Part shown: positions 1 through 64,000 of the stretch, piece after piece
How the letters are laid out: the number at the start of each line of letters is the position of its first letter
How positions within the stretch are numbered: position 1 is the first letter of the stretch
Assembly (NCBI GenBank): GCA_965203555.1
Contig: CBDBCY010000004.1
Span: 2,880,001 to 2,944,000 of the forward strand
Source of the DNA: Acidimicrobiia bacterium
GTDB taxonomy: Bacteria; Actinomycetota; Acidimicrobiia; Spongiisociales; ZC4RG35
Reading direction: 5' to 3'
DNA length: 64,000 nt
The notes under the pieces: model-generated
Told to the model about the DNA's origin: nothing
What the model saw: the letters and a program-made list of their open reading frames with translations, nothing else
Database searches by the model: none
Position numbers and translations under genes: made by a program

Positions 1-494
1 GTGTCGCACAGCTGTTCGCGTCCCATCACCAGGTCGACCAGGGAGATGTGAACTGTCCCGGTGATCATCAGGCGTCGCTGAGTGGAGGAGCCAAGCGGTG
101 CGTACGAGTCGATCGCCTGCACCTCGATGGGCAGGGACACGTCCCCGATTCCAGCCAGGTCGGTGGCCAGCACCAACAGGTCAGGCGGATTGGTGAGTGG
201 GGGAACCGACCAGTTGAAATACATGTGCAACTGATAGATGTCCTCGGGTTCTTCGAAGTCGTCCTCCATCTCTTCCAACCGGTCGATCAGAGCCAGAAGG
301 GCCCGCGGCTCCACATCCAGCGACAGGTGCAGATCGATGGGCAGGCTGCAGGATTCGGCGGGGTGCAGGTCCACTTCCCAGGATTGGCGTAGCGAGTAGG
401 TCTCCACGAAGTGCCGCTCGTCGTGTATGTGGAAGCCGTGCTTTGTGGCGTGCTCTTTGACGTTGTGAATAAAGCCGGCGATATCGATGGACAT
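1..494 (-). CDS. Conserved-looking hypothetical protein, 3'-truncated by window edge (MSIDIAGFIHNVKEHATKHGFHIHDERHFVETYSLRQSWEVDLHP...)
   Basis: Manually translated open frame from ATG at 494 running off the left edge without a stop; natural composition; divergent from aroF; absent from the ORF track because it has no stop. Confidence 0.7.
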   Translation of the reverse strand, partial: MSIDIAGFIHNVKEHATKHGFHIHDERHFVETYSLRQSWEVDLHPAESCSLPIDLHLSLDVEPRALLALIDRLEEMEDDFEEPEDIYQLHMYFNWSVPPLTNPPDLLVLATDLAGIGDVSLPIEVQAIDSYAPLGSSTQRRLMITGTVHISLVDLVMGREQLCD

Positions 495-652
495 ATGTCC
501 AAAGAGACTACCGCGCTCCCCGAAGCTAGGGTTCAGCCAGCCTTTTGGATAGTTTCGCGACCGGTTCGGGTTGCAAAGATCGGTTTTACGGATTGCGCGG
601 GTTCGGAAAGCCGTAACATTGAGGAGCGGTTGATGGTAAGAGGGATCTTTCG

Positions 653-1666
653 ATGATCATTGTGATGAGACAAGACGCCACCGAGCAACAGGTGCAGGTG
701 GTGGTGAACCGGCTGGAGTCCATAGATTGTGAAGCTCATGTCTCCGTGGGGCGATTCCGGACTGTCATCGGAGCCGTGGGCGACCGCCAGCAGATCCTGC
801 AGTTGCCGCTGGAGGCTCTGGCTGGAGTTGAAAGAGCGGTGCCGGTTATGAGACCCTTCAAGCTGGTCAGTCGAGACTTCCAAGAGTCCAACACCGTAAT
901 CGAGATCCGGGGGGTGCGCATCGGTGACGGCTCGTTCACGCCCATCGCCGGGCCCTGTGCGGTGGAATCCCGGGACATTCTGTTCCACACGGCCGAAGCG
1001 GTGAAAGAAGCCGGCGCCACGGTTCTGCGGGGGGACGCCTTCAAGCCCCGCACCTCGCCGTTTTCCTTCCAAGGCCTCAAAGAGAAGGGGTTGATGCTGC
1101 TGGCCGAGGCTCGGGAAGAGTTCGACATGCCCTTCGTCGCCGAGGTTCTGGACCCCCGCGACGTGGAGTTGGTGGCCGGCTACGCCGACATGCTCCGCAT
1201 CGGAACCCGCAACATGTCCAACTTCGCCCTGCTCACCGAAGTGGGGCGATCGGATACGCCCGTGATGCTGAAACGGGGTTTCACGGCCACCTTGGAGGAG
1301 TGGTTGAACGCCGCCGAGTACATCTATAAGGAGGGCAACCAGGACATCCTGATGGCGGAGCGGGGCATCCGCACCTTCGAGACGGCATCCCGAAACACAC
1401 TGGACATCACCGCCGTGCCACTGCTGAAGGAACTCTCCCATCTCCCGATCCTGGTCGATCCCTCCCACTCCTCGGGCAAGAGGCAGTTGGTGCATCCCCT
1501 TTCCCGGGCTGCGGTGGCAGTGGGCGCCGATGGGATAATGATCGACGTTCATCCCGCTCCCGACACAGCTCTGGTGGATGGCGCCCAGGCCATTCTTCCC
1601 CAAGAGTTTGCCGAGGTGATGAAGAGCATCAGAGATATAGCCGAAGCTCTACGGATTCCTCTTTAG
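653..1666 (+). CDS. aroF: 3-deoxy-7-phosphoheptulonate (DAHP) synthase, class I-beta with N-terminal regulatory domain
   Basis: IAGPCAVE, FKPRTSP, IGTRNM, LKRG, ERGIRTFE, VDPSH motifs. Confidence 0.95.
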   Translation: MIIVMRQDATEQQVQVVVNRLESIDCEAHVSVGRFRTVIGAVGDRQQILQLPLEALAGVERAVPVMRPFKLVSRDFQESNTVIEIRGVRIGDGSFTPIAGPCAVESRDILFHTAEAVKEAGATVLRGDAFKPRTSPFSFQGLKEKGLMLLAEAREEFDMPFVAEVLDPRDVELVAGYADMLRIGTRNMSNFALLTEVGRSDTPVMLKRGFTATLEEWLNAAEYIYKEGNQDILMAERGIRTFETASRNTLDITAVPLLKELSHLPILVDPSHSSGKRQLVHPLSRAAVAVGADGIMIDVHPAPDTALVDGAQAILPQEFAEVMKSIRDIAEALRIPL

Positions 1667-2695
1667 ATGCCGTCCGCCGCGGTGGTCGGCACCGGGTTGA
1701 TCGGCGCCTCGGTCGGGATCGGGCTCAACGTGGCGGGCTGGAAGGTGAGAGGGTGGGACGCCAATCCGAAACATCTCGCCCACGCGCTCTCCATCGGAGC
1801 GGTGGTAGCCCCTGCCACCAGCCTGGAGGATGCCGTGGAGGGTGTGGAACTTGTGGTCCTGGCCGCCTCCCCCAAGGGCATTGTCTCCATTCTGACCGAT
1901 TTGCGCACCGAGGCGTTGGTAACCGACGTCGCCGGCATCAAGCAGCCGATGGTGGAGGCCGCCTCCGGCCTTTCCCGCTTCGTGGGCGGCCATCCGATGG
2001 CGGGTCGGGAGGTAGCGGGTCCCCTCAGCGCCAGTGGTGATCTGTTCCGGGGCGCCACGTGGGTGCTGACCACCGACCAGACCTGCCGGGCGGATCTGGA
2101 CAAGTTATCCGAAATCGTGCGGTCCCTTGGCGCCCAGCCGGTGGAGATGGCCGCTGCCCAACACGATTATCTCGTCGCACTGGTCAGCCACCTGCCCATG
2201 GTGCTGGCCGCTTCCCTGGTTGAGGAGTTAGGCGCTGCCGGACCCTCGGCCGACGCCATGGTGGCCGGAGGGTTTCGTGACCTCACCCGCATCGCCCTGT
2301 CCAGTTCCGACTGGTGGGCCGATCTGCTGGTGGCGAACCGACGGCCGTTGTCATCGGTGCTGCGAAAAGTGTCGGCGGGTTTGCAGGAATGGGCGGAGCA
2401 ACTGGATGCGGAGGCACGCGGGTGGGTCACCGGCCTGCTGGGATCGGCGCGGCAAACCCGCACCGCACTCGCCCCGCCGGTGGAGGGTGTGGGGGTGCTG
2501 CTGGAGGACAGGCCGGGAGAGATCGCCCACGTGGGACGGGCTCTGGCGGTGAGCGGAGTGGATCTGCGGGATCTGCAGCTTCGGCACGCCACCCACGGAG
2601 GTGGAGGAGTGCTCACCCTGTCGGTGCGCCCCGAGGAAGCCGCCAGCCTGCGGCAGGCGCTGGCCGCCGAGGGATTCCGGCTACTGGGAGATTGA
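1667..2695 (+). CDS. tyrA: Prephenate/arogenate dehydrogenase with C-terminal ACT domain
   Basis: VVGTGLIG Rossmann motif, GGHPMAG, HD..VA.VSHLP, GGFRDLTRIA, C-terminal EDRPGEIA ACT-like segment; abuts aroF. Confidence 0.92.
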   Translation: MPSAAVVGTGLIGASVGIGLNVAGWKVRGWDANPKHLAHALSIGAVVAPATSLEDAVEGVELVVLAASPKGIVSILTDLRTEALVTDVAGIKQPMVEAASGLSRFVGGHPMAGREVAGPLSASGDLFRGATWVLTTDQTCRADLDKLSEIVRSLGAQPVEMAAAQHDYLVALVSHLPMVLAASLVEELGAAGPSADAMVAGGFRDLTRIALSSSDWWADLLVANRRPLSSVLRKVSAGLQEWAEQLDAEARGWVTGLLGSARQTRTALAPPVEGVGVLLEDRPGEIAHVGRALAVSGVDLRDLQLRHATHGGGGVLTLSVRPEEAASLRQALAAEGFRLLGD

Positions 2696-2708
2696 CGGAC
2701 CGCTTCGG

Positions 2709-3890
2709 CTAGCTGACGATCTGTTGTGTCAGGAGACTGAGCACCGAAGCAACTCCCGCCTTGATTCCCGTATCCAAGCAGGCTTCGTCAATCTGGAACC
2801 ACGCCGAATGCAGATCTCGCCGATCCCCCTCTGTCATGGTGCCCAGCCTCATCATCAAGCCCGGCGCCCTGTCCAGGTAGTAGGAAAAGTCCTCCGCTCC
2901 CAGAGACGTGAAGGTGCTCACCACCGCGTCCTTGCCCAGCATCTCCACCAGCGATCTTCTGACGGTGTCGACACAGGAGGGGTCGTTGTAAACCGGAGGT
3001 AGGACCGGCTGCCAGATGGTCTGCGCAACCGCGCCCGTGGGGACGGCAATCTCCTCGGTCAGGCGGCGAATCAGATCGGGCAGCAGCTTTCGAGCCCCCG
3101 GGTCGGGGGTACGGCAGGTTCCGCCCATCACCACCTCGGTGGGGATCACGTTCTCGGCTTTGCCTCCCCGGATGGTCCCGAAAGTCAGCGAGAAGGGAAG
3201 GCGGGGATCCACCCGACGACCCAGCAGCCCGGGAAGTTCGGTGAGGACCTTGCCGGCCGCGTAGAGAAGATCGGCGGTCAGGTGAGGCCGTGCGGTGTGC
3301 CCTCCCGGCCCCTCCAGCACTATCCTGACCCGGTCGCTGGAACTGGTGATGGCGCCTGGCTTCAACCCCACCTTCCCCAACTCCAGGGTGGCGTCCACGT
3401 GGAGAGCGGCGATGGCGCGCACGTCTTTCAGCACTCCTTCCTCCAGCATCTCCGCTGCTCCGCTGGGAAGTGATTCCTCCGAGTGCTGAAAGATCACCCG
3501 CACCCTGCCGGGCAGTGGACCCAGCCGGTTGAGGACCACCGCCACGCCCAGGCCGATGGCTGCATGAGCGTCGTGCCCGCAGGCGTGCATGACCCCGGGG
3601 TTCTCGGAGGCGTAGTCATTGGAAGGCGGCTCCTGGATGGGCAGCGCGTCCAGATCGGCGCGCCATGCCACTACGGGGCCGTCGGATCCCACCTCGGCGA
3701 CCAACCCGGTTCCGGACGGCGAGCGAACCCGGGCTGCTATCCCGTGGACGCCGAGCGCCTCCGCCAACAGTGCGGTGGTCCGAACCTCGGTGTGCGCCAA
3801 CTCGGGGTACCGATGCAGAGTCCTTCTCACTTCGATCACCTCGTCGATGACCTCCTCGACAGCCTTTTCGATCCGGCTTTCAGACACCAT
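2709..3890 (-). CDS. M20D family amidohydrolase
   Basis: HRYPEL, RADLDALP, MHACGHD, FQHSEE, GGHTARPH, AEDF motifs; start placed at MVSESR (ORF-track extension overlaps crcB). Confidence 0.9.
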   Translation of the reverse strand: MVSESRIEKAVEEVIDEVIEVRRTLHRYPELAHTEVRTTALLAEALGVHGIAARVRSPSGTGLVAEVGSDGPVVAWRADLDALPIQEPPSNDYASENPGVMHACGHDAHAAIGLGVAVVLNRLGPLPGRVRVIFQHSEESLPSGAAEMLEEGVLKDVRAIAALHVDATLELGKVGLKPGAITSSSDRVRIVLEGPGGHTARPHLTADLLYAAGKVLTELPGLLGRRVDPRLPFSLTFGTIRGGKAENVIPTEVVMGGTCRTPDPGARKLLPDLIRRLTEEIAVPTGAVAQTIWQPVLPPVYNDPSCVDTVRRSLVEMLGKDAVVSTFTSLGAEDFSYYLDRAPGLMMRLGTMTEGDRRDLHSAWFQIDEACLDTGIKAGVASVLSLLTQQIVS

Positions 3891-3970
3891 ATCGGTAGGA
3901 AGGCTATCGCCGGCAAGGACATCCGGCGAAGACGAGGCAACGCCCGCGCCATGGCGCCCCCGGCGGTCGC

Positions 3971-4333
3971 TCAGTTGACGCCGCCGCCCAGCAGGATGCC
4001 GATCCACAAGAGCGTCGCCCCGGCGAATGTCACCGGGACGGTCCTCCATGAAATGCGGGATGGCTTTGCTCCTGACTCTTCGAGGGTCTCCACCATCCAG
4101 GTGGAGAAGGTGGTCAGGGCGCCCAGCAGGCCGGTTCCCAGCACCACCGACGCGTCGGGGTGGAGTTGTCCGTTATGGGAGGCAGCCACCACCGCTCCCA
4201 GGGCGAGTGAGCCCACCAGGTTGACCGCCATGGTGCCGGTCCCCACCGGTGTGCGACCCGCCAACCAGGCAGAAACCAGCCAGCGGATGACCGCACCGAT
4301 TCCACCGGCCAGGGCCACTGCCAGGATCACCAT
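3971..4333 (-). CDS. crcB: Fluoride channel Fluc/CrcB, subunit 2
   Basis: GGIGAVIR, GTMAVNLVGS, GLLGALTTFST motifs in a ~120-aa hydrophobic protein. Confidence 0.88.
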   Translation of the reverse strand: MVILAVALAGGIGAVIRWLVSAWLAGRTPVGTGTMAVNLVGSLALGAVVAASHNGQLHPDASVVLGTGLLGALTTFSTWMVETLEESGAKPSRISWRTVPVTFAGATLLWIGILLGGGVN

Positions 4334-4722
4334 GCCAGACTCCGGCGGCGGGCCGAGGCGGCGAGGAACAGACCGGCCAGAATGCTTCCCGCGGCGTAGA
4401 ACGCGGCGATCAGGGGACCCTGCCGGTCCAACAGGTCCAAGGCTTCCCGGGCGAAGGCGGAGAAGGTGGTCAGAGCGCCGCAGAAACCCACCCCCAGCAG
4501 CGCCCATCCCCACCCGCGCCGGGCTCGCCGCTCGCAAAGACCGGCCAGGACACCCAGCAGCGCCGACCCTGCCAGGTTGGCCGCCACCGTGGCGACGGGC
4601 ACCTCGGCCACCGGGGCGATCCAGATGCCCAGCCCGTAGCGACACAGGGCGCCGATCGATCCTCCCAAAAAAACCGCCGCCGCAGTGCGGCCGGGGCCAA
4701 GGTCGGCTGTGGCGGGGTTCAC
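4327..4722 (-). CDS. crcB: Fluoride channel Fluc/CrcB, subunit 1
   Basis: GGSIGALCRY, ATVAANLAGS, GFCGALTTFSAF motifs; GTG start inferred; overlaps the second crcB. Confidence 0.88.
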   Translation of the reverse strand: MNPATADLGPGRTAAAVFLGGSIGALCRYGLGIWIAPVAEVPVATVAANLAGSALLGVLAGLCERRARRGWGWALLGVGFCGALTTFSAFAREALDLLDRQGPLIAAFYAAGSILAGLFLAASARRRSLAW

Positions 4723-4821
4723 CGGCGGCCGCCGCCGGTCGGCGCCGGTTGGAGAAGTCTCATCTTCGGCCAAGATAACCGACTTGGGGTGTGGGGGCCT
4801 ACATTCCGTATTCTTAAGGAA

Positions 4822-6483
4822 ATGCCGTTTCGGATAGCAGGCGCCCAATTGAATATGGTGGTGGGCGACCTCGGTGGCAACTGCCGACGGATCCTCGACG
4901 CCATGGATTGGGCAGAGGGACAACAGGCCGATCTCCTGGTGTTCCCGGAACTGGCGGTAAGCGGATACCCGCCCGAGGACTTGGCGGTGCGGGCCGATTT
5001 CGTAAACGCCAACCAGGAGACACTGCAACTGCTTGCCCGTCGTTGCGTGAGGACCACAGCAGTAGTGGGTTTCTTGGACTCCGCATCCAACGCGAGGGAA
5101 TCGCCAACCCGCCGCGACGCCTACACCGAACGGGTGGCCAATGCGGCGGCCATCTTGGCAGAGGGACGGATCAAGGGGGTATATCACAAAAGACTCCTGC
5201 CCAATTACGGTGTTTTCGACGAGCGGCGCTGGTTCCTTCCGGGAGAGGGGCCGGTTCGTACCTGGTCGGTGGCGGGTGTGAAAGTGGGGGTCTCCATCTG
5301 CGAGGACCTGTGGACCGAGGACGGTCCGTGGAAGCAATTGGCCGAGGCCGGAGCGGATGTGATCGTCAATATCAACGCTTCTCCTTATCACCTGGGTAAG
5401 GCGGCGGAGCGAGAGGCGCTGGTGTCCCGGCGGGCCCGCCAAGCGGGATCACCCCTGGTCTACCTGAATCTGGTGGGTGGCCAGGACGAGTTGGTATTCG
5501 ACGGCGCCTCGCTGGTGGTGGCGCCGGATGGTTCCGTCCTGCACCGGTCGCCACAGTTCTCCGAGGAGCGGTTCGTGTTGGATGTTCCCCTGGCCGGCGA
5601 CAAGGCGGGGTCTACCCCATCTGTTCCCGATTGGATGCAACCGGAGGAGGAGATGTGGTCGGCGGTCACCCTGGCAACCGGCGACTATGTGCGCAAGAAC
5701 GGGTTCGCATCGGCGGTGGTGGGCCTGTCGGGCGGGATCGACTCGGCGGTGACGGCATGCGTGGCGGTCGATGCCCTGGGCGCCGACCGGGTGTGGGGCA
5801 TTTCCATGCCGTCGGTCTACAGTTCCGAACATTCCAGGACCGATTCAAAGCTTTTGTCATCCAACCTGGGGATCCGCTTCGACATGGTTCCCATCGAACG
5901 GGTGCACCGCGCCTTTTGGGACTCTTTGTCGCCGGTGATGGGAAAGGAGGACTGGGGAGTGGCCGGCGAGAACCTGCAAGCCCGGGCCCGGGGGTCCTTT
6001 CTGATGGCGCTCTCCAACCGGCACGGAGGTCTGGTGCTGGCCACCGGCAACAAGTCGGAGATGTCGGTGGGCTACTCCACCCTGTACGGCGACATGGTGG
6101 GAGGGTTCGCTCCGATCAAGGACGTCTACAAGACCTGGGTGTACCGGCTGGCACGGTGGAGAAACCGCCGCGGTCCGATGATTCCCGAGGGTATCCTCAT
6201 CAAGCCGCCCTCTGCGGAACTGCGGCCTAACCAGCTTGATAGCGACTCTTTGCCTCCCTATGATGACTTGGATTCAGTGCTGGCGATGTACATAGATTCG
6301 GAGCTTTCGGTGGACCAGATCACGGCGTCGGGGTTCGATGCGGCGATGGTTCGGCGGGTGGTGGGGATGGTGGAGAGATCCGAATACAAGCGACACCAGT
6401 CGGCGCCGGGCCCCAAGGTCACCACCAAGAGTCTGGGGCGGGAACGCCGCCGTCCCCTCACCAGCGGATGGAACCGCCTGTGA
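4822..6483 (+). CDS. nadE: Glutamine-dependent NAD+ synthetase
   Basis: Nitrilase-like domain (FPEL, K..LPNYGVFDE.R, ICED) plus GLSGGIDS, ENLQAR.R, TGNKSE, PSAEL. Confidence 0.96.
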   Translation: MPFRIAGAQLNMVVGDLGGNCRRILDAMDWAEGQQADLLVFPELAVSGYPPEDLAVRADFVNANQETLQLLARRCVRTTAVVGFLDSASNARESPTRRDAYTERVANAAAILAEGRIKGVYHKRLLPNYGVFDERRWFLPGEGPVRTWSVAGVKVGVSICEDLWTEDGPWKQLAEAGADVIVNINASPYHLGKAAEREALVSRRARQAGSPLVYLNLVGGQDELVFDGASLVVAPDGSVLHRSPQFSEERFVLDVPLAGDKAGSTPSVPDWMQPEEEMWSAVTLATGDYVRKNGFASAVVGLSGGIDSAVTACVAVDALGADRVWGISMPSVYSSEHSRTDSKLLSSNLGIRFDMVPIERVHRAFWDSLSPVMGKEDWGVAGENLQARARGSFLMALSNRHGGLVLATGNKSEMSVGYSTLYGDMVGGFAPIKDVYKTWVYRLARWRNRRGPMIPEGILIKPPSAELRPNQLDSDSLPPYDDLDSVLAMYIDSELSVDQITASGFDAAMVRRVVGMVERSEYKRHQSAPGPKVTTKSLGRERRRPLTSGWNRL

Positions 6484-7298
6484 ATTCTCCCCCCATCCTG
6501 GTCAACGGGAAACCATCGGCAGAGATGGTGTTTTCTGTGCACAGTCCCACCATCCAGCGCGGAGACGGGTGCTTTGAGGTGATGAGGGTATATGGAGGCC
6601 ACGCCTTCCAGGCCGGACCGCATCTCGACCGGTTGGAGCGATCCGCCCGGATGCTGGATCTGCAGCCGCCGGACCGCGCCGATCTGGATTCCTGGGTGGA
6701 GCAGGTGGCGGACCACGGCCCGGAGGGATTGGTCCGGGTCATGCTGGGTCGGGGCCAAAAACCCGGTGACGAGTTGTGCGTGGTGATGTGGCACGATGTT
6801 CCCTACCGGGCCGACCGGATTCGGCTGCGGGTGATGACGGCGCCCTGGCACTCTGCCGGTCACAAGTGGGATCTGGCCGGCGGCAAGACTCTCTCCTATG
6901 CGCCGAACATGGCCGCCACCCGCCGGGCGGTGCGGGAGGGATACGACGAGGCGTTGCTCATCTCCGAGGACGGGATTGTCCTGGAGGGACCGGTGTTCTC
7001 GGTGGGCTGGGCGTGCGACGGTGTGTTCGAGACTCCGTCCTTGGATCTGTGGATCCTCGATTCGATTACCCGCCGGGTGGTGCTGGAGGTGGTTTCCGAA
7101 CTCGGGATACCCTGCCGGGAGGGACGGTTTGATGTGGAACGCATGATGGGCGCCGACGAGGCCATGGTGATCGGGACCACCCGGGAAGTGACACCCATCG
7201 TGCAGTTGGACGACCGCCGGTACACGGCGGGCCCGATGACCGCCCGACTGGTCGCCGGCTTCAAAAGACGCGTCCAACAGGCCATTGACGGGTCTTGA
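6468..7298 (+). CDS. Class IV PLP-dependent aminotransferase / aminodeoxychorismate lyase-like
   Basis: RGDGCFE, HLDRL..SA, KT.SYAPN, DEALL, LEG, ILDSITR motifs. Confidence 0.88.
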   Translation: MEPPVNSPPILVNGKPSAEMVFSVHSPTIQRGDGCFEVMRVYGGHAFQAGPHLDRLERSARMLDLQPPDRADLDSWVEQVADHGPEGLVRVMLGRGQKPGDELCVVMWHDVPYRADRIRLRVMTAPWHSAGHKWDLAGGKTLSYAPNMAATRRAVREGYDEALLISEDGIVLEGPVFSVGWACDGVFETPSLDLWILDSITRRVVLEVVSELGIPCREGRFDVERMMGADEAMVIGTTREVTPIVQLDDRRYTAGPMTARLVAGFKRRVQQAIDGS

Positions 7299-7346
7299 AG
7301 CAGTCTTTACCACCCGAGCGGAGTATTCAAGTCGGAGGTGATTGAC

Positions 7347-7922
7347 ATGGGCAGGTCCACGAGACTATTCACGATATGCGTTATCTTCGCGTTCGTATCG
7401 GTTGTTTCATCGGCCTGCGGCAGCGATGACGATCCGGCGTTGGTCACCACCACCTCCCGGGTGGTCACCACCAGCGCCTCCACCACCACCGCTCCCGAGC
7501 TTGAAACGACCACCACTGCGCCGGCTTCCGCCACGGTCACAGAGCCGGAGGAGACCGCTGGGGACGCTTCCGACACGGAAACGGATCCCTTGGAGGACAA
7601 CGAGATCTTCTATCGGGTGGTCCGCCAGGAGTCGACCCGCGACGGCAACCGTTTGTTCCTGGAGGTCCCCCCGGGCAGCTACACCGATGTCGACCTTGAG
7701 AACCTGGTGCTGTCGGTGTTCGAGGAGCGCGATGACCTCTACGAATTGCACGTCTTCGACAACCGCGAGGCGGTGGAGGCGTTGGTCAAGGCAGAGAACG
7801 AGCGGACCCCCGATGATGCCGAACTGCTGGACCGCCACTACCTGATAAGTGTCCTGGAAGGTTCAATCCTCCGATTCCAGGGTCCCTTCGCCAACCTGGA
7901 AGGATTCATAATCGGCTCCTAG
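7347..7922 (+). CDS. Hypothetical lipoprotein with Thr-rich linker
   Basis: Signal peptide ending in lipobox SSAC, T/A/E-rich linker, acidic C-terminal domain. Confidence 0.75.
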   Translation: MGRSTRLFTICVIFAFVSVVSSACGSDDDPALVTTTSRVVTTSASTTTAPELETTTTAPASATVTEPEETAGDASDTETDPLEDNEIFYRVVRQESTRDGNRLFLEVPPGSYTDVDLENLVLSVFEERDDLYELHVFDNREAVEALVKAENERTPDDAELLDRHYLISVLEGSILRFQGPFANLEGFIIGS

Positions 7923-7959
7923 AACGGCAAGCTCTAGTGGCTGCTCGTCAGGGCATTGT

Positions 7960-8290
7960 ACGGGTCGTGGGGGCTGTTCCATGTGCAGTCGTTGTGGCAA
8001 TTTGCTGAGGGTCAGACCCGCCCCAGGGGCACCTATAAGTATGAGTGGTTGGTGCTTTTGGTAGCCATCGGGAAGGGCGGCCGGCAGAGTGTGCCGGGTT
8101 GTGTGTTTGGTGAGCGTGACAACCGCGGAGCGGTTGCGGGCGCCGATAATCAGATCGCTTTTCCGAATGGCCCGGTTCGAGGCGTTCGGTGATGCCGGGG
8201 GACGTTCGGCGATGGGCCGTGTGTTCCCCAGCGGTTGATATTTTACCGGCTCACAGTGGTTGCGCGGGCTTCCGCCGCCACGAACGGGCT
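7960..8290 (-). pseudogene. Degraded IS30-family transposase fragment
   Basis: Translation RPIAERP...DLIIGARNRSAVVTLTKHTTRHTL.AALPDGY resembles the IS30 DDE core (GHWEGDLIIG...VER.TR); boundaries approximate. Confidence 0.7.
8011..8048 (-). mobile_element. Isolated left-end fragment of the same IS110 found at 32882-36635
   Basis: gtcagacccgcc..ccaggggcacctataagtatgagtgg matches 36594-36636 apart from a short deletion. Confidence 0.85.
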
Positions 8291-8436
8291 GCCAGTCCCC
8301 GCTGACTACAAGGCTCAAACATACCTGATAGATGGCCTCCGCGCACACCCTTTGCTCCGAAGACATTCGGATCCAGACCGGATGTGATCCTTAATGCTTT
8401 GTGCACCGGTTAGCAAAAGTAAACTGACCTTCGGTT

Positions 8437-10479
8437 TTGACAAAGTCACTTGTCCTTGCGTTTTGCCTTGCAACGATATCCATGCCTTTTCATGGTTCTT
8501 TCGGCCAGGCGGTTGAAATCACTTCCCAGACGGTGCAAAGTGATGAACGGCAACTCTCAGATCGAGGCAATGGGGTGTGGGAAGCCGTCATGACAGTGGG
8601 AAACGACGGAGGTTTTCTCGGGTACGTCGAGCTTCTGGCGGGTTTCCTGACCGACAGCGAATTTTCATGGCAGGGGGAGTCCTACACAGTGACGGGCATG
8701 GTTCTGGTTGAACGGGGAGGGGGCTCCACCGGCGGAGTGGACTCAGGATCCTACAATATCAGCCTCTACTTCTCGCCCGGTCTCCCGGACGGATTCGGCA
8801 GCCTGCGCCTTCAGATAGGCGATGTGGGACTCAATCTTGCGGACGGGAGAGTGGATTCGCGTCACTATTCGTGGGTTGGCGTGGACCTGGAATGGCGGCT
8901 CGGCCAGACGGTTCCCTTGAGCCTCAGGGAATACCCACCGCTCTTTGAGCCTCGTGCAATCGATGGACGAGGAAACCATCTGAATAACGTCACATGGGGC
9001 ATGGCACGCACGGGTCTTCTGAGGAAGGGTCCGAACTCCTATTCGGACGGCGTATCAACACCTCCTACCTCGCGGCCGAATCCCCGCACCGTTAGCAACA
9101 TGGTGTTTTCCCAAGAACGGCCCGTGTTCAATTCCCTGCAGGCCAGTGACATGGTCTGGCAGTGGGGACAATTCGTGGACCACGACATCAGCCTGAGTCC
9201 AACCAACATGCAAGAACCTTTCCCAATTGCAGTTCCGCAATGGGATCGAGTCTTCGATCCCGACGGAACCGGCAAGGCCTCCATCCCCCTTGATCGTTCT
9301 GTATTCGATCCTGCAACCGGGACCGGTTCGCACAATCCCAGGCGACAGCTCAACGTGGTAACCGCCTTTCTGGACGGCTCGCAAGTGTACGGCTCGGATT
9401 GGCATCGGGCACACTCGCTCCGTGCCAATGACGGCACCGGAAAACTCAAGACATCACACCAGGGACAATTCCTGCCCTATAACGAAGACAAACTGGAGAA
9501 TGAAGGGGGCAGAAATCGGGAGGGCCTGTACGTCGCGGGTGATTTGCGAGTCAATGAGCAGGTAGGGCTTATCGCTATGCATACCCTGTTCGTGCGAGAG
9601 CACAACCGCCTTGCTGATCTTATCGCCGAACAGCATCCGGATCTAAGCGGAGAAGAGATATATCAGGCGGCTCGCAAAATGGTTGGCGCCTATATCCAAG
9701 CCATCACCTTCAACGAGTTTCTGCCTCTGCTGTTAGGTCCCGATGCTATAGGCCCGTACGCGGGATACGACCCGGACGTTGATCCGACTATTGCCAGCGA
9801 ATTCTCAGCAGCGGCATATCGAGTCGGACACACGTTGCTTTCTCCCGACCTTTCGATCCGGAGCCGTAGCGGAGAGACAGAAAAGATAAACCTTGCCGAA
9901 GCGTTCTTCAATCCTTCCCTTGTCAGAGATCGCGGTATCTCCGTGTTCCTACGAGGGCTAGCCGCTCAAAGGGCTCAGGAAGTGGATGCGAAGATGGTAG
10001 ACGAAGTCCGAAACCTGCTCCTGAGAGGACCGGAAGGTCCAACTTTCGATCTGGTGGCCCTCAACATCCAAAGAGGTCGTGATCACGGACTGGCTGATTT
10101 CAATACTGTGCGGGGCGCTTACGGCTTGGCGCCGCTCACCTCCTTTGCCGACCTGTCGTCCCAACTCCGTGTTCAGCACGCTCTCAGGCTGGCATACGGC
10201 GCCATTCACGAATTGGACCTCTGGCCGGGCGCATTGGCAGAAGATCCCTTACCCGGAGCGGCCGTCGGAGAGACCCTCCACACCATAATCCTGGACCAGT
10301 TCCGCCGGCTCCGTGACGGAGATCGGTTCTGGTTCGAGCATGACCCCTACTTCGTGACCAACCCCAAACTCCTGAAGGAAATTCGCACAACCACTCTGGC
10401 CGACATCATCCGTCGCAATACGCCCATCGCAGAAGAAATCTCTGACAACGTGTTCAAGGCCGTCTCGAACGTCGGCTAG
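8437..10479 (+). CDS. Secreted animal-type heme peroxidase (peroxidase-cyclooxygenase superfamily) with extra N-terminal beta-rich domain
   Basis: WGQFVDHD, TAFLDGSQVYG, AGD.RVNEQ, HTLFVREHNR, AYRVGHT, ALNIQRGRDHG, RLRDGDRFW motifs; N-terminal signal peptide; TTG start uncertain. Confidence 0.93.
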   Translation: MTKSLVLAFCLATISMPFHGSFGQAVEITSQTVQSDERQLSDRGNGVWEAVMTVGNDGGFLGYVELLAGFLTDSEFSWQGESYTVTGMVLVERGGGSTGGVDSGSYNISLYFSPGLPDGFGSLRLQIGDVGLNLADGRVDSRHYSWVGVDLEWRLGQTVPLSLREYPPLFEPRAIDGRGNHLNNVTWGMARTGLLRKGPNSYSDGVSTPPTSRPNPRTVSNMVFSQERPVFNSLQASDMVWQWGQFVDHDISLSPTNMQEPFPIAVPQWDRVFDPDGTGKASIPLDRSVFDPATGTGSHNPRRQLNVVTAFLDGSQVYGSDWHRAHSLRANDGTGKLKTSHQGQFLPYNEDKLENEGGRNREGLYVAGDLRVNEQVGLIAMHTLFVREHNRLADLIAEQHPDLSGEEIYQAARKMVGAYIQAITFNEFLPLLLGPDAIGPYAGYDPDVDPTIASEFSAAAYRVGHTLLSPDLSIRSRSGETEKINLAEAFFNPSLVRDRGISVFLRGLAAQRAQEVDAKMVDEVRNLLLRGPEGPTFDLVALNIQRGRDHGLADFNTVRGAYGLAPLTSFADLSSQLRVQHALRLAYGAIHELDLWPGALAEDPLPGAAVGETLHTIILDQFRRLRDGDRFWFEHDPYFVTNPKLLKEIRTTTLADIIRRNTPIAEEISDNVFKAVSNVG

Positions 10480-10627
10480 GACAGGCTAGGAGGCTGCTGA
10501 GTATTTCTGATCGTTCGTTGGGTGGCTGTGTGAGGTGGATTCGCTTTGCTTTTGTGTTTTCAGGGTTGGAGTTGATGAAAGATCAAGGTTTTAGGGGCGA
10601 ATAGTCAGGGGTTTTTCGCGAGTTGGC

Positions 10628-12031
10628 TCACAGCAGCACGGCGGCCACCATCAAAAAACCCCCGAATCCCACCACGTCGGTGATCAGGGTCAGGAAGATG
10701 CTGGAGGCGAGGGCCGGGTCGAATCCCAGCCTGCGAAGCGCCACGGGAATGCCGGTTCCGGCCAGGGTGGCGATGGCCAGGTTGGCCAGAGCCGCCACGC
10801 CCACCACGGGCGCCACCTTCGAGGCGCCGAAATTGGATGAAAACACGTCCAGTGACAAAAGCGCCACGGTGAGGACCATGGCGGCCACCGCCAGGAAGGC
10901 GCCGTTCAGCAGTCCGATCCCCAGTTGGCGTCTGAGCACCGCCCAAATCCGGGCCCGGGGAAGGTCGCCGATCGCCATGGAGCGGATCACCACCGCCAGG
11001 CTCTGCACGCCTCCGTTGCCGCCCAGAAGCGCCACGACCGGCATCAGCGCCGCCAGCACCGGCTCAGCCGAGATGACCCCGGTCTGCCGCTCGATCACGA
11101 ACGCCACGAGCAGGGCCAACAGCAAATTGAGGCTGAGCCAGGGAAGGCGCATCCGCACCGAGGCGAGCACGCCGGTGTGGATGGTCTCCTCAGCGCCGGC
11201 GCCCACCGAGGCGGCAAAGTCCTCCGACGCCTCCGCCTGCACGGCGTCGATCACCTCGTCATAGGTCACCATCCCCTGCAGATGCCCCAGATCGTCCACC
11301 ACCGGCAGCCCCACCAGCCGGTAGCGCTGCATCAGTTCCGAGACCTCTTCGCGGTCGGCGGTGAGATGAACGGCCACCGGACTGGCTTCCATAGCCTCGT
11401 CCATTCCCACCGAGGGTCGCACGAACACCAGGTCCCGGAAGGAGACCACCCCGCGCAGTACCCCGAAGTCATCGGTGATGTAGACGTAGGTGAGGTCCTC
11501 CACCGTTTCCCGGATGGTGCGTATCCGTTCGATGGCCTCTCCGGCGGTCAGCCCCACCGGCAGGACCGCCACGTCAGTGGTCATGAGACCGCCGGCAGTG
11601 TCCGGCGGGTAGCGGAACAACTTGCTGACTTCGGTGCCGGACGGGTCTCCCATCAGGTCGATCAGGGCGGACACCGTCTCGGTCGGCATCTTCTCCAAGA
11701 TGTCCACCGCTTCCTCTGACGGCATCTCCTCCAGAACCGAGGCGGCTTCCAGCGACGGCAGTTCTTCCAGCAGGGTGGCGGCCAGTTCGTCGCGAAGTTC
11801 TTCCAGCACCGAGGCGCTGTGCTGGCGGTCGAGCAGGCTTAGAAGCTCCCCGGCTGTCTCCGCAGAGACCGATTCCAAGATGTCCGCCACGTCATGGGGA
11901 GATGCCTGGGCCAGGGCTATCCACATCTCAGTGTTGGCGCCCAGGTACTCCTCGACTTCGGTGGGGCGAAGGCGGGCGGCGCGCCGCAGGCGCTGGGCCA
12001 GTTCTCGGGGACGACGCGGTCTAAGTCTCAT
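10628..12031 (-). CDS. mgtE: Magnesium transporter MgtE
   Basis: Acidic N-domain, YPPDTAGGLMT, CBS pair, RLPWL, GGNGG.Q, DPALAS, TDVVG. Confidence 0.95.
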   Translation of the reverse strand: MRLRPRRPRELAQRLRRAARLRPTEVEEYLGANTEMWIALAQASPHDVADILESVSAETAGELLSLLDRQHSASVLEELRDELAATLLEELPSLEAASVLEEMPSEEAVDILEKMPTETVSALIDLMGDPSGTEVSKLFRYPPDTAGGLMTTDVAVLPVGLTAGEAIERIRTIRETVEDLTYVYITDDFGVLRGVVSFRDLVFVRPSVGMDEAMEASPVAVHLTADREEVSELMQRYRLVGLPVVDDLGHLQGMVTYDEVIDAVQAEASEDFAASVGAGAEETIHTGVLASVRMRLPWLSLNLLLALLVAFVIERQTGVISAEPVLAALMPVVALLGGNGGVQSLAVVIRSMAIGDLPRARIWAVLRRQLGIGLLNGAFLAVAAMVLTVALLSLDVFSSNFGASKVAPVVGVAALANLAIATLAGTGIPVALRRLGFDPALASSIFLTLITDVVGFGGFLMVAAVLL

Positions 12032-12134
12032 TGCTCTGCAAGATTACGGATTCACAAGCCAAAACCGCAGTTGTCAGGTCTGCGCCTGCTCTGATCGTCC
12101 GGGGCGCCGGCGCCCCGCTGCGGGGGATCCGCAG

Positions 12135-12614
12135 CTACCCGGAAAAGGGGCGGATTGAGGTCACCTTCACCTGGAACCGTCCTCCGGGGGCCTCATAGGT
12201 GACCAGATCGCCGGGAGATCTGGATAGCACCGCGTTGCCGAGAGGACTGCCGGGCGAGACCACCAAACGCGCCGAACCGCGGTTCTCGGCCGGGGCCAGC
12301 AGGAATTCCATCTCGTCGCCGTCACTGTCGACCACGGTCACCATCGACCCGACCTCCACCCGGCCGGTGTCATTTACCTCTCGGACTTTGGCGTCTCGGA
12401 GAACCTGCTCGAGGTGAGCGATCCTGGCCTCCATCATGCCCTGCTCGTCCTTGGCGGCGTGATAGTCGGCATTCTCACGGATGTCTCCGTGGGCGCGGGC
12501 CTCGGCGATCCGATCGGATATCTCGATCCGCTTGGGTCCCTTCAAGTCGGCCAGTTCGGCGGTGAGGCGCTGATGGGCGTCGGGAGTGAGAAAAACGCTG
12601 GCTGTTTCGGTCAT
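12135..12614 (-). CDS. greA: Transcription elongation factor GreA
   Basis: EARAHGDIRENADYHAAK and SP.SPLG motifs. Confidence 0.95.
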   Translation of the reverse strand: MTETASVFLTPDAHQRLTAELADLKGPKRIEISDRIAEARAHGDIRENADYHAAKDEQGMMEARIAHLEQVLRDAKVREVNDTGRVEVGSMVTVVDSDGDEMEFLLAPAENRGSARLVVSPGSPLGNAVLSRSPGDLVTYEAPGGRFQVKVTSIRPFSG

Positions 12615-12734
12615 CACCCCCAAGGATATCGCTTTGATGACCGGTTCCGTCCGCCGATACCGGTCCGGCGGGAAGGGAGTTCGACAAGGTGGCGGATGAA
12701 GGATTGTTCAAGCGGGATTGGTAGCTTTGTTGTG

Positions 12735-13767
12735 ATGGAAATCAAGCTGACCAGCTTCAGTCACGGCGCCGGTTGAGGCTGCAAACTCGGCTCGGCCGAG
12801 TTGGCGCAGGTGCTGCGCCCCCTGCAGGATCATCCCGCCTTCTCCTCTCCCAGGCTGCTGGTGGGGGTGGAGACCCTGGACGACGCGGGCGTATATCGCC
12901 TGTCGGACGAACGCGCCCTGATTCACACGGTCGACTTCTTCACTCCGGTGGTGGACGATCCCCGCGCCTGGGGGCGGATCGCCGCCGCCAATGCGTTGTC
13001 GGATGTCTACGCCATGGGCGGGACGCCGCTCACCGCCCTGCAATTGATGTGCTGGCCGTCGGGGGACCTCTCCCTGCAGATACTCGGAGAGGTGGCCTCG
13101 GGGGGAGCGGAAAAGATGGCCGAGGCGGGATGCACGGTGGTGGGAGGGCACACCATTGACGATCGGGAGCCCAAGTACGGGTTCGCGGTCACCGGAATCG
13201 CCCCGCCGGGGGAAATCATCACCAATTCCCAGGCCTGTCCGGGCGATCGCCTGGTGCTGACCAAGCCGCTGGGCACCGGTATTGTCACCACCGCTCACAA
13301 GGCCGACCAATGCCCTCCGGAGGTGCTGTCTCGGGCGGTGGAGGAGATGAGCGCCCTCAATGCCGGCGCCTGCCGCGCGATGGTCTCGGTAGGCGTTTCG
13401 GCCGCCACCGATGTCACCGGGTACGGTCTGGCCGGGCACCTTCTCTCCATGCTCCGCGCTTCGGGTGTGGGGGCCCGGGTTGAGACCGGCAGGCTTCCGC
13501 TTCTTCCCGGCGCAATCGAGTTGCTTGCCGCCGGACACTACCCGGGAGGCAGTATTCGCAACATGGGGGCGGCGGGGCCCGGGCTGCGGGGAGGTGACGA
13601 GACCTACCGGCGTCTGGCGTGCGACGCTCAGACCAGCGGCGGCCTGCTCATCTCGGTTCCCCTCATCGGGGGTCGAGCCGCTCTTGGCCCGGCTGGGCGA
13701 GGAAGGGGTGAGTCCGGCCGTGATCGGAGAGGTGGTCGAGGGCGAACCCCGGATCGAGCTCGAGTAA
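12735..13767 (+). CDS. selD: Selenide,water dikinase SelD, selenocysteine-containing (UGA at 12774-12776), with an apparent +1 frameshift near 13660
   Basis: MEIKLTSFSHGAG-UGA-GCKLG continues in frame into DDAGVY, TVDFFTP, ANALSDVYAMGG, GGHT, TDVTGYGL.GH, DAQTSGGLL; canonical C-terminus (VIGEVVEG) lies in another frame ending at 13767. Confidence 0.93.
12779..12809 (+). promoter_or_regulatory. Candidate bacterial SECIS hairpin just 3' of the selD UGA
   Basis: Perfect 8-bp stem aactcggc/gccgagtt (12784-12802) with lower ctgc/gcag pairing, immediately after the in-frame TGA. Confidence 0.65.
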
Positions 13768-13776
13768 ATCGTCGGG

Positions 13777-14970
13777 TTAGTGCAGGACCGCCTGCAGGCC
13801 GGGCCTGAATTTCTCCGGTTCGAGCAAAAAGGCGTCGTGTCCCTTGTCGGAGTGGACGGTATGCCACAGCACCGGCACCCCCACTGCGTTGAGTTGCCTG
13901 ACCATATATTCCTGCTCGTCGGGATAGAAACATACGTCCGAGTCGATGGTGAACACCATCCACTGCTGGTTGCGGCAGCGGCTCAACACCTCCGCGATGT
14001 TCTGCCCGCCGACTTCTCGGAGCAGATCGAACTTCTGCCAGACCCGGACCACCCGCAGATAGGTGTTGGCGTCGAATCGTTCTATGAACTTTTGTCCCTG
14101 GTGCAGCATGTAGGACTCCATGGGATGCTGTACCCGGAATCCGGCCAGGTATTCGCGGTGAATGATCTCTTTGCGGATGCGCTCCCGAAAGGCGGACAGG
14201 GAGACAAAGGTCTTGTGGCCGATCATCCGGGCCAGCGCCAGTCCCAGGTCGGGCGCAGGGCCGTCGTAGAAGTCGCCGCCCCGGAAATGGGGGTCGGCGA
14301 TGATGGCGAACATCTGCTCGAAATTGTGGATCACCTGCAGGGTGGTCACCCCCAGACCCGCGGCGATGGGAATTACCACCTTCACCCGGTCCGGATAGCG
14401 TGTTCCCATCACCAACGCCATCAGGCCGCCCACCGAGCCTCCGGTGCAGGCGTGGATCCGCTCGATGCCGAGCTTGTCCAACAGTTGCACCTGGGAGTCG
14501 ACGATGTCGGTGATGGTGAGGTTGGGGAAAGCCGATCCGTACGGCCGGCCGGTGGCGGGGTTGATCGAAGACGGGCCGGTGGAACCGTAGCACCCGCCCA
14601 GATAGTTGACGCACATGACGGCATACCGGTCGGTGTCGAGAGCCAGTCCGGGTCCGATGAATCCCTCCCACCAGCCCACCTGCATCTCTTCGGTCCACTT
14701 CCCGCCCACCCCCGGCACCGACTCGGTGAATCCATGGGCATGCTGGCTTCCGGTGAGAGCGTGGAACACCAGGATGACATTGTCCCGGGTTTCGTTGAGT
14801 TCTCCGTACATCTCGTAGGCGAGGGTCACTTGGGGGATCTTCTTGCCGCTCAGAGTGGTGAAGGGACCGTCCAGTTGCACGAACCGGGTCTCGGTGCGGG
14901 GCAGGTTCGCATGTGCGTCTTCGGCGGGTGGGCGGGGGGCGCTGATTGTCACCGACTCTCCTTTACTCAT
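13777..14970 (-). CDS. metX: Homoserine O-acetyltransferase
   Basis: HALTG, GWW..FIGPG..LDT, GGCYGSTGP, GGSVGG, RFDANTY, GHDAFL motifs. Confidence 0.93.
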   Translation of the reverse strand: MSKGESVTISAPRPPAEDAHANLPRTETRFVQLDGPFTTLSGKKIPQVTLAYEMYGELNETRDNVILVFHALTGSQHAHGFTESVPGVGGKWTEEMQVGWWEGFIGPGLALDTDRYAVMCVNYLGGCYGSTGPSSINPATGRPYGSAFPNLTITDIVDSQVQLLDKLGIERIHACTGGSVGGLMALVMGTRYPDRVKVVIPIAAGLGVTTLQVIHNFEQMFAIIADPHFRGGDFYDGPAPDLGLALARMIGHKTFVSLSAFRERIRKEIIHREYLAGFRVQHPMESYMLHQGQKFIERFDANTYLRVVRVWQKFDLLREVGGQNIAEVLSRCRNQQWMVFTIDSDVCFYPDEQEYMVRQLNAVGVPVLWHTVHSDKGHDAFLLEPEKFRPGLQAVLH

Positions 14971-15053
14971 CGGTCAGGCGTTGGCACCGTGCCGGGGATC
15001 CGACCGGTTGCCGCGGTTTCGCGGGGCCTGATCCCTCCACCGCTCTGGATGAG
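14966..15053 (-). ncRNA. SAM-I-type riboswitch lacking P4
   Basis: CTCATCCAGAG-CGGTGGAGGGATCAGGCCC-CGCGAAACCG-CGGCAACC...GGTGCCAACGCCTG-ACC-GATGAG matches the SAM-I core; directly upstream of metX. Confidence 0.88.
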
Positions 15054-15076
15054 CGTCTGGTGACGCTACCGGACCC

Positions 15077-15105
15077 ATTTTGGCAGAAGTCTTCGTGAAA
15101 TTCAA
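15077..15105 (-). promoter_or_regulatory. Putative sigma70-type promoter for the riboswitch-metX transcript
   Basis: TTGAAT-17 nt-CAAAAT just upstream of the riboswitch. Confidence 0.5.
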
Positions 15106-15209
15106 CCCCAAGACTGGAAACCGAACCGGTCTGACAGCCTTACCCCGCAACTCGCGCAGGGAGTGGGCGCTTTCTCCCGCCCCGTGGACCAGGACCGCCC
15201 GGACCGGCC

Positions 15210-16334
15210 TTAGAACATTTGCGGCTGGTTGCTGACCCAGACGGTGTTTCCTTCGGGATCCTTCACGCCCGTCATATCGATCGGCAGGCCGCTTCGGCGA
15301 GCAGGCATGTTTATGACGGAAAGACCCTGGGCGGCCAGATAGGTCCTCCACCCACTCATGTCGTCGGCCCACAGCACGATGTCGGCGCCTCCGGTCGCGG
15401 GCGAGTCGGGATGGCTCTTGCGAAGGATCAGATAGGAGCCGCCGATCGCCATCCACACCTGTCCGCGGGTGGCCATGTGAGGAGCGGCGACTTCCTGCAG
15501 ACCCAGAGCCTTGCTGTAGAAGCGGGACATCCTCTCCAAGTCGTTGGCCCAAAGAATCATGTTCATTCCTCCCCGCGGACTGAGAGAGGGTATCTCCTGG
15601 CCGGCCATGACGGTTTGCTTGGCGTCGGCCAGGCTGAACCGGCCGACCGTGACCTCCCGGCCGACGATCACCCCGGCAAGCTTGCGGCCTTCCACCGCCA
15701 GCCGGCTCAGGGTCCGCAGGTCCTCCAGTGTCCCCACGCCGCCCGCCACGATCACCGGCTCGGGCACCAATTCCAGCGCCTCGGCGTAGATGTCCAGATC
15801 GAGCGGCTCGGTCAGCGGATTGCGCCCCGCTTCGGCCACCAGGAAAGCAGCCACTCCCGCCGAGGACATCTCCAGCATCACCTCCTCCAGGTACCGGCCG
15901 CTTCGTTCCGTGAAGCCCTGGGTGACGATCTCCTGGTCGGGCCGCACATCGATGGAGACCACGATCTTGTTCGGGTAATCCCGGCACAGATCCCAGATCA
16001 TGATCTGGTCTTCGATGGCGGCGGTCCCCATCACCACTCTCCAAGCGCCGTTTCTGAGCAGCCGTATCGCCTCGAGGTGGGAGCGTACCCCACCCGCCAC
16101 CTGCACGGGCGTATCGAGTTCGGCGATGATCTCATCGATCAGCGGGCGGTTCTGATAGTCGCCCAAAGCAGCGGCGTTGAGGTCGACCACATGAAGAAAA
16201 TCGGCGCCCTGCCGGGCCCAACTGCGGGCCCGGTTGAGGGGGTCGTTGTCCAAGATGATGGCTTCGGTGACATCCAGCGCCGGAAGACGGACCGATCTTC
16301 CTCCCAGAATGTTGATCCGACCGTAGACGTCCAT
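15210..16334 (-). CDS. HisA/HisF-like TIM-barrel protein fused to a C-terminal VOC/glyoxalase domain
   Basis: LHVVDLN, QVAGGVR, VVMGTAA, VSIDV, VIVAGGV motifs followed by DLERMSRFYSKALGL...VKDPEGN. Confidence 0.85.
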   Translation of the reverse strand: MDVYGRINILGGRSVRLPALDVTEAIILDNDPLNRARSWARQGADFLHVVDLNAAALGDYQNRPLIDEIIAELDTPVQVAGGVRSHLEAIRLLRNGAWRVVMGTAAIEDQIMIWDLCRDYPNKIVVSIDVRPDQEIVTQGFTERSGRYLEEVMLEMSSAGVAAFLVAEAGRNPLTEPLDLDIYAEALELVPEPVIVAGGVGTLEDLRTLSRLAVEGRKLAGVIVGREVTVGRFSLADAKQTVMAGQEIPSLSPRGGMNMILWANDLERMSRFYSKALGLQEVAAPHMATRGQVWMAIGGSYLILRKSHPDSPATGGADIVLWADDMSGWRTYLAAQGLSVINMPARRSGLPIDMTGVKDPEGNTVWVSNQPQMF

Positions 16335-16384
16335 CCGGTAAGGATACCTCCGCGTCAGCACCTCTGAGATCGGGCGCCAGGCTG

Positions 16385-18196
16385 TCAATCCGGCAAGGGA
16401 TCCAGTTGCAGGGTCTGTTCGGCGGCTTCCAGCGTCTGGTCTCCGTCGAGCGCCGGAAGGAACAGATCGCCGTAGCGGGACAGCCGGTCCCAGAGGTTGG
16501 CGATGTCAATATCGCCGTTGGCGAACTCCCCGACCTCTTCCCACAGCAGGGGCGCGGAAACCGGCGCCCCCGGAAGAGGCCGCACCGAGTAGACCGAGGA
16601 GACAGTCTGCCCGAAGGCGTTGCGGTTGTGGTCGATGAACACCTTCCCGGTTCGTTGGCGTTTGTCCCACGCCAGGGTCAGGTCGTCGGGATTGGCCGCA
16701 ACCAGCACCCGGGCGACCGCCGCCACGAATCGCCGCACTCGCCCGTAGCCGTGGATGGGCCGAAGCGGCAGGTAGACGTGCATGCCCCGGCTTCCCGACA
16801 GTTTGGGGACCGACCGCAGGCCCAACTGCTCAAGCGCCACTCCCAACAGTCGCACTCCTGCCACCACCTGCTCCCAGGAGGCCCCCGGGGCGGGATCGAA
16901 GTCGAACACCGCCCAGTCGGGGTGTCCCAGATCCGGATGGCGGGAGTGGAACGGATGCACCTCCACACACCCCATGTTGGCGAACCACAGCAGGGACTCC
17001 GGGTGGTCTGCGCACAGAAAGTCGATCTCCCCACCCATGGAGCGTGAACCAACCGGCAGGGTGCGCATCCACTCCGGATGATGACCGGGGGCTCGCTTCT
17101 CATAGAAGGAGGACCCCCCGATGCCGTCGGGAAAGCGTGACATGGACAGGGGCCGATCGCGCAGATGGGGGAGCAGGGTGGGGGCGACGGAGGCGTAGTA
17201 GCTGATCAGGTCTCCCTTCGTGTACCCGTCGGGGAAGAACGGCTTGGAGAGGTTGGAGAGGCTCACCGAACGCTTGGCCTCCCGGGGCCGGAACCGGTCG
17301 TCCATCGGTTCGACCCCGACCGGATCCGGGAAAGAGACCAGTCCCGAAGCCGCCTGGCGCCCCAGCCTTGGTGTCTTCTCCAGGCCGGCCACCACCGTGT
17401 GCAGCTCGGCGCCGATCTTCAGGTGGCTCTCCCACTCTCGGGCCTCGGAGATCACCACCATCGAGACACCCGACTCGCAGGCCGCTTCCACCAGTGGTCC
17501 GACGCGAAGGCTTCCCTCACCGTAGGGGACATGGCTGATCTCCCCGGCAGGTCCGAACCGGTTGTCGGTGAAGTGGGTGTGAAGCGGCGACAGCATCCAG
17601 GCGGGGAAGGAGTCCTTCAGAAAGGACAGCACTGTTTTGAACCGGTCCTTTCCGACCAGCCCACCTCCGGAGAGCGCGTGAAGGTGCGCCCAATCGATCA
17701 CCGGCCGCACGAACGGGAACTCCGAGGCCAACAGAGCGATGTCGCCCAGGGTCCCGAATGCGCCTTGGCGCCCGGCGGTTTCAAGGCCCAGCCCCACGCC
17801 CAGGTTTGCCACCTTGGGCGCCAGTGCGTCCAGGCGGCTTCGGATCAGGTCCATCACCTGCCCTGGGGCCCGACCCTTCAAGTGACCGGCGTGGGCGACG
17901 ATCAGGGGAGCGCGCAACTCCTGCCCCAGTTTCAGGGTGTGTTCCAGGGCAGACAGGCACATGCGGGACTTGTCGGGCTCCTCGGTGGTGAGAACCGCGA
18001 AGTAGGGAGCGTGAACCGAAATCCGGAAGTCCCGCTCCGCGGCGTGGGCGCCAAACTGTGCGCAGCGAACCTCCTTCCAGGGAAATCCTTTCACGAAGGA
18101 GAGTTCATAGGACCCTATGCCCTGTGAAGACAGGTCGTCGAAGAATTCCCGGTCCTCGGCGCCCTCCGGCGGCGGGGGACCGGAGACGCCGAACAT
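16385..18196 (-). CDS. Fusion of endonuclease IV-like (AP endonuclease family 2) TIM barrel and LigD-type primase-polymerase domain
   Basis: N-terminal SVHAPY, AHAG, LETAG, IDWAH, HTHF, GE..H, ISE; C-terminal LSNL.K.FFP..YTKGDL..YY, RFPDG, FYEK, FDFDP, SGSRGMH, FIDHNRN; start MFGVSGPP inferred. Confidence 0.9.
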   Translation of the reverse strand: MFGVSGPPPPEGAEDREFFDDLSSQGIGSYELSFVKGFPWKEVRCAQFGAHAAERDFRISVHAPYFAVLTTEEPDKSRMCLSALEHTLKLGQELRAPLIVAHAGHLKGRAPGQVMDLIRSRLDALAPKVANLGVGLGLETAGRQGAFGTLGDIALLASEFPFVRPVIDWAHLHALSGGGLVGKDRFKTVLSFLKDSFPAWMLSPLHTHFTDNRFGPAGEISHVPYGEGSLRVGPLVEAACESGVSMVVISEAREWESHLKIGAELHTVVAGLEKTPRLGRQAASGLVSFPDPVGVEPMDDRFRPREAKRSVSLSNLSKPFFPDGYTKGDLISYYASVAPTLLPHLRDRPLSMSRFPDGIGGSSFYEKRAPGHHPEWMRTLPVGSRSMGGEIDFLCADHPESLLWFANMGCVEVHPFHSRHPDLGHPDWAVFDFDPAPGASWEQVVAGVRLLGVALEQLGLRSVPKLSGSRGMHVYLPLRPIHGYGRVRRFVAAVARVLVAANPDDLTLAWDKRQRTGKVFIDHNRNAFGQTVSSVYSVRPLPGAPVSAPLLWEEVGEFANGDIDIANLWDRLSRYGDLFLPALDGDQTLEAAEQTLQLDPLPD

Positions 18197-18395
18197 GATC
18201 GGTGGCTGACCGAGGTCAGCGGCGGGGGGAGGTCGGTTCGGCACTCCGACTAATGATGGTCGCGGTGGGCGTGAAAGTGGCCCATGCGACCAAGTCCGCC
18301 GCCTGAAGTCAGACAAAACGCTGCTCCACAGGGTGGAATCGTTATATTTGGACGGCGGGTCATTCCCGGCCCGTCCAAGCAAGGAAGGAGCAGCA

Positions 18396-18587
18396 ATGGA
18401 AACCCTAGCCATTGTGTTGGCGGCGATCGGCGCTATCAACTGGGGATTAATCGGCTTGTTCGGTTTTGACCTGGTAGCGACCATCACCACCGCCGGAAAG
18501 TTCGGCGACACCAACATAATCTCTCGAATTATCTACGTGATCGTCGGTATCGCCGGCGTGATCGCTTTGATTGGTGCCTTCGGCTAA
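18396..18587 (+). CDS. DUF378 family small membrane protein
   Basis: IGAINWGLIGLFGFDLVA and SRIIYVIVGIAG; strong RBS (aaggag). Confidence 0.9.
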   Translation: METLAIVLAAIGAINWGLIGLFGFDLVATITTAGKFGDTNIISRIIYVIVGIAGVIALIGAFG

Positions 18588-18783
18588 TAGCCAGCACTTC
18601 GACAATTCACCTTTTGTAGGCGGCTGCCCCATGGTGTCGACTTCCCACCGGGAGTCGGGGCCATGGGGCAGCCCGCGTCCCGGGCGCCTGCAGTGAATCG
18701 AGCCAAGGCGGTTACCTCCCATCTCGAAAGGATTCCGCACATGCCGGTAACCTCCCTGGGGTGGCAATCGGGTCGAATTCCTG

Positions 18784-19671
18784 GTGACTAGAAGAATCCT
18801 GTTCGGGATCTGTACCGACCAGGCGGCGCCGTACCAGGTGTTGGTGGACCGGTGGCGGTATTTCGAGGAACTGGGGTTCGACAGCGTCTGGGACTGTGAT
18901 CATTTCCTCCGGCCTTCCGATCCCTCGGGTCCCTACTTTGAAGGATGGACGCTGCTGGCTGCGTTGGCGACGCAAACCTCTCGGATTCGGGTGGGGGTGC
19001 TGGTCGGAAGCAATACCTTCCGTCATCCGGCGTTGTTGGCGCACCAAGCCATCACCATCGACCACATCTCGGAGGGACGCCTGGAGTTGGGATTCGGCGC
19101 GGGGTGGTTCGTGGAGGAGCACGAGCGCTTCGGCATACCGTTCGGCGAGCCCCGGGTGCTGGTGGACAGGTTCGAGGAGGCGGTGGAGATCATCGACGCC
19201 CTGCTCCGAGGAGAGACCACCACCTACGACGGTCGGCATTACCAGCTGGAGGAGGCCCGCCTGCGCCCCCGGCCGGTTCAGTTGCCCCGACCCCCGTTCA
19301 CGCTGGGCGCCCACCGCCCCCGCATGCTGGCCATCTGCGCCCGGTACGCCGACCGCTGGAACTCGTTCGGCACCGTGGAGGAGATCGCCGGACGGAACCG
19401 CCTGCTCGACGAGGCATGTGAGAAGATCGGACGGAATCCCACCGAGATCATCCGGTCCTTCTACGGATGGGCGTCCAACATGGCCGCCCAGGGTTTGCCC
19501 GACGCCTGGGAGAGCGTGGACGCCTTCACCGAAGTGGTGGGAAGATACGCCGAAGCGGGTATCAACGAGTTCGTGTTCGATCAACCCCAGCCCGAGCAGT
19601 ACGCCACGGCCGAGAGGATTGTCTCCGAGGTAGTCGAACCTGGTCTCCCGGCTGTTGAGGTGACGTGGTAG
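18784..19671 (+). CDS. LLM-class flavin/F420-dependent oxidoreductase
   Basis: GFDSVW..DH, EGWTLLAALA, FRHPALLA, DHISEGRLELG.GAGW. Confidence 0.9.
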   Translation: MTRRILFGICTDQAAPYQVLVDRWRYFEELGFDSVWDCDHFLRPSDPSGPYFEGWTLLAALATQTSRIRVGVLVGSNTFRHPALLAHQAITIDHISEGRLELGFGAGWFVEEHERFGIPFGEPRVLVDRFEEAVEIIDALLRGETTTYDGRHYQLEEARLRPRPVQLPRPPFTLGAHRPRMLAICARYADRWNSFGTVEEIAGRNRLLDEACEKIGRNPTEIIRSFYGWASNMAAQGLPDAWESVDAFTEVVGRYAEAGINEFVFDQPQPEQYATAERIVSEVVEPGLPAVEVTW

Positions 19672-20525
19672 CAGCGGGAGACATCGCCTTCGGGGTGGCC
19701 ACCGGTCAGACGATGCCATACCGTGTGCTGGTAGAGCGGTGGCGGTACTTCGAGGAACTGGGGTTCGACAGCATCTGGCACTTCGACCATCTCCTGCAGC
19801 CCTATGAACCGTCCCTTCCGTATTTCGAGGGGTGGACGCTTCTGGCGGCCCTGGCCGCTCGAACCAGCCGCGTCCGGGTGGGGCTGCTGGTGGCGAGCAA
19901 TACCTTCCGTCATCCGGCGCTCTTGGCTCAGCAGGCCATCACCCTGGATCACATCTCACAGGGACGCTTGGAGATGGGGATCGGCGCGGGGTGGTTCGTG
20001 GAGGAGCATGATCGGTTCGGGATCCCCCTCCATCAGCCGGGGGTGCGGGTGGACAGATTCGAGGAGGCTTTGAAGGTGATCGACCCCTTGCTGCGCGGGG
20101 AGACCGTTTCCCATCAGGGCCGTCACTATCAGCTCCGCGAGGCACGGCTCCGCCCCCGGCCGGTACAATCACCCCGCCCACCCCTGACCCTGGGCGCCCA
20201 CCGGCCCCGGATGCTGGGGATCTGCGCGCGCTACGCGGACCGATGGAACTCCACAGGAACGGTGGAGCAGATGGCCGAACGGAACCGCCGACTGGACGAG
20301 GCATGCCGGAGGATCGGCCGTGATCCGGCCGAGATAACCCGTTCCGTCCTCGCCGGGAACACCAATCTGGACTCCCAGGGTCTGCCGGACGCATGGTCGA
20401 GTATCGACGCGTTCAACGAAGTGGTGGGAAGATACGCCGAGGCGGGTATCAACGAGTTGATCTTCGAACCGCCCCGACCCGAGCGGTTCTCCACGGCCGA
20501 GAAGATTATGGCGGAGGTGAGATAA
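19665..20525 (+). CDS. LLM-class flavin/F420-dependent oxidoreductase (tandem paralog)
   Basis: Same motifs; long near-identical stretches with the upstream gene. Confidence 0.9.
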   Translation: MVAAGDIAFGVATGQTMPYRVLVERWRYFEELGFDSIWHFDHLLQPYEPSLPYFEGWTLLAALAARTSRVRVGLLVASNTFRHPALLAQQAITLDHISQGRLEMGIGAGWFVEEHDRFGIPLHQPGVRVDRFEEALKVIDPLLRGETVSHQGRHYQLREARLRPRPVQSPRPPLTLGAHRPRMLGICARYADRWNSTGTVEQMAERNRRLDEACRRIGRDPAEITRSVLAGNTNLDSQGLPDAWSSIDAFNEVVGRYAEAGINELIFEPPRPERFSTAEKIMAEVR

Positions 20526-20578
20526 ACCCCGGCCTGTGAACCATCCCAGCCGGCTGGGTATTCAAGTAACTGGTCCGA

Positions 20579-20971
20579 TCAGGCCCTGGCGCCCAGCGGC
20601 TTGGTGGGGCGGGACAGCACGTACCACCAGGCAATTGCTGCTACTGCCACCAGGATCACTCGGAGGGTGGTGTTGCTGGTCAGGAGGACCGCCGACACAC
20701 CGATCGAGAGGGTTATCCCCACCAAAGCGATGGCCTTGGCCCGTTTGGTGAGACCGCCCTGGTAACTGCGGATGATCTTGCCGAACACCGGGTGGTTGCG
20801 AAGCCACATCTCAAAACGCCGTGACGACCGGGCGAAGAAGAACAGCGCCAGGATCACGAAGTCCGCAGTGGGAATCCCGGGCAGCCAACTGATAAAAACG
20901 AACCCGAGACAGATCAATCCCAGGATGAGATAGATCAGGCGGACGAGGGGAAATCGGGCTATCTGCGCCAC
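20579..20971 (-). CDS. YbaN/DUF454 family inner membrane protein
   Basis: LPGIPTADF.ILA..FFARSS.RF..WL.NHP.FG motif; GTG start inferred. Confidence 0.85.
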   Translation of the reverse strand: MAQIARFPLVRLIYLILGLICLGFVFISWLPGIPTADFVILALFFFARSSRRFEMWLRNHPVFGKIIRSYQGGLTKRAKAIALVGITLSIGVSAVLLTSNTTLRVILVAVAAIAWWYVLSRPTKPLGARA

Positions 20972-21046
20972 ATCCCAGAGGCTACGAATTATTGACCAAT
21001 AAATCAAAGCCACTCTGTGTTTTCTGGACGCAACTAGCCTTCCGAT

Positions 21047-21475
21047 ATGGCCTACCGGACTGTCCAGAGGGTGCGTTTCTCCGACCTCGACCCCTACAAC
21101 CACGTCAACCACGCCCGGTATCTGAGCTTCTTCGAGATGGCGCGGGTGGATCTGCTGGACGAGATAGGTTTCAGCATGGAGCAGCTAGCCGCAATGGGTC
21201 TTCAGATCGTGCTGGTGGAAGCCAACATCCGTTATTACACCCCGGCGCGCCTGGGCGACGAGATCCAGATCGCCACCAGGGTCAGGGAGGTGCGCCGCGC
21301 CTCTACCCGCTGGTCACAGAGAGCACAGATGGGTTCAGAGCAGGTGGCAGCGCTGGAGATAAAAGCGGCCTTCACCAATCTTGACGGCAAACCCCAACGC
21401 ACTCCCCGAGGCTTTGCCGAGGCAACCGCGCCCTATCGAGTGGAAGACTTAAAACGCAGGCCGCTACCTGGCTGA
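21047..21475 (+). CDS. Acyl-CoA thioesterase (YbgC/4HBT family)
   Basis: VRFSDLDPYNHVNHARYLSFFE.AR hot-dog motif. Confidence 0.92.
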   Translation: MAYRTVQRVRFSDLDPYNHVNHARYLSFFEMARVDLLDEIGFSMEQLAAMGLQIVLVEANIRYYTPARLGDEIQIATRVREVRRASTRWSQRAQMGSEQVAALEIKAAFTNLDGKPQRTPRGFAEATAPYRVEDLKRRPLPG

Positions 21476-21479
21476 CAAC

Positions 21480-21973
21480 GCCAGTGAACATAAAAGACCC
21501 GGCCCAAGGAGGGCCCCCGGTTTGGACCAGACCCGGACCAAAAGCAGTCCCAGGGCCTTGTTCAACCCGCAGACATGACCCCATGTGAAAGAACGAAGAA
21601 ACGTTCCCAACGTGGAAGGGGCCATCATCCAAACGGTAACACCCTCCGGGTTGCTGCGGACCGCAGACGATCAGCATGATCGATATGGGTGCCGCCCAAC
21701 AGCATTCGACGCCACCAACGACAGCATCTTGCGGCCCGGACGTCCGCCGCCCGCTCTGCCGCCATCCGAACGGTGTCGTCCACCAACTGTTCCACACCCA
21801 ACCGGGACAAAAGACCTCCCACCAGCAACAGGTACGCATCCGCCACCAAAGACCCCTCGCTGCCAAGGGCAAACAGCCGTGTTCAGTTACTGCTGTTTTT
21901 CCAGGTCAGAGAGGCACTTCCCCTCATTTACCCGAACCACACCCACCCAAACTGCCCGATCGGTGGATTGAGG
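21480..21973 (-). pseudogene. Truncated, frameshifted IS1380-family element (one end plus 5' part of transposase)
   Basis: VADA.LLL..L..RLG.E.LVD, GGTHIDHADRLR, APSTLGTFLRSFTWGH segments across frames; terminus CCTCAATCCACCGA at 21973. Confidence 0.78.
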
Positions 21974-21974
21974 T

Positions 21975-24344
21975 TTATTGGTTTGGGGTCATGCGGTAGC
22001 CGGTCCGGTGTTCGGTGTGAATGTGGGTGGGGTTGGTGGCGTTGTCGCCCAGTTTGCGGCGGAGGCTGCTGATCACGGTTCGCATTGGTCTGAGGTCCCT
22101 GTTCTTTTGTTGGCCCCAGACTCGTTTCAGGAGTTGTTCGTAGGTTATGACGTGACCGGCATTTTGTGACAGTTCGGCCAGGAGGCGGTACTCGATGGCG
22201 GTTAGTTGGACTGGTCGGCCTGCGAGAGTGACTCGGCGGCGGGTGTAGTCGATGGTCAGGTCACCTACGTTGTACGGCTTGGCCGGTTCGTGTGTGGCTT
22301 CTTTGCGTAGGGCGGCTCTGATCCTGGCGGCTAGCTCGGTAGGTGAGAACGGTTTGACGATGTAGTCGACTGCTCCCATGTCGAAAGCCTTGGCGATTAT
22401 GTCTTCTTGGCCGTACACGGACAGGAAGATGATCGGCATGTCGGTTGTTTTGAGGATGTCTTTCATCAGGGCGATTCCGTCCGTGCCGGGGAGCATCAGG
22501 TCTAACAGGACCAGTTGCGGATGGTTTGTTTCGACCAGGTGCTGTGCTTTGGTCGGATCGCCGGTCACGATCGGTTTGTATCCCTCTTTGGTTAGTACGT
22601 TGCGCACGTACCGAAGCGCTTGGGGGTCGTCATCTACCACCAGTATTGGCTGGTCGTCTTGTGAGCGGCTGGTGGAGGAGTGGGATGGGTCGGCGGGTGT
22701 GCCGGTTGTGACCTGTTCGGCTATCGGGATCGTGAAAGTGAACCGAGTGCCCGTTCCGGGACCGTCGCTCTCGGCCCAGATGCGACCCCCGTGAGCCTCG
22801 ACGATCCCTTTGCAGATCGCCAGGCCCATGCCCGGCCCCCGCAGCAGGTTTTCGTGGTTATCGGTTCTCCAGTCGGGGAGTTTTCCGAACAGGTGAGGCA
22901 ATAGCTCGGGTGTCACGCCTTTGCCCCGGTCGGAGACGGACACCGCCACATGAAGACCGTCTCGGACCGCGGTTATCCGGATAACAGACGACTCGTCAGA
23001 AAACCGGGCGGCGTTGCCCAACAGGTTGCTGAGCACTTGAACAATGCGGCGCCTGTCCGCCATCACCATCGGCAGGCCCGGCGCCAGGTCGATACGCAAG
23101 TTGTCACCGTCCCCGCCGCTGAGGAAGGTGTTCTTTGCCTCTTCTACTATGGTGACCAAAACCTCAGGCTTGGGAGAGACTGAAAGAGTGCCGGTCTCGA
23201 CCCGTGCAAGATCCAAAAGATCACTTATCAGTTCCCGCATCCGGTCGGTCTGCGCATCGATGATCCGGTAAAACTGGACTGTCTCGGCCGGATCCAGAGA
23301 CGCCCCCAGCATGGTGGTAACAGATCCCTTGATGGACATAAGAGGCATCCTCAATTCGTGGCTCACCATCGCCAGGAACCCGGCCCGGAGCCGCTCCAAC
23401 TCCTCCACATCGGTCATATCCTGCAGCGTTACCACGAACGACTCGACCCCTCCGTCACCTGAACGGATGGGTGTGGCGTTCACCAAAACGGTGACACGCC
23501 GCCCGTCGGGAACCTGCATGACGATCTCCTCGGCCCGTACAGTCTCCCCGCCGCTCAACGTCTGCGCCAACGGCAACTCGTCGAAAGAGACTTCCCTCCC
23601 GTCCCCACGGCGAATCGTCATAACCTCCAAAAGCTGCTCCGGCGACTGACCCGGATCCCTGAGACGGTCAACGATTCTCCGGGTTTCCCGGTTAATCGAC
23701 ACCACCCCTCCCGACCGGCCGTCCAAGACCACGACCCCGACCGGCGAAGTGTTGATCAGAGTCTCCAGATCGGCCCTTGCCCGCTGCTCGTCCCTAAACG
23801 CCCGGGCGTTGGCTATCACCATCGCTGCCTGCGACGCGAACAACACCAAAGTCTCCTCGTCCTCCGACGTGAACCCCCGACCCCCCTCCTTCCGACCCAC
23901 GTAAATACCCCCCACCCGCGTCCCTTGATGAAACACCGGCGCGCCCAAAAGAGAAAAATCCGGATCGTTCCCCACCGGAGGAGGCAACCGAGGAAGACCC
24001 AAAGAACCCATATGCCCCACCAAATCCCGAATCCTCAAAGGCTCGGGAATACTCCCCAGATACTCGAAAAGTCGCATCCCATCCGGCATGTCCCACAACA
24101 ACTGCGCCTCCTCCACCGTCAAACCCGAAGAAAGAGAATCCCGCAGCCGCCCCGACCCCTCCAACAGCGTAATAACCCCATAACGAGCCCCGGTCAACGA
24201 CCGAGCAGAATCCAACACCCCCTGCAACACCGTGTCATAATCAAGACTTTCGTTGATCCGCAGACTGGCGTGCCTCAACCGCGACAAACGATCCCGAAGC
24301 GCCTCAACCTGCCCCCTCAAATCATCGACTCGCTCCACACTCAC
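21975..24344 (-). CDS. Hybrid one-protein two-component system: GAF-PAS-HisKA-HATPase-REC-OmpR winged helix
   Basis: GAF (FTSEDEE.L.LFA.QAA), PAS, VSHELR.PL, NLL.NA, G.GLAI.K.IVEAHGG, VVDDD, LLDLMLP, DYIVKPF, LT..EY.LL, LRRKL. Confidence 0.93.
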   Translation of the reverse strand: MSVERVDDLRGQVEALRDRLSRLRHASLRINESLDYDTVLQGVLDSARSLTGARYGVITLLEGSGRLRDSLSSGLTVEEAQLLWDMPDGMRLFEYLGSIPEPLRIRDLVGHMGSLGLPRLPPPVGNDPDFSLLGAPVFHQGTRVGGIYVGRKEGGRGFTSEDEETLVLFASQAAMVIANARAFRDEQRARADLETLINTSPVGVVVLDGRSGGVVSINRETRRIVDRLRDPGQSPEQLLEVMTIRRGDGREVSFDELPLAQTLSGGETVRAEEIVMQVPDGRRVTVLVNATPIRSGDGGVESFVVTLQDMTDVEELERLRAGFLAMVSHELRMPLMSIKGSVTTMLGASLDPAETVQFYRIIDAQTDRMRELISDLLDLARVETGTLSVSPKPEVLVTIVEEAKNTFLSGGDGDNLRIDLAPGLPMVMADRRRIVQVLSNLLGNAARFSDESSVIRITAVRDGLHVAVSVSDRGKGVTPELLPHLFGKLPDWRTDNHENLLRGPGMGLAICKGIVEAHGGRIWAESDGPGTGTRFTFTIPIAEQVTTGTPADPSHSSTSRSQDDQPILVVDDDPQALRYVRNVLTKEGYKPIVTGDPTKAQHLVETNHPQLVLLDLMLPGTDGIALMKDILKTTDMPIIFLSVYGQEDIIAKAFDMGAVDYIVKPFSPTELAARIRAALRKEATHEPAKPYNVGDLTIDYTRRRVTLAGRPVQLTAIEYRLLAELSQNAGHVITYEQLLKRVWGQQKNRDLRPMRTVISSLRRKLGDNATNPTHIHTEHRTGYRMTPNQ

Positions 24345-25338
24345 CTCACCTCAACACCACCGGACACGAACCAACCCGCACATCCTCACAAAAACCTGAC
24401 ACCAAACAAACCGGAATCAACACACCCCGACCGTTAACGACCCCCACTATACCAACAACCACTCCCCGCCCTCACAACAACTCACAGCATCAATCCCCCC
24501 CAGGCATCCCCGGGACGGCTCAACAGAACCAGATGGCTTCCAACATCACGCTCAAATGCTTCCTGTGATCCCAGGGGAACTTTCAGGGCGAGGGCTTACA
24601 GTCGGCCTAAACGGCGCAGAGAGAGCAGACCCCAAACGGGCGGTTGTTTCCCGGCCTTCCGCAGGCGATCCGCACGATCAGAACCGAAAGAGCCGCTCCC
24701 ACAGAGACATGCCGGTGTTGGCAGCGTCACAGTCCAGGCTTTACCTCCAGAAGTCGTGTCCGCCGTCGATCCGATCAGTCCGTCAGGCGCGGCTGACCGA
24801 CATTCATCCATCAGTATCTGCCAACAGACGCGACTACCGAACGCGGCGGGTGCACGCCGGACTGCGGCTGGTTTCAGCTGTGAATCGATGTCCTCGACGG
24901 CGAAGGGGACGGTTCCCCGCGGTTCGTTTCCACCATCCCCACGCCGATGCCGGTCAGGCGGCGGGCCCGGCAGGCGCCGCAGTTGTCGGTGTCCCCCGGC
25001 CCGACCCGGACCATCCCAGCCCGTACCAAGGGGGCGGAGCCCGCCGCAAAAGGGAACGAAAGACCCCACCCACAAACGCGCGGAGGTGCGCAGAGTATCA
25101 ATCCGGGCCGCTGCTCCTGACCCCCGCACACCCCGGTTTAGCCATGTCTCATAAGAACTCACACATTATTGCGCGAAAACCCACATCATGCTGATAAGTC
25201 CTGTTTCGGAGCCCCTTAAACCGCCACCCCTTTAGTTATGGTGATTAAACAACCGGTAGGAAGAAGCGGAATGCTGTGGGCAAGGCTTTTGGGAAAGGCT
25301 ACCCAAGACGAAACGCAGGTCTTGGTTGGACGAATCGC

Positions 25339-25351
25339 GGGGGGGGGGGGG
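25339..25351 (+). repeat. G13 homopolymer in the intergenic region upstream of the giant surface protein gene
   Basis: 13 consecutive G. Confidence 0.9.
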
Positions 25352-25753
25352 TCTTTTGGTGTGCTTCTCGGTGGTGGGGTCAGCAGGGCGCCAGGGTACA
25401 GATTGGGGACATCTTCCGAGAAGGGGCCGGCGGCAGCGGTAACAGGCGGTAAGGACACAACCGCGGACCCGCGCCTGCGGGCTGTCTTCGAACTGATCCT
25501 CCCTAAAACCAGTGACCGATCACCGACTTGTATGACCTGGCATACCGTCACCGTCGGGCATGGCATCGTGAACCCGCAGAAACAGACCACCTGCCGCATC
25601 CAGCGGATCTCTAGAAAAACTGCCGGACCCTCCAAAAACACTGTTCGACAGCAACGACAAGCCCCCCGCATCGCCAGCCATGCCGGCACCGGTCCGCAAC
25701 CGGGCCTCCGGTCAGTCACCCGGTCGCGTTCAAAGGCCAGCCGGGAAGTCCCC

Positions 25754-25787
25754 GGACCAAACCCAGCACCGGACCAAACCCAGCACC
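25754..25787 (+). repeat. 17-bp tandem direct repeat (ggaccaaacccagcacc x2)
   Basis: Two perfect adjacent copies ~90 bp upstream of the ATG at 25878. Confidence 0.9.
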
Positions 25788-25877
25788 ACTCGGGCACGAC
25801 GAAAGCACGTCGCTGTACGCGACAACGATGACCAAACAACAAACCCGCGAAAACACCAAAACCGAGAGGATCAAAAC

Positions 25878-28800
25878 ATGACAACCAGCAAACGAGTCCT
25901 TGCATTGACGATTGCGCTGTCCCTCGCTCTCGGGCTGGTGGCAGCAACGATGTCCACAACGACACCGGCAATCGCCGCCGAGGAATGCAAGATCAAAAAA
26001 ATAGGACAATGGACCATCTACACGATCAACAATGGACAGTCCTACTACGCCGTAACCGGCTCGGAAGAAGACGCGGAGCTGAGGGAACGGTGCGGCCTGC
26101 CACCCCTCACTACGACCACCACAACAACTACGGCCACCACTACGACCACGACAACCACGACCACTCTACCTCAGGACGACAATGATGATGCTGTCACGGG
26201 CGTGAATACGAACTCGATCAGGACCACTACTGATGGGACCGGGGGCGGGACAGGTGATGTGAACACCGACAGCGTCACAACTCAAACCCTCGGGACGAGC
26301 TGGGAACCTGCGGTGACTGTCGAGCCAGCGAACCCCTCTACCAAGGGCAGGTGGTCTCAGTTCAAGTTCACAATGACACCAGCACCAAGGAGGGACAGAA
26401 CTTCTGTTCTAGTGGAGGTGTATGTGCCTAGGTTCGGGCGCTACAAAACCTTTGTACCCATGAAAAGCGCCACCAAAGTGACGGGCTTTAGGGCCCAAGA
26501 TGATGATGAGTCGACAATCACGGTCAAGATCCTGGAACGCAACAACCATGACGAGTATGTGGTGGGTAGCCCCTCCTCTGCCTCCGTCACAGTGCCAGCG
26601 GCGTCCGATTATCCCACTGTGAACATTGAAAAGCATGAGACTACCCCTAGTATCGAGGAGGGAGGAGTTGCTAGGTTTCTCATAACGGCCGACAAGTCGA
26701 TACCCGCTTTCTGGGATGTGATGGTTGATGTTTCGCAGACCAACGGCCCGTTTACCACACAGTTGGGAGAACAACCCGTTGAGTTCGGCCCCGGGGACAC
26801 GAGTGTCATCTTCGAAGTGGAAACCGATCCCGACGACGTTTGCGAGGACGACGGGCAGATAATCGCTGAGCTCTCGGATAGCGTCATCTACACGGTCGGG
26901 TCCAATGATTCGGCGATCGTCCCCGTGACAGACGACGATCGTGAAAGGGCGCCAGTCTCTACAACGATCGGTGAGGGTTCTTTGACCCTGAAACCGAGGA
27001 CGTACAGTTTTGCGGGGAGGCAATGGACCAATAAGAGAGATAGGACGCTCCGTGTAGGCGGGTGGAAGCTGACGTGGGATCCCTGCCTGGATGGGGACAA
27101 CGTCCTGGAGGCCAACGTCATCAAGAACTTCACGACGAACCTCATGTCCTATTTCTTAGGGGGGACCTTTGATTGTTATACCACGATTTGCCAAGAGTTA
27201 AACCATGCTATCCGCAACGGAAACCAGTGCTTGAACGACGCCGCGGAGAGAATGGTCCGCTGGGGCCTGGAAAGGATCAGAGACGACGAGGATGTGAACA
27301 GTGGCTTTCCTGACCTGGGGGACTGCCATGTCGTAGAGTGGGATGATGACACTCCCACGTTCACGGTTTCCGCTCATCGATCTACTGTGACGGAGGGGGA
27401 TGAGGTCCGGTTCGATTTCGACTGGACCACTCCCAATGGCCAGAACCCGGAGCGTCGAACCGTCAACCTGAGGATAGTGACGGTCGGCAGCTTCCTGGAG
27501 GAAGAACCGCCGTCTACTCATGTCCTCGGAAAGAACGACGCGTTCAGCCACCGGGACAAGTACCGCACCCTGAAGCTGGAAACCGATAATGACGGCGTGG
27601 TAGAGCGCTTCGGAACCGTGCAACTCATTATTCTTCCTCCTAGCGACGATGACCACGTCTACGCTGTGGGCGAGGACAGTACTGCCATCGTCACCGTTCT
27701 CGACGATGACGAGGCCGTCACTTTCACTTCAACCACGCCTGCCCCTGTGGTCGAGGGAAATCGGCTCACGTTCTCAGTATCGGTCACCAAACACGCCAGA
27801 GATGGTATTCTGTCTGTGTCGGTTACGGAAACCGGGAACATGCTGAAACGCGATCGGGGCCATCCGCCCACCCAGGTCAACATCAGCAACGGCAACGGTA
27901 CCCTGTACGTCGACACGGTCAACGACACGCACCGGGAATGTCCTAGCACGATCAGTGTGACCAGCACCGACCCCCGCATCGGCAGTTCCAACACCGCCAG
28001 CGTGACGGTGGCCGACTACGAGAGGCCTGACAACGACGGGCCCACTGTGTCCATCATGCCCACCCGTCGCGGGTCGGCGATAACCGAAGGCCAAGACGCT
28101 TCGTTCACCATCACATCCACCGACTCGTCCAAGGCCGTGCCCGTGTTCTACCGCGTGACCCTCGGAACCAGTTGGGGTGCTCACTCCGACTGGCGGTGTG
28201 CAAGTGTCCAGGGCACCCAAACCGTATCCATCGCCACTTCGGACGATAGCGTTGACGAACCGGACGGGCCGCTGACCGTTTCACTGAGCAGCTCGCACCC
28301 ACACTACACCGTCTCTAGCAAGTCGCCGTCTGCTTCGGTGACCGTTAACGACGATGATGGGGGCGTCACCGTGGCCGCACCCAGTGCGCAGATCGGCAGC
28401 GCCGGCAATGTCATAGCGGGGGACGAGTTTGGCGTGTGGGTTGGCTTCTGCAACGAAGATGACCCGCCGAGCAGGGTCCGGGTCGAGGTAGAGCGCCCGG
28501 GTTATTCCGACAAGCACAGGTGGGTTTCTATAGACCATACCTACGATTGTTGGAACTACGGATTCTTCCATGAGAGCACCTCTTCAACCGGAACGGCCCG
28601 AATCACCGTGGTGGAAGGCGATGGCTATACCCATGGTGCCAGCACCTCTATCACCATTACGGCTGCCGGCACCTCCAGGACTACGGCTAGGCAAACCGTC
28701 TCCTACTCCACGGGCGGAGGCTCTCCCGTGACCTTCACGTCTCCGACCACCACCGTCAACGACGAAGTTCCGTCTGCTCCGCGTTCTTTGTCGGGGTCTT

Positions 28801-31800
28801 CGAATACGGCGGGTACGGCGGTGTCTTTGTCGTGGTCTGTTCCGAGCAACTACGGTACAGCGGCGATTTCCGGCTATCAGTATCGGTACAAGCTCAGCAG
28901 CGGCAGTTCGTGGACATCTTGGTCATCTCAGAGCAGTACTTCGGTGACGATTAGTGGTCTGTCGCCAGGTACTTCTTACGATTTTGAGGTGAGAGCCAGT
29001 AACAGCGCGGGAGACGGAGAGGCCGCGTCGACCACGGTCGCCACTGCTGTTGCGGCTTTGCCGGTGTTGTCGGTTTCTCGGTATCAGTCGGGTGTGACCG
29101 AGGGCGGCACTGCTTATTTCCGGGTGACCTCGGACAAGGTGGTTCCCTCTAGCATTTCGGTGGGTTTTTCCCGGTCACAGCAGGGGTCGTTCGCTAGTTG
29201 GAGCGGCAGCGGAACGGTCACTATTAGCAGTGGTAACACCCGGTCGGGGTGGATCAGCGTGTCCACTGTTGATGACAGCACGGACGAACCGAACGGTTCG
29301 CTTACCTTGACCTTGAACAGTGGTACCGGTTATACGGTGGGGTCGCCGTCGTCTGTTTCGGTGACTGTCAACGACGACGATGTTGCGGTGTTGCCGGTGT
29401 TGTCGGTTTCTCGGTATCAGTCGGGTGTGACCGAGGGCGGCACTGCTTATTTCCGGGTGACGTCGGATAGGTCTGTGCCTTCTAGCATTTCGGTGGGTTT
29501 TTCCCGGTCGCAGAGTGGGTCGTTCGCGAGTTGGAGCGGTAGCGGAACGGTCACTATTAGTAGCGGTAACACTCGATCGGGTTGGATAGCGGTGACCACC
29601 CAAAACGACAGCGTGGACGAACCGAACGGTTCGCTTACCTTGACCTTGAACAGTGGTACCGGTTACACGGTGGGGTCGCCGTCGTCTGTTTCGGTGACTG
29701 TCAACGACGACGATGTTGCGGTGTTGCCGGTGTTGTCGGTTTCTCGGTATCAGTCGAGTGTGACCGAGGGCAGCACCGCCTATTTCCGGGTGACCTCGGA
29801 CAAGGTGGTTCCCTCCAGCATTTCGGTGGGTTTTTCCCGGTCACAGCAGGGGTCGTTCGCTAGTTGGAGCGGCAGCGGAACGGTCACTATTAGCAGTGGT
29901 AACACCCGGTCGGGGTGGATCAGCGTGTCCACTGTCAACGACAGCACGGACGAACCGAACGGTTCGCTTACCTTGACCTTGAACAGTGGTACCGGTTACA
30001 CGGTGGGGTCGCCGTCGTCTGTTTCGGTGACTGTCAACGACGACGATGTTGCGGTGTTGCCGGTGTTGTCGGTTTCTCGGTATCAGTCGAGTGTGACCGA
30101 GGGCAGCACCGCCTATTTCCGGGTGACCTCGGACAAGGTGGTTCCCTCCAGCATTTCGGTGGGTTTTTCCCGGTCACAGCAGGGGTCGTTCGCTAGTTGG
30201 AGCGGCAGCGGAACGGTCACTATTAGCAGTGGTAACACCCGGTCGGGGTGGATCAGCGTGTCCACTGTCAACGACAGCACGGACGAACCGAACGGTTCGC
30301 TTACCTTGACCTTGAACAGTGGTACCGGTTATACGGTGGGGTCGCCGTCGTCTGTTTCGGTGACTGTCAACGACGACGATGTTGCGGTGTTGCCGGTGTT
30401 GTCGGTTTCTCGGTATCAGTCGGGTGTGACCGAGGGCGGCACTGCTTATTTCCGGGTGACGTCGGATAGGTCTGTGCCTTCTAGCATTTCGGTGGGTTTT
30501 TCCCGGTCGCAGAGTGGGTCGTTCGCGAGTTGGAGCGGTAGCGGAACGGTCACTATTAGTAGCGGTAACACTCGATCGGGTTGGATAGCGGTGACCACCC
30601 AAAACGACAGCGTGGACGAGCCGGATGGTTCGCTTACCTTGACCTTGAACAGTGGTACCGGTTATACGGTGGGGTCGCCGTCGTCTGCCTCCATCACCGT
30701 CAGGGACAATGATGAGGCGCCCGTGACCTGCTCGTCTGGTCAGGCCAAAAAGAATGGCGTCTGTGGTTACCCGGTGCTGACCCTCGGTAGGGAGACATCT
30801 GGTGTCACTGAGGGCGAGCGAGTTCGGTTCAAGATTTACTCGGATCGCCCGGTCACCAGGTCAACCAATGTGAAGGTCTTTCGCCAGGAGAGGGGCAATT
30901 TCGGCATCTCGACGGGCACTTCCTCTGTCGGGATTTCAGCGGGTGATGGACCGTGGTCCTTCTCCTACAGCACCACCGACGACTCCACCGATGAGTCGGA
31001 TGGATCGGTGCAGGCGTCCCTGCGTTATGGTTCCTACTACACGCCTGGCTCCCCATCGTCGGCTAGCGTGGCGATACGGGACAACGATGATCCACCTGCT
31101 GTGATCTCGACGGTCAGCATCAGTGGTGGTAGGGCCGTTACTGAGGGAGAGAATGTGGTATTCACCCTCACCGCTACCCCGAGACCAACGGAGGCGATAT
31201 CGGTCAGGGTGCATATCGCGGACCCCTACAGCGATGATCCGGGGATAACCATTTTCCTCACCGACTACAGCGAAAGGACCGTGCGCATTGGCACCAGCGG
31301 TAGGGCCACACTTTCCCTCGCCACCGATGACGATCAAGAGGACGAGAGGGACGATGATGTCGTAGCCACCATCAAGCCGTCGGCGTCAGAGTATCGCATT
31401 GGCACCGCCTCAGCCTCAGTTCGGGTGAGGGACAACGATGTGGCGGATACCTGCGCCTACGGTCAGACGAAGAAAAACGGTTCCTGCGGTTACCCGATAT
31501 TGACTGTCGAGAGGGTCTCATCGAGTGTTACCGAAGGCCAGGCTGCCCAATTCAGGATCCGCTCTGATCGGCGTGTGCCAAATTCCATCTCCGTCAATTA
31601 CCAACGCTCGGTGAGTGGTAGCTTCGGCATCTCCGCACGCAACTCCGCTGCTGGGAGTTTCCGGGGCAATGGCCCATGGGTGTTCAGCCTGAGTACTAGT
31701 AATGACAGTGTTGACGAACCTGATGGCTCGGTGACGGTGAGCTTGCGGAGTGGCCCCAGATATAGGGTTGGCAACCAATCATCGGCGACGGTGACCATTC

Positions 31801-32606
31801 GGGACAACGATGCGCCCGTCTCCACCGCCTGTCCCACTGGTCAGACGAGGAAAAACAGTGTCTGCGGCTATCCGGTGCTGACGATTGTTAAGGTGTCGTC
31901 GAGTATCACCGAGGGTCAGACCGCCAACTTCAACATCCGATCGGATCGCCGTGTTCCGGCCTCCCTCAGGGTGCAGCTCTACCGCTCGACGAGCGCTGGT
32001 TTCGGCACCTCTGGTTCGTTCTCGCTGGGGATCTCCTCGGGTACCGGGCCATGGGCCTTCGGTTACCTGACCGTAGGTGATTCGGTGGACGAGGCAAATG
32101 GCTCGGTCAACATGACCTTGAGGTCGGGAACCCGGTACTCGGTGGGTTCACCCTGGTCGGCGAGAGTGGTCATATACGACGACGATTCGGCCGCGACCGG
32201 TGACGACGATGACGACGATGACGACGGTAACGATGAGGACGACGGTGGTAGTCGCTCCGGTGGCGGTAATGATGACGACGATGACGAGGATGCTGCCGAC
32301 CTCCTGCCTAGCGCCAGGGCCGGCAACCGGAATAGCGGCAGTATCACCGCAGGGTCGCAGTTGTCCTTCTGGGTCGGCTTCTACAAGTGGGAGAACCCTC
32401 CGACCAGCATCAGGGTCAAGGTAGAGCGCCCAGGCTATACCACCAAGTACAGGTGGATCTCCCTGAACAGGACCTCGGGGCACTGGAGGTACGGCAACTT
32501 CACGGAGAACACCCTTTCATCGAGGACGGGGACGGCTCGCATCACTGTTGTATCAACCAGTAGCTATCACGGCGGGGCCACCAGTACCGTCCGCATAACC
32601 AACTAA
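25878..32606 (+). CDS. Giant (~2240 aa) secreted surface protein with many Calx-beta-like/Ig-like repeats and one fibronectin type III domain
   Basis: Signal peptide (..PAIA), poly-Thr linker, repeated VTEG....F.V...T.DD..DE.DG...V.L....Y.VG..SSA.VTV.DDD units, FN3 (PSAPRSL...LSW...ISGYQYRY...GLSPGTSYDFEVRASN), poly-Asp linker; RBS gagagga. Confidence 0.9.
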   Translation: MTTSKRVLALTIALSLALGLVAATMSTTTPAIAAEECKIKKIGQWTIYTINNGQSYYAVTGSEEDAELRERCGLPPLTTTTTTTTATTTTTTTTTTLPQDDNDDAVTGVNTNSIRTTTDGTGGGTGDVNTDSVTTQTLGTSWEPAVTVEPANPSTKGRWSQFKFTMTPAPRRDRTSVLVEVYVPRFGRYKTFVPMKSATKVTGFRAQDDDESTITVKILERNNHDEYVVGSPSSASVTVPAASDYPTVNIEKHETTPSIEEGGVARFLITADKSIPAFWDVMVDVSQTNGPFTTQLGEQPVEFGPGDTSVIFEVETDPDDVCEDDGQIIAELSDSVIYTVGSNDSAIVPVTDDDRERAPVSTTIGEGSLTLKPRTYSFAGRQWTNKRDRTLRVGGWKLTWDPCLDGDNVLEANVIKNFTTNLMSYFLGGTFDCYTTICQELNHAIRNGNQCLNDAAERMVRWGLERIRDDEDVNSGFPDLGDCHVVEWDDDTPTFTVSAHRSTVTEGDEVRFDFDWTTPNGQNPERRTVNLRIVTVGSFLEEEPPSTHVLGKNDAFSHRDKYRTLKLETDNDGVVERFGTVQLIILPPSDDDHVYAVGEDSTAIVTVLDDDEAVTFTSTTPAPVVEGNRLTFSVSVTKHARDGILSVSVTETGNMLKRDRGHPPTQVNISNGNGTLYVDTVNDTHRECPSTISVTSTDPRIGSSNTASVTVADYERPDNDGPTVSIMPTRRGSAITEGQDASFTITSTDSSKAVPVFYRVTLGTSWGAHSDWRCASVQGTQTVSIATSDDSVDEPDGPLTVSLSSSHPHYTVSSKSPSASVTVNDDDGGVTVAAPSAQIGSAGNVIAGDEFGVWVGFCNEDDPPSRVRVEVERPGYSDKHRWVSIDHTYDCWNYGFFHESTSSTGTARITVVEGDGYTHGASTSITITAAGTSRTTARQTVSYSTGGGSPVTFTSPTTTVNDEVPSAPRSLSGSSNTAGTAVSLSWSVPSNYGTAAISGYQYRYKLSSGSSWTSWSSQSSTSVTISGLSPGTSYDFEVRASNSAGDGEAASTTVATAVAALPVLSVSRYQSGVTEGGTAYFRVTSDKVVPSSISVGFSRSQQGSFASWSGSGTVTISSGNTRSGWISVSTVDDSTDEPNGSLTLTLNSGTGYTVGSPSSVSVTVNDDDVAVLPVLSVSRYQSGVTEGGTAYFRVTSDRSVPSSISVGFSRSQSGSFASWSGSGTVTISSGNTRSGWIAVTTQNDSVDEPNGSLTLTLNSGTGYTVGSPSSVSVTVNDDDVAVLPVLSVSRYQSSVTEGSTAYFRVTSDKVVPSSISVGFSRSQQGSFASWSGSGTVTISSGNTRSGWISVSTVNDSTDEPNGSLTLTLNSGTGYTVGSPSSVSVTVNDDDVAVLPVLSVSRYQSSVTEGSTAYFRVTSDKVVPSSISVGFSRSQQGSFASWSGSGTVTISSGNTRSGWISVSTVNDSTDEPNGSLTLTLNSGTGYTVGSPSSVSVTVNDDDVAVLPVLSVSRYQSGVTEGGTAYFRVTSDRSVPSSISVGFSRSQSGSFASWSGSGTVTISSGNTRSGWIAVTTQNDSVDEPDGSLTLTLNSGTGYTVGSPSSASITVRDNDEAPVTCSSGQAKKNGVCGYPVLTLGRETSGVTEGERVRFKIYSDRPVTRSTNVKVFRQERGNFGISTGTSSVGISAGDGPWSFSYSTTDDSTDESDGSVQASLRYGSYYTPGSPSSASVAIRDNDDPPAVISTVSISGGRAVTEGENVVFTLTATPRPTEAISVRVHIADPYSDDPGITIFLTDYSERTVRIGTSGRATLSLATDDDQEDERDDDVVATIKPSASEYRIGTASASVRVRDNDVADTCAYGQTKKNGSCGYPILTVERVSSSVTEGQAAQFRIRSDRRVPNSISVNYQRSVSGSFGISARNSAAGSFRGNGPWVFSLSTSNDSVDEPDGSVTVSLRSGPRYRVGNQSSATVTIRDNDAPVSTACPTGQTRKNSVCGYPVLTIVKVSSSITEGQTANFNIRSDRRVPASLRVQLYRSTSAGFGTSGSFSLGISSGTGPWAFGYLTVGDSVDEANGSVNMTLRSGTRYSVGSPWSARVVIYDDDSAATGDDDDDDDDGNDEDDGGSRSGGGNDDDDDEDAADLLPSARAGNRNSGSITAGSQLSFWVGFYKWENPPTSIRVKVERPGYTTKYRWISLNRTSGHWRYGNFTENTLSSRTGTARITVVSTSSYHGGATSTVRITN
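29049..30713 (+). repeat. Five near-identical 333-bp (111-aa) tandem repeats inside the surface protein gene
   Basis: Units start at 29049, 29382, 29715, 30048, 30381; variant pattern A-B-A-A-B. Confidence 0.95.
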
Positions 32607-32988
32607 GTCTGTGAAACCCTGACTCCCCTGCAGTCCTCTTTCTTGCGGGGGAGTCCCCTTCCCTCCCAAAAGTCCGAAGAAAAACCTGGGAAATCCGCCC
32701 TTCGCTGGGCTGACCCTGGGCATATTTGATGACGACCATCGAAATTCCACTCAATACGGCCCTGCGCGTTTTTTTGGGATTGGTGGTCTGGCTGGTGGGT
32801 GGTGGGGTTCATGTTAGGAGGAGTGCTCGGGCGGCGTAGTTGTGGGGGTTGGTGAAGCCGTGGGCGGTGCGTCGGAGGGTTTGATGCTCCTATGTTTGTC
32901 AAATTGGGGTTTGGGGGGTGGTGTGATGACGATCATCGAAAGTCCCCAGAGTCGATCATCGAAATTCCCCACCCTGGGTTGGGTGGTT

Positions 32989-33771
32989 TTAGGCTAGCAG
33001 GTCTCCTTTCGGTCGGTGTTTTCGGGCTTGGGCTTGGTAGCTTCTGAGGCGGTAGCTGTCGCCGGTGATGGTGAACACCACGCTTTTGTGGAGCAGTCGG
33101 TCGAGCATGGCGGCGGCGATGGTGTGGTCGGAGAAGATCTCTCCCCACGAGGCGACACCGAGGTTGGTGGTGAGAATGATCGACCCTTTTCCGTACCGTC
33201 TGGAGATGACCTGGAACAGGGTGGCGGCGTCTTCTGCCGGCATGGGCAGATAGCCCAGTTCGTCGATGATCAACACTTTGGGGGTGTTGAAGAACCGCAA
33301 CGTTTGGGCCCATCTTCCTTGTAGGGCGGCTTTGCGGCACCGCGCCGCCAGGTCGGCTGCGGTGGTGTAGTACACCTTGTGTCCGGTGTCTACCGCGGCG
33401 CGGCCCAGGATGACCGCCAGCATGGTTTTGCCCACGCCGGGTGGTCCGATGAACAAAACGTTGGTGGCGTCGGTCAGGTAGGCGCCGGTGGCGAGTTCTC
33501 GTACCATTTTCTCGTCGATGCTGGGTTGGGCGGTGAAGTCGAAGTCTTCCAGTTTCCAGCGGGTGGGGAAGTTGGCCAGTTTGAGACGGGTTTCCCATCG
33601 CCGCTGTTCGGTGGTCTCTACTTCTACTCGAAGTAGACCTTCAAGGAACTCGGTGTGGCTTTCACGGTTGGTTCGTGCCTGTTCGAGGTGGGTGGGGAGC
33701 GCCTCGGCCGCGGCGGGTAGGTTGAGGTAGGCCAGATGGCCTCGTAGTTGTTGGTACACCGATTGGTTCAT
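32989..33771 (-). CDS. istB: IS21 helper ATPase IstB
   Basis: GPPGVGKT Walker A, LIIDELGY Walker B, TTN, AMLDRLLH, GDSYR. Confidence 0.96.
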   Translation of the reverse strand: MNQSVYQQLRGHLAYLNLPAAAEALPTHLEQARTNRESHTEFLEGLLRVEVETTEQRRWETRLKLANFPTRWKLEDFDFTAQPSIDEKMVRELATGAYLTDATNVLFIGPPGVGKTMLAVILGRAAVDTGHKVYYTTAADLAARCRKAALQGRWAQTLRFFNTPKVLIIDELGYLPMPAEDAATLFQVISRRYGKGSIILTTNLGVASWGEIFSDHTIAAAMLDRLLHKSVVFTITGDSYRLRSYQAQARKHRPKGDLLA

Positions 33772-35069
33772 CACAGACCCGCTTTTCGGTTTTGTTGGTC
33801 GATGTGCCGCTGGTACACCTCCAGATCGATCACCGTTTCTGTGTACAGGTCTCCGATACCGGCGGCGATAGCCAAAGCCGCGTCCGATGGCGGACGGTTG
33901 GGTTTGGGTTTGCACGGTGGTTTGGTGGTGAACTCGGCCAGGACCACGTTCTCCAAAGCAGCGGTGTGCTCGGGTAGCCGAACCACCCGTCCCATACCGC
34001 GGGGTGCCTGCTGGTGGGTAGCGACCAGCCGGCCACTGGCCGAGAACATGCTGATGGTGGGGTCACCGAGCCTCCAACGGACGGTGACCTGGGTTCCTAT
34101 CACCCCTGGTGGCACCGAGTATCGGTTACCGCGTACCGATACCAGCCCGTTGGATGTCACCCTGCGCTCCAGGATCCCTTCTGCCGGGTAAGGCACCGCA
34201 GGAAGCTCGAGGAGAGGCTCGTTATCGGCCAGCTCGCCCACCGTGCTCTCCCGCCGTGGGCGAAGATCGCCCACGGTCTGGCAGAAGCTGTCCAGGCTGT
34301 GCTGTGCTTCGGCGATGCTGGTCACCGCTGCGGTGCGCCACCACCGCTGAGAGACATAGTGGATGGCCTTTTCCACCACGCCTTTCCGTTGGGGACGGCG
34401 CGGTGGGCACGGATCGACAGCCACCCCGTAGTGTTTGGCTACCCCAACGAACGACGGCTGGATACGACCACTGGCCGCCACCACGGTAGCCATCCGATCC
34501 ACCCTCCACCGCCGCGGGGTACCCTCCAGTCGTCTCAACACCTGGTCGAGACCCTCCACCAAATGGGGTTGGTCCTGGCGGGACGTGATCCACGCCCGAA
34601 ACCGGCCCGAGTGCGACAGCACTCCCACCAGCACATGAGCGGTGGCTCCCCACGGGGCGTCACGTAGTTCCACCCAGTCCCACTGGCACTCCTCACCCGG
34701 TGGATGATCAATAATCGCCGTGGCCCGGCCCCTGGTACCCGCACAGGCGCCACACAACGGCCGCAGGCCCCGAAGACGGACCTTCCGCACAAACGTCACA
34801 TAGCTCTGCTCATAGCCCAAAGCCACCACCTCGTCGAACAGCGCCGACCCCCACACATGCGGATCATCAGACAACCGCTGCCGCACATACGCCTCGAACT
34901 CATCAAACAGATCCGTCTCTGCCCGGGCACGCTCGCCCGGGGCTCGCCCGTCCGACAGATACGCCCGTATCGTTTTCCGGTCTCTTCCCAAATGACGAGC
35001 AATAGCCGAGATCGACCACCCCCGCCTCCTCAAAGCATGAACTTCCACGCACTCCTCCAGTACCAACAT
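33771..35069 (-). CDS. istA: IS21 transposase IstA
   Basis: N-terminal HTH (GWSISAIARHLGRDRKTIR), PGEECQWDW, VDRM, KGVVEK, RYSVP. Confidence 0.95.
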   Translation of the reverse strand: MLVLEECVEVHALRRRGWSISAIARHLGRDRKTIRAYLSDGRAPGERARAETDLFDEFEAYVRQRLSDDPHVWGSALFDEVVALGYEQSYVTFVRKVRLRGLRPLCGACAGTRGRATAIIDHPPGEECQWDWVELRDAPWGATAHVLVGVLSHSGRFRAWITSRQDQPHLVEGLDQVLRRLEGTPRRWRVDRMATVVAASGRIQPSFVGVAKHYGVAVDPCPPRRPQRKGVVEKAIHYVSQRWWRTAAVTSIAEAQHSLDSFCQTVGDLRPRRESTVGELADNEPLLELPAVPYPAEGILERRVTSNGLVSVRGNRYSVPPGVIGTQVTVRWRLGDPTISMFSASGRLVATHQQAPRGMGRVVRLPEHTAALENVVLAEFTTKPPCKPKPNRPPSDAALAIAAGIGDLYTETVIDLEVYQRHIDQQNRKAGL

Positions 35070-35210
35070 AAGGGGATAGGGCTCCTCTCCACAGCTAGTG
35101 ACATGACAATCGCCTAGCTTGGAGAGAGCCCTACCCAACAACGGGTATTTGCTCCCAGAGGGTGGGGAATTTCAGTGATCGAGACTGGGGAATTTCAGTG
35201 ATCGCCAACA

Positions 35211-36404
35211 GGTGAGCCAGTGTTGGTATTGGGTGGCGAGTTGGTGGTTGTGGTAGAGGCCTCGTTCGAGTTGTGAGAGGCGGTTTGGGTGGGTTTGGAG
35301 GGCTATGGCGGCGCGAGCCAGAGTTGTTTGGGTTTTTTGGCGTAGGCAGCGTAGATCGCTGCCGTTGGGTGTTTGGTTCGGGTTGGTCAGCAGTCGGTAG
35401 ACCTGGCGGGCGATGTAGCGTTTCAGGCAGCGGATGATCTCTTTGCGGGTTTTGCCTTCGGCTTGTCGCCGTTGGGCGTATTCGATGGTGCGGGGGTCGG
35501 TGCGTAGCCGTACTGTGGCTATACGCCAGAGGGCGTTGTTGGCTTGGCGGTCGCCGCCGCGGTTGAGTCGGTGACGCACTATGCGTCCCGACGACGCTTG
35601 GACGGGGCTTGCGCCGCAGAGAGCGGCGAAAGACGCTTCTGTGCGCATGCGGTGGGGGTTGTCCCCGGCGGTGACCAGCAGCGCGGCGGCGGTTTCGGGG
35701 CCGATCCCACCGGCAGCCAGCAGCGCCGGGTTGGCCCGGGCGCAGAGCTGTTTGATTTCGGTGTCGAGTTGTTGGATCTCCCAGGTAAGTGCTTGGTATC
35801 GGCGGGCCAACAGACGCAACGCTTTCTTGGCATAGGCGATATTGGTCCGGTTCGCGCCGGGACGATAGGCGGCGCAGACCTTCACCCGGGCTTTCGGGGA
35901 AAGGCTCCCGAGTTGGTGTTTGACCTGGTCGGGAGCGGTGACCACCAGAGCGTGCAGCTGGTTGATGGTCTGGGTGCGGGCCTTGGCGGCCGAACGGCGG
36001 ACCACCCGAAGCATCCTGATCGCTTCGACTGGTCCGTCGCCGCTTTTGGGTGTCCCGGTGGCCTGTCCGCTCAAAACAGCCCGGGCCGCGGCCTGAGCGT
36101 CGGTGGCGTCGGTCTTGCCGAACCGGCGGCGCAGTTGACGGTTGGGACGGTTCACTTCCACTACCTCGACACCGATTCTCACCAGGTAGCGGGTCAGGCC
36201 GGCGCCGTAGCTGCCGGTGCCCTCTATTCCGACCTGGGCAACGTTGCCGTGTGACCCCAGCCAGTTGCCCAGTTGTTCATAACCGGCTGTGTCGGTTCCG
36301 AACGATGCCGTGCCCAACACCCGACCGGTGGTATCCACCACCGCCGCCACATGAACATCGCGGTGGGTGTCCACCCCACCGAACACATCAACCCGATCTG
36401 ACAT
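35211..36404 (-). CDS. IS110 DEDD recombinase with C-terminal XRE-like HTH; last codons (TPQTPI-stop, 32899-32919) split off by IS21
   Basis: GVDTH, GIEGTGSYG, GKTD..DA, QASSG, HRLNRGGDRQAN, RCLKRY; tail DLR.LRQ....TL...A..L......LSQLERG. Confidence 0.93.
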
Positions 36405-36409
36405 TCGTC

Positions 36410-36620
36410 TCTTCTCCTCATTTAGAATCGGTTCTGTTCTCCCTGACCCGAAAAGGCGGTGGACGGACCACTCAAGTGGCAAGAGCAAGGCTCCTATCAG
36501 GTCACAGCCGCCCTGTCGGGAGAGCGCCGCCCCCAGGCCGGAAGCAGGCCGACAAATCAAACCAAAGGCACAAACAGGCCAGGTTAGGTTGGAGTCAGAC
36601 CCGCCCCGGCCCAGGGGCAC
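36410..36620 (-). ncRNA. Predicted IS110 bridge RNA (target- and donor-binding loops)
   Basis: Non-coding left end with two stem-closed loops holding CAACCTAA+GGTTTG (target) and ATAGGAGC+TGAGTG (donor) guide-like segments; transcript limits approximate. Confidence 0.8.
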
Positions 36621-36635
36621 CTATAAGTATGAGTG

Positions 36636-37755
36636 GATGAGGTTGTTGATGCCTTCCAGGGATCCGTTCGAACGGCGGGCGTGGTGCCAGTTGAGGATTT
36701 CTTTTGACCAGTTGAGGACGGTGGTGACGGTGTGGTAGTACTCGGGTATGTGTCCGGTTTCGTACAGGGTGACGAACCGTTCGAGGGCATCGAGCGCGGT
36801 GGGGAGGTCTTTGGCCTCATAGAGGCCGTAGAGTTGTTGGAGAGCGCACCGAGGCGACCCGCAGACGCGGGTACGCCTCGAATAGGTGTCGGAGACGTTT
36901 TTTCTCTTCGGGGGTGATATTGGCCTTTCTTTTGAGGAGCAGGTACCGGGCGCGGAACAGATCCGGATGCCAGGCGGGTTTGACGCCGGGCGACTGGCGG
37001 CGTTGCAGATCCCGGCGTACCAGGGTCAGTCCTTCGGTGAACCAGCGGGCGGCGTGGAACCGGTCCAGGACATGACAGGCCGAAGGAAGGTAGCGGACGA
37101 TGGCCGCCTGGTAGGAACGGGAACCGTCGGAGACCACGACCTGTACGTTCTGGCGCCAGCGGGGTCCCTGCTCGATGAAGAACCTGCTCAACGCCTGTTT
37201 GGACCGCCCAGGGAACATGGACAGGATCTCGCCGGTGTCGCCGTTGACAACAACGGTTACATAGCGGTGGCGTTTTCGGATCGATGTTTCGTCGATCAGC
37301 AGCACCCGGCACCTTTGGCGACGGCGCCGGGTTCGGATCAAATGGGACCAGTCGGTGACCAGACCCATGATCAGATGCCAACTGATCTGGTGGCGGCGGG
37401 CCACTGCCCGGATGGGCATGGCCTGGGCGTCCTGGACCAGCCGGCGGGCCAGCCGGCGCGTTATACCACCCACAAACTGGGGATGGGTTTCCATGTGCCG
37501 CCTCTCGCACCGGTCGCACACGTACCGTCGCTGCGTCCACAACAACACCGTCAAACGTCCGCTCACTTCCAGGTCGCGGATTCGCCGCTGGCGGCGGTCG
37601 TGCACCCGCCGGCACGACCGGCCACAATGCGGACACTCCGACAGCTTCTTCACCGAGACCACCTCCACCACCAGCTCCCCGACGGTGTCAACCACCACCT
37701 TCGTCACCCGCACACCACGCAGGTGCAACCGGACCGGCATAACATCAGCATTCAT
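36636..37755 (-). pseudogene. ISL3 transposase, frameshifted near 36850 and interrupted by IS110; C-terminus at 32809-32881
   Basis: CPHCG..C zinc finger, IRDL, LIDETS, VVSD, LDRFH, then ALQQLY...SNGSLEGINNLI in another frame. Confidence 0.92.
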
Positions 37756-37940
37756 TGAGGCCTCCTGGATAGGCGATTCGCTTACACCACCTATTCCAGC
37801 GAGGCCTCAACCCCTAACCAAGGACCCCCTCCCTAACCCTGCTCCCCACAAATACGCGCAGCCTCCTCAATACTGAAGGGTGCGCGGGTAGGGAGATCGT
37901 GATTGTCGCCCTCCAGCATCTTTACCCAGGCAGGAGAAGA

Positions 37941-39053
37941 TCAGAAACGAGCCGGTTCGGGGCCTGTGTAGCGGGCGCTGGGGCGCAGGAGTTTGCCCTT
38001 CTGGGCTTGTTCGAGCACATGAGCGGACCAGCCGATTGAGCGGCTTACCGCGAAGGTGGGGGTGAACATCTCTCGGGGGAGTCCGGCCATTTCCAGCACC
38101 ACTGAGGCCCAGTATTCGACATTGGTGAGAATCCGCTGGTTGGGTTTCCACTCGGCCAGCACTCCGAGGATCGCTTCCTCTATACCCGCCGCTCGTTCCA
38201 CCAGGTCTCCTCCCAGGCTTTCGGCCGCCGATCGCAACACCACGCCCCGGGGATCTGAGACCCGGTAGACCGCGTGACCAAACCCCATGATCTTTTGCTT
38301 TTCGGCCAAGCGCGCCCGTACCCACTCTGCGGCGCGGTCCGGCGTGCCTATCACATCGATCATGTCCATCACCCGGCTGGGTGCGCCGCCGTGAAGGGGT
38401 CCGCTCAGGGCGCCCAGACCGGCCACCAAGGCGCCGGCCATGTCCGCTCCGGTGCTGGCCACCACCCGGCTGGCAAAGGTGGAGACATTGAACCCGTGGT
38501 CCAAAGTGGTGATCAGGTACTGCTCCACAGCCCGCGCCGATTTATGGCTTGGCGGTCTGCCTGTGTTCATCCTCAGGTAGTCGGCGGCGTGGGACAGGTT
38601 CGGGTCGGGGTCCAATGGCTTCAGACCCGCTCTGCGCCGCTGGTGGCGGGCCAGGATGGTGGGAACCGCGGCCGCCAGTCGGATCGCGTCGTCACGGCGT
38701 TGCTCCGCTGAGCGGTCGAGCAGCGGACCCCGACCCTCCACCGCCGCCACCGCCAGCAGTCCCACCCGAAGAACCGCCATCGAGTCGTTCATGCGGGCGC
38801 TGGCCGAGTCCACCACCCGGGCCGCCTCCTCGGGAATGGCCCGCACCGGTCCCGGATCGATGGCGGGCGCCTCGGGCGGCAGGGCGCCGTTGATCTGAAG
38901 CGCCCACACGTCCTCCAGCGTCCGCGTGCGAGCCAGGTCCACCGCGCTGTACTGGCGGTAGTGAAAGAACCCCTCCTCACCCCGGACTGCTCCCAGTTCG
39001 GTGTCGGACACCACAAGTCCCTTCAAACCCGGGGGCGCGATTTCCATGTTCAT
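37941..39053 (-). CDS. Citrate synthase / 2-methylcitrate synthase (short type)
   Basis: PPGLKG, DHGFN.STF, LSGPLHGGA, IMGFGHAVY...DPR, NVE, R.IGW.AH. Confidence 0.93.
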   Translation of the reverse strand: MNMEIAPPGLKGLVVSDTELGAVRGEEGFFHYRQYSAVDLARTRTLEDVWALQINGALPPEAPAIDPGPVRAIPEEAARVVDSASARMNDSMAVLRVGLLAVAAVEGRGPLLDRSAEQRRDDAIRLAAAVPTILARHQRRRAGLKPLDPDPNLSHAADYLRMNTGRPPSHKSARAVEQYLITTLDHGFNVSTFASRVVASTGADMAGALVAGLGALSGPLHGGAPSRVMDMIDVIGTPDRAAEWVRARLAEKQKIMGFGHAVYRVSDPRGVVLRSAAESLGGDLVERAAGIEEAILGVLAEWKPNQRILTNVEYWASVVLEMAGLPREMFTPTFAVSRSIGWSAHVLEQAQKGKLLRPSARYTGPEPARF

Positions 39054-39162
39054 CTCCTAATCGAACGGTACGCCGGCCACGTCTCCGGGCATTGCGACGG
39101 AGAGAACCCGGTTGCTCATCGGGCGGTCAACATCACCCTGGGAGCCCCCTTTCAAATGACAG

Positions 39163-39663
39163 GTGTTCATTGTAATCCCTGCGGCACCCGGCAGACTCGC
39201 CGTCTTCAAGTCACGGTGCCCGGGCTATGATCCCCCACTACGCAATCTGCGGAGGTCGATCATCACCGGCACTTCACCGCCACCCGATCCCGGTTCCGAC
39301 TGGACCTCGGCACCGCCTTCAGATGGCTCCTATAGCTTCGAACCGGACATTTCGGTCGCAGCCACCCGGATAGCCCTCACCGGCTTCGGGTCATCGGTAG
39401 GCTTCCTGGCGCTGCTGGCCTTGATTGTGATGCTGGAGGCGGGAGGCCCGGGGGCACCCGGAGTCCTGTACGCGATCTCCCTGGTCGCCCTTCTCCTGGG
39501 ACTGGTCTTGTCCATCGTCGGATTGAGCAAGCGCCACCGGATCAGCAGGGAGCATCACAAGCTGGCCATCGCCGGGCTGGTGATCTCCATGGTGTCGATC
39601 GTGGCTGTGCCCTTTCTCCTGATCGTGGCCTTCGCCATGTTTATGGGAGATTTCTTCACCTGA
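39163..39663 (+). CDS. Small membrane protein, DUF4190-like; start uncertain
   Basis: Three hydrophobic segments with LGLVLSIVGL...LAIAGLVIS pattern. Confidence 0.6.
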   Translation: MFIVIPAAPGRLAVFKSRCPGYDPPLRNLRRSIITGTSPPPDPGSDWTSAPPSDGSYSFEPDISVAATRIALTGFGSSVGFLALLALIVMLEAGGPGAPGVLYAISLVALLLGLVLSIVGLSKRHRISREHHKLAIAGLVISMVSIVAVPFLLIVAFAMFMGDFFT

Positions 39664-39838
39664 GGGTGCGGTCCGAATCCGGTCGGCGCTGCCGGCATCG
39701 CTCCAAGCCACCCTGCACATGTTTTTTGTTCCCTTTTCACCGTGCCGTCCCAAGATGGGAACTGACGCACCGCCCTCTTTCATCTACCGGCAAGTCGGGC
39801 GCGGGAACCGCAGTCCCCTGATCCGGCGGTAGTTCGCT

Positions 39839-40888
39839 CTACCAGCCGCCCAACCGGTCTACTTCGGCCCATACCGCCGCCTCCGGTTCCTCGACCGGGG
39901 GGAACTCGACAAGTCCCGACACTGACTTCGGGGAGATTGCCAATACTCGGGCGGCCTGGGTTTGGGTGAGGACTCCTTTGGTCAGAGCGGCGCATACCAA
40001 CTGCAACATGGGGCGGGGAGCGGTGGCCAGTGGCGGAGGGTTGGCGCCACGGCCTCGGTCCATCGGATTCGGAGAGTAACCCAATCCCGGCGCCAGTCCG
40101 GTGGGGGAGACCTGTCCCATCCGATGGTATTGCTCCCCCGAGATCAAGCCCGACTGGCGAAGCCGCGTCGCGATCAGCGCATAGCTCACTCCGAACATAC
40201 GTTGCAGGTGTAAAGCCGCCACGGGATGGGAAGGTTCCACGCCTCCCCCCAGGGCGGCCACCGCCCTGATCAAGGCGCTATCGGGTACCAGCAGTTGGGC
40301 GGCGAAGCCGTCGGCAAGGCGCTGATGGGGTCCCTCGGGTTGCGAGAACCAGGCATCTCGCAGGTGGGAATGGCAGAAGGCGTGGCCCAGTTGAGCAGCC
40401 AGTGCGAATAGGTGGCGCCCCAGGTCCAGTCGGGAGTTCACCACTGCGCAGAACCCGATGGACGGGTGGTTGAAGAAGAATCCGGAGTGCGGTTCTCCCA
40501 GAGGAAGACGAAAGACCATGGCGTGGGGAGCGGCCAGCGCCAGCAGGTGATCGAAGATCGGCCCCTCGCCCCAGCCGAGAGCCACTCTCGCCGCCTGGGC
40601 AAGCCGGGACGCGTCGCCGAGATCGGCCCGGTGGGGAAGGGAAGAAGGAGGCAGAGGGCTGATTCCGCGACCGGGCAGTTCCCCGCCCATGAGGGTCACC
40701 AATTCGAGGTAGGACTGTGCCAGTTCGGCGAAGCGGTTTACGGAGATCCGGAAGTCGTTGTCCGGTGCGAAATCGGCCCAACCGAGGACCTCGGCAGCCA
40801 GGACAGGCGCCGCTGCTCGGTCCGCCGGCCACCGGTTCATCGAGTCGGTCTGCTCCGAGGGAGATTCCCGATCGACCCTGTCACCCAT
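39839..40888 (-). CDS. ImmA/IrrE (DUF955)-like protein with degenerate zinc-binding motif
   Basis: SGFF......VVN.....GRHLFALAAQLGH, ADGFAAQLLVP, FGVSY.....RL; start may be 40840. Confidence 0.75.
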   Translation of the reverse strand: MGDRVDRESPSEQTDSMNRWPADRAAAPVLAAEVLGWADFAPDNDFRISVNRFAELAQSYLELVTLMGGELPGRGISPLPPSSLPHRADLGDASRLAQAARVALGWGEGPIFDHLLALAAPHAMVFRLPLGEPHSGFFFNHPSIGFCAVVNSRLDLGRHLFALAAQLGHAFCHSHLRDAWFSQPEGPHQRLADGFAAQLLVPDSALIRAVAALGGGVEPSHPVAALHLQRMFGVSYALIATRLRQSGLISGEQYHRMGQVSPTGLAPGLGYSPNPMDRGRGANPPPLATAPRPMLQLVCAALTKGVLTQTQAARVLAISPKSVSGLVEFPPVEEPEAAVWAEVDRLGGW

Positions 40889-41319
40889 GGCAGCGGCATC
40901 TGCCCAAGCCTATCTTGAGGATTGCCTCCTTCGGGGCGCAAGGCTCCATCGCAATGACGAAGAGCGGCAAGAAATGTCGGGATCCGGATTGACGTTGTCT
41001 CACCCTTGTCCTCATACTGTGGGGACTGACACAAATACCTCCGGCCGGGGACCGGGCTCACCCAGGCCGCACTATCCAGAGGTCATAGAAGCTAAATGAA
41101 CTCAGTCGTGAACTTTCGCGACCTTGAAGACGGCTCGGTGGCGGTGGGGGTGGGCCCGGCAAGGGGGGAGGCCGAGAATTCGCGAAATAGTGATGATGTT
41201 CACAACTTAGTGCAGGCTTTAACCTGATTGTTGGGATCCTTACAAGAAGGACTCGGTACAGAATTGTGCGGAACCGCTCTTTGGAGGAAACCCCAGTCTT
41301 CGAACGGGGTAGCGGCTCG

Positions 41320-41799
41320 TCAAGCTTCGGAGGGTTCTTCTTCGCTGTCAGTGGCGGCACGAAACCGGGGGCGCTCGACCAGGCGTTTGAGGACTCCCAG
41401 ACCCTTGTCGGCCATCTTCCGGTAGCCTGCGATCAGTTCTCCCAGTTTCTGGCGGTCCTCGCGGGCGCTTTTGAGCATTTCCATCAGTTCTGACATCTTT
41501 GCCGTATGAATCTCCAGTCTTGGCGTCAGCCGTCGGCTGGCGTGTTCCAATTGACGACGAACCTTCTCTAAATCCTGGCGCGCCTTGTCTCGCTCGCTAC
41601 GAGCCTCCTCCAACTCCCGGTTTGCTTTTTCCAGTTCGGCGCGGGTTGCCTGAAGTTCACTCCGCACCAGGTCTCGCTGTTGTTTCATTCTCTTGTAGGC
41701 CACTGATGCCACGACCCCCCAGATCAAGAAGAGGAGGGCGAGGGAAAAGCCGATGCCGGCGATCCACCATTCGGTGTCGAAGTCCCAGTTGACTGTCAT
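41320..41799 (-). CDS. Single-pass membrane protein with coiled coil
   Basis: N-terminal TM helix then heptad-rich E/R/K/Q segment; RBS gaggagg. Confidence 0.75.
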   Translation of the reverse strand: MTVNWDFDTEWWIAGIGFSLALLFLIWGVVASVAYKRMKQQRDLVRSELQATRAELEKANRELEEARSERDKARQDLEKVRRQLEHASRRLTPRLEIHTAKMSELMEMLKSAREDRQKLGELIAGYRKMADKGLGVLKRLVERPRFRAATDSEEEPSEA

Positions 41800-41996
41800 C
41801 AGGGGTTACCTCCTCTCTCCGCCGGTGTGAGCGGGCAATCCCCTGCACTCAAAGTGTATGCCCTCCGCTCCAACCCTCCTGCTTCCTTTCGGTCACTGGA
41901 AAGCCGGTTCGACCGGATGCTGGCAGTGCCTATCCAGGCTGGTCGGCTGCCTCTTCCTCCGACTGGGGCACCCCCTGGTCCGCCCTGGCGCGAACG

Positions 41997-42782
41997 TTAC
42001 TCACCGACCTCCGCTCCCAGGGCTGCAACCAGGGCGGGCACTGCCTGTCCAGCCGGCAGCGAGACCTTGGTTGCCGCGAGATGATCGAAGGCGGTAGGGC
42101 CCAGGTTGACGATCACCATCGGGATTCCATTCCGGGCCGCTGCTACGGGGATATCTGCTGCGGGGTACACCGACAGCGTCGAACCTATCACCAGCACGCC
42201 GTCGGACAGGGCTGAGAAGAACCGAGCCTTTTGTATTTCTCGTTCCGGAAGCATCTGCCCGAACGAGACGGTGGCGGTCTTCACTATGCCGCCGCATTGG
42301 GGACAACGGGGCTCCTCCTGTCCGGCGTCCACCCAGCCAATCACCTCGGCAGTGGGCCAATGGGCCGGACAACTCATGCATCGGGTTTTGCGGACGTTGC
42401 CGTGCAGCTCAGAGACCAAGTCGTCGGGGAGGCCGGCTTCCTGATGAAGCCCGTCGATGTTCTGGGTTACGCACCCCGTAAGCCGCCCCGCCTTCCACAA
42501 GTCCACAATGGCCAGATGGGCAGCGTTGGGCTTCACCTGCGAGCCGGCGCCCAACAACTCGCCCTGCTGGTGCAGCCGCCAGCGCATAACCCGCACCCGG
42601 CGGCTCGACATGTAACGATCGATGTGGAAGTCATCGGGATCGAGCTTGGTCCACAACCCGTCGGGACCTCGAAAGTCGGGAATGCCCGACTCGGTGGACA
42701 CCCCCGCGCCGGTGAATACCATGATCTGATCGCAGCCGCTCAGCGCCCTGGCCGCCCGGTCGATCGGAGAGGTGTCGCTCAC
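41997..42782 (-). CDS. cobB: NAD-dependent protein deacylase (sirtuin)
   Basis: TGAGVSTESGIPDFRG, TQNIDGLH, ELHG, CxxC..CxxC, GSTL.VYPAA. Confidence 0.95.
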   Translation of the reverse strand: MSDTSPIDRAARALSGCDQIMVFTGAGVSTESGIPDFRGPDGLWTKLDPDDFHIDRYMSSRRVRVMRWRLHQQGELLGAGSQVKPNAAHLAIVDLWKAGRLTGCVTQNIDGLHQEAGLPDDLVSELHGNVRKTRCMSCPAHWPTAEVIGWVDAGQEEPRCPQCGGIVKTATVSFGQMLPEREIQKARFFSALSDGVLVIGSTLSVYPAADIPVAAARNGIPMVIVNLGPTAFDHLAATKVSLPAGQAVPALVAALGAEVGE

Positions 42783-43825
42783 CCTCTCGCGCCCAGGTAA
42801 CGGTCGGGATCGCGACGGAAGGCGGTTTCGCAACCCGCCGCGCAGAACCAGTAGCCCTGCCCGTCATGATCGGCGGAAAAACGGGCCCGGGAGGGGATCA
42901 CCATCATCCCGCACACCGGGTCGGTCGTTTCCTCGTTGGCAGCCGCCTCCCTGCGGTCCTCGCCCGAACCTGTGGACACCGCGCCGGCCTCCGCCAAGGC
43001 AGATCGGCCGCCCCTCGCCGAGGGGGCTGCTTCCGAGACGTGGGACGCCGAGCCTCGCAAAGCCACCAGTTCGGCCAGGATGCTCACCGCCATCTCCCGG
43101 TGCCCCACCCGTCCCAGGTCGAGTCCGGCCGGTGCTCGTACCCGGGCCAGGTCGGCCTCGCCCACCCCCCGTTCGCGCAGGTACGAGACCACCGCCGCGG
43201 AGCGTTTCCGGGAAGCCACCAGACCCACGTGCCGGGCCCCGGTGGCCAAAGCGGCCGCCAGCGCCTCCTCGTCGTAGTGACCCTGCGTGGCCACCACCAC
43301 CATGGTCTGGCGGTCCACCCCCACCTTCTCCAGATCCAAGGTCAGGAACACCCGGTCGGACGGATCGTGATCATCGGCCCGGCCGCCGTCGTCCACCACC
43401 GAGGTGCGCCAGCCCAAAGCCCGGGCCATGGCGGTCAGAGTCCCGACGGCGGGAGACTTGCCCACCACGACCAGGTGGGGCGGGGGGAATACCGGCTCCA
43501 GGTACACCTCCATGGTGCCTTCGGAGTCACACGCCATGGGCACCGTCTCCACTCCCTGGCGGTCGCCGCCGGCCAAACCGTGATCGGGTCCGAGCACCAC
43601 CAGCCGGGCACGACCCTCGTGCAGCACCTCCCGGGCCACCCGGGTGATGGTGGGCGCCGCGCAGGCGCCACCCAACCAACCGTGCATTCGATCGTCGGGG
43701 AAGATGATCGCCCGGTATCCCTGCTTGCCCGACGACAATCCCGAACTCCACACCACCGTGGCCAGCACGAACGGCTCGCCGCGGGCGCGAAGCGCCACGG
43801 CTTGGTCCAGCAGCTCGTCCATCAC
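42779..43825 (-). CDS. XdhC/CoxF molybdoenzyme maturation protein with C-terminal YHS domain
   Basis: GWLGGAC, M.C.SEG, VATQG..DE, GLVASRKR, PAGLD.G, DPVCGM...YWFC..GC. Confidence 0.9.
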   Translation of the reverse strand: MMDELLDQAVALRARGEPFVLATVVWSSGLSSGKQGYRAIIFPDDRMHGWLGGACAAPTITRVAREVLHEGRARLVVLGPDHGLAGGDRQGVETVPMACDSEGTMEVYLEPVFPPPHLVVVGKSPAVGTLTAMARALGWRTSVVDDGGRADDHDPSDRVFLTLDLEKVGVDRQTMVVVATQGHYDEEALAAALATGARHVGLVASRKRSAAVVSYLRERGVGEADLARVRAPAGLDLGRVGHREMAVSILAELVALRGSASHVSEAAPSARGGRSALAEAGAVSTGSGEDRREAAANEETTDPVCGMMVIPSRARFSADHDGQGYWFCAAGCETAFRRDPDRYLGARG

Positions 43826-43858
43826 AACCTTGGACAGACGAGCTGCTCACCAGTGTTC

Positions 43859-46222
<2,364 letters not shown>

Positions 46223-46224
46223 GG

Positions 46225-46698
46225 TCAGCCTTCCTCCCCGCCGTTTTGGGCCGCCGCCCACTGAACGGCTTTGACGATGTTCACGTATCCGGTGCAGCGG
46301 CAGATGTTGCCCGAGATCGCCCAGCGGATGTCATCTTCGCTGGGGTCGGGGTTCTCCTCCAGCAGGGCGGTGGAGACCAGCATCATGCCGGGAGTGCAGA
46401 AGCCGCACTGCAGGCCGTGCTCCTGAGCGAAGCCCTTCTGGACCGCACTCAGTTCGCCGCCCTGCTTGAGCCCTTCCACGGTGGTGACCGAAGCGCCGTC
46501 GGCCTGCACCGAGAACATGGTGCATGACTTCATGGGTACCCCGTCGACCAGCACCGTGCAGGCGCCGCAACTGGTGGTGTCACACCCGATGTGGGTTCCC
46601 CGAAGGCCGAAGTCCGAGCGGATGGTGTCGACCAGCAGGCGCCGAGGCTCCACATCGGCAGTGTGATCGGTTCCGTTGACGTTGATGGTGATTTGCAT
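46225..46698 (-). CDS. coxS: CO dehydrogenase small (2Fe-2S) subunit
   Basis: [28 protein letters not shown]. Confidence 0.95.
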
Positions 46699-46709
46699 AG
46701 TCGTCTCTC

Positions 46710-47576
46710 CTAGCTTGCGGCCGAAGCAAGGGCCTGGGCCAGTCCCCGGCGCGTGTAGACGGCAACCACGTTGCGCTTCCAGTCGGCGCTGCCCCGCACG
46801 TCGGACTCTGGATCCGACGCAGCAGCGGCGGCCGATCCGGCCTCGGCGAACAACTCGTCCGACGGCATTTCGCCTTGCAACAAGTCTTCGGCGGCCGACG
46901 CCCGGGTGTTCTGGTAGTTGACGGCGGTGAGACCGATCCCGGCCTGGGCGATGCTCCCGTCGTCGGCCAGTTCCAACTGGGTGGCGACCCCCACGGTGGC
47001 GTAGTCGCCGATCTTGCGCTCCAGCTTCATGTAGGCGCCGCCCGTGGCGCCCGACGGTAACGGAATGCAGACCCCGGTGACCATCTCTCCCGGTTCCAGG
47101 GAATTGGTGAAGAAGCTCACGATGAAGTCGTCGATGCCGATTCGCCGGCTTCCCGAGGAGCTTTGCACCATTACGTCGGCGCGGGCGGCCAGCATCACCG
47201 AGTTCCAGTCGCCCTCCGGATCACAGTGGGCCACCGATCCACACACCGTGCCGCGGTTGCGGACCAGCGGGTCGGAGATCCAGGGAGCGGCGGAAGAGAC
47301 CACCTCCGAGGCTTTGGCGTCGTCAGACCGGACGACATCGTTGTGCCGGGCCAGGGCGCCGATGCACAGCGACCCGTTCTCCCTCCTTATATAGGAGAGT
47401 TCCGAAATCCGGTTGATGTCGACCAGGTGGGCGGGAGCGGCCAGATGAAACTTCATCATGGGGATGAGACTCTGGCCTCCCGCCAAGACTCGTCCCTCGT
47501 CTCCTAATTCCGCCAAGGCGGCCAGAGCACCTTCCAGGGTGTCCGGCGCCTGGTATTCAAATGCAGGTGGGTACAT
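46710..47576 (-). CDS. coxM: CO dehydrogenase medium (FAD) subunit
   Basis: LAGGQSLIP, VRNRGT.CGS.AH.DP, KLERKIGDYA. Confidence 0.95.
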   Translation of the reverse strand: MYPPAFEYQAPDTLEGALAALAELGDEGRVLAGGQSLIPMMKFHLAAPAHLVDINRISELSYIRRENGSLCIGALARHNDVVRSDDAKASEVVSSAAPWISDPLVRNRGTVCGSVAHCDPEGDWNSVMLAARADVMVQSSSGSRRIGIDDFIVSFFTNSLEPGEMVTGVCIPLPSGATGGAYMKLERKIGDYATVGVATQLELADDGSIAQAGIGLTAVNYQNTRASAAEDLLQGEMPSDELFAEAGSAAAAASDPESDVRGSADWKRNVVAVYTRRGLAQALASAAS

Positions 47577-48035
47577 ACCTCGCTCGACCTCCTCATTACG
47601 GTTTCTTGACGGATGTTTTCTTGCTCTCTAGTTACCCTAGCCGACGGACCGGCCGTTTACGGGTTAACCGGCACATCTTTGTTCTGACCTGGAATTTTAT
47701 GAAATGCCGGTTGTGTTAATAGGGGTGTTTGGTTGGTGAACAGCCTCTGTTCCACCAGCGGTTATCCGGTGCGTCGTGGCGAAGGCGCCCCGGCACTTGA
47801 TTGATGCCGCCACCGACGAATCAACATCCGCGAAACGGGATACGAAAACAACAGGCAGGATGGCGAGCCCGTCAAGGATCCGCTCCGGCCACACCGCTCT
47901 CTCCCGCCATGCAGCCCTTTGCCTTCCGCCCTTAGGCCGTCCGCCTCAGGTTTCCCATTAGCCCATCCGGCACATGTGTCAACCTTGACGGCGGCAGTTG
48001 TCAATAGCGACACCTGCATTCAGGCGCCAGGGAAA

Positions 48036-48848
48036 TCAGGCTGGGGGAGAATGAATGTCAGCTGCGTTGAAGGTGTAGTTGAAGCGCCGGCACCAGATGG
48101 CTACCGTCAGGTAATCGTCCAGGTTGACATCGGCAGGCACTTCGTAGTTCTGGTTTCCCTTGTTGCCCTTCAGGTCCCCCAGCGATAAGTACTCCGTCGC
48201 TGAGTAAGCGCCCCGATCGTCGACCAGTGGCGAAGCGGAGAGGATCACCAGCAGGTCGGGTCCGTTTGACACTGCCAGGTCTTCGAAGCGGACCACGTGG
48301 GAACCGTCGGGTTGCCGGTAGACCAGCACGGTTCCCGTTCCGGGATGCCCCAGGCTGATCCACTCCGAGCGCGAGAGCAGCACCGGCCCCTCGGGGACTG
48401 CTTCGGTCGTGGTTGTGGTGGGAGGCAGGGTAGTTGTGGTGGTGGCCTCGGTGGTTGTCTGCGGTTCCTGCGGAGTCGGAACAGTGGTGGCAGGTGGACT
48501 TTCCTGCTCCTCTTCGGTGGCCGGAGAGGAACCCCGCTCCCGGTCTTCGATGGTTGGTGAAGTGGCGTCCAGGGTGGTGGTGGTCATTGCCGAATCGTCA
48601 GGCGCAGTGGTTGCCGGAGCAGCGGTAGTGGCGGGCGCCTCGGCCGCGAGCGCGGCGCCGGTAGTTGGGGTTGTGGCAATGGCCACGGGCGTCGGGAAGT
48701 CCTCGTTCACCTCTTCGTCGATGAACAACTTGTGGGGCTCGAAGTAGGCAATAACGAAGATTCCCAACCCCACGGCGACCACGGCGATGATGATCTTGGT
48801 CCGGATGCTCAATCCCAAAAGAAAACGGAGAAATCGTTTCACTATCAA
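48036..48848 (-). CDS. Membrane-anchored DM13 domain protein
   Basis: N-terminal TM, T/P/E linker, H.GTG.V, NGPDL.V.L, LG.LKGN.GNQNY, V.IWC..F. Confidence 0.88.
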   Translation of the reverse strand: MIVKRFLRFLLGLSIRTKIIIAVVAVGLGIFVIAYFEPHKLFIDEEVNEDFPTPVAIATTPTTGAALAAEAPATTAAPATTAPDDSAMTTTTLDATSPTIEDRERGSSPATEEEQESPPATTVPTPQEPQTTTEATTTTTLPPTTTTTEAVPEGPVLLSRSEWISLGHPGTGTVLVYRQPDGSHVVRFEDLAVSNGPDLLVILSASPLVDDRGAYSATEYLSLGDLKGNKGNQNYEVPADVNLDDYLTVAIWCRRFNYTFNAADIHSPPA

Positions 48849-48872
48849 CCTCCAGGATCAAAACTAGGCGGC

Positions 48873-50372
48873 TCAGCGGGATATGTCGGGGTCGTTTTGG
48901 ATCACCCGGGTTCGGATGGTAAAAACCGAGTCTCCGGACAAGACTCCTCCCCTACCGAACAGGCGGCCGCCCTCCCAGTTGGAGAGCCCCAACTCCGGGC
49001 GATTCAAGGCGAACTGCCCGTCCACCCAGCGGGTGAACCCGTTACCTACGAAAGGAGAATCGACCGTCTCGTAGAAGCGTTCCTGGGCGACAGGATCCTC
49101 GTCTATCAGGCTGGCCACCAGCTTGGGGCTCTGGGTGTTGAACAACTCGACCGCCTCCTCCACGCTGTCCACCACGGTCAAGGTCACTTCAGGGCTCTCC
49201 TCCCACTCCCACTCGGCGCCCAGGCCGTCATCGGCGATAATCTCGGTGATCATCTCGGTCACCTCACCCTCGGCTCTGGTGACGGTGTCGGCGCGGAACC
49301 ACTCGTCCGGAACCAAGTCCCTGTCTCTCTCGGTGACCCACAGTTTGGGATTGACCCCGCGCGCCGACGCCGCTCTGTTGAGAGAATCGAGGAACACCGG
49401 CGCCAACTCTTCCGAGCGGGAACGGACGATGGCGCAGACGTTGAGCGTGTTGCAAACCTTGCGATCGAGCGAGTTCCGCACCGCCTTGGCAAAGCGCGAC
49501 GTGTCTGCGTTGGGACCGGCCACCATCCACCCGCCGCCCGTGCCGTGCAGGCTCACCGAGATGCCGCTCTGACGGGCGACGGCGCCCAATTGGCCGACTG
49601 CGAAGCCTGAGCCCCGGGCCACCGCCAAAGACAATTCGGGCTGGGAGAACAGCGCCCAGCCCACCGCGTGGGTGGGACTGTCCACGAGGCCGACTGACCC
49701 TTCTGGAAGTCCGGTCTCGGCCAGCGCCGGATCCAGGGCGTGCTTCACGATGGCCCGGGCCGTTCCGAGAGCTGCAGACCCGATCCGAAACACCACCGTG
49801 TTGCCCGATCGCAGCACCCCGGTGGCGTCGGCGAAGACGTTGGGACGTCCTTCGAACACGAACCCGACCACTCCCAGACCCGACCGCACCAATTGTGCTT
49901 CCCATCCGGAGTGGGGCACCTTTTCGACGATCTCCCCCCGACCCGACCGGGCATCCCGCCAGGTACGCAAACCTTCCACCATGTTGGCGCGCATCTTGTC
50001 GGACAGCACCAACCGGGTGGTGGTGCGCCCCCGTGCCTGGGCCGCCTCCACATCGGCCCGGTTGGCTTCGGCGATGGGAGCGAAAGCTTCGTCGTCGGCC
50101 AGTAGCCTGGCCAACGCATCGTAGAAGTCGGTGATCTGTTGATCGGTGACCGCTCCCAGCCTGTCGAACGCCCGGTGAGCCCGGGCCACGGCCTTCTCGG
50201 CTATCTCCCAGTCGGCCGCGGGAATGCGCAGCAGATCACCGGTGGACTGAACCACCACCAACCGGTCACCCGGCCCGAAAATGGAGGCCAATTCCTCGCT
50301 CACCACCGTGACCCGATCTCCCCCGTAGGGAATCGCCATTCCCGGCGTCAAGTGGGTCAACTGTTCATTCAT
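48873..50372 (-). CDS. proA: Glutamate-5-semialdehyde dehydrogenase-like (ProA/ALDH family) with N-terminal extension
   Basis: GLGVVGFVFEGRPNV, LRSGN, ARGSG, HGTGG, KVCNTLN, FTRWVDG. Confidence 0.8.
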   Translation of the reverse strand: MNEQLTHLTPGMAIPYGGDRVTVVSEELASIFGPGDRLVVVQSTGDLLRIPAADWEIAEKAVARAHRAFDRLGAVTDQQITDFYDALARLLADDEAFAPIAEANRADVEAAQARGRTTTRLVLSDKMRANMVEGLRTWRDARSGRGEIVEKVPHSGWEAQLVRSGLGVVGFVFEGRPNVFADATGVLRSGNTVVFRIGSAALGTARAIVKHALDPALAETGLPEGSVGLVDSPTHAVGWALFSQPELSLAVARGSGFAVGQLGAVARQSGISVSLHGTGGGWMVAGPNADTSRFAKAVRNSLDRKVCNTLNVCAIVRSRSEELAPVFLDSLNRAASARGVNPKLWVTERDRDLVPDEWFRADTVTRAEGEVTEMITEIIADDGLGAEWEWEESPEVTLTVVDSVEEAVELFNTQSPKLVASLIDEDPVAQERFYETVDSPFVGNGFTRWVDGQFALNRPELGLSNWEGGRLFGRGGVLSGDSVFTIRTRVIQNDPDISR

Positions 50373-50437
50373 CAGGTTCAGAAGGATACCGGAGCGAAAG
50401 GAATGCCCGACCCCGCCTCTGGTGGCACCTCGTGGGT

Positions 50438-50668
50438 CTATGTTCGTTCTAGGAGATAATGGAGGACTTGTGAAACTCCCAAAGCACCATAAGCCATCCA
50501 GATCTGCCGCTTCATGCGGGTTTCGAATCTGTCGAGCACTCCGCCCAGGTTGGCAAACATCTGATCGAGCGCCTCCACCGGGTCGCGTTTCGGCAACTCC
50601 AACTCCGCTCCGGTGGTGGGCACTGGAATGTCATTGGCGTGGGTCCCCCACGCCTGAAGGCATCGCAT
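50438..50668 (-). CDS. Possible small protein with C-terminal hydrophobic segment; start uncertain
   Basis: LDRFETRMKRQIW followed by a hydrophobic tail; fills the intergenic gap. Confidence 0.35.
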   Translation of the reverse strand: MRCLQAWGTHANDIPVPTTGAELELPKRDPVEALDQMFANLGGVLDRFETRMKRQIWMAYGALGVSQVLHYLLERT

Positions 50669-50788
50669 TTCGCCTATTAAGACTCGTTATATCCCTTCGA
50701 CCCTCCATTTCCATCAGCCTACTCCGGGCCCATCCTGTGGCGCCATAAGAAATCCGGACCTTTTGAACAGGTATACTTTCGGGCGGGT

Positions 50789-51190
50789 ATGGAACTGGTC
50801 GACTATTTGCCGGTGGCGGTGATGCTGGTGCTGGCCACCGGCTTTGTGGCTGTGTCGCTGGTGGTTTCCCGTCTGATGTCTCCTCACCGCCCCACTCCCG
50901 AAAAGCTCGCTCCCTACGAGTGCGGGATCATCGCTGAGGGGGAACCCAGCACCCGCTTTCCCATCAAGTTCTACATGGTGGCGATGCTGTTCGTGGTATT
51001 CGACGTTGAGATCATCTTCCTTTTCGCCTGGGCCTCCCGTTTCAACGGTCTGGGGTGGTTCGGTATCGGCGCGATGGCCATCTTCACCTTCTTCGTGATC
51101 GAGACGCTGATCTATGTTTGGAAGCGGGGCGCCCTGGACTGGAACGTCCCCGGCCGCCGGCGTTACCTGCCCACCACAGAGACAAGCTGA
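50789..51190 (+). CDS. nuoA: NADH-quinone oxidoreductase subunit A
   Basis: [27 protein letters not shown]. Confidence 0.96.
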
Positions 51191-51192
51191 CC

Positions 51193-51665
<473 letters not shown>

Positions 51666-51666
<1 letters not shown>

Positions 51667-52145
51667 TGTCGGACAACGAGGTTCTCGACCCGCTTATGGC
51701 GAAGTTCCCCAATGCCCGCTGGGAGATTTCAGAGCACCAGTGGCTGGTGGATGTGGACCGCTCCCAACTGGCCGAACTGGCGGCGGCCTGCAAAGACGCC
51801 GGCTTCGAGATGTGTGTCGACATCACCGCGGTTGACTGGTACCGCAAGCGACGTACCCGGTTCCAGGTGGTGGTGAACCTCCTGTCCCACCAGCACGGTC
51901 GGCGGCTTCGGATCACCACCGGCGTTCCCGCCGATGACCCGGTGGCGCCCTCGTTGTGCCCGGTTTATCCCGGAGCGGGCTTTCCAGAGCGAGAGGTCTA
52001 CGATCTGTACGGTATCACCTTTGACGGCCATCCCGACCTGACACGGATTCTGATGCCGGACGAATGGGAGGGGCATCCCCTTCGGAAGGACTATTCGGTG
52101 GGTTCGGTCCCGGTTCGTTTCAAAGCCTCCCCCCAGGTGATCTGA
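51666..52145 (+). CDS. nuoC: NADH-quinone oxidoreductase subunit C
   Basis: DITAVD, ERE.YDLYGI.F.GHPDL.RILMP..W.GHPLRKDY. Confidence 0.95.
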
Positions 52146-52146
52146 G

Positions 52147-53484
52147 ATGGCCGACAGGACGTTGTTGGAGACTTGGGTTTCGGGCACCGAAGAGCCCGAC
52201 GCCATGCACACCGGCGAGGGCGCCCAGGAGATGGCCGCCCAAGAGAGCGGCTACCGGTTCCGCGAGCAACTGGGAGCGGTGGTGACCGACGATTACCTGT
52301 ACGAGGAGGAGGTCTCCGAAGATGAGCGGATGATCGTCAACATGGGACCCCAGCACCCATCTACCCACGGAGTGCTGCGCCTGCAACTGGAGTTGGAGGG
52401 GGAGATGATCCGCCGGTGCCGGCCGGTGATCGGGTATCTGCACACCGGGATGGAGAAGACTGCCGAGACCCTCACCTTCATGCAGGGCCCGACCAACGTC
52501 ACCCGCATGGACTACTTGGCGCCACTACACAATGAACTTGCCTACTCACTGGCCACCGAGCAACTGCTGGAAGTGGAGGTCCCGCCTCGGGCGGCCGCCA
52601 TCCGGGTGCTGATGACCGAACTGAACCGGGTGTCCTCGCACCTGGTGGCGCTGGCTACCAACGGGATGGACATCGGTGCGATCTCGATGATGATGTACGG
52701 GTTCCGGGAGCGGGAGTTGATCCTCGCGTTCTTCGAGAAGACCACCGGGCTTCGCATGAACCACAACTACATCCGTCCCGGAGGGGTGGCCGCCGACCTG
52801 CCGCCCGGTTGGCGCAAGGATGTAAAACAGATACTGAAGACCATCCCCAGGAGGCTGGGGGAGTACGACGATCTCTTGCGTGACAACCCCATCTGGCTGG
52901 CCCGCACCCAGGGAGTGGGGGTGATCAGCCCCGAAGAATGCCGGGCCTACAGCATCACCGGACCCATCCTGCGAGCGACCGGCGTGAACTGGGATCTACG
53001 AAAGGTCTTCCCCTATTCGGGCATCGAACAATACGAGTTCGACGTGCCGGTGGGAACCCACGGTGACGTTTACGACCGCTACCGGGTGCGCGTGAATGAG
53101 ATCGTCCAGTCGCTTCGCATCGTCGAGCAGGCGGCGGAGATGATGCCGTTCGGGGACTTCCGGGTGGACGATCGCAAGGTGACGCCTCCGCCACGGGCGC
53201 GCATCGACGAGTCGATGGAAGCCCTGATCCATCACTTCAAGATTTTTACCGAGGGCTTTCGGGCACCTCCGGGAGAAACTTATGCGGCCATCGAGTCGCC
53301 CCGGGGAGAGCTTGGCTGTTACCTCGTGTCCGACGGGGGCGGAAAGCCTTGGCGCTGTCACATTCGGGCGCCGTCCTTCTATAACCTTCAGGCTCTGCCG
53401 GTGATGCTGGCCGACTCGATGGTGGCCGACACCATCGCGACCATCGCCTCACTCGATCCCGTGATGGGAGACGTGGACCGCTAA
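52147..53484 (+). CDS. nuoD: NADH-quinone oxidoreductase subunit D
   Basis: NMGPQHPSTHGVLRL, GYLHTG.EK, ESMEALIHHFK, ESPRGE, DPVMGDVDR. Confidence 0.97.
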   Translation: MADRTLLETWVSGTEEPDAMHTGEGAQEMAAQESGYRFREQLGAVVTDDYLYEEEVSEDERMIVNMGPQHPSTHGVLRLQLELEGEMIRRCRPVIGYLHTGMEKTAETLTFMQGPTNVTRMDYLAPLHNELAYSLATEQLLEVEVPPRAAAIRVLMTELNRVSSHLVALATNGMDIGAISMMMYGFRERELILAFFEKTTGLRMNHNYIRPGGVAADLPPGWRKDVKQILKTIPRRLGEYDDLLRDNPIWLARTQGVGVISPEECRAYSITGPILRATGVNWDLRKVFPYSGIEQYEFDVPVGTHGDVYDRYRVRVNEIVQSLRIVEQAAEMMPFGDFRVDDRKVTPPPRARIDESMEALIHHFKIFTEGFRAPPGETYAAIESPRGELGCYLVSDGGGKPWRCHIRAPSFYNLQALPVMLADSMVADTIATIASLDPVMGDVDR

Positions 53485-53487
53485 CCC

Positions 53488-54336
53488 ATGGAACGGCGAC
53501 GAATCCGGCTGGAGGGATCGGCCGTTTCCGTCAACGTGGATGGTCAACAGTTGGTAGCCGACGACGGGCGGCGTGTGGCCGAGTCGGAAGCTGTCTACCT
53601 TCCGCCGGTCATCCCGCAGAAGATCATCTGCATCCATCTCAACTACCTGAGCCGGGTGGCGGAATATCAGATCAGGATGCCTTCAACACCCACCTACTTC
53701 CACAAACCGGTGAGTTCGCTCAACGTCCACCGCGGAGAGGTAATCCGTCCGAAGGGTTGCCGGTTTCTCAACTACGAGGGAGAGGTCGCCATCGTGATCG
53801 GACGCAAATGCAGAAACGTCACCCGTGAGGAGGCGGCCGAATACATCGGCGGGTACGCGATAGCCAACGACTTCGGCATCCACGACTTTCGTGACACGGA
53901 CGCCGGTTCCATGCTGAGGGTGAAAGGATCCGACAGCCTCTGCCCCGTCGGGCCGGGGGTGGTCTCCGACTGGGATCCGGTCGGCAGGTCCATTCGTACC
54001 TACGTGAACGGCGAACTGCGCCAGGAGGGAAATACCGGCGAGATGATCTGGGACTTCTCCTACCTCGTTGCCGACCTGGCTCGCACCATCACGCTCCTCC
54101 CCGGCGACCTTATCCTCAGCGGCACGCCGGCCAACTCTCGTCCGGTGCAACCCGGCGATGTGGTGACCGTGGAAGTTGATGGTCTGGGAGCACTGATCAA
54201 CACCGTAGCCGAAAGTGGCGCGGTCGACCCCACTGTAGGAGCGCAACCCACCCGTTCGGAGGAAGTAGTGTCCACCGCGCTGGGAGGGGATTGGGAGCTT
54301 CGAGGCATCCGACCACCTGCCCGAAGGGGTTCATAA
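53488..54336 (+). CDS. Fumarylacetoacetate hydrolase family protein
   Basis: KIIC..LNY, F.KP, YEGE, IAND, K..D, GDLILSGTP. Confidence 0.92.
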   Translation: MERRRIRLEGSAVSVNVDGQQLVADDGRRVAESEAVYLPPVIPQKIICIHLNYLSRVAEYQIRMPSTPTYFHKPVSSLNVHRGEVIRPKGCRFLNYEGEVAIVIGRKCRNVTREEAAEYIGGYAIANDFGIHDFRDTDAGSMLRVKGSDSLCPVGPGVVSDWDPVGRSIRTYVNGELRQEGNTGEMIWDFSYLVADLARTITLLPGDLILSGTPANSRPVQPGDVVTVEVDGLGALINTVAESGAVDPTVGAQPTRSEEVVSTALGGDWELRGIRPPARRGS

Positions 54337-54377
54337 CCACCGTCCAGTCGGATTTGTGTCAGGCGGCGCCGTGCGTT

Positions 54378-55145
54378 TCATCCCTGGACAGAGAAACCCC
54401 CGTCGATGCGGATCTCGGCGCCGGTGGTGAAAGAGGATGCGTCGGAGGCGAGATAGGCGGCGATGCCTTCAAACTCCTCGATGGTTCCCCATCTGGCCAT
54501 GGGGACCCGGTGTCTTATGTACTGGGTGAAGTCGTCGCGTTGCTGTTCGGGTCCGGTCATCTCGGTGGCGATCCATCCCGGGCTGACCGCGTTGACCCGT
54601 ATGCGGTGGGGCGCCAGGGCAACTGCCAGGGTCTTCACCAATCCCAGTTGGGCGGCTTTGCTGGCGGCGTAGTGGGGGAGGCGTGGGACCCCGAAGCTGG
54701 CGGCGACCGACGAGGTAACCACGATGGACCCTCCGTCACCCTGTTCGATCATAACCTCAGTGGCGGAGCGGACCGGCAGCATGGTACCGGCCGCGTTGAC
54801 CTTCATCGTTATGTTCCATTCTCGCAGCGACAGGTCGGGAAAGAGGGCGCCCCGTCCGATGCCGGCGTTGGCGAAAATCGAGTCGATCCGTCCGAACCGA
54901 TGCAGGGTCGCTTGCGTGGCCGCCTCGACCCGTTCCTCGGAGGTGACGTCGCAGTCCACCCCGAGAGCCTGGGCGCCCAGGCCCTGTAACTCCTCGACGG
55001 CTGCGAGGTTGTATTCGGTGCTTCGTCCCCACACGGCAACCGCCGCTCCCGCCTTGGCCACCCCCCGGGCCATGCCCAGCCCTATGCCCCGGTTGCCCCC
55101 GGTGACCACCGCCACCCGTCCGGTCAGGTCGAACAATTCCACCAC
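54378..55145 (-). CDS. Short-chain dehydrogenase/reductase
   Basis: TGGNRGIG, ANAGI, YAASK, RVNAVSPG, IDGG; GTG start inferred. Confidence 0.92.
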   Translation of the reverse strand: MVELFDLTGRVAVVTGGNRGIGLGMARGVAKAGAAVAVWGRSTEYNLAAVEELQGLGAQALGVDCDVTSEERVEAATQATLHRFGRIDSIFANAGIGRGALFPDLSLREWNITMKVNAAGTMLPVRSATEVMIEQGDGGSIVVTSSVAASFGVPRLPHYAASKAAQLGLVKTLAVALAPHRIRVNAVSPGWIATEMTGPEQQRDDFTQYIRHRVPMARWGTIEEFEGIAAYLASDASSFTTGAEIRIDGGFSVQG

Positions 55146-55640
55146 AAAGAGGCTACCAGGAGCTTTGATTGCATCAGGGAGGCGCCATGAGTGAACAGAC
55201 GGAAGTGTTGGTGATAGACGCCGGGAGAGAACAGTGGGAATAACACGGGAGACGGGCGTGGCGGCAATCGAGTTGCAGGAACCCGGCCACGAGGCCCCGG
55301 GCGACCCCAGGAACCAGTTTCCACGGCGTGCGCCTGGAGATTGAGAAGGTGTGCACCGAGATGGCCGAGTTGGAGACCGGGCCGGGTGACGAGATGCGGG
55401 AGTTGAGAGGAGGCTGTCTGATCGGATCGCAGGAGTCAAACGGACCCTACGGCGTCGCGCTGGTGATCAGGATGTCCGTCATGGGGGCGATGATTGCCTG
55501 GATATGAGGGGTCGGAAAAAATGCCCACTTTCCAGGGCCGGGAAGGCTGGTTGCTAGTAGCGTGAAGGGGGCAAAGGCGGCTTGCGACCCGCCTATTCGG
55601 TTTGTGAGTTGCGTCTTTGGTTTTTCTAGATGAGGAGCAG

Positions 55641-56651
55641 ATGAAAATGATGGGTAAGAAGCGTTCTGTAGTAAAGGCGACGGTCTTTCTAGCCGCCCTG
55701 GCGTTGGTGGCGGCTGCTTGTGGCTCTGATGATCCGGAGTCCACCTCTCTCAAGGTAGGTTTTTCCGGTCAGCCTGACTTCACGCAGATCATGAACTTCA
55801 CGTGGATCGATGATCTGAACGACGAGCATGGCATTGCCGCCGAGGCGGTGATCTTCGAAGGGACCTCACCGCCTTTCCGCGCGCTGGTTTCCGGTGATGT
55901 GGACATGGTTGTCGGGCAGGTCCCGCCGGGCATCAAGCTCCGGGCGGAGACCGGCGCCGACGTGGTGATGATCGCCGGTGACGTCCGCCAGTCGGACTAC
56001 ATCCTGGTGTCCTCACCGGATGTGACCACACTTGAGCAGCTGTACGGTCGCCAGATCGGCACCGCCGGTCCGGGGGCGGTGAGCACGTCACTGTCGGTGG
56101 CCGCTCTCACCCGAGAAGGCATCAACATCGACGACCTGGAATTCGTCGAGGTGGGAGGCACTTCCGCTCGGATGGCCGCGCTGGTGTCGGGGCAGACCGC
56201 AGCCGGCGCTGCGCACTTCGCCGAAGGCTTCAACGCGGTGGAGGAGGGCTTGCATCCTCTGTATGTGATCGCCGACGCGGTGGGTCCCTATCTCTTCCAC
56301 GGGGTGTGGGTCGACCGGGCGTGGCTGGACGAGAATCCCAATCTTGCGCAGCTGGCGATGGACGAGTTCATCGACTCGGTGCGCTGGGCCGCCAACAACA
56401 AGGCGGAATACATTGCGGCGGCCGCCGATGTCACCGAAGGACTGTCGGAGGCGGCCAAGGACCGGGCCTATGACGAGTTCATCCGCATCGGTCTGTTCGC
56501 CGTGAACGGCGGGCTGCAGCCCGAGTTGCTGCAGGCCACCATCGCTATCGAGCAGGAAGTCGACAACCTTCCCGCCCAGGTCGAAGATCCGGCCAACTGG
56601 GTGGTCACCGACTTGGTGGACGACTACCTGGAGCGCAACGGCACGCAATAA
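55641..56651 (+). CDS. ABC transporter substrate-binding lipoprotein (NMT1/SsuA-like)
   Basis: Lipobox VAAAC, ALVSGDVD, L.G.QIG..GPG, R.AALVSGQ. Confidence 0.88.
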   Translation: MKMMGKKRSVVKATVFLAALALVAAACGSDDPESTSLKVGFSGQPDFTQIMNFTWIDDLNDEHGIAAEAVIFEGTSPPFRALVSGDVDMVVGQVPPGIKLRAETGADVVMIAGDVRQSDYILVSSPDVTTLEQLYGRQIGTAGPGAVSTSLSVAALTREGINIDDLEFVEVGGTSARMAALVSGQTAAGAAHFAEGFNAVEEGLHPLYVIADAVGPYLFHGVWVDRAWLDENPNLAQLAMDEFIDSVRWAANNKAEYIAAAADVTEGLSEAAKDRAYDEFIRIGLFAVNGGLQPELLQATIAIEQEVDNLPAQVEDPANWVVTDLVDDYLERNGTQ

Positions 56652-56668
56652 ACCACAAGCGGGAACTT

Positions 56669-56769
56669 TCCTCCCGGTTCGGCATCCCCGCCGGGAGGAG
56701 GGGCCTGCCCTGATGTGCGGGGAGGTGTCCCCGTCGCAAGTGGGCGGCGGTGGCGGAGGACACCTCCCC
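56669..56769 (+). other. Two tandem GC-rich hairpins after the SBP gene
   Basis: tcctcccgg/ccgggagga (56669-56699) and ggggaggtgtcc/ggacacctcccc (56719-56769); no U-tract. Confidence 0.7.
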
Positions 56770-56796
56770 GGGTGGGGAACCTAGAAAGGAACTTGC

Positions 56797-57012
56797 ATGG
56801 CTGAGGGTGACCGGATTGAACTCGACTACGACTTTTGCTATCAGAGTGGCGAATGCGTGCTGTTCGCGCCTGACGTGTACCGGTTTGGCGACGACGGGTT
56901 TCCTGAGTTGGTGGAGGGGGGAGTGGCCAAGACGCCCACGTCCGTTCTCGCCGGGACAGTAGAGAACTGCCCCTCCGGGGCGATAACTTTGCTTTCGAAG
57001 GATGGTGTCTGA
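56797..57012 (+). CDS. P450-associated ferredoxin (3Fe-4S type)
   Basis: CYQSGEC...AP.V...CPSGAI; RBS aagga; abuts P450. Confidence 0.9.
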   Translation: MAEGDRIELDYDFCYQSGECVLFAPDVYRFGDDGFPELVEGGVAKTPTSVLAGTVENCPSGAITLLSKDGV

Positions 57013-58244
57013 TGGAAGGACCTCCAGGTTTTGACAGCATCACTTTGAGGGGCTACGCCGCCGTTCGGGGGGCGCTCACCAACAACGACCTGTCGCGAAG
57101 TCTCGACCGCGAGCGCTTCGAGAAGGGAAACCTCAAGGAGGGCACACTGTCGGTACTGCACGGCGCCGAGCATCGGGAACGGCGGCGCATGGAAAACAGG
57201 CTTTTCCGCCGGGACATGTTCGAGTTGTACGAAAACGAACTGTTTCCCGACATCGTGGCTCACACGCTGGACAGTTATGTCGACCCGGTCGAGTCCGACC
57301 TGATGGAGATCGGGGGACTGGTCTCGGTGGTGCTGGCCTGCCGCACCGCCGGGATCGACTTCGACTGGAATTCCCTGCCGGACCGCCAGCGTCTCCGGTA
57401 CTTCCTGCACGAGTTCGCCCTGGGGGGCGCTATCGACTCGGCCAAGGGGGATCCGGAGGTGATCAAGGCCCGGATGCGAGAGGTGTTCGGGGAATTCCGC
57501 TCGGAGTTCCTCACCGATTCCAGGGAGAGTCGCTCCTTCACGGTGAAGCGGCGCACGGCCGGGGAACGGGTGGAACTTCTGTACGACATTCTGACCACCC
57601 TGCTGGTCAACCAGCCCACCTCGGGGATGAGCACCGACCTGATCGAGCGGGAGTCCACCCTGTTCTTCTCGGCCGGCGCCCACACCAGCACCCAGACCCT
57701 GACCAACACCGCCCACCATCTCTTCGAATGGTGCCGGGAGAACCCCGAGGACCGGGAGCGGGTGGTGAGTGACCCGGCCTTTGCCCAGCGAAGCGTCCAC
57801 GAGGCGCTGCGGGTGCGTCCCACCAACCCGGGCATCCTGCGCCGGGCGCTGGTCGACACCGAAGTGGCGGGACGGACGGTTGGCAAGGGAGTGGTGTGCG
57901 TGTTGGACACCATTTCGGCCAACACCGACCCGGAGGTCTATGGTCACGACGCCCATCTCTTCAATCCCAACCGGGAGGTTCCCGACGGCATCCCGCCGTA
58001 CGGGATGAGCTTCGGGGCGGGGATGCACTTTTGCATCGGGCGCACCCTGGCGGTGGGACTGCCCCAGCGCCGTGGAGTGGCCCCTCCGGCCAACCATCTC
58101 TACGGGATGGTTCCCATCGCCTTGCAGGCCGTGTTCAGGCGGGGAGTGGGACCGCATCCGCAAAAGCCCGGTGTGCCCGACACGAAGACCCGCCGCTGGA
58201 CGCGGTGGCTCAGCTATCCGGTGGTGTTCGACGGCGCCGCGTGA
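57012..58244 (+). CDS. Cytochrome P450
   Basis: H...RR, I-helix AGAHT, EALR, heme motif FGAGMHFCIG. Confidence 0.92.
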   Translation: MEGPPGFDSITLRGYAAVRGALTNNDLSRSLDRERFEKGNLKEGTLSVLHGAEHRERRRMENRLFRRDMFELYENELFPDIVAHTLDSYVDPVESDLMEIGGLVSVVLACRTAGIDFDWNSLPDRQRLRYFLHEFALGGAIDSAKGDPEVIKARMREVFGEFRSEFLTDSRESRSFTVKRRTAGERVELLYDILTTLLVNQPTSGMSTDLIERESTLFFSAGAHTSTQTLTNTAHHLFEWCRENPEDRERVVSDPAFAQRSVHEALRVRPTNPGILRRALVDTEVAGRTVGKGVVCVLDTISANTDPEVYGHDAHLFNPNREVPDGIPPYGMSFGAGMHFCIGRTLAVGLPQRRGVAPPANHLYGMVPIALQAVFRRGVGPHPQKPGVPDTKTRRWTRWLSYPVVFDGAA

Positions 58245-58307
58245 GGTGGCCGAAGGGTTCCGCCTAAGTAGAGTTCCGGTTGGTCCTTACCCCGAATTGA
58301 GGTTGCA

Positions 58308-59066
58308 GTGTTAAGAGTTGATTCGGTTTTCAAGCGTTTCTCGCCCGAAGGCCCACTGGTGTTGGACGATCTCAATCTCAATGTGGGCCAGGGTGAGTTC
58401 GTGTCGCTGCTGGGACCCAGCGGTTGCGGGAAGACCACCCTGCTCAAGATCGTTGCCGGTCTGCTGCCGCCCACCGCCGGGAAGGTATTTCTGGAGGGGA
58501 AGGAAAGCTCCGAACCCTCCCGTGAAAAAGCCATGGTGTTCCAACACTTCAATCTGCTTCCCTGGCGCACGTCAATTAACAACGTGGCCTACGGCCTGGA
58601 GGTGCAGGGGGTACCCAAGGCCGAGCGGTTGGAGAAGGCGGCCCGCTTTCTGAAATTGTTGGACCTGGAGGGGTACGAGAACCACTATCCCTCGCAGATC
58701 TCGGGGGGGATGAAACAGCGGGTGGGACTGGCCCGGGCGCTGGCCACCGAGCCGCGGCTGATGCTGATGGACGAGCCGTTCGGCGCCCTGGACGCCCTGA
58801 CCCGCGAATACCTGCAGGACGAGTTGGCCCGGATCGCCGCCTCCCAGAACCTGACCGTGCTGTTCGTAACCCACTCCATCGACGAGGCGATCTACCTGTC
58901 CGATCGGATCGTGGTGATGGGTAACAACCCGGGACGGATCCTGGTGGAGTACCCGGTGCCGTTCGAGCGTCCCCGGACCACCACCGTGGTGAGGGCCGAC
59001 GCCCGGTTCGCCGAACTCCGTAACAAGGTGTGGGTGCTGCTGGAAGAGGAGAAGAGCAGGCGATGA
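58308..59066 (+). CDS. ABC transporter ATP-binding protein (TauB/SsuB type)
   Basis: GPSGCGKT, ISGGMKQR, MDEPFGALD, VTH. Confidence 0.95.
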   Translation: MLRVDSVFKRFSPEGPLVLDDLNLNVGQGEFVSLLGPSGCGKTTLLKIVAGLLPPTAGKVFLEGKESSEPSREKAMVFQHFNLLPWRTSINNVAYGLEVQGVPKAERLEKAARFLKLLDLEGYENHYPSQISGGMKQRVGLARALATEPRLMLMDEPFGALDALTREYLQDELARIAASQNLTVLFVTHSIDEAIYLSDRIVVMGNNPGRILVEYPVPFERPRTTTVVRADARFAELRNKVWVLLEEEKSRR

Positions 59067-59830
59067 CCACCCTTGGGGCCGGAAGCGGATTACTCGCCCG
59101 GGTTCCCCCCCGGCTGGTGAGAGTCGCCTCGGTGGTGGTGGTCATTCTTTCCTGGGAGATCGCCGGGAGGGCGGCCCCCCGGTGGGCGTCCTATCCGACC
59201 GAAGTCGGCGCCGCGTTCCTGGACAACCTCGACCGGATAATCGACGCCTTCGTAGAGACGTTCAAGGCAGTGGGAGTGGGCTATGCCATTTCGGTGGCGG
59301 GGGGCGTTCTCATCGGGTTCGGGATGGCCCGCATACGGGTGGTGAAGGTCGCCCTGGATCCCTATGTGGCGGTCCTCTACTCCACGCCCCGCATCACCCT
59401 CATCCCCCTGGCGATCCTCCTGATCGGGATCGGGTTCAATCTGCGGGTGCTGATGAGCGTCTTGGCTTCGATCTTTCCGATGATCATCAACACCTACGCG
59501 GCGGTCGACTCGGTCTCCAGTGAACTGGAGGAGACGGCCCGCTCGTTCACCGCCGGGAGGTGGGACATCACCCGCACCGTGTTGATCCCCGGCGCCATCC
59601 CCGGCATTTTCGTGGGGATGAGAGTGGGCATCATCCGGGCGTTGGTGGGCGTGATAGTGGCCGAGATGACCGCTGGTGCGGCGGGAGTGGGGGCGTTGCT
59701 GCTGGTGTTCGGCCGGTTCTTCCAATCCGAGAAACTGTTCGGCCCGGTGTTGCTGCTGGGCTTGATGAGCATCCTGATGACCCGGGGCCTGTCTCTATTG
59801 GAGAGGAAGTTGGCGCCATGGCAAGACTGA
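59063..59830 (+). CDS. ABC transporter permease (TauC/SsuC type)
   Basis: Hydrophobic; E.ARSF...IPGAIP.IF.G.R, VIVAEM. Confidence 0.9.
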   Translation: MTTLGAGSGLLARVPPRLVRVASVVVVILSWEIAGRAAPRWASYPTEVGAAFLDNLDRIIDAFVETFKAVGVGYAISVAGGVLIGFGMARIRVVKVALDPYVAVLYSTPRITLIPLAILLIGIGFNLRVLMSVLASIFPMIINTYAAVDSVSSELEETARSFTAGRWDITRTVLIPGAIPGIFVGMRVGIIRALVGVIVAEMTAGAAGVGALLLVFGRFFQSEKLFGPVLLLGLMSILMTRGLSLLERKLAPWQD

Positions 59831-60600
59831 AACCCGAGAGCCGACGGTCGATCTTCGACTGGACGGTGCGAATCGGTTTCGCCGTCCTGTTGCTCGTGGC
59901 ATGGGAACTCTCCACCCGGGCGCAAAGCCGTGCCCTGGCCGCCCCTCCCTCGGAGATTCTCATCGCCTTCTGGAACCTGACCTTCAATGAGGGGGTGATT
60001 TTTTCGGAGACCCTGGTGACCGCCCGGGCCTTCTTCATGGGGTACGGGGCGGCGATCGCCATCGGTCTGCTGGTGGGGATGCTGATGGGACGCTCGCGGC
60101 TGGCCGAGTACGTGCTGGAACCTTACGTCACCCTGATGTACGCGCTCCCCTCGATCGCCCTGATACCGGTGCTGGTGATCTGGTTCGGGATCAACGACCG
60201 GATCAGGGTGGTGCTGGTAATCCTGGCGTCGGTGTTCCCGATCATCTACAACACCGCCACCGGCGTGAAAAACGTCGACGAGGAGTTGGTGGAGGTAGGA
60301 AAGTCCTTCTGCGCCACCCGGCGCAAGATCGCCACCTCCATCGTGCTTCCCGCCGCCCTGCCGCTGATCTTCGCCGGGCTTCGCATCGGGCTGTCGCATG
60401 CCCTGGTGGGAGTGATCGGCGCCGAGATCATCGTGGTAATCACCGGCCTGGGGGGCCTGGTGATCCGGTACGCCGACAACTTCCAGATGGCCAACATGTT
60501 CGTCCCGATCATCTTCATCGCCGTTCTGGCGGTATTGATCACGGCGGGAATGAACCGCTTCCAGACCGTGTTCCGGCGTTGGGAAGTCCAGGACGAGTGA
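59818..60600 (+). CDS. ABC transporter permease (TauC/SsuC type)
   Basis: P.IALIP...WFG, LPAALP.IFAGLR, VIGAE, GLGG. Confidence 0.9.
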   Translation: MARLKPESRRSIFDWTVRIGFAVLLLVAWELSTRAQSRALAAPPSEILIAFWNLTFNEGVIFSETLVTARAFFMGYGAAIAIGLLVGMLMGRSRLAEYVLEPYVTLMYALPSIALIPVLVIWFGINDRIRVVLVILASVFPIIYNTATGVKNVDEELVEVGKSFCATRRKIATSIVLPAALPLIFAGLRIGLSHALVGVIGAEIIVVITGLGGLVIRYADNFQMANMFVPIIFIAVLAVLITAGMNRFQTVFRRWEVQDE

Positions 60601-60635
60601 AGCGTTACGACGCGCTGCGCCGGACCGAGAGGGGA

Positions 60636-61607
60636 ATGACATTCGGGGTGATGCTTCCCCATTTCGGGAGGGAGGCGTCGCGTGATCGCCTGCTTTCCGG
60701 GGCGGAGTTGGCCGAGCGGTTGGGCTACGACGCGCTGTGGGTCAGGGATCATCTGATCTGGACGCCCCATAGCCACGAAGGCGCCGACCTGACCTTCCTG
60801 GACGCGACTTTGACCCTGGCGGCGATGGCGGGGGTGACCGAAGAGATCAAGCTGGGGACGGCGGTACTGATCCCCGTGCGCTGGCCGCTCAAGAGCGCCA
60901 AAGAGTTGATGTCGCTTGACTTCCTGGCCGGGCGGGGGCGGGTGGTGGCCGGGATCGGCGCCGGCCACTTCGGAGCGGAGATCCGGGCGGTGGGGCTCGA
61001 TCCCGATCGCAAGAAGGAAATAGTGGAGGAAACCATACGCATCTGGCGGCGGGCCTTCACCGAGGAGCAGGTGGATTTCTCAGGCGAGATGTTTGAAGTG
61101 GAAGGGGCGGTGATGCGTCCTCGACCCGCCGGTGGGCTGCCCATCTGGTATGGGGGCACCACCCGCGCCGCGGTGCGGAGGGCGGCGCGGTGGTGCGACG
61201 GGTGGCTGCCGGGGGGAACGCCGTTCCCCACCTTCGACAACCGGGTGGAGTTTCTGCGGTCGCTGGAGGCGGAAGCGGGACGTCCGCCCACCGTGGTGGG
61301 TGTCATACCCCGGTTGCGGATCGCCCGCACCAAGGCCGAGGCGTACGCCGGATTGGATATCTCGGCGCTCACCACCTCGTCGGAGGGGAGCAGGTACTGG
61401 ATCCACCCGCCCGGCGGCTACCGGGACTTCGACGACCTGCGGGGCATCCTGGTGGCCGGCGACGTCCCGGAGATAGTGGAGCGGGTGGGGGACTTCGACC
61501 AACGGGGGGTGGATCACTTCCTGGTGGACCTGCGCTCGGACTTCCATCGCTTCGAGGAACTGCTGGAATTGTTCGCCGCCGAGGTGATTCCCCAGTTCCG
61601 CTGCTGA
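60636..61607 (+). CDS. LLM-class flavin/F420-dependent oxidoreductase
   Basis: GYDALWVRDH, LGTAVLI, GRVVAGIGAG, PIWYGG...AAVRRAA...DGW. Confidence 0.9.
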   Translation: MTFGVMLPHFGREASRDRLLSGAELAERLGYDALWVRDHLIWTPHSHEGADLTFLDATLTLAAMAGVTEEIKLGTAVLIPVRWPLKSAKELMSLDFLAGRGRVVAGIGAGHFGAEIRAVGLDPDRKKEIVEETIRIWRRAFTEEQVDFSGEMFEVEGAVMRPRPAGGLPIWYGGTTRAAVRRAARWCDGWLPGGTPFPTFDNRVEFLRSLEAEAGRPPTVVGVIPRLRIARTKAEAYAGLDISALTTSSEGSRYWIHPPGGYRDFDDLRGILVAGDVPEIVERVGDFDQRGVDHFLVDLRSDFHRFEELLELFAAEVIPQFRC

Positions 61608-61689
61608 GCGAGGTCCCGCCTCTGCAGACGATGCTTTCCCGGGCTCGGGCCGGGTTATGAAAGCTCGACGGCGGAACCCGGGAAGGGCG

Positions 61690-62039
61690 GCGAATCCGCT
61701 TCGCTCATGGAACCTCTCGGCCAGGGCGACTATTGCCTCGACTTCTCCCCTACATGTGCCAAGCGATAGCCATTGTTGAACAAGAACTCCACGGGACGAG
61801 GAATCCGGTGCGTTTGTTGCCGTCCACGAAGGGATGGTTTCTCGCGATGCCTGTCGTGTATGAGGCGGCCAGTTCCACAATGTTCGGGCGGTCGCCACAA
61901 GCGAATAGCTGGCGAGGTCTAGCCAGGGCGGATTCCAACAGGCGGTGATCCCTGGTTCCTGCTGGACCTCCATGTTCCTCGATCGCGCGTCATGTAAGGC
62001 AAGCACCGCTGAATGCGGCACCCAGATTGGCTCTCTCAC
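61690..62039 (-). pseudogene. doc: Frameshifted death-on-curing (Doc/Fic) toxin
   Basis: EP.W.....VLALH / EHGG..G.RD..LLESALARP / NHPFVDGNKRTG found in different frames; 3' end approximate. Confidence 0.85.
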
Positions 62040-62188
62040 GAGTCCGCTAGTTCACTCAGGACTTCGTGGAACCGTTCGAATGTCTCGCCGCGGGAGGCCT
62101 CGGTTTGTTCCGGTGAAGGGGCCTCGGCGGTCAAAGGCGAAAAGTCCCTCCTCTGCTGGTCTTGGCCGTCACTGCGGCCTTGAGCATC
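62036..62188 (-). pseudogene. Possible degraded antitoxin upstream of doc
   Basis: Frame ending EQTEASRGETFERFHEVLSELADS-stop overlaps the doc GTG (GTGA) and resembles antitoxin C-termini; no intact 5' part. Confidence 0.45.
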
Positions 62189-62348
62189 CTCCCCGGTTTG
62201 CCTTTTGACCTGCATCGTGCTGTCCCCCTTCTGCCTGATCCCAGATTCCCCCGGCCCGACCGGGGGAGAGTTTGAGTGGGTGGGCGGTGGGAGTAGATGG
62301 TGAATCTGCCAAAATGGGGCCTAGAAACGATCGAGGAGCGAACACGAC

Positions 62349-63134
62349 ATGGAACTGGCTGATCGGGTGGTGGTGGTGACCGGCGGGGGAAACGGGATCG
62401 GAGAGGGGATGTGCCGCCGTTTTGCCTCCGAAGGCGCCCGGGTGGCGGTAGTGGACATCGACGCTGCGGCGGCGCGGCGGGTGGGCGAGGACGTCGGCGG
62501 GCTGTGGTTCGGGGCCGATGTGGCGAAGGAGTCGGACACCCGGGACGTGGTGACCGGGGTCGAGGACCGCCTGGGGCCCATCGACCTGTACTGCGCCAAC
62601 GCCGGAATCGGGATGGAGGGGGGCGTGGAGACCACCGACGAGGACTGGCAGCGCATCTGGGAGATCAACTTCATGTCGCACGTGTACGTGGCGCGGGCCG
62701 TCCTTCCCGGGATGCTGGCCCGCGGTGAGGGGTACCTGCTGCACACCGCCTCGGCGGCGGGGCTTTTGACCAACTTCGGAGCGGCGGCCTATTCGGTGAC
62801 CAAGCACGCGGTGGTGGCCCTGGCCGAGTGGATGCAGATCACCTACGCCGACCAGGGGTTGAAGGTCTCGGTGCTGTGTCCCCAGTTCGTGTTCACCGGG
62901 TTGCTGGACGATTTGCTGCCGTCGGGGATGATGACCATGGCCAACCAGGTGGGATTGTCGCCCGATGAAGTGGCGGAGGTGGTGGTGGAGGGGCTGCGGG
63001 AAGAAAACTTCCTAATCCTGCCTCATCCGGAGGTGAGTGGCTATTTCGAATACAAGGCCACCGACTACGACCGTTGGCTTGCAGGAATGACCAGACTGCA
63101 GACCCGGCTGGGAATCGAGGTGCCGTCGCTTTGA
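62349..63134 (+). CDS. Short-chain dehydrogenase/reductase
   Basis: TGGGNGIG, ANAGI, TASAAG, YSVTK, VLCP. Confidence 0.92.
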   Translation: MELADRVVVVTGGGNGIGEGMCRRFASEGARVAVVDIDAAAARRVGEDVGGLWFGADVAKESDTRDVVTGVEDRLGPIDLYCANAGIGMEGGVETTDEDWQRIWEINFMSHVYVARAVLPGMLARGEGYLLHTASAAGLLTNFGAAAYSVTKHAVVALAEWMQITYADQGLKVSVLCPQFVFTGLLDDLLPSGMMTMANQVGLSPDEVAEVVVEGLREENFLILPHPEVSGYFEYKATDYDRWLAGMTRLQTRLGIEVPSL

Positions 63135-64000
63135 AACTGCTGGTCGCCAACCGGGGCGAGATAGCCCGGCGGATCTTCCGCACCTGTCGCCAGATGGGTA
63201 TCGGGACGGTGGCGGTCTATTCGGATCCTGATCGCATGGCGCCCTTTGTGGCCGAGGCCGACGTGGCGGTGCGCTTGGGAGGGATGACCCCGGCCGAGTC
63301 CTACCTGCGGGGCGACGCGATCGTGGAGGCGGCACTGCGGGTTGGCGCCGATCTCGTCCATCCCGGTTACGGCTTCCTGGCTGAGGATGCCGACTTCGCG
63401 GCGGCGGTGGTGAAGGCTGGTTTGGTGTGGGTGGGTCCCCCGCCCCGGGCCATCGCGTTGATGGGCGACAAACTGGCCGCCAAGCAGATCATGACCGAAG
63501 CGGGAGTGCCGGTGCTCTCCTCGGTACGGGTGGGAGACGACGATTGGCTGGAAACCGCCCGGCAGATCGGGTTTCCGCTGATGGTCAAGGCGGCGGCAGG
63601 AGGCGGTGGTCGGGGGATGCGGACAGTGCGGTCTGTGGACGAGTTGGCTTCGGAAGTGGCCGGCGCCCGGCGCGAGGCGGAGTCGGCGTTCGGTGATGGC
63701 AGGGTGTTCGTGGAGAGCCTGGTCGAAGAGCCTCGCCACATCGAGGTACAGATCATGGCCGATCAACACGGGAACGTCCAAGCCCTGTTCGAGCGGGAGT
63801 GTTCCATTCAGCGCCGTCACCAAAAGATCGTGGAGGAGGCGCCGTCTCCTTTTGTGGATTCAGAGCTACGCCACCGGCTTTCCGAAGCGGCGGAGTCGGC
63901 GGCGCGGGCGGTGGATTACGTGGGTGCCGGCACGGTGGAGTTCATAGCGGCGGCCGACCGCAGCTTCTGGTTTCTGGAGATGAACACCCGCCTACAGGTG
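63131..64000 (+). CDS. Biotin carboxylase subunit of an acyl-CoA carboxylase, truncated by window edge
   Basis: TTG start, KLLVANRGEIA, HPGYGFLAE, KAAAGGGGRGM, RHIEVQ, RECSIQRRHQK, FLEMNTRLQV. Confidence 0.93.
   Translation, partial: MKLLVANRGEIARRIFRTCRQMGIGTVAVYSDPDRMAPFVAEADVAVRLGGMTPAESYLRGDAIVEAALRVGADLVHPGYGFLAEDADFAAAVVKAGLVWVGPPPRAIALMGDKLAAKQIMTEAGVPVLSSVRVGDDDWLETARQIGFPLMVKAAAGGGGRGMRTVRSVDELASEVAGARREAESAFGDGRVFVESLVEEPRHIEVQIMADQHGNVQALFERECSIQRRHQKIVEEAPSPFVDSELRHRLSEAAESAARAVDYVGAGTVEFIAAADRSFWFLEMNTRLQV

What the first reader, a model, noticed from the sequence alone, without database searches (positions are those of the whole stretch)
16385..18196. Endonuclease IV fused to a LigD-type PrimPol polymerase domain: candidate single-protein excision-repair module
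Seen: one ~600-aa ORF joins a TIM barrel retaining EndoIV-type metal ligands (HAPY, H.G, ETAG, D.AH, H.H, E..H, ISE) to a complete LigD POL/AEP domain (DxD, SGSRGMH, FID..RN). The FGVSGPP start and GE..H motif look archaeal-like. There is no ligase, phosphoesterase or Ku in the window. Known: LigD is normally POL+PE+LIG working with Ku, and mycobacterial Prim-PolC/LigC acts in excision-repair gap filling alongside BER enzymes. Inference: this is a Rosetta-stone fusion that nicks at AP sites and fills the gap, possibly with ribonucleotides. I do not recognise it as a described architecture.
Basis: partly seen in the sequence, partly recalled or inferred. Interest (0 to 1): 0.8.

Follow-up and report, generated by a model that had tools for sequence, protein, structure and literature searches.

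The report
Endonuclease IV-like domain fused to repair polymerase
One gene really does join a DNA-nicking, end-cleaning enzyme domain to a small gap-filling repair polymerase, and the fusion is conserved in many uncultured Acidimicrobiia, tying together two repair steps that are carried out by separate proteins in the mycobacterial and Bacillus systems studied so far.

Summary
Window 16385-18196 (-) is one intact ORF. It has an N-terminal AP_endonuc_2 TIM barrel (Pfam 1.9e-22) and a C-terminal LigD-type primase-polymerase (3.5e-83).

It is not an assembly artefact. All 120 listed homologues have both domains. All 80 fetched genome loci, mostly Acidimicrobiia MAGs, encode it full length. A second actinobacterial lineage has the same two domains in reverse order.

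The barrel is closest to archaeal-type endonuclease IV. By profile it matches MJ1311 and then solved EndoIVs, and its best TM-scores are to EndoIV. The window copy has eight of the nine EndoIV metal-ligand positions identical and a shifted Glu at the ninth. It fails the curated nfo model, and one His ligand is Gln in about half of the relatives.

The polymerase is most similar to mycobacterial Prim-PolC but lacks Loop 3, the feature that defines that subfamily.

The window has no Ku, ligase or PE. One related locus has stand-alone LigD PE and ligase genes 3.3 kb upstream.

Most likely function: the barrel makes a 3'-OH (AP incision or 3'-unblocking), the polymerase fills the gap, and a separate ligase seals. 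Activity is untested.

Six text searches found no paper describing the fusion. Databases name it "NHEJ DNA ligase", although it has no ligase domain. A catalytically altered HisA-like/VOC gene is a conserved downstream neighbour.

The parts
16385..18196 (-).
   Evidence: open frame. (two Pfam domains). (same architecture in 120 of 120 listed homologues and 80 of 80 fetched loci).
18242..18244 (-). In-frame GTG, the probable true start codon (would give 619 aa)
   Evidence: sequence; close homologues of 612-641 aa start 'MPNRP..', matching the window's residues after this GTG.
17372..18196 (-). N-terminal EndoIV-like (AP_endonuc_2) TIM barrel, residues 1-275. Candidate metal ligands are H62, H102, E139, D168, H171, H206, E219, H222 and E251. 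Y65 and F66 lie in the HAPYF motif.
   Evidence: Pfam. (profile against PDB: MJ1311 7.1e-16, EndoIV structures from 4.7e-15). (model pLDDT 94; TMq 0.68-0.76 to EndoIV). (conservation counts).
17270..17371 (-). Structured linker, residues 276-309, with conserved F289 and P290
   Evidence: conserved columns. (strands 294-298 and 301-304; block pLDDT 72-91; whole-protein pTM 0.88).
16388..17269 (-). C-terminal LigD-type primase-polymerase (AEP) domain, residues 310-603. Conserved residues are K318 and K327, the F364/Y365 wedge, H414, D432 and D434, S467 to H473, D522 and R525.
   Evidence: Pfam, NCBIfam. (residue alignments to Prim-PolC, Methanocella Pol, P. aeruginosa and M. tuberculosis LigD POL). 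(fold). (33 of 33 invariant).
15210..16334 (-). Conserved downstream neighbour, 50 nt after the fusion's stop. It is a HisA/PriA-like TIM barrel fused to a VOC (glyoxalase/bleomycin-resistance) domain. Asn replaces the first catalytic Asp. Whether it belongs to the same functional unit is an open question.
   Evidence: Pfam His_biosynth 1.4e-44 plus Glyoxalase 3.8e-7. (same-strand next gene in 64 of 76 loci). (below all HisA cut-offs). (Asn aligned to the catalytic Asp of PriA/HisA structures, invariant).
18333..18587 (+). Divergent upstream DUF378 gene. It bounds the fusion gene's 5' end and is not part of the system.
   Evidence: Pfam DUF378, 5.2e-18.

Best explanation
The gene encodes a two-domain DNA-repair enzyme.

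The N-terminal barrel is an archaeal-type endonuclease IV-like metal-dependent phosphodiesterase. It would produce a clean 3'-OH in damaged DNA, either by cutting 5' of an abasic site or by removing 3'-blocking groups (3'-phosphate, 3'-phosphoglycolate, 3'-unsaturated aldehyde).

The C-terminal domain is a LigD-type primase-polymerase. It would anchor on the downstream 5'-phosphate and extend that 3'-OH across a short gap.

Sealing, and any removal of a 5'-deoxyribose-phosphate, is left to separately encoded proteins. In at least one related genome the ligase is a stand-alone LigD-type ligase.

What is shown: the architecture, its conservation, the fold, and retention of catalytic and ligand positions. 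What is inferred: both enzymatic activities, their coupling, the substrate (AP site or blocked end), the nucleotide preference and the ligase partner.
For: 1. The fusion is real and under selection.
- 120 of 120 listed homologues carry PF01261 plus PF21686 at 512-659 aa.
- 80 of 80 fetched loci encode it as one tblastn segment covering at least residues 17-594, at 59-85% identity. These 80 were kept from 205 relatives confirmed among 232 pattern matches.
- A second lineage, P0246 (600 aa), has the order Pol then TIM. Its cluster includes three full-length 600-aa members, each with an NCBI accession, from Actinomycetota MAGs. Identity to the window is 39% (Pol) and 40% (TIM).
- The barrels of both fusion orders fall in one group of 25 rows with SH-aLRT 100.

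2. The barrel is EndoIV-like.
- A family profile finds MJ1311 at 7.1e-16 and solved EndoIVs from 4.7e-15. UvdE scores 1.2e-3 and sugar epimerases 0.23.
- MJ1311 and PAE3257 are listed as the archaeal EndoIV homologues. PF0258, an archaeal Nfo homologue only about 13% identical to E. coli Nfo, is an active AP endonuclease that needs H70, H110 and E261 (PMC2770678, passages).
- The window keeps the matching H62, H102 and E251. H62, Y65, H102, E139, D168, H171, H222 and E251 are invariant in 68 of 68 sequences that include the archaeal stand-alone relatives.
- The model has pLDDT 94. TMq is 0.68-0.76 to EndoIV structures and 0.58-0.70 to sugar epimerases.

3. The polymerase is intact.
- It passes the ligD_pol cut-off.
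- Its DxD, SGSRGxH and FIDHNRN motifs align with the catalytic motifs of solved LigD POLs and Prim-PolC and are invariant in 33 of 33.

4. The full-length model has pLDDT 89 and pTM 0.88 with a structured linker, which suggests a fixed two-domain arrangement.

5. The functional link is already published.
- EndoIV co-purifies with LigC and was the best end-processing nuclease for Prim-PolC/LigC1 repair in vitro (PMC5663958, passages).
- B. subtilis LigD acts with the spore AP endonuclease (PMC4770248, abstract and passages).

6. Locus L028 has LigD PE (209.5 bits, cut-off 144) and LigD ligase (283.9 bits, cut-off 227.75) genes 3.3 kb upstream on the same strand.
Against: - No activity has been measured for any member.
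- The barrel scores only 19.9-22.8 bits on the curated nfo model, whose cut-off is 129.65.
- The position aligned to EndoIV's sixth ligand (H206) is Gln in 15 of 33 fusion proteins, and all 15 also have Gln at 208. The family may therefore not keep a canonical three-metal site.
- The Asp ligand before the last His is replaced by a Glu displaced by one position (alignment).
- Foldseek E-values do not separate EndoIV from sugar epimerases (both about 2e-12).
- The AP_endonuc_2 superfamily also holds enzymes that do not act on DNA. Archaeal relatives give weak CbiR phosphodiesterase hits of 19.6-40.5 bits against a cut-off of 105.
- Repair-gene neighbours are rare. PE and ligase lie within 10 kb in 1 of 80 loci, and Ku in 0 of 80.
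- After AP incision a 5'-dRP would remain, and no dRP lyase is evident.
Confidence: 0.6

Rival explanations
1. The protein is the POL module of a disaggregated LigD. It works in Ku-dependent end joining of double-strand breaks. The EndoIV-like domain adds a second 3'-end-cleaning activity beside, or instead of, the PE domain. It is not a base-excision enzyme. This overlaps mechanistically with the best explanation and differs in the pathway and substrate.
For: - The polymerase passes the LigD POL equivalog-domain cut-off.
- It lacks the Prim-PolC-specific Loop 3. Its C-terminus aligns end to end with the NHEJ polymerases of Methanocella and M. tuberculosis. TMt is 0.83-0.89 to those, against 0.80-0.82 to Prim-PolC.
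- L028 carries LigD-type PE and LigD-type ligase genes, rather than a LigC-type ligase, 3.3 kb upstream on the same strand.
Against: - Ku was found in 0 of 80 loci and not in the window.
- PE and ligase were found near the fusion in only 1 of 80 loci.
- By sequence the polymerase is closer to Prim-PolC (198 bits) than to M. tuberculosis LigD POL (130 bits).
- Where PE is present (L028), a second 3'-healing domain would be partly redundant.
- Whole genomes could not be searched for Ku.
Confidence: 0.22
2. The barrel is not a DNA enzyme. It could be a sugar or sugar-phosphate isomerase or epimerase, or a small-molecule phosphodiesterase such as CbiR. The fusion, together with the HisA-like/VOC neighbour, would then serve some nucleotide or sugar-phosphate metabolism.
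For: - Pfam names the family 'xylose isomerase-like TIM barrel'.
- Foldseek E-values for epimerases equal those for EndoIV.
- Stand-alone relatives give weak CbiR hits.
- The conserved neighbour belongs to a phosphoribosyl-isomerase family.
- H206 and H208 are not conserved in the fusion family.
Against: - The family profile matches EndoIV at about 1e-15 and epimerases at 0.23.
- TM-scores favour EndoIV.
- The HAPY(F/Y) motif with its Tyr is invariant. That the matching Tyr contacts DNA in E. coli EndoIV is recalled, not tested.
- The fusion partner is a DNA polymerase, in either order.
- The window barrel itself gives no CbiR hit at E<=1e-3.
Confidence: 0.08
3. The fusion is an artefact: a missed stop codon, a frameshift or a chimeric assembly joining two neighbouring genes.
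For: Some cluster members are split or truncated. P0382 and P0383 (345 and 255 aa) and P0244 (374 aa) look like frameshifted copies.
Against: - The frame is open in the window.
- The same continuous frame occurs in 80 of 80 independent genome loci, several of them complete chromosomes, and in 120 of 120 listed homologues.
- The linker is conserved and predicted to be structured.
Confidence: 0.01

Closest known systems
Mycobacterial Prim-PolC / LigC excision-repair complex with EndoIV (PMC5663958; PMC7442782; PDB 5OP0, 6SA0)
   Same: The polymerase domain's best solved relative is Prim-PolC (198 bits, 36-38% identity). The hydrophobic wedge (F364/Y365 for I73/Y74) and the K-R that follow it are kept. 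EndoIV is the published best end-processor for that pathway.
   Different: - Here EndoIV-like and polymerase are one polypeptide.
- Loop 3 (Prim-PolC 313-333), which defines the short-gap subfamily, is absent.
- No LigC-type ligase is adjacent.
- The barrel is of the archaeal type, not canonical bacterial Nfo.
Canonical bacterial LigD (POL + PE + LIG) with Ku: M. tuberculosis, P. aeruginosa
   Same: It has the same POL family, above the curated ligD_pol cut-off, with the same catalytic motifs. The logic is also the same: a 3'-end-healing nuclease joined to a polymerase.
   Different: - There is no ligase or PE domain in the protein.
- No Ku was found in the window or in 80 loci.
- The nuclease partner is a TIM-barrel EndoIV-like domain, not the PE fold.
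- The database name 'non-homologous end-joining DNA ligase' is therefore a misnomer.
Endonuclease IV / Nfo family, in particular archaeal homologues (P. furiosus PF0258 = PfuAPE; M. jannaschii MJ1311, PDB 3WQO; P. aerophilum PAE3257)
   Same: It has the TIM-barrel fold and the HAPY, (A/F)H, LE(T), DxxH, E..H and SE motifs. The best profile hit is MJ1311. The nearest stand-alone relatives, at 26-34% identity, include archaeal proteins named deoxyribonuclease IV.
   Different: - It falls below the curated nfo score.
- Glu replaces Asp at one ligand.
- The sixth ligand is variable (His or Gln) among fusion proteins.
- It is fused to a polymerase.
- MJ1311 itself has no activity reported in the text I saw.
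B. subtilis LigD acting with the spore AP endonuclease Nfo (PMC4770248)
   Same: A LigD-type polymerase cooperates with an EndoIV-family AP endonuclease in repair of abasic damage.
   Different: The proteins are separate there. The 5'-dRP lyase sits in the ligase domain, and this fusion has no ligase domain.

Membership tests
LigD-type primase-polymerase (AEP; Pfam LigD_Prim-Pol, NCBIfam ligD_pol) | Scores above the curated family cut-offs over the whole domain | tested here: met
   Pfam 279.5 bits (cut-off 27.4), profile 1-254 of 254. TIGR02778 227.8 bits (cut-off 214.7).
LigD-type primase-polymerase (AEP; Pfam LigD_Prim-Pol, NCBIfam ligD_pol) | Catalytic acidic triad (DxD ... D) and the SGxxGxH nucleotide-binding motif | tested here: met
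   D432, D434, D522 and S467-H473 align with the same motifs of 2IRU, 2FAO, 5DMU and 5OP0. They are invariant in 33 of 33. The roles of these residues are recalled from the LigD POL literature.
Prim-PolC subfamily (short-gap excision-repair Prim-Pols) | C-terminal Loop 3 (Prim-PolC residues 313-333, with the P320/N321 pin), said to define the subfamily (PMC7442782) | tested here: not met
   The alignment to 5OP0 ends at query 271 / chain 275. The window protein has 32 residues left, and the 331-residue chain has 56. The C-terminus aligns end to end with the Loop-3-less polymerases 5DMU and 2IRU. TMt is 0.80-0.82 to Prim-PolC and 0.83-0.89 to the others. The chain numbering may be off by a few residues.
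Prim-PolC subfamily (short-gap excision-repair Prim-Pols) | Operon association with a LigC-type ligase | tested here: not met
   No ligase in the window. One of 80 loci has a ligase within 10 kb, and it passes the LigD-ligase model rather than PRK08224, which scores 135 against a cut-off of 296. That PRK08224 stands for LigC is my assumption.
DNA ligase D proper | ATP-dependent ligase domain, usually with a PE domain, and a Ku partner | tested here: not met
   The protein has only two Pfam domains. No protein longer than 607 aa appears among the best 150 barrel representatives. None above 1057 aa was found, which is weak evidence. No Ku in the window or in 80 loci.
Endonuclease IV (Nfo) | Curated family score (TIGR00587 nfo and the PRK01060 equivalogs) | tested here: not met
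   19.9 and 22.8 bits against a cut-off of 129.65. Archaeal stand-alone relatives also fall below it, at 33-53.5 bits.
Endonuclease IV (Nfo) | Nine metal-ligand residues (E. coli H69, H109, E145, D179, H182, H216, D229, H231, E261; numbering recalled, 'nine residues' confirmed in PMC2770678) | tested here: inconclusive
   The window has H62, H102, E139, D168, H171, H206, H222 and E251 at the aligned positions, and E219 one position off the Asp (alignments). Across the fusion family, H206 is Gln in 15 of 33. Geometry could not be measured because no model coordinates were available.
Endonuclease IV (Nfo) | TIM-barrel fold closest to EndoIV | tested here: met
   TMq 0.68-0.76 to EndoIV and Apn1 structures, against 0.58-0.70 to sugar epimerases. 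The profile scores about 1e-15 to EndoIV and 0.23 to epimerases.
Endonuclease IV (Nfo) | AP-endonuclease or 3'-diesterase activity on DNA | not testable with these tools
   Needs biochemistry.
HisA/PriA (for the downstream neighbour) | Curated HisA score and both catalytic aspartates | tested here: not met
   153.5 bits against a cut-off of 228.95. The first catalytic Asp position holds Asn in alignments to three PriA/HisA structures. This Asn is at least 98% conserved in 67 sequences and is N8 in 30 of 30. That this Asp is the general base is recalled.

The most novel reading that the evidence does not exclude
The fusion and its conserved neighbour form a three-part excision-repair cassette of a kind not described. 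The archaeal-type EndoIV domain nicks at the lesion. The Prim-Pol fills the gap. The HisA-derived barrel keeps both phosphate-binding GG motifs but carries Asn for the catalytic Asp, and is fused to a bleomycin-resistance-type VOC domain. It would bind or process the leftover sugar-phosphate (5'-dRP or oxidised abasic residue), giving a new solution to the dRP-removal step. In this reading the EndoIV domain also takes over the upstream-duplex grip that Loop 3 provides in Prim-PolC.
Probability: 0.07. Interest if true: 0.8.

Novelty: new variant of a known kind. Interest (0 to 1): 0.55.

Why it matters
A conserved natural fusion, found in both domain orders, of an EndoIV-like domain with a LigD-type primase-polymerase is independent genomic ("Rosetta stone") evidence. 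It suggests that these small polymerases work directly downstream of AP-site or 3'-end processing, not only in Ku-dependent end joining. That idea so far rests mainly on the mycobacterial and Bacillus work I read.

It gives a compact, testable protein for studying how incision is handed to gap filling. It shows that an archaeal-type EndoIV clade has been recruited in Actinomycetota. It also exposes a systematic misannotation: these proteins are named "NHEJ DNA ligase" or "LigD" but have no ligase domain.

If the HisA-like/VOC neighbour proves to be part of the unit, a new enzymatic step would be involved.

Tried and rejected
- **Complex prediction.** Complex prediction of the fusion (A1) with the HisA-like/VOC neighbour (A3) gave no verdict (score 0.00, mark 0.32). 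This is evidence neither for nor against binding.
- **Larger fused forms.** A search for proteins above 1057 aa with this barrel found none, which is weak evidence.
- **Anti-phage defence.** PADLOC gave 0 hits for the fusion, the neighbour and P0246.
- **Promoters and terminators.** The scan of 14800-18700 found nothing above the shuffle expectation and no terminator between the two genes.
- **Fold search.** The Foldseek E-value ranking did not discriminate EndoIV from epimerases, so TM-scores and the sequence profile were used instead.
- **Single-sequence PDB search.** It found no barrel hit at E<=0.01. A family profile was needed.
- **Literature on the fusion.** Text searches gave no paper describing it: 1 paper; 0; 9; 20, from listings only; 4; 0. 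'Find' look-ups in PMC10140301 and PMC4538821 found no mention.
  - Fetching the context of the stand-alone barrel P0242 or of the reverse-order P0246.
  - The metagenome and viral contig collections, which were closed.
  - Paper supplements, which were closed. Supplementary Fig. 1 of PMC5663958, on classes of Prim-Pols and ligases, might tabulate such architectures.
  - Measuring the metal-site geometry in the models.
Full report
**What is there**

On the minus strand, 16385-18196 is an uninterrupted frame of 603 codons.
- Pfam finds a complete LigD primase-polymerase domain (3.5e-83, profile 1-254 of 254) behind an AP_endonuc_2 "xylose isomerase-like" TIM barrel (1.9e-22).
- NCBIfam places the polymerase above the curated ligD_pol cut-off (227.8 against 214.7). 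The barrel gets only 19.9-22.8 bits on the nfo model, whose cut-off is 129.65.
- The mechanical ORF extends to 18517, but that part overlaps a DUF378 gene on the other strand (18333-18587).
The protein is therefore probably 619 aa.

**The fusion is real and conserved**
- In the 5.8-billion-protein set, 1403 of the 8000 scored candidates had E<=0.001. All 120 listed carry both Pfam domains at 512-659 aa.
- A scan of one genome per GTDB species gave 232 pattern matches, of which 205 were confirmed. All 80 loci kept encode the whole protein in one tblastn segment at 59-85% identity.
- By the submitters' labels, 66 of the 80 are Actinomycetota (57 Acidimicrobiia), 9 are "Acidobacteriota", 1 is Pseudomonadota and 4 are unlabelled. 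All are MAGs.
- The automatic names are "non-homologous end-joining DNA ligase" or "LigD", although there is no ligase domain.

**A second domain order**

An exhaustive search with the barrel alone found 648 proteins at E<=1e-3. No protein among the best 150 exceeds 607 aa.
- One cluster, P0246 (600 aa), has the opposite order: Prim-Pol at 30-281 and barrel at 347-581.
- Its three full-length 600-aa members, each with an NCBI accession, come from Actinomycetota MAGs.
- It is 39% (Pol) and 40% (barrel) identical to the window protein.

I built a quick maximum-likelihood tree of 128 barrel segments. I had hand-picked 136 stored proteins of at least 240 aa, and the 128 with at least 200 matched positions were used.
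- Both fusion orders fall in one group of 25 rows (SH-aLRT 100), together with 11 apparently stand-alone rows.
- Of those 11, at least three look incomplete: P0144 and P0145 are named "partial" by NCBI, and P0244 looks frameshifted.
- One, P0242 (279 aa), looks complete.

**What the barrel is**

Its nearest stand-alone relatives are 264-290 aa proteins at 26-34% identity.
- Where named, they come from Pyrobaculum ("deoxyribonuclease IV"), Diapherotrites, Micrarchaeota and Aenigmatarchaeota.
- Negativicutes and Methylomirabilales also appear.

A profile of 68 such sequences hits the following in the PDB:

| PDB match | E-value |
|---|---|
| MJ1311 (3WQO) | 7.1e-16 |
| Solved endonucleases IV and Apn1 | 4.7e-15 to 3.9e-5 |
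| UvdE | 1.2e-3 |
| Tagatose epimerase | 0.23 |

Kiyonari et al. (PMC2770678; passages read) make four relevant points:
- They list MJ1311 and PAE3257 as the archaeal EndoIV homologues.
- Archaeal Nfo homologues are only about 13% identical to E. coli Nfo.
- PF0258 is an active AP endonuclease that depends on H70, H110 and E261.
- The paralogue PF1383, which lacks those residues, is inactive.

The window domain keeps the corresponding H62, H102 and E251.

The AlphaFold model of the domain is confident (pLDDT 94.0, pTM 0.90). Foldseek E-values do not separate EndoIV from sugar epimerases. TM-scores do: 0.68-0.76 for EndoIV and Apn1 structures against 0.58-0.70 for epimerases.

From the HMMER alignments, eight of EndoIV's nine ligand positions are identical in the window. 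The ninth, an Asp, is replaced by E219, displaced by one residue.

Two cautions apply:
- H206, aligned with EndoIV's sixth ligand, is Gln in 15 of 33 fusion proteins. All 15 also have Gln at 208.
- Archaeal relatives give weak hits to the cobamide phosphodiesterase CbiR, a reminder that the superfamily is not restricted to DNA.

**What the polymerase is**

| Solved structure | Bits | Identity | TMt |
|---|---|---|---|
| M. smegmatis Prim-PolC | 198 | 36-38% | 0.80-0.82 |
| Methanocella NHEJ polymerase | 174 | 31% | 0.89 |
| P. aeruginosa LigD POL | 139 | 30% | 0.88 |
| M. tuberculosis LigD POL | 130 | 31-32% | 0.83-0.87 |

- The DxD, SGSRGxH and FIDHNRN motifs, the two N-terminal lysines and the F/Y wedge align with their counterparts. 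They are invariant in 33 of 33 fusion proteins.
- Brissett et al. (PMC7442782; passages read) state that Loop 3 (residues 313-333) defines the short-gap Prim-PolC subfamily.
- The window protein ends about 32 residues after the last aligned position, where the 331-residue Prim-PolC chain has 56. Its C-terminus aligns end to end with the polymerases that lack Loop 3.
- It is therefore Prim-PolC-like in sequence but not a member by that criterion.

**Whole protein**

The full-length model has pLDDT 89.0 and pTM 0.88 (the other four models have pLDDT 76-85). The linker is structured and conserved. This is compatible with a fixed arrangement of the two domains. No coordinates were available to inspect it.

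**Context**

In the window, 54 other ORFs were scanned with Pfam. No Ku, ligase or PE was found.

Across the 80 loci I called 1039 ORFs. The caller was crude: at least 90 aa, with a GC3 filter. I clustered them into 298 groups and scanned one representative of each of the 297 non-fusion groups.
- Ku was never found.
- LigD PE and an ATP-dependent ligase were found only in L028. tblastn with those two proteins found no further copy in the other 79 loci or the window.
- In L028 the PE gene (5092-5682; TIGR02777 209.5 against 144) overlaps the ligase gene (5679-6686; TIGR02779 283.9 against 227.75). The pair lies 3.3 kb upstream of the fusion on the same strand. At least that genome therefore has all three LigD modules as separate genes, with POL carried by the fusion.

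The one conserved neighbour is unexpected.
- In 64 of the 76 loci that have a downstream ORF, the next gene on the same strand is a His_biosynth barrel fused to a VOC/glyoxalase domain. The median gap is 58 nt. Upstream neighbours vary.
- In the window this gene is 15210-16334, 50 nt after the fusion's stop.
- It scores below every HisA cut-off (153.5 against 228.95).
- The residue aligned with the first catalytic Asp of PriA/HisA structures is Asn. This is at least 98% conserved in 67 sequences and is N8 in 30 of 30. The second Asp is kept in the window copy and in the family consensus, and the GG motifs are invariant.
- Its function is unknown.

**Mechanism**

The best-supported reading has three steps:
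1. The EndoIV-like domain creates a 3'-OH, by AP incision and/or removal of 3' blocks.
2. The attached Prim-Pol extends it across a short gap.
3. A separate ligase seals.

This matches published biology.
- EndoIV co-purifies with LigC and was the most effective end-processor for Prim-PolC/LigC1 repair in vitro (PMC5663958, passages).
- B. subtilis LigD cooperates with the spore AP endonuclease, and its dRP lyase resides in the ligase domain (PMC4770248, passages).

Whether the pathway is excision or single-strand-break repair, or Ku-dependent end joining by a split LigD, cannot be decided here. Ribonucleotide preference is only a family-level expectation.

**Novelty**

Six text searches and look-ups in two relevant papers turned up no description of this architecture. 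For most of the papers listed I saw only titles and abstracts, and supplements were closed. The sequences themselves are public and automatically named. I rate it a new variant of a known kind: known domains and a known functional link, but a new and widespread covalent architecture that occurs in two orders.

Noticed in passing
window 15210-16334 (-); cluster 1 in 67 of 80 loci: A HisA/PriA-like barrel fused to a VOC (glyoxalase/bleomycin-resistance) domain lies directly downstream of the fusion in 64 of 76 loci. Asn replaces the first catalytic Asp throughout. The second Asp is kept in the window copy and the consensus, and the phosphate-binding GG motifs are invariant. It scores below all curated HisA cut-offs. 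The ESM Atlas shows two small Actinomycetota clusters with this architecture.
   Followed up: partly
L028 5092-6686 (+), fusion at 9983-11797: Stand-alone LigD 3'-phosphoesterase and LigD-type ligase genes overlap by 4 nt and lie 3.3 kb upstream of the fusion. This is the only one of the 80 loci with them.
   Followed up: yes
protein P0246 (no locus held): This is a reverse-order fusion (Prim-Pol then EndoIV-like barrel, 600 aa) in other Actinomycetota MAGs. Cluster members of 345 and 255 aa look like frameshifted copies.
   Followed up: partly
homologues of the fusion in public databases: Proteins with this architecture are automatically named 'non-homologous end-joining DNA ligase' or 'bifunctional NHEJ protein LigD', although they have no ligase domain.
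   Followed up: yes
window 8437-10479 (+): A 680-aa ORF gives a very strong match to animal haem peroxidase (Pfam 1.3e-155), with lower GC3 (0.62) than its neighbours.
   Followed up: no
window 24400-37800: This is a lower-GC stretch with strong AT skew. It holds a 2308-aa ORF with Calx-beta and fibronectin-III domains (25680-32606). It is followed by three kinds of transposase: an IS21-like pair (33771-35141 with IstB at 32989-33915), IS110 (35172-36620) and ISL3 (36817-37755). It is probably an acquired island.
   Followed up: no
window 18784-20525 (+): Two tandem luciferase-like monooxygenase paralogues lie next to the fusion gene's upstream region. The same family (cluster 4) recurs upstream in the closest related loci.
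   Followed up: no
window 21975-24344 (-): One 789-aa protein combines GAF, PAS, a histidine kinase, a receiver and an OmpR-type DNA-binding domain.
   Followed up: no
window 39839-40888 (-) and 41997-42833 (-): An IrrE-like Peptidase_M78 protein and a Sir2-family protein lie about 22 kb from the fusion. A link to the DNA-damage response is possible but was not examined.
   Followed up: no

Follow-up and report, generated by a model that had tools for sequence, protein, structure and literature searches.

The window, by which we mean the whole stretch of 64,000 nucleotides from an Acidimicrobiia bacterium that was analysed, contains four units along which base composition changes steadily from one end to the other: an IS21, an IS110 and an ISL3 element, which are nested, and one gene for a hybrid histidine kinase. 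The nested elements all lie on the minus strand. ISL3 is divided into its left 127 bases (32757..32883) and a main part (36634..37866; Pfam DDE_Tnp_ISL3, Zn_ribbon_ISL3 and HTH_Tnp_ISL3), whose transposase ORF (36817-37755) is truncated by the insertion of IS110. IS110 is divided in turn into its left 40 bases (32884..32923) and a main part (35211..36633; Pfam DEDD_Tnp_IS110 and Transposase_20), and the 3' end of its transposase ORF (35172-36620) has been changed by the insertion of IS21. The IS21 element (32924..35210) carries istA (33771-35141, minus strand; Pfam rve and Mu-transpos_C_2) and istB (32989-33915, minus strand; IstB_IS21). In the copy at C4:2167435-2168791, 32757..32883 joins 36634-37866 directly, and at C4:1150450-1153272 it is 32757-32923 that joins 35211-37870 directly. 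The order of nesting is ISL3 > IS110 > IS21. The genome has eight full copies of IS21 (94-100% identity), and the copies of ISL3 are 88-99.9% identical.

The kinase unit (21960..24555, minus strand) consists of the gene at 21975-24344 and about 210 upstream bases. Its Pfam domains are GAF, PAS, HisKA, HATPase_c, Response_reg and Trans_reg_C, and it has no recognisable mobile-element identity. It is single-copy, its paralogues being merely 67% identical in DNA. On its left is an end fragment of another IS (21516..21959, no strand assigned), C+A-rich on the plus strand, with 85.6% identity over 344 bases to C4:2489409-2489754, which adjoins a DDE_Tnp_1_4 transposase gene, and to C4:1114939-1115284. 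Composition switches sharply at 21959/21960: successive 40-base bins give keto skews (G+T-A-C) of -0.45, -0.45, +0.25 and -0.60 up to 21959 and +0.60 from 21960.

Between the kinase and the nest lies an adhesin gene (25680-32606, 2308 aa; Pfam Calx-beta and fn3) that breaks the rule of polarity described below, with a C+A-rich start and G+T-rich tandem repeats in keto skew bins. A repeated segment over its 5' end (25147..26158, no strand assigned; 86% identity to C4:1163653-1164659) has strong correlated skews (mean absolute GC skew 0.19, mean absolute TA skew 0.30, r +0.82), and the skew analysis found no GT-to-AC gradient in it. The 333-base tandem repeats (29048..30714, plus strand; self-matches at 333-base offsets with 87-96% identity) are G+T-rich all along (0.16, 0.22 and r +0.63 for the same measures).

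In each of the four units the plus-strand keto skew, taken in 300-base bins, falls from about +0.3 to between -0.25 and -0.45, and it jumps back at each boundary. The bins read +0.23, +0.26, +0.22, -0.04, -0.07, -0.16, -0.29, -0.37 and -0.45 over 21901-24600; +0.32, +0.20, +0.21, +0.19, +0.05, -0.01, -0.21 and -0.25 over 32701-35100; +0.32, +0.27, +0.17, +0.05 and -0.18 over 35101-36600; and +0.21, +0.10, +0.04 and -0.24 over 36601-37800. Upstream of the kinase (24345-24520) the plus-strand values reach -0.55 to -0.75. GC skew and AT skew run in parallel along the window. In IS21 a single gradient spans istA and istB, with its zero crossing near the centre of the element. On either strand, a G+T-enriched 5' part gives way to a C+A-enriched 3' part. 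This orientation and the reset at element boundaries had both been noted in the preliminary description, and the bins uphold them; every edge interval named there as G/T-rich or C/A-rich has that composition. Two of its labels for the left edges were swapped, the bodies being IS21, IS110 and ISL3 from left to right. The pattern resets at nested junctions because each element was already graded on inserting into the next.

Genome-wide, the standard deviation of keto skew in 300-base windows is 0.10. We scored each unit as the skew of its first third minus that of its last third, against all genome windows of the same length. The kinase unit scores 0.66 (z 7.0), a value reached by 0 of 68,139 such windows; the scores are 0.39 for IS21 (z 4.0) and 0.48 both for IS110 and for the right part of ISL3 (z 4.4 each).

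Let D3 be the 5'-minus-3' difference in keto skew at third codon positions. It exceeds +0.4 in 84 of 1979 genes (75 distinct sequences) and lies below -0.4 in one. Among the 84 top genes third-position skew falls from +0.30 to -0.47; since these were picked by D3 itself, the evidence is the asymmetry of the tails, 84 against 1. In the other 1895 genes it runs from +0.03 to -0.05, in agreement with the earlier remark that housekeeping genes lack the gradient. The main carriers are transposases, DUF222-HNH endonucleases, restriction/defence genes and SLH surface proteins. The kinase gene has the steepest gradient in the genome (D = 0.60, D3 = 1.14). Thus the claim that every mobile unit is graded holds for IS21, IS110 and ISL3 but is too wide as a description of the carriers, among which are the kinase and other non-mobile accessory genes. 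A comparison of multicopy with single-copy genes, which had been proposed as a check, shows that the gradient follows small units that have multiplied recently: genes with a paralogue of at least 90% identity have a median D3 of +0.32, with 42% above 0.4, against 2% of single-copy genes. Amplitude is equal in short (0.9 kb) and long (2.4 kb) genes, so that the gradient scales with length. In one hsdM-hsdS-hsdR operon the pattern starts anew inside the operon, and in another two-gene operon this restart is absent, which leaves the graded unit without a clean definition.

The gradient is a bias at the level of nucleic acid, mainly at silent sites, and not an effect of the proteins. It is strongest at codon position 3, then at position 1, then at position 2; it extends past the coding sequence, by about 100-150 bases on the side of the start codon and by 50-100 bases on the side of the stop codon, and it also shifts amino-acid composition. 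The 14 near-full-length kinase homologues from other lineages (54-61% identity) are all flat, which means that the gradient is not set by the proteins; three actinomycete homologues (25-28% identity) likewise lack a 5'-to-3' gradient. Along the top genes, two-fold degenerate codons, in which transitions are the sole silent change, go from 0.43 to 0.16 in T/(T+C) and from 0.73 to 0.45 in G/(G+A), in keeping with a net excess of C>T and A>G in the 5' part of each strand. At four-fold sites A>G is not enough to account for the rise in G and the fall in C, and part of the change therefore comes from C/G transversions or indirect flows.

Taken together, the substitution tests are mixed. Resident copies of four families carry 552 private substitutions, which lack a polar bias and on the whole wear the gradient down: in the 5' third, 58 against 76 changes correspond to equal per-site rates (p = 0.93), and in the 3' third the net flow of 90 against 45 is erosive. 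These counts give no sign of a gradient being built in resident copies. Active lineages do show a bias: on four IS21 branches that each led to several copies, 19 changes in the 5' third are to G/T and 10 to A/C (p = 0.003, A/C sites being 249 of 662); in the 3' third of the same branches the figures are 12 and 6, opposite to the model set out below and not significant.

The gradient is inherited with the sequences that carry it. All 12 IS21 copies from seven genomes (75-100% identity) are graded, as are 12 of 12 scored IS110 homologues from congeners and the IS110 copies at 99.9%, 87% and 72% identity. Within the genus every mobile-element copy and relative examined shows the gradient. The kinase copies vary: of 16, D3 is at least 0.30 in 10, and 5 are flat. 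Graded homologues occur in more than 10 separately assembled genomes (1 to 290 contigs). IS630 homologues in Proteobacteria have a gradient of the same sign and lower amplitude.

[quoted passage not shown] In that paper transposases lead the carriers in four of five phyla, endonucleases make up 15% of actinobacterial GRINS, and the mechanism is left unknown, the two signs on one strand being termed unexplained. Our units share the correlated skews, the third-position strength, the transposase and endonuclease carriers and the two signs; the IS21 and IS110 of the window pass the published thresholds, and the main part of ISL3 has mean absolute GC and TA skews of 0.19 and 0.14. The units are GRINS-type sequences, a published kind. 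They differ in that the sign is fixed and the course is roughly linear over the whole mobile unit, scaled to its length and reset at nested junctions. These features appear to be undescribed in the main text of PMC8256042, in which the words 'gradient', 'polarity' and 'orientation' are absent. Moreover, the strongest carrier here, the kinase, fails the duplication criterion. The GRINS of a polyketide synthase cluster in another genome are, unlike the gradient here, one-signed blocks, G+T-rich on the coding strand (windows 44 against 3 in plus-strand genes and 0 against 12 in minus-strand genes). We are highly confident that the gradient is a real, inherited feature of GRINS type.

What might produce it? 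Of the ideas in the preliminary description, a host system mutating repeats is disfavoured: block duplicates on contig C3 (about ten genes, 97-99.9% identity) are flat (D3 -0.20 to +0.23), and GC content and reading frames are kept. RIP of fungi, which makes C>T changes on both strands, lowers GC and destroys genes, is similar in being a mutational signature carried mainly by repeats. Here, however, the bias is polar, GC3 is held at 0.67-0.75, frames are open, and large block duplicates have been spared. The other idea, a mutational process tied to element ends, is partly supported: it agrees with the nucleic-acid bias, the transition signature and the multiplied units, but not with resident copies free of polar bias. 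Deamination on single-stranded 5' portions would be one form of it. Bacterial leading strands are G+T-rich, usually explained by deamination of the strand that is single-stranded for longer, and the bias pair is the same, G over C and T over A. Yet replication skew over the whole chromosome amounts to no more than about +/-0.05 and switches twice, whereas in the local units values of +/-0.3 to 0.75 occur and the sign changes every 1-3 kb, regardless of replication direction. This small skew, and the values near 0 at third positions of other genes, speak against mutation linked generally to transcription or replication.

We tentatively favour a strand-specific C>T/A>G change during end-primed inward copying. 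When a unit is copied by DNA synthesis that starts from both of its ends, the strand with the nearer 5' end would gain a net excess of C>T and A>G, and the gradient would be what this polar transition bias has built up over time. Such copying could take place when the gap left at the donor site by excision is repaired, when an endonuclease gene homes, in copy-out replication or when an insertion spreads between chromosome copies. The displaced or new strand would be single-stranded longest at its 5' end, and there either deamination (C to U, A to hypoxanthine) or uncorrected G.T mispairs from synthesis could act. If the meeting point of the two syntheses varied, a linear fall with a change of sign near the middle would result at any unit length; resident copies that no longer move would slowly drift back. 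Synthesis-dependent strand annealing refills the donor sites of cut-and-paste transposons, working from both ends, and deamination is far faster in single-stranded than in duplex DNA. Gradients tied to single-stranded time are known from vertebrate mitochondrial genomes, where strand-displacement replication exposes the heavy strand and C>T and A>G become more frequent the longer it stays exposed, and from linear genomes such as that of adenovirus, whose replication begins at both ends and whose gradient is reverse-complement-symmetric with a sign change mid-genome. The likeness is an exposure-set gradient of the same transitions, which both-end initiation flips in the middle; but those are whole replicons with a known mode of replication, while here such copying of chromosomal genes and IS elements is hypothetical.

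The carriers, the relation of paralogue identity to D3 and the flat C3 blocks tie the gradient to small autonomous units, in favour of inward copying. Several observations speak against it. Element families of differing transposition chemistry are all graded, and so are carriers with no known copying cycle (the kinase, HsdM/HsdR, SLH proteins); five IS elements of E. coli K-12 have no gradient; the one-signed polyketide synthase GRINS are not predicted by a two-ended model; the pattern restarts unevenly within operons; and, as described, the 3' thirds of the IS21 branches change the wrong way while resident copies erode the gradient. For the statement as a whole, an inherited GRINS-type gradient together with inward copying, our confidence falls somewhat short of even.

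Biased gene conversion among copies is an unlikely source, though it has points in its favour. Heteroduplex formed by invading 3' ends would be repaired asymmetrically, possibly by an enzyme of NucS type, which cuts G.T, G.G and T.T mismatches and not A.C; A/C alleles on the invading 3' part would survive, giving C+A-rich 3' parts on both strands. This genome (95% complete) has NucS_C, and MutS_V was not found in it. The gradient accompanies high-identity multi-copy sequences, and one congener IS21 copy looks recombinant (93% identical to subfamily B, 91% to A and 95% to its genome-mate). However, the steepest gradients are in single-copy genes and in the kinase, with its distant paralogues, and the nearly identical block duplicates are flat. 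Proteobacteria use MutS/MutL, and their IS630 homologues still share the sign. How the invasion would be placed with respect to the ends of a unit is also an assumption. The authors of PMC8256042 do link the skews with gene conversion.

A similarly small chance of being the cause goes to transcription that starts at both ends, with sense transcripts entering at the 5' end, antisense ones at the 3' end, and both fading with distance. Deamination of the single-stranded non-template strand, with exposure added by R-loops on poorly translated foreign genes, would make the sense strand G+T-rich near the 5' end and do the same to the antisense strand near the 3' end. The extent of the gradient equals the size of a transcript, the substitution signature is as expected from single-strand deamination, and in the polyketide synthase GRINS it is the coding strand that is G+T-rich. 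Against this, ordinary genes, many surely more transcribed than transposase genes, are ungraded, every carrier would require an antisense promoter at its 3' end, and resident copies lack a continuing polar bias. The contigs of the one RNA run were all short, mostly less than 95% alike, and lay over conserved parts of the kinase.

There is a slim probability that selection on the nucleic acid keeps a gradient that is useful to the element, either by promoting recombination between copies, as suggested for GRINS, or by making crossing transcripts C-rich and G-poor distally, so that Rho stops them and the element is insulated. A study of Rho and of nucleotide bias in bacterial genes (PMC13323073) may bear on the latter. 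IS21 and IS110 lineages (72-100% identity) have kept the gradient, across species as well, while resident copies drift off, as expected under purifying selection in active copies. But a linear gradient as long as the unit that alters amino acids would be a costly terminator or recombination site, unrelated gene classes share it, kinase copies in one genus thrive with or without it, and its function is purely hypothetical.

An artefact of assembly or polishing, anticipated in the preliminary description because consensus errors gather in repeats, or mere chance, has a negligible probability and is refuted by the single-copy state of the strongest unit, by the graded homologues in independently assembled genomes, by the 84 to 1 asymmetry of sign and by the kinase unit itself, which is found with 1-2% differences in contigs of sequencing runs from two other studies.

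The map of the window was drawn from an ORF listing, Pfam scans and a blastn comparison of positions 21001-38500 with the window's own genome. From left to right, it contains an end fragment of another insertion sequence (IS; 21516-21959), a minus-strand gene for a hybrid sensor kinase/response regulator of 789 amino acids (21975-24344; Pfam GAF, PAS, HisKA, HATPase_c, Response_reg and Trans_reg_C), a plus-strand adhesin-like gene of 2308 amino acids with 333-base tandem repeats (25680-32606), three nested elements and, as the next gene, citrate synthase (37941-39053). ISL3 (32757-32883 and 36634-37866) is split by IS110 (32884-32923 and 35211-36633), which is in turn split by IS21 (32924-35210), the innermost of the three. 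This order follows from less-nested copies elsewhere in the genome: on contig C4, blastn finds ISL3 alone at 2167435-2168791 and ISL3 with IS110, without IS21, at 1150450-1153272. Two of the element names that a preliminary description had given to the left edges were swapped. The IS21 element carries rve and Mu-transpos_C_2 in 33771-35141 (istA) and IstB_IS21 (E 3e-77) in 32989-33915 (istB), and the genome holds eight full-length copies of it, each of 2287 bases, 94-100% identical and falling into two subfamilies 6% apart. DEDD_Tnp_IS110 and Transposase_20 both lie within 35172-36620 of the multi-copy IS110. In ISL3 the DDE_Tnp_ISL3, zinc ribbon and HTH domains were all found; in the window the IS110 insertion cuts the DDE domain off at position 148 of the 240-position profile, and an intact ISL3 copy (L001) has it in full.

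Along each of these insertion sequences the keto skew (G+T-A-C, in 300-base bins) drops from about +0.3 to -0.25, and along the kinase unit (21960-24555, the kinase gene with its upstream bases) from +0.23 to -0.45. GC skew and AT skew change together, and there is a sharp return at every unit boundary. In the 190 bases 5' of the kinase start codon the coding strand is nearly without C and A. The standard deviation of the 300-base keto skew over the whole genome is 0.10. Compared with all genome windows of the same length, the z scores are 7.0 for the kinase unit, which no other such window matches, 4.0 for IS21, 4.4 for IS110 and 4.4 for the right part of ISL3. The gradient is a real, significant and well delimited feature, and the composition described earlier at the element edges was read correctly. 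The further statement that every mobile unit shows it holds for IS21, IS110 and ISL3. The kinase unit, whose gradient is the strongest, is no mobile element, and the adhesin gene breaks the rule.

For the whole genome we used our own rough gene calls, in which the longest ORFs were scored by codon log-odds (2761 genes, 84% of the genome); these calls are crude, istA for instance being dropped through overlap. We denote by D the keto skew of the first third of a gene minus that of its last third in the coding direction, and by D3 the same difference at third codon positions. The measure keeps its sign on the opposite strand and was scored on the 1979 genes of at least 600 bases, whose median D3 is +0.04. 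The tails are lopsided: 169 genes exceed +0.3 against 20 below -0.3, with 84 against 1 at 0.4 and 51 against 0 at 0.5. The 84 genes with D3 > 0.4, referred to below as top genes, are 75 distinct sequences, copies of one element being non-independent. Their third-position skew declines evenly from +0.30 to -0.47 across ten deciles, with a weaker gradient at codon position 1 and hardly any at position 2, while in the remaining genes it stays between +0.03 and -0.05. Since the top genes were selected by D3, the existence of a slope is itself uninformative; the evidence is in the lopsided tails and the evenness of the slope. The gradient extends from about 100-150 bases 5' of start codons to 50-100 bases 3' of stop codons. 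Its amplitude is equal in short and long genes, meaning that it stretches with the unit, and within this genome D3 has no relation to gene length or replicon. A scan of thirds over all windows of the genome that ignored orientation gave symmetric tails, because the sawtooth consists of slow falls and abrupt rises.

What kind of substitution could produce such a slope is best seen at two-fold degenerate codons, chosen because only transitions are silent there. In the top genes T/(T+C) is 0.43, 0.28 and 0.16 in the 5', middle and 3' thirds (0.28-0.32 in other genes) and G/(G+A) is 0.73, 0.67 and 0.45 (0.69-0.71 in other genes). At four-fold sites of the top genes, C, T, G and A make up 0.28, 0.20, 0.43 and 0.10 in the 5' third and 0.49, 0.09, 0.26 and 0.16 in the 3' third. 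This is the signature expected if each strand undergoes net C>T and A>G close to its own 5' end, the sense strand at the start of the gene and the antisense strand at its 3' end; part of the C/G exchange goes beyond what C>T and A>G alone explain.

Three features, namely the fixed sign (84 to 1), scaling with unit length and the transition signature, leave as possible causes processes of 5'-to-3' polarity that act from both ends. The sign rule demands a process of this polarity that starts at both ends of the unit. Strands displaced or newly made from the ends inwards, when exposed or error-bearing, would give the observed sign, and a variable meeting point would result in a linear fall through zero that scales with length. 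From the geometry we infer that a gradient of the reverse sign would follow if resection from breaks beyond the unit exposed 3' tails. The explanation that we favour over its rivals is a putative polar C>T/A>G bias during copying primed at both unit ends and running inwards, because gap-repaired insertion sequences and homing endonuclease genes propagate in this way. Several facts stand against it: no copying cycle is known for the kinase, restriction and surface-protein genes, substitution counts in 3' thirds run in the wrong direction, and polyketide synthase blocks with similar skews are one-signed. The mutational process tied to element ends that the preliminary description proposed is plausible, and the C>T/A>G signature supports it in part.

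Three other explanations are possible but less likely. One is biased heteroduplex repair among copies. The main text of the paper on GRINS, a class of duplicated DNA with intense correlated skews (Nivina et al. 2021, PMC8256042), links these to gene conversion between copies, and it offers tautomer-driven error-prone replication as well as gene conversion as ideas. Another is two-way transcription with deamination of the non-template strand, and a third is selection on the nucleic acid. Each of the three faces specific contrary evidence.

To see whether the bias still operates, we took 552 private (singleton) substitutions from four diverged families of the window's genome: the 5' third has 58 to G/T and 76 to A/C, with equal per-site rates (p = 0.93), and the 3' third has 90 to G/T against 45 to A/C; resident copies are therefore drifting back towards the baseline. 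On four outgroup-polarised IS21 branches, each leading to several copies, changes in the 5' third are 19 to G/T against 10 to A/C (p = 0.003), A/C sites being the minority there. In the 3' third the balance, 12 to 6, is towards erosion of the gradient and lacks significance. These counts are small, and one of the outgroup copies looks recombinant. For IS110, polarised with an outgroup of 72% identity, the counts are few and saturated. Polarising substitutions by distance from the ends, as had been proposed, gives mixed evidence. On balance the gradient is best read as old and as maintained in propagating lineages, not being built in stationary copies. One IS21 copy from a congener (L306, G003:C1:3241099-3243385) matches subfamily B at 93.2% identity, subfamily A at 91.1% and another copy in its own genome at only 95.4%. 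These mixed affinities suggest that sequence has recombined or been transferred between IS21 lineages, and they are a hint of gene conversion between copies.

The classes of carriers come from Pfam scans that covered 60 of the 75 distinct sequences among the top genes. There are at least seven kinds of transposases (IS21, IS110, ISL3, DDE_3/IS630, DDE_Tnp_1 types, Mutator/IS256 and DDE_Tnp_1_4), at least 12 DUF222-HNH endonuclease genes, five or six SLH-domain surface proteins, two HsdM, one HsdR, SNF2/PLD helicases, a C5 methylase, two Fic proteins and all three kinase paralogues, with a few ordinary genes close to the threshold. In a type I restriction operon (C4:1952848-1959618) hsdM and hsdR have separate G+T to C+A gradients and the intervening hsdS is flat, so the pattern is able to restart within one operon.

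The comparison of multicopy with single-copy genes that had been suggested as a check came out positive: the gradient rises with paralogue identity. Median D3 is +0.03 in genes without a paralogue (2% of them above 0.4), +0.02 where the closest paralogue is 35-50% identical (0%), +0.14 at 70-90% (15%) and +0.32 at 90% or more (42%). Copy number alone is nevertheless not the cause, as shown by the paralogues of 35-50% identity and by contig C3 (20.7 kb), about ten genes of which recur as one flat block elsewhere in the genome at 97-99.9% identity with D3 from -0.20 to +0.23. C3 may be a plasmid or a phage-like element that exists in a free and an integrated form; alternatively, its second copy may have arisen as an assembly duplicate. 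The preliminary description had also considered a host mechanism that mutates repeats. RIP-like mutagenesis hits all duplicated DNA: both strands undergo C>T change, GC falls and genes are inactivated. Here, unlike RIP, the C3 duplicates are flat, GC3 is kept, ORFs are intact and the bias is polar, and we reject a repeat-targeted mutator of this kind. Low GC or foreign composition is likewise dismissed as a cause, given a Spearman correlation of -0.04 between D3 and GC3.

Nor does the composition of the protein cause the gradient. All 14 near-full-length kinase homologues of 54-61% identity from Dehalococcoidia, Acidobacteriota and other MAGs are flat, and three actinomycete homologues of 25-28% identity are likewise without a 5'-to-3' gradient. 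Within the genus, D3 is at least 0.30 in 10 of 16 kinase copies (up to 1.14 and 1.02) and five of the 16 are flat. Flat homologues and mixed copies in the genus make the gradient a property of gene copies and not of the protein family. The family is patchy, being present in 6 of 12 congeners searched with one to four copies each (L254-L268) and no member turned up in eight further genera of the order at E 1e-100. Outside the genus, its nearest relatives are those of Dehalococcoidia and Acidobacteriota MAGs (54-61% identity). This GAF-PAS hybrid kinase looks like an accessory, horizontally moving gene family.

The gradient is shared by all eight IS21 copies of the genome in both subfamilies, by IS110 copies of 87% and 72% identity, by all 12 IS110 homologues scored from congeners and by 12 IS21 copies of 75-100% identity from seven genomes. 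Since copies and relatives have it, each element was graded before insertion, which explains the resets at nested junctions. An assembly or consensus artefact, which the preliminary description had wished to see checked in raw reads, is excluded by contigs from public runs of two other studies, in which the kinase unit was found with 1-2% differences. Close variants of window positions 21500-25200 (31-49% of sampled words) also occur in runs X3-X6 of three further studies, labelled sponge, coral and marine metagenome, and the sole RNA run gave short contigs, mostly less than 95% alike, over conserved kinase parts.

How does this relate to GRINS? By the main text of PMC8256042, a GRINS region exceeds 500 bases, has a duplicate of over 80% DNA identity elsewhere in its genome or cluster, and shows mean absolute skews above 0.15 for both GC and TA. 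These skews correlate with each other and are strongest at third positions, and amino-acid use is shifted (Gly, Val, Cys and Trp versus Pro, Thr, His and Gln). Duplication, which we scored by blastn and the GRINS authors by a bowtie2 pipeline, is found in IS21 (94-100%), IS110 (99.9% and 87%) and ISL3 (88-99.9%); the best paralogue of the kinase unit is only 67% identical. In 150-base windows with a step of 30, mean absolute GC/TA skews are 0.17/0.19 for IS21, 0.18/0.24 for IS110, 0.25/0.25 for the kinase unit and 0.19/0.14 for the right part of ISL3, slightly below the TA threshold of 0.15 (controls 0.09-0.13). The Pearson correlation of GC with TA skew is +0.86 for IS21, +0.68 for IS110, +0.68 for ISL3 and +0.90 for the kinase, against +0.04 to +0.24 in three long controls. 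The skew follows position 3 > 1 > 2, with Val and Gly raised towards the 5' end: 5'/3' ratios in the top genes are Val 1.42, Gly 1.22, Pro 0.77, Thr 0.73, His 0.57 and Gln 0.81, with Trp (0.85) and Cys (0.62) off the GRINS pattern. IS21 and IS110 count as GRINS under the published thresholds. ISL3 is a borderline case, and the kinase unit shows the skews without the duplication. The adhesin (25680-32606; Calx-beta and fn3) has about five tandem 333-base repeats (29048-30714), 87-96% identical, which are G+T-rich and show no gradient, with skews that exceed the GRINS limits. Another, related array of repeats is found at C4:1491157-1493565.

The same main text reports GRINS in five phyla, with 15% of actinobacterial GRINS being endonucleases, and describes them as widespread and able to recode proteins; it leaves both signs on one strand unexplained. 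A word search of it (figures and supplementary information outside its scope) does not return 'gradient', 'polarity' or 'orientation'. What the preliminary description adds to that main text is the fixed polarity, the gradient over the whole unit and the resets at nested junctions. A full-text literature search found such skews only in the GRINS paper and four papers that cite it, and polarity in transposable elements in none of the titles and abstract openings it covered; the later papers it returned that mention GRINS are on polyketide synthases. A very large modular polyketide synthase cluster in another genome of the phylum (G084:C1:7955001-8085000) has blocks of about 1.2 kb repeated about 5 kb apart, textbook GRINS with keto skew up to +0.63. 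They are one-signed and G+T-rich on the coding strand, in contrast to the bipolar gradient of the mobile units here.

A survey of the phylum sampled 150 genomes. D3 exceeds 0.4 in 8 of 26 IS110 genes scored; for DUF222-HNH genes it exceeds 0.3 in 7 of 29 and 0.4 in 6 of 29, and neither group has a gene below -0.3. Two host families (f48 and f21) are graded for both kinds of gene and neither is graded in a third (f16); genomes flagged as unpublished (G048, G149, G078, also G176, G112, G021) account for part of the f16 evidence and for several of the remaining flat cases. Other families of the same order supplied four IS110 homologues, three with a moderate gradient and one flat. On named plasmids of six actinomycetes and five Proteobacteria, IS110 genes have a weak gradient (D +0.01 to +0.17, D3 -0.10 to +0.32), so that it is not a property of the IS110 family itself. 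Nine named IS630 genes, some of them of alpha-, beta- and gamma-Proteobacteria, all share this sign (D +0.10 to +0.30, D3 +0.08 to +0.55), and D is positive in all 20 IS110 and IS630 genes from named plasmids. It is not a property of all IS elements either: five of E. coli K-12 are without it (D of IS1 +0.06, IS30 +0.10, IS5 +0.11, IS2 -0.06 and IS3 -0.20; background standard deviation 0.09-0.105). In random 400 kb samples of other genomes, genes above +0.3 and below -0.3 number 12 and 3 in a congener (G004), 4 and 10 in G099, and 16 and 3 in G041, where the top genes are ordinary enzymes and regulators and the excess looks like a small general shift, not a heavy tail. A tentative generalization, and one that may well prove too broad, is that GRINS-type skews in mobile genes obey a unit-long rule on either strand, from G+T at the 5' end to C+A at the 3' end and roughly linear for units of any length, that is weaker in transposases of distant bacteria.

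If this polarity is read correctly, the skews would be a record of mobile DNA copying from both ends inwards with one strand exposed. The origin of GRINS would then become testable, and units long propagated by repair synthesis would carry a mark recognizable from sequence only. The window is an unusually clean case, with three nested elements that have their own gradients and a single-copy gene with the strongest gradient of the genome. If the narrowing to polar processes from both ends holds, silent-site composition could flag DNA spread by repeated end-primed copying, and mobile and defence genes would owe some directional amino-acid change to that process. Otherwise, the result still documents, with good controls, a known phenomenon in one more lineage of actinobacteria.

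Two minor observations concern the genome as a whole. NucS was found in it and MutS was undetected; its nearest named protein clusters, a weak indicator, are actinobacterial. The chromosomal replication skew is of the same character as the gradient and amounts to only about +/-0.05; keto and GC skew of C4 change sign near 0.35-0.4 Mb and about 2.0 Mb, which are likely the replication origin and terminus, and the window sits on the arm where the plus strand is the G+T-rich one.

Follow-up and report, generated by a model that had tools for sequence, protein, structure and literature searches.

Guide covariation and polar junctions in natural insertions of an IS110-group element with a predicted bridge RNA

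The window analysed here, a 64,000-nucleotide stretch of DNA from an uncultured Acidimicrobiia bacterium, carries on its minus strand an IS110-group element that, judging from sequence comparison with its relatives, very probably works by bridge-RNA-guided recombination as IS621 does. In the predicted RNA, a 10-nt 5′ segment of loop 1 equals the left flank of the target, and a 6-nt 3′ segment of the same loop complements the two crossover bases together with four right-flank bases. The equivalent segments of loop 2 match the element's own right end, ATAGGAGCAT, and its left end, CA-CTCA. The copy in the window occupies an imperfect target, to which its left guide fits at 8/10 positions and its right guide at 6/6. 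An earlier note on this DNA had described an IS110 element with a bispecific bridge RNA whose loop 1 reads the target and loop 2 the donor. Our analysis bears this out, with the same strand sense as in IS621. The features referred to throughout are as follows, with the evidence for each in brackets.

32882-36635, minus strand: whole IS110-group element, nested IS21 included (junction reads, sister copies, empty sites)
36636-36645, minus strand: left target CAACCTCATC, within an ISL3 transposase gene (junction read, empty sites)
36405-36633, minus strand: non-coding left end, 229 nt, predicted bridge RNA template (fold, compensatory changes, sister copies)
36529-36620, minus strand: predicted target-binding stem-loop, closed by a long stem, with an internal loop and a small hairpin at its far end (fold, covariation)
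36582-36591, minus strand: putative left target guide CAACCUAACC, same sense as the target top strand (8/10 to CAACCTCATC, family covariation)
36558-36563, minus strand: putative right target guide GGUUUG, complementary to CA-AACC (6/6 here, family covariation)
36556-36557, minus strand: putative target-loop handshake AU, complementary to donor positions 6-7, AT (covariation)
36447-36520, minus strand: predicted donor-binding stem-loop (fold, constrained folds)
36488-36497, minus strand: putative left donor guide AUAGGAGCCU, same sense as the element right end ATAGGAGCAT (9/10 match)
36469-36474, minus strand: putative right donor guide UGAGUG, complementary to CA-CTCA at the left end (6/6 here, covariation)
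36467-36468, minus strand: putative donor-loop handshake GU, reading target positions 6-7 (covariation)
35211-36404, minus strand: recombinase gene, native codons 1-398 of 404 (Pfam, structure match)
32924-35210, minus strand: nested IS21, istA and istB (Pfam rve, Mu-transpos_C_2, IstB_IS21)
32884-32919, minus strand: last six recombinase codons, stop codon and short IS110 right end (sequence read, sister copies)
32878-32881, minus strand: right target AACC, where the ISL3 transposase frame resumes (junction read, empty sites)

The element, its ends and its relatives

The left junction reads ...CAACCTCATC-CA-CTCATACTT and the right junction, read past the nested IS21, ...ATAGGAGCAT-CA-AACCCTCC; the element thus spans from CA-CTCATAC at its left junction to GGAGCAT-CA at its right, and beyond the IS21 the IS110 terminus is ...TTTGACAAACATAGGAGCAT-CA at 32882. 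The same genome holds two intact 1.46-kb copies free of IS21, both at the same ISL3 site (100% and 99.93% identity over 1450 nt), as well as two uninterrupted copies of ISL3 (C4:2168640-2168688 and C4:2645573-2645621). The latter read ...CAACCTCATCCAAACCCTCC and give the target CATC-CA-AACC. Because two intact sister copies and two empty sites are found in one genome, the ends of the element are defined. The empty sites also confirm the target, the donor joint and the 2-nt CA overlap as the earlier note had deduced them. In the junction reads, CA is the sole repeat at both junctions, with no multi-base target duplication. The left end is long (229 nt); the right end is short, with only ∼15 nt after the stop codon. 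Joined in silico, the right end ATAGGAGCAT and the left end CA-CTCA form the excised-circle joint.

By Pfam and reading frame, the element lies in the 3′ part of the ISL3 transposase gene. The IS21 inside it is bounded by a 4-bp duplication, CACC, at 35211-35214 and 32920-32923, and is absent from both sister copies. It inserted after the IS110 had landed, into the last recombinase codons. The window copy has thereby lost the last six native codons of its recombinase, and its own activity is uncertain. As a genome feature the arrangement is otherwise ordinary: three insertion sequences are stacked at 32809-37755 (minus strand), IS21 in IS110 in ISL3. The ISL3 gene lies in two frames (36817-37755 and 36584-37636) and appears frameshifted near 36820-36880. 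On the plus strand, a 2308-aa open frame at 25680-32603 ends near the ISL3 remnant; with its Calx-beta and fibronectin type III domains, its product is probably a large surface protein.

The recombinase starts at 36404, directly downstream of the non-coding left end. Its open frame in the window continues to 35172 through 12 foreign IS21 codons; the intact 404-aa protein was read in a sister copy (L003). Pfam places DEDD_Tnp_IS110 (PF01548, 9.7e-26) at residues 10-154 and Transposase_20 (PF02371, 1.5e-18) at residues 229-310. The only solved relatives found were the transposases of IS621 (8wt6_A, E = 3.8e-11) and ISCro4 (9t56, E = 6.7e-10). The IS621 alignment consists of two short aligned stretches and spans the GxDT, IExTG and KTDxxDA motifs and the Tnp domain. 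By sequence, then, the recombinase is of the DEDD/Tnp type and distantly related to that of IS621, from which the catalytic roles of the motif residues are carried over by analogy.

A −35-like hexamer, TTGACA, lies in the right end at 32897-32902, overlapping the stop codon. In the circle it would stand 17 nt from CATACT (36626-36631) in the left end. This exact TTGACA/CATACT arrangement recurs in 12 of 26 unique junctions built in silico, and −35-like and −10-like hexamers 16-18 nt apart are seen in all 26. A joint promoter across the circle has been described for IS110 elements (Durrant 2024). With such a promoter, the RNA would be made mainly from the excised circle, starting near the first stem.

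The left end has 10 matches in its own genome, including diverged full copies at 87% and 72% identity. It occurs in 17/201 genomes of the family (its own included); within the genus, 12 of 16 further genomes carry it. From a protein-based scan of named genomes we kept 79 loci. Acidimicrobiia MAGs account for most of them, and a few come from Rhodococcus, Cryobacterium and Burkholderiales; 51 loci showed both the element-end motif and the donor-guide word. Overall, the evidence base comprises about 50 close and 30 distant copies. Left out of the counts are copies that lack the loop anchors (e.g. L037), those with a left flank of <14 nt (L033, L045) and, because its right end was mis-detected, the right flank of L044. 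In the distant set, L101, L084 and the second matches in L040, L044, L060 and L066 are mis-anchored rows.

Several of these relatives deserve mention in their own right. The genome itself holds at least three lineages of this IS110 clade (100%, 87% and 72% to the query) and many fragments, and each full copy has its own target guides. Copies lie at C4:471244-472727 and C4:2306491-2307943, and fragments near C4:405000, 600100, 648300, 78800, 1635000, 1791500 and 2870000. One IS110 left-end remnant (L009) is in the window, at 8011-8051 (minus strand), where a CTCATACTTATAGG start and part of stem 1 are followed by unrelated sequence; its left flank, ...AGCACCAAC-CA, resembles a GACACCAACC-type guide. 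The end of istB in the window (33006-33020, minus strand) reads AACACCGAC-CG-AAAG, the empty form of a site that is filled in L013/L038 and L015, which come from other genomes in the same genus. As relatives occupy this istB site, members of the clade target different insertion sequences: ISL3 and IS21, and an IS3-type transposase gene in Burkholderiales. L020 is flanked by CTGAAATC-CA ... CGATGAGCC, which agrees with the guides of another lineage (L033, L051 group). In a single Ca. Spongiisociaceae genome, more than 10 copies of one lineage (L051-L060, L067, L083, L085, L096) sit in the repeat ACTCCCCACTGAAATC-CG-ATGAGCC. Targeting of REP elements is known for other IS110 members, and these insertions recall it.

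The predicted bridge RNA and its guides

The predicted fold of the 236-nt left end has −104.3 kcal/mol (z = −3.27), and 0/200 shuffles fold as well. The fold consists of two stem-closed loops, target loop first and donor loop second, which together contain the four words that the earlier note had picked out by eye, in the arrangement it had described. On the minus strand these are CAACCTAA (36584-36591), GGTTTG (36558-36563), ATAGGAGC (36490-36497) and TGAGTG (36469-36474). All four were found where they had been placed, each once within 36400-36640. The two left words, correct in position, turn out to be only parts of longer, 10-nt guides, CAACCUAACC (36582-36591) and AUAGGAGCCU (36488-36497).

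In three copies in the same genome the left end is 100% identical. Among relatives, stem 1 shows compensatory changes, 8 of the 32 predicted pairs being altered on both sides, and the closing stem of the donor loop forms in 24 lineages despite differing outer-stem sequences. RNAalifold, run on a plain MAFFT alignment, recovered stem 1 and misaligned the donor-loop stem; per-sequence constrained folds were used instead.

We defined the right target guide as the six bases before AU(C/U)UGUCG. Compared, as its reverse complement, with the first six right-flank bases, it matched at 6/6 in 13 of 21 unique pairs. The remaining eight pairs matched at 5/6 (four), 4/6 (two), 3/6 (one, L020/L041) and 2/6 (one, L028/L061). 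The mean for non-cognate pairs was 2.44/6, and 0/100,000 shuffles reached the observed sum. A wider set of 31 pairs gave 15 at 6/6, 7 at 5/6, three at 4/6, five at 3/6 and one at 2/6. A right target guide longer than 4 + 2 was considered and dropped, the next base being unpaired in the seven copies read.

The left target guide was defined as the ten bases after GUCUGAC(C/U)C. Across 30 unique pairs, 24 agreed with the left flank at 8/10 or better (15 at 9/10 and 9 at 8/10), and the other six at 7/10 (three), 6/10, 4/10 and 3/10. Here, 0/20,000 shuffles reached the observed sum. Taken family-wide, the permutation results (0/100,000 right, 0/20,000 left) exclude chance for the target guides. Poor fits to the flanks were seen for L028/L061 (right 2/6, left 4/10), L020/L041 (3/6 and 3/10) and L027 (right 4/6). 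The misfit of L020/L041 and L028/L061 suggests that these copies may have been inserted in trans by another element's RNA, or that their guides may have changed later.

Among pairs at 8/10 or better, two registers of the left target guide are seen. Its end falls just short of position 8 in 10 pairs (register 0), and its last C lies on position 8 in 14 (register +1). That the two registers are an artefact of wrong boundaries was considered and rejected, since empty sites were found for both: for register 0, ISL3 and, in L096, the REP-like repeat ...CACTGAAATC-CG-ATGAGCC; for register +1, the IS21 istB end, AACACCGAC-CG-AAAG. Alternatively, a single bulged DNA base would turn every register-0 case into register +1. 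The left guide may tolerate both spacings from the exchange point, 9 bases and 10.

For the donor loop, the left guide is nearly invariant in the clade. Its form AUAGGAGC(C/U)U agrees with the right end ATAGGAGCAT at 9/10, with a conserved mismatch at position 6, and it matches position 7 (U = T) in every copy. Covariation was seen only in L101, where the guide is AUAGGAGU and the end ATAGGAGT. The right donor guide is more variable, and in distant relatives it is found together with the corresponding element start: UGUGUG with CACACA, UGCGUG with CACGCA, UUAGUG with CACTAA, and AAAGUG with CACTTT. Further such pairs are UCACAG with CTGTGA, UAAGCG with CGCTTA, and GGAGUG with CACTCC. Exact complements of the right donor guide stand 32-38 nt upstream of the loop-1 anchor in 55/57 matches. 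Of 13 right donor guide words extracted (two of them probably extraction errors), 7 have an exact cognate match there, compared to 6 of 912 non-cognate pairs. Checked across relatives, as the earlier note had proposed, both target guides and the right donor guide covary with the DNA they would read.

Crossover, handshake bases and the exchange point

The earlier note had proposed a CA core. The 2-nt CA overlap stands for the window copy, and donors in the clade carry C-A, but the targets are C-A, C-C, C-G or C-T. In the close set, all left junctions are C-A before CTCATAC except in L049 (T-A), while right flanks start with C-A, C-C, C-G or C-T, the second base being the one predicted by the right target guide. 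Donors vary as well, with position 9 being G in L090 and T in L094 and L116. After both left guides, the RNA has UG in place of the CA of the DNA, and neither guide has complementarity to position 9; the left donor guide also has none to position 8.

With a stricter pipeline, 29 events were read, and donor and target differed at position 9 in 16 of them (these 16 being the events with differing position 9 and at least three of four right-flank bases matching). All 16 are polar: the base at position 9 is the donor's at the left junction and the target's at the right. L116, with donor C-T, is included. The same polar pattern is seen in L090 (donor C-G, left junction C-G, right flank C-A), which is outside the 29. 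Position 8 is C at 29/29 right junctions and T at three left junctions (L072, L103, L115). L103 and L115 lie in an IS3-type transposase gene (...NCWD|N), and their T falls at the third position of a GAT codon. At sister sites of these two the codon is GAC, and the left guide ends correspondingly in U or C. Position 8 is thus usually C in both partners, and where the target has T, the left guide ends in a U that reads it. Together, the polar junctions and the cases with T at position 8 point to an inherited exchange point between positions 8 and 9.

On this basis, strands would be exchanged at the 8/9 boundary. Polar scars are what one would expect if a single nick were made in the top strand after position 8 and the transferred strand were then copied. 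We also considered an IS621-like staggered exchange with random segregation of the mismatched core; it was rejected, as 16/16 events are polar. For IS621, the top strand is reported to be cut after the CT core (Hiraizumi 2024), and mainly top-strand transfer is reported by two preprints (one being 10.1101/2025.10.25.684509). We therefore put forward, tentatively and at somewhat less than even odds, that in this Acidimicrobiia-centred clade the core may have shrunk from a CT dinucleotide to a single 8/9 exchange point, with position 9 programmed separately and with polar products. The junctions themselves show position 9 to be variable, the donor's base following the right donor guide and the target's the right target guide. 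A search of the IS110 and bridge RNA literature for a non-CT or single-nucleotide core returned only IS621 papers; supplementary tables, which lay outside this search, may list the clade.

In IS621, once the top strands have been exchanged, the two bases 3′ of each right guide are reported to pair with the other DNA at its positions 6-7; until then, these handshake bases must not pair with their own DNA (Hiraizumi 2024; 2026 Nature paper). The corresponding bases of the target loop are AU in 30/30 close unique combinations, and the donor has AT in 22/24. The wider set holds AU/AT in 27 combinations and AA/TT in three. With two extractions combined, L088 has target-loop AA with donor TT, and L100, L103, L109 and L115 have AC with donor GT; L049 and L090 are exceptions. 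In the donor loop, the first base pairs with target position 7 by Watson-Crick rules in 27/30 (G-C 20, U-A 7), with one G·T and two mismatches, and the second base pairs with target position 6 in 19/30. A donor-loop GU corresponds to a target (A/T)C. By these sequence comparisons, the two bases that had earlier been read as skipped are the handshake positions 6-7 known from IS621.

This bears on an alternative, favoured in the earlier note, under which the element is a distinct bridge recombinase with a CA dinucleotide core, both of its left guides ending two bases early by design, and hence with a new geometry. Seen in the window alone, this has some appeal. The contiguous matches here are CAACCT plus A (7/8) and ATAGGAGC (8/8), each followed by two bases and then CA, and neither left guide complements the crossover bases (RNA UG, DNA CA), in contrast to IS621, in which all four guides are core-paired. 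In relatives, however, the left guides do not end 2 nt before the core. Their 10-nt left target guides match up to the crossover (9/10 in 15/30), and the apparent gap in the window arises because of two mismatches at an imperfect ISL3 target (8/10). In L004, for example, a guide one base off that of the window adjoins CAACCTAACC and matches it at 9/10; the same or similar guides likewise match through the two bases in the L051 group, L015, L016 and L064, all at 9/10. The left donor guide agrees at position 7 in every copy, and the seemingly skipped bases coincide with handshake positions already described for IS621 (Hiraizumi 2024). A fixed CA core also sits poorly with target position 9, which takes all four bases and follows the right target guide, and with donors that have G (L090) or T (L094, L116) at this position. 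We consider this alternative unlikely. Less probable still is that the left end serves only as a leader or promoter, with matches due to protein-recognised ends or chance and no guide RNA. An Rfam scan of window positions 30000-40000 (E up to 1) did give 0 matches, though a bridge RNA model is possibly absent from Rfam, and the sequencing records listed for this sequence were three of DNA type, from one study, and none of RNA. But protein-recognised ends would not make internal loop segments covary with unrelated host flanks at dozens of sites, the shuffle tests (0/100,000 and 0/20,000) speak against chance, and the guide mechanism is experimentally established for IS621 (Durrant 2024; Hiraizumi 2024).

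Bridge-RNA-guided recombination of the IS621 kind remains the preferred reading. Weighing against it are the poor flank fits of some copies, the two registers of the left target guide, the near-invariance of the left donor guide, and left guides that, unlike those of IS621, do not complement position 9. Natural copies of the clade are many. Bridge recombinases are under development as programmable tools for genome rearrangement, and mechanistic knowledge of them comes almost entirely from IS621 and close kin, with a CT core. The clade offers a clean data set in which all guide classes and the handshake bases can be read from insertion scars. Its polar scars bear on one- versus two-strand exchange in vivo. 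If the single exchange point is real, they would constitute an independent natural record favouring the one-strand transfer model debated for IS110, and donor and target would need essentially no shared sequence, which would relax a constraint on targeting.

Comparison with known bridge RNA systems

The best-characterised point of reference is IS621 of Escherichia coli (Durrant 2024; Hiraizumi 2024). As described there, IS621 shares with the present element the DEDD RuvC-like and Tnp domains, as well as a long left end encoding a two-loop RNA, target loop first and donor loop second, with the same strand sense. The handshake bases AU and GU, and AT at donor positions 6-7, are identical letters in the two. 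The conserved hexamer spacing across the circle joint can be compared with the rebuilt joint promoter of IS621. On the other hand, the proteins are only distantly similar (E = 3.8e-11), and the left target guide has 10 nt here, where that of IS621 has 7 plus 2 core bases; the right guides of the present element are 4 nt plus 2. There is no invariant CT; donors here have C-A, and targets have C-N or, rarely, T-N. Finally, the left guides here lack pairing at position 9, and the left target guide occurs at two spacings from the crossover.

Of the traits of the IS110 group, the following are found: the domains, a long left and short right end apparently free of long terminal or subterminal inverted repeats, two loops, guide covariation in the IS621 strand sense, and the handshake bases. 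The trait of the IS621 subgroup, an invariant CT core that is shared and paired by all four guides, is not; UG follows both left guides. Going by these sequence traits, the element very probably functions like IS621 yet lies outside the IS621-like subgroup. The earlier description of a distinct programmable recombinase therefore overstated the case for what is a distant member of a known family. The real differences are that the left guides lack pairing at position 9 and that no more than one base is common to donor and target.

ISCro4/IS622 (Perry et al., 10.1101/2025.05.14.653916; PDB 9t56), the second-best solved relative (E = 6.7e-10), is of the same family, with the same RNA architecture and handshake guides. 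It is closely related to IS621, having a CT core and a recognition site of 14 nt, and the element described here differs from it as it does from IS621.

CazIS110-1 of Caloranaerobacter azorensis (Sun et al., 10.1101/2025.10.25.684509), compared here by its description, is likewise an IS110 element with a bridge RNA. Excision and insertion by the top strand only are reported for it, a mode that would explain the polar junctions in our clade, if the top strand were nicked after position 8. The word 'core' is absent from the text of that preprint, which does not address core identity.

The IS1111 group (Durrant 2024) shares the recombinase family and the RNA-guided principle. It differs in that its guide RNA is described as lying in a long right end, the left end being short, and in having long subterminal inverted repeats. 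The present element has 229 nt at its left end and only ∼15 nt after the stop codon at its right. More generally, bridge RNAs have been predicted in most catalogued IS110s, with guide lengths that vary (Durrant 2024), which places the present element within a known kind.
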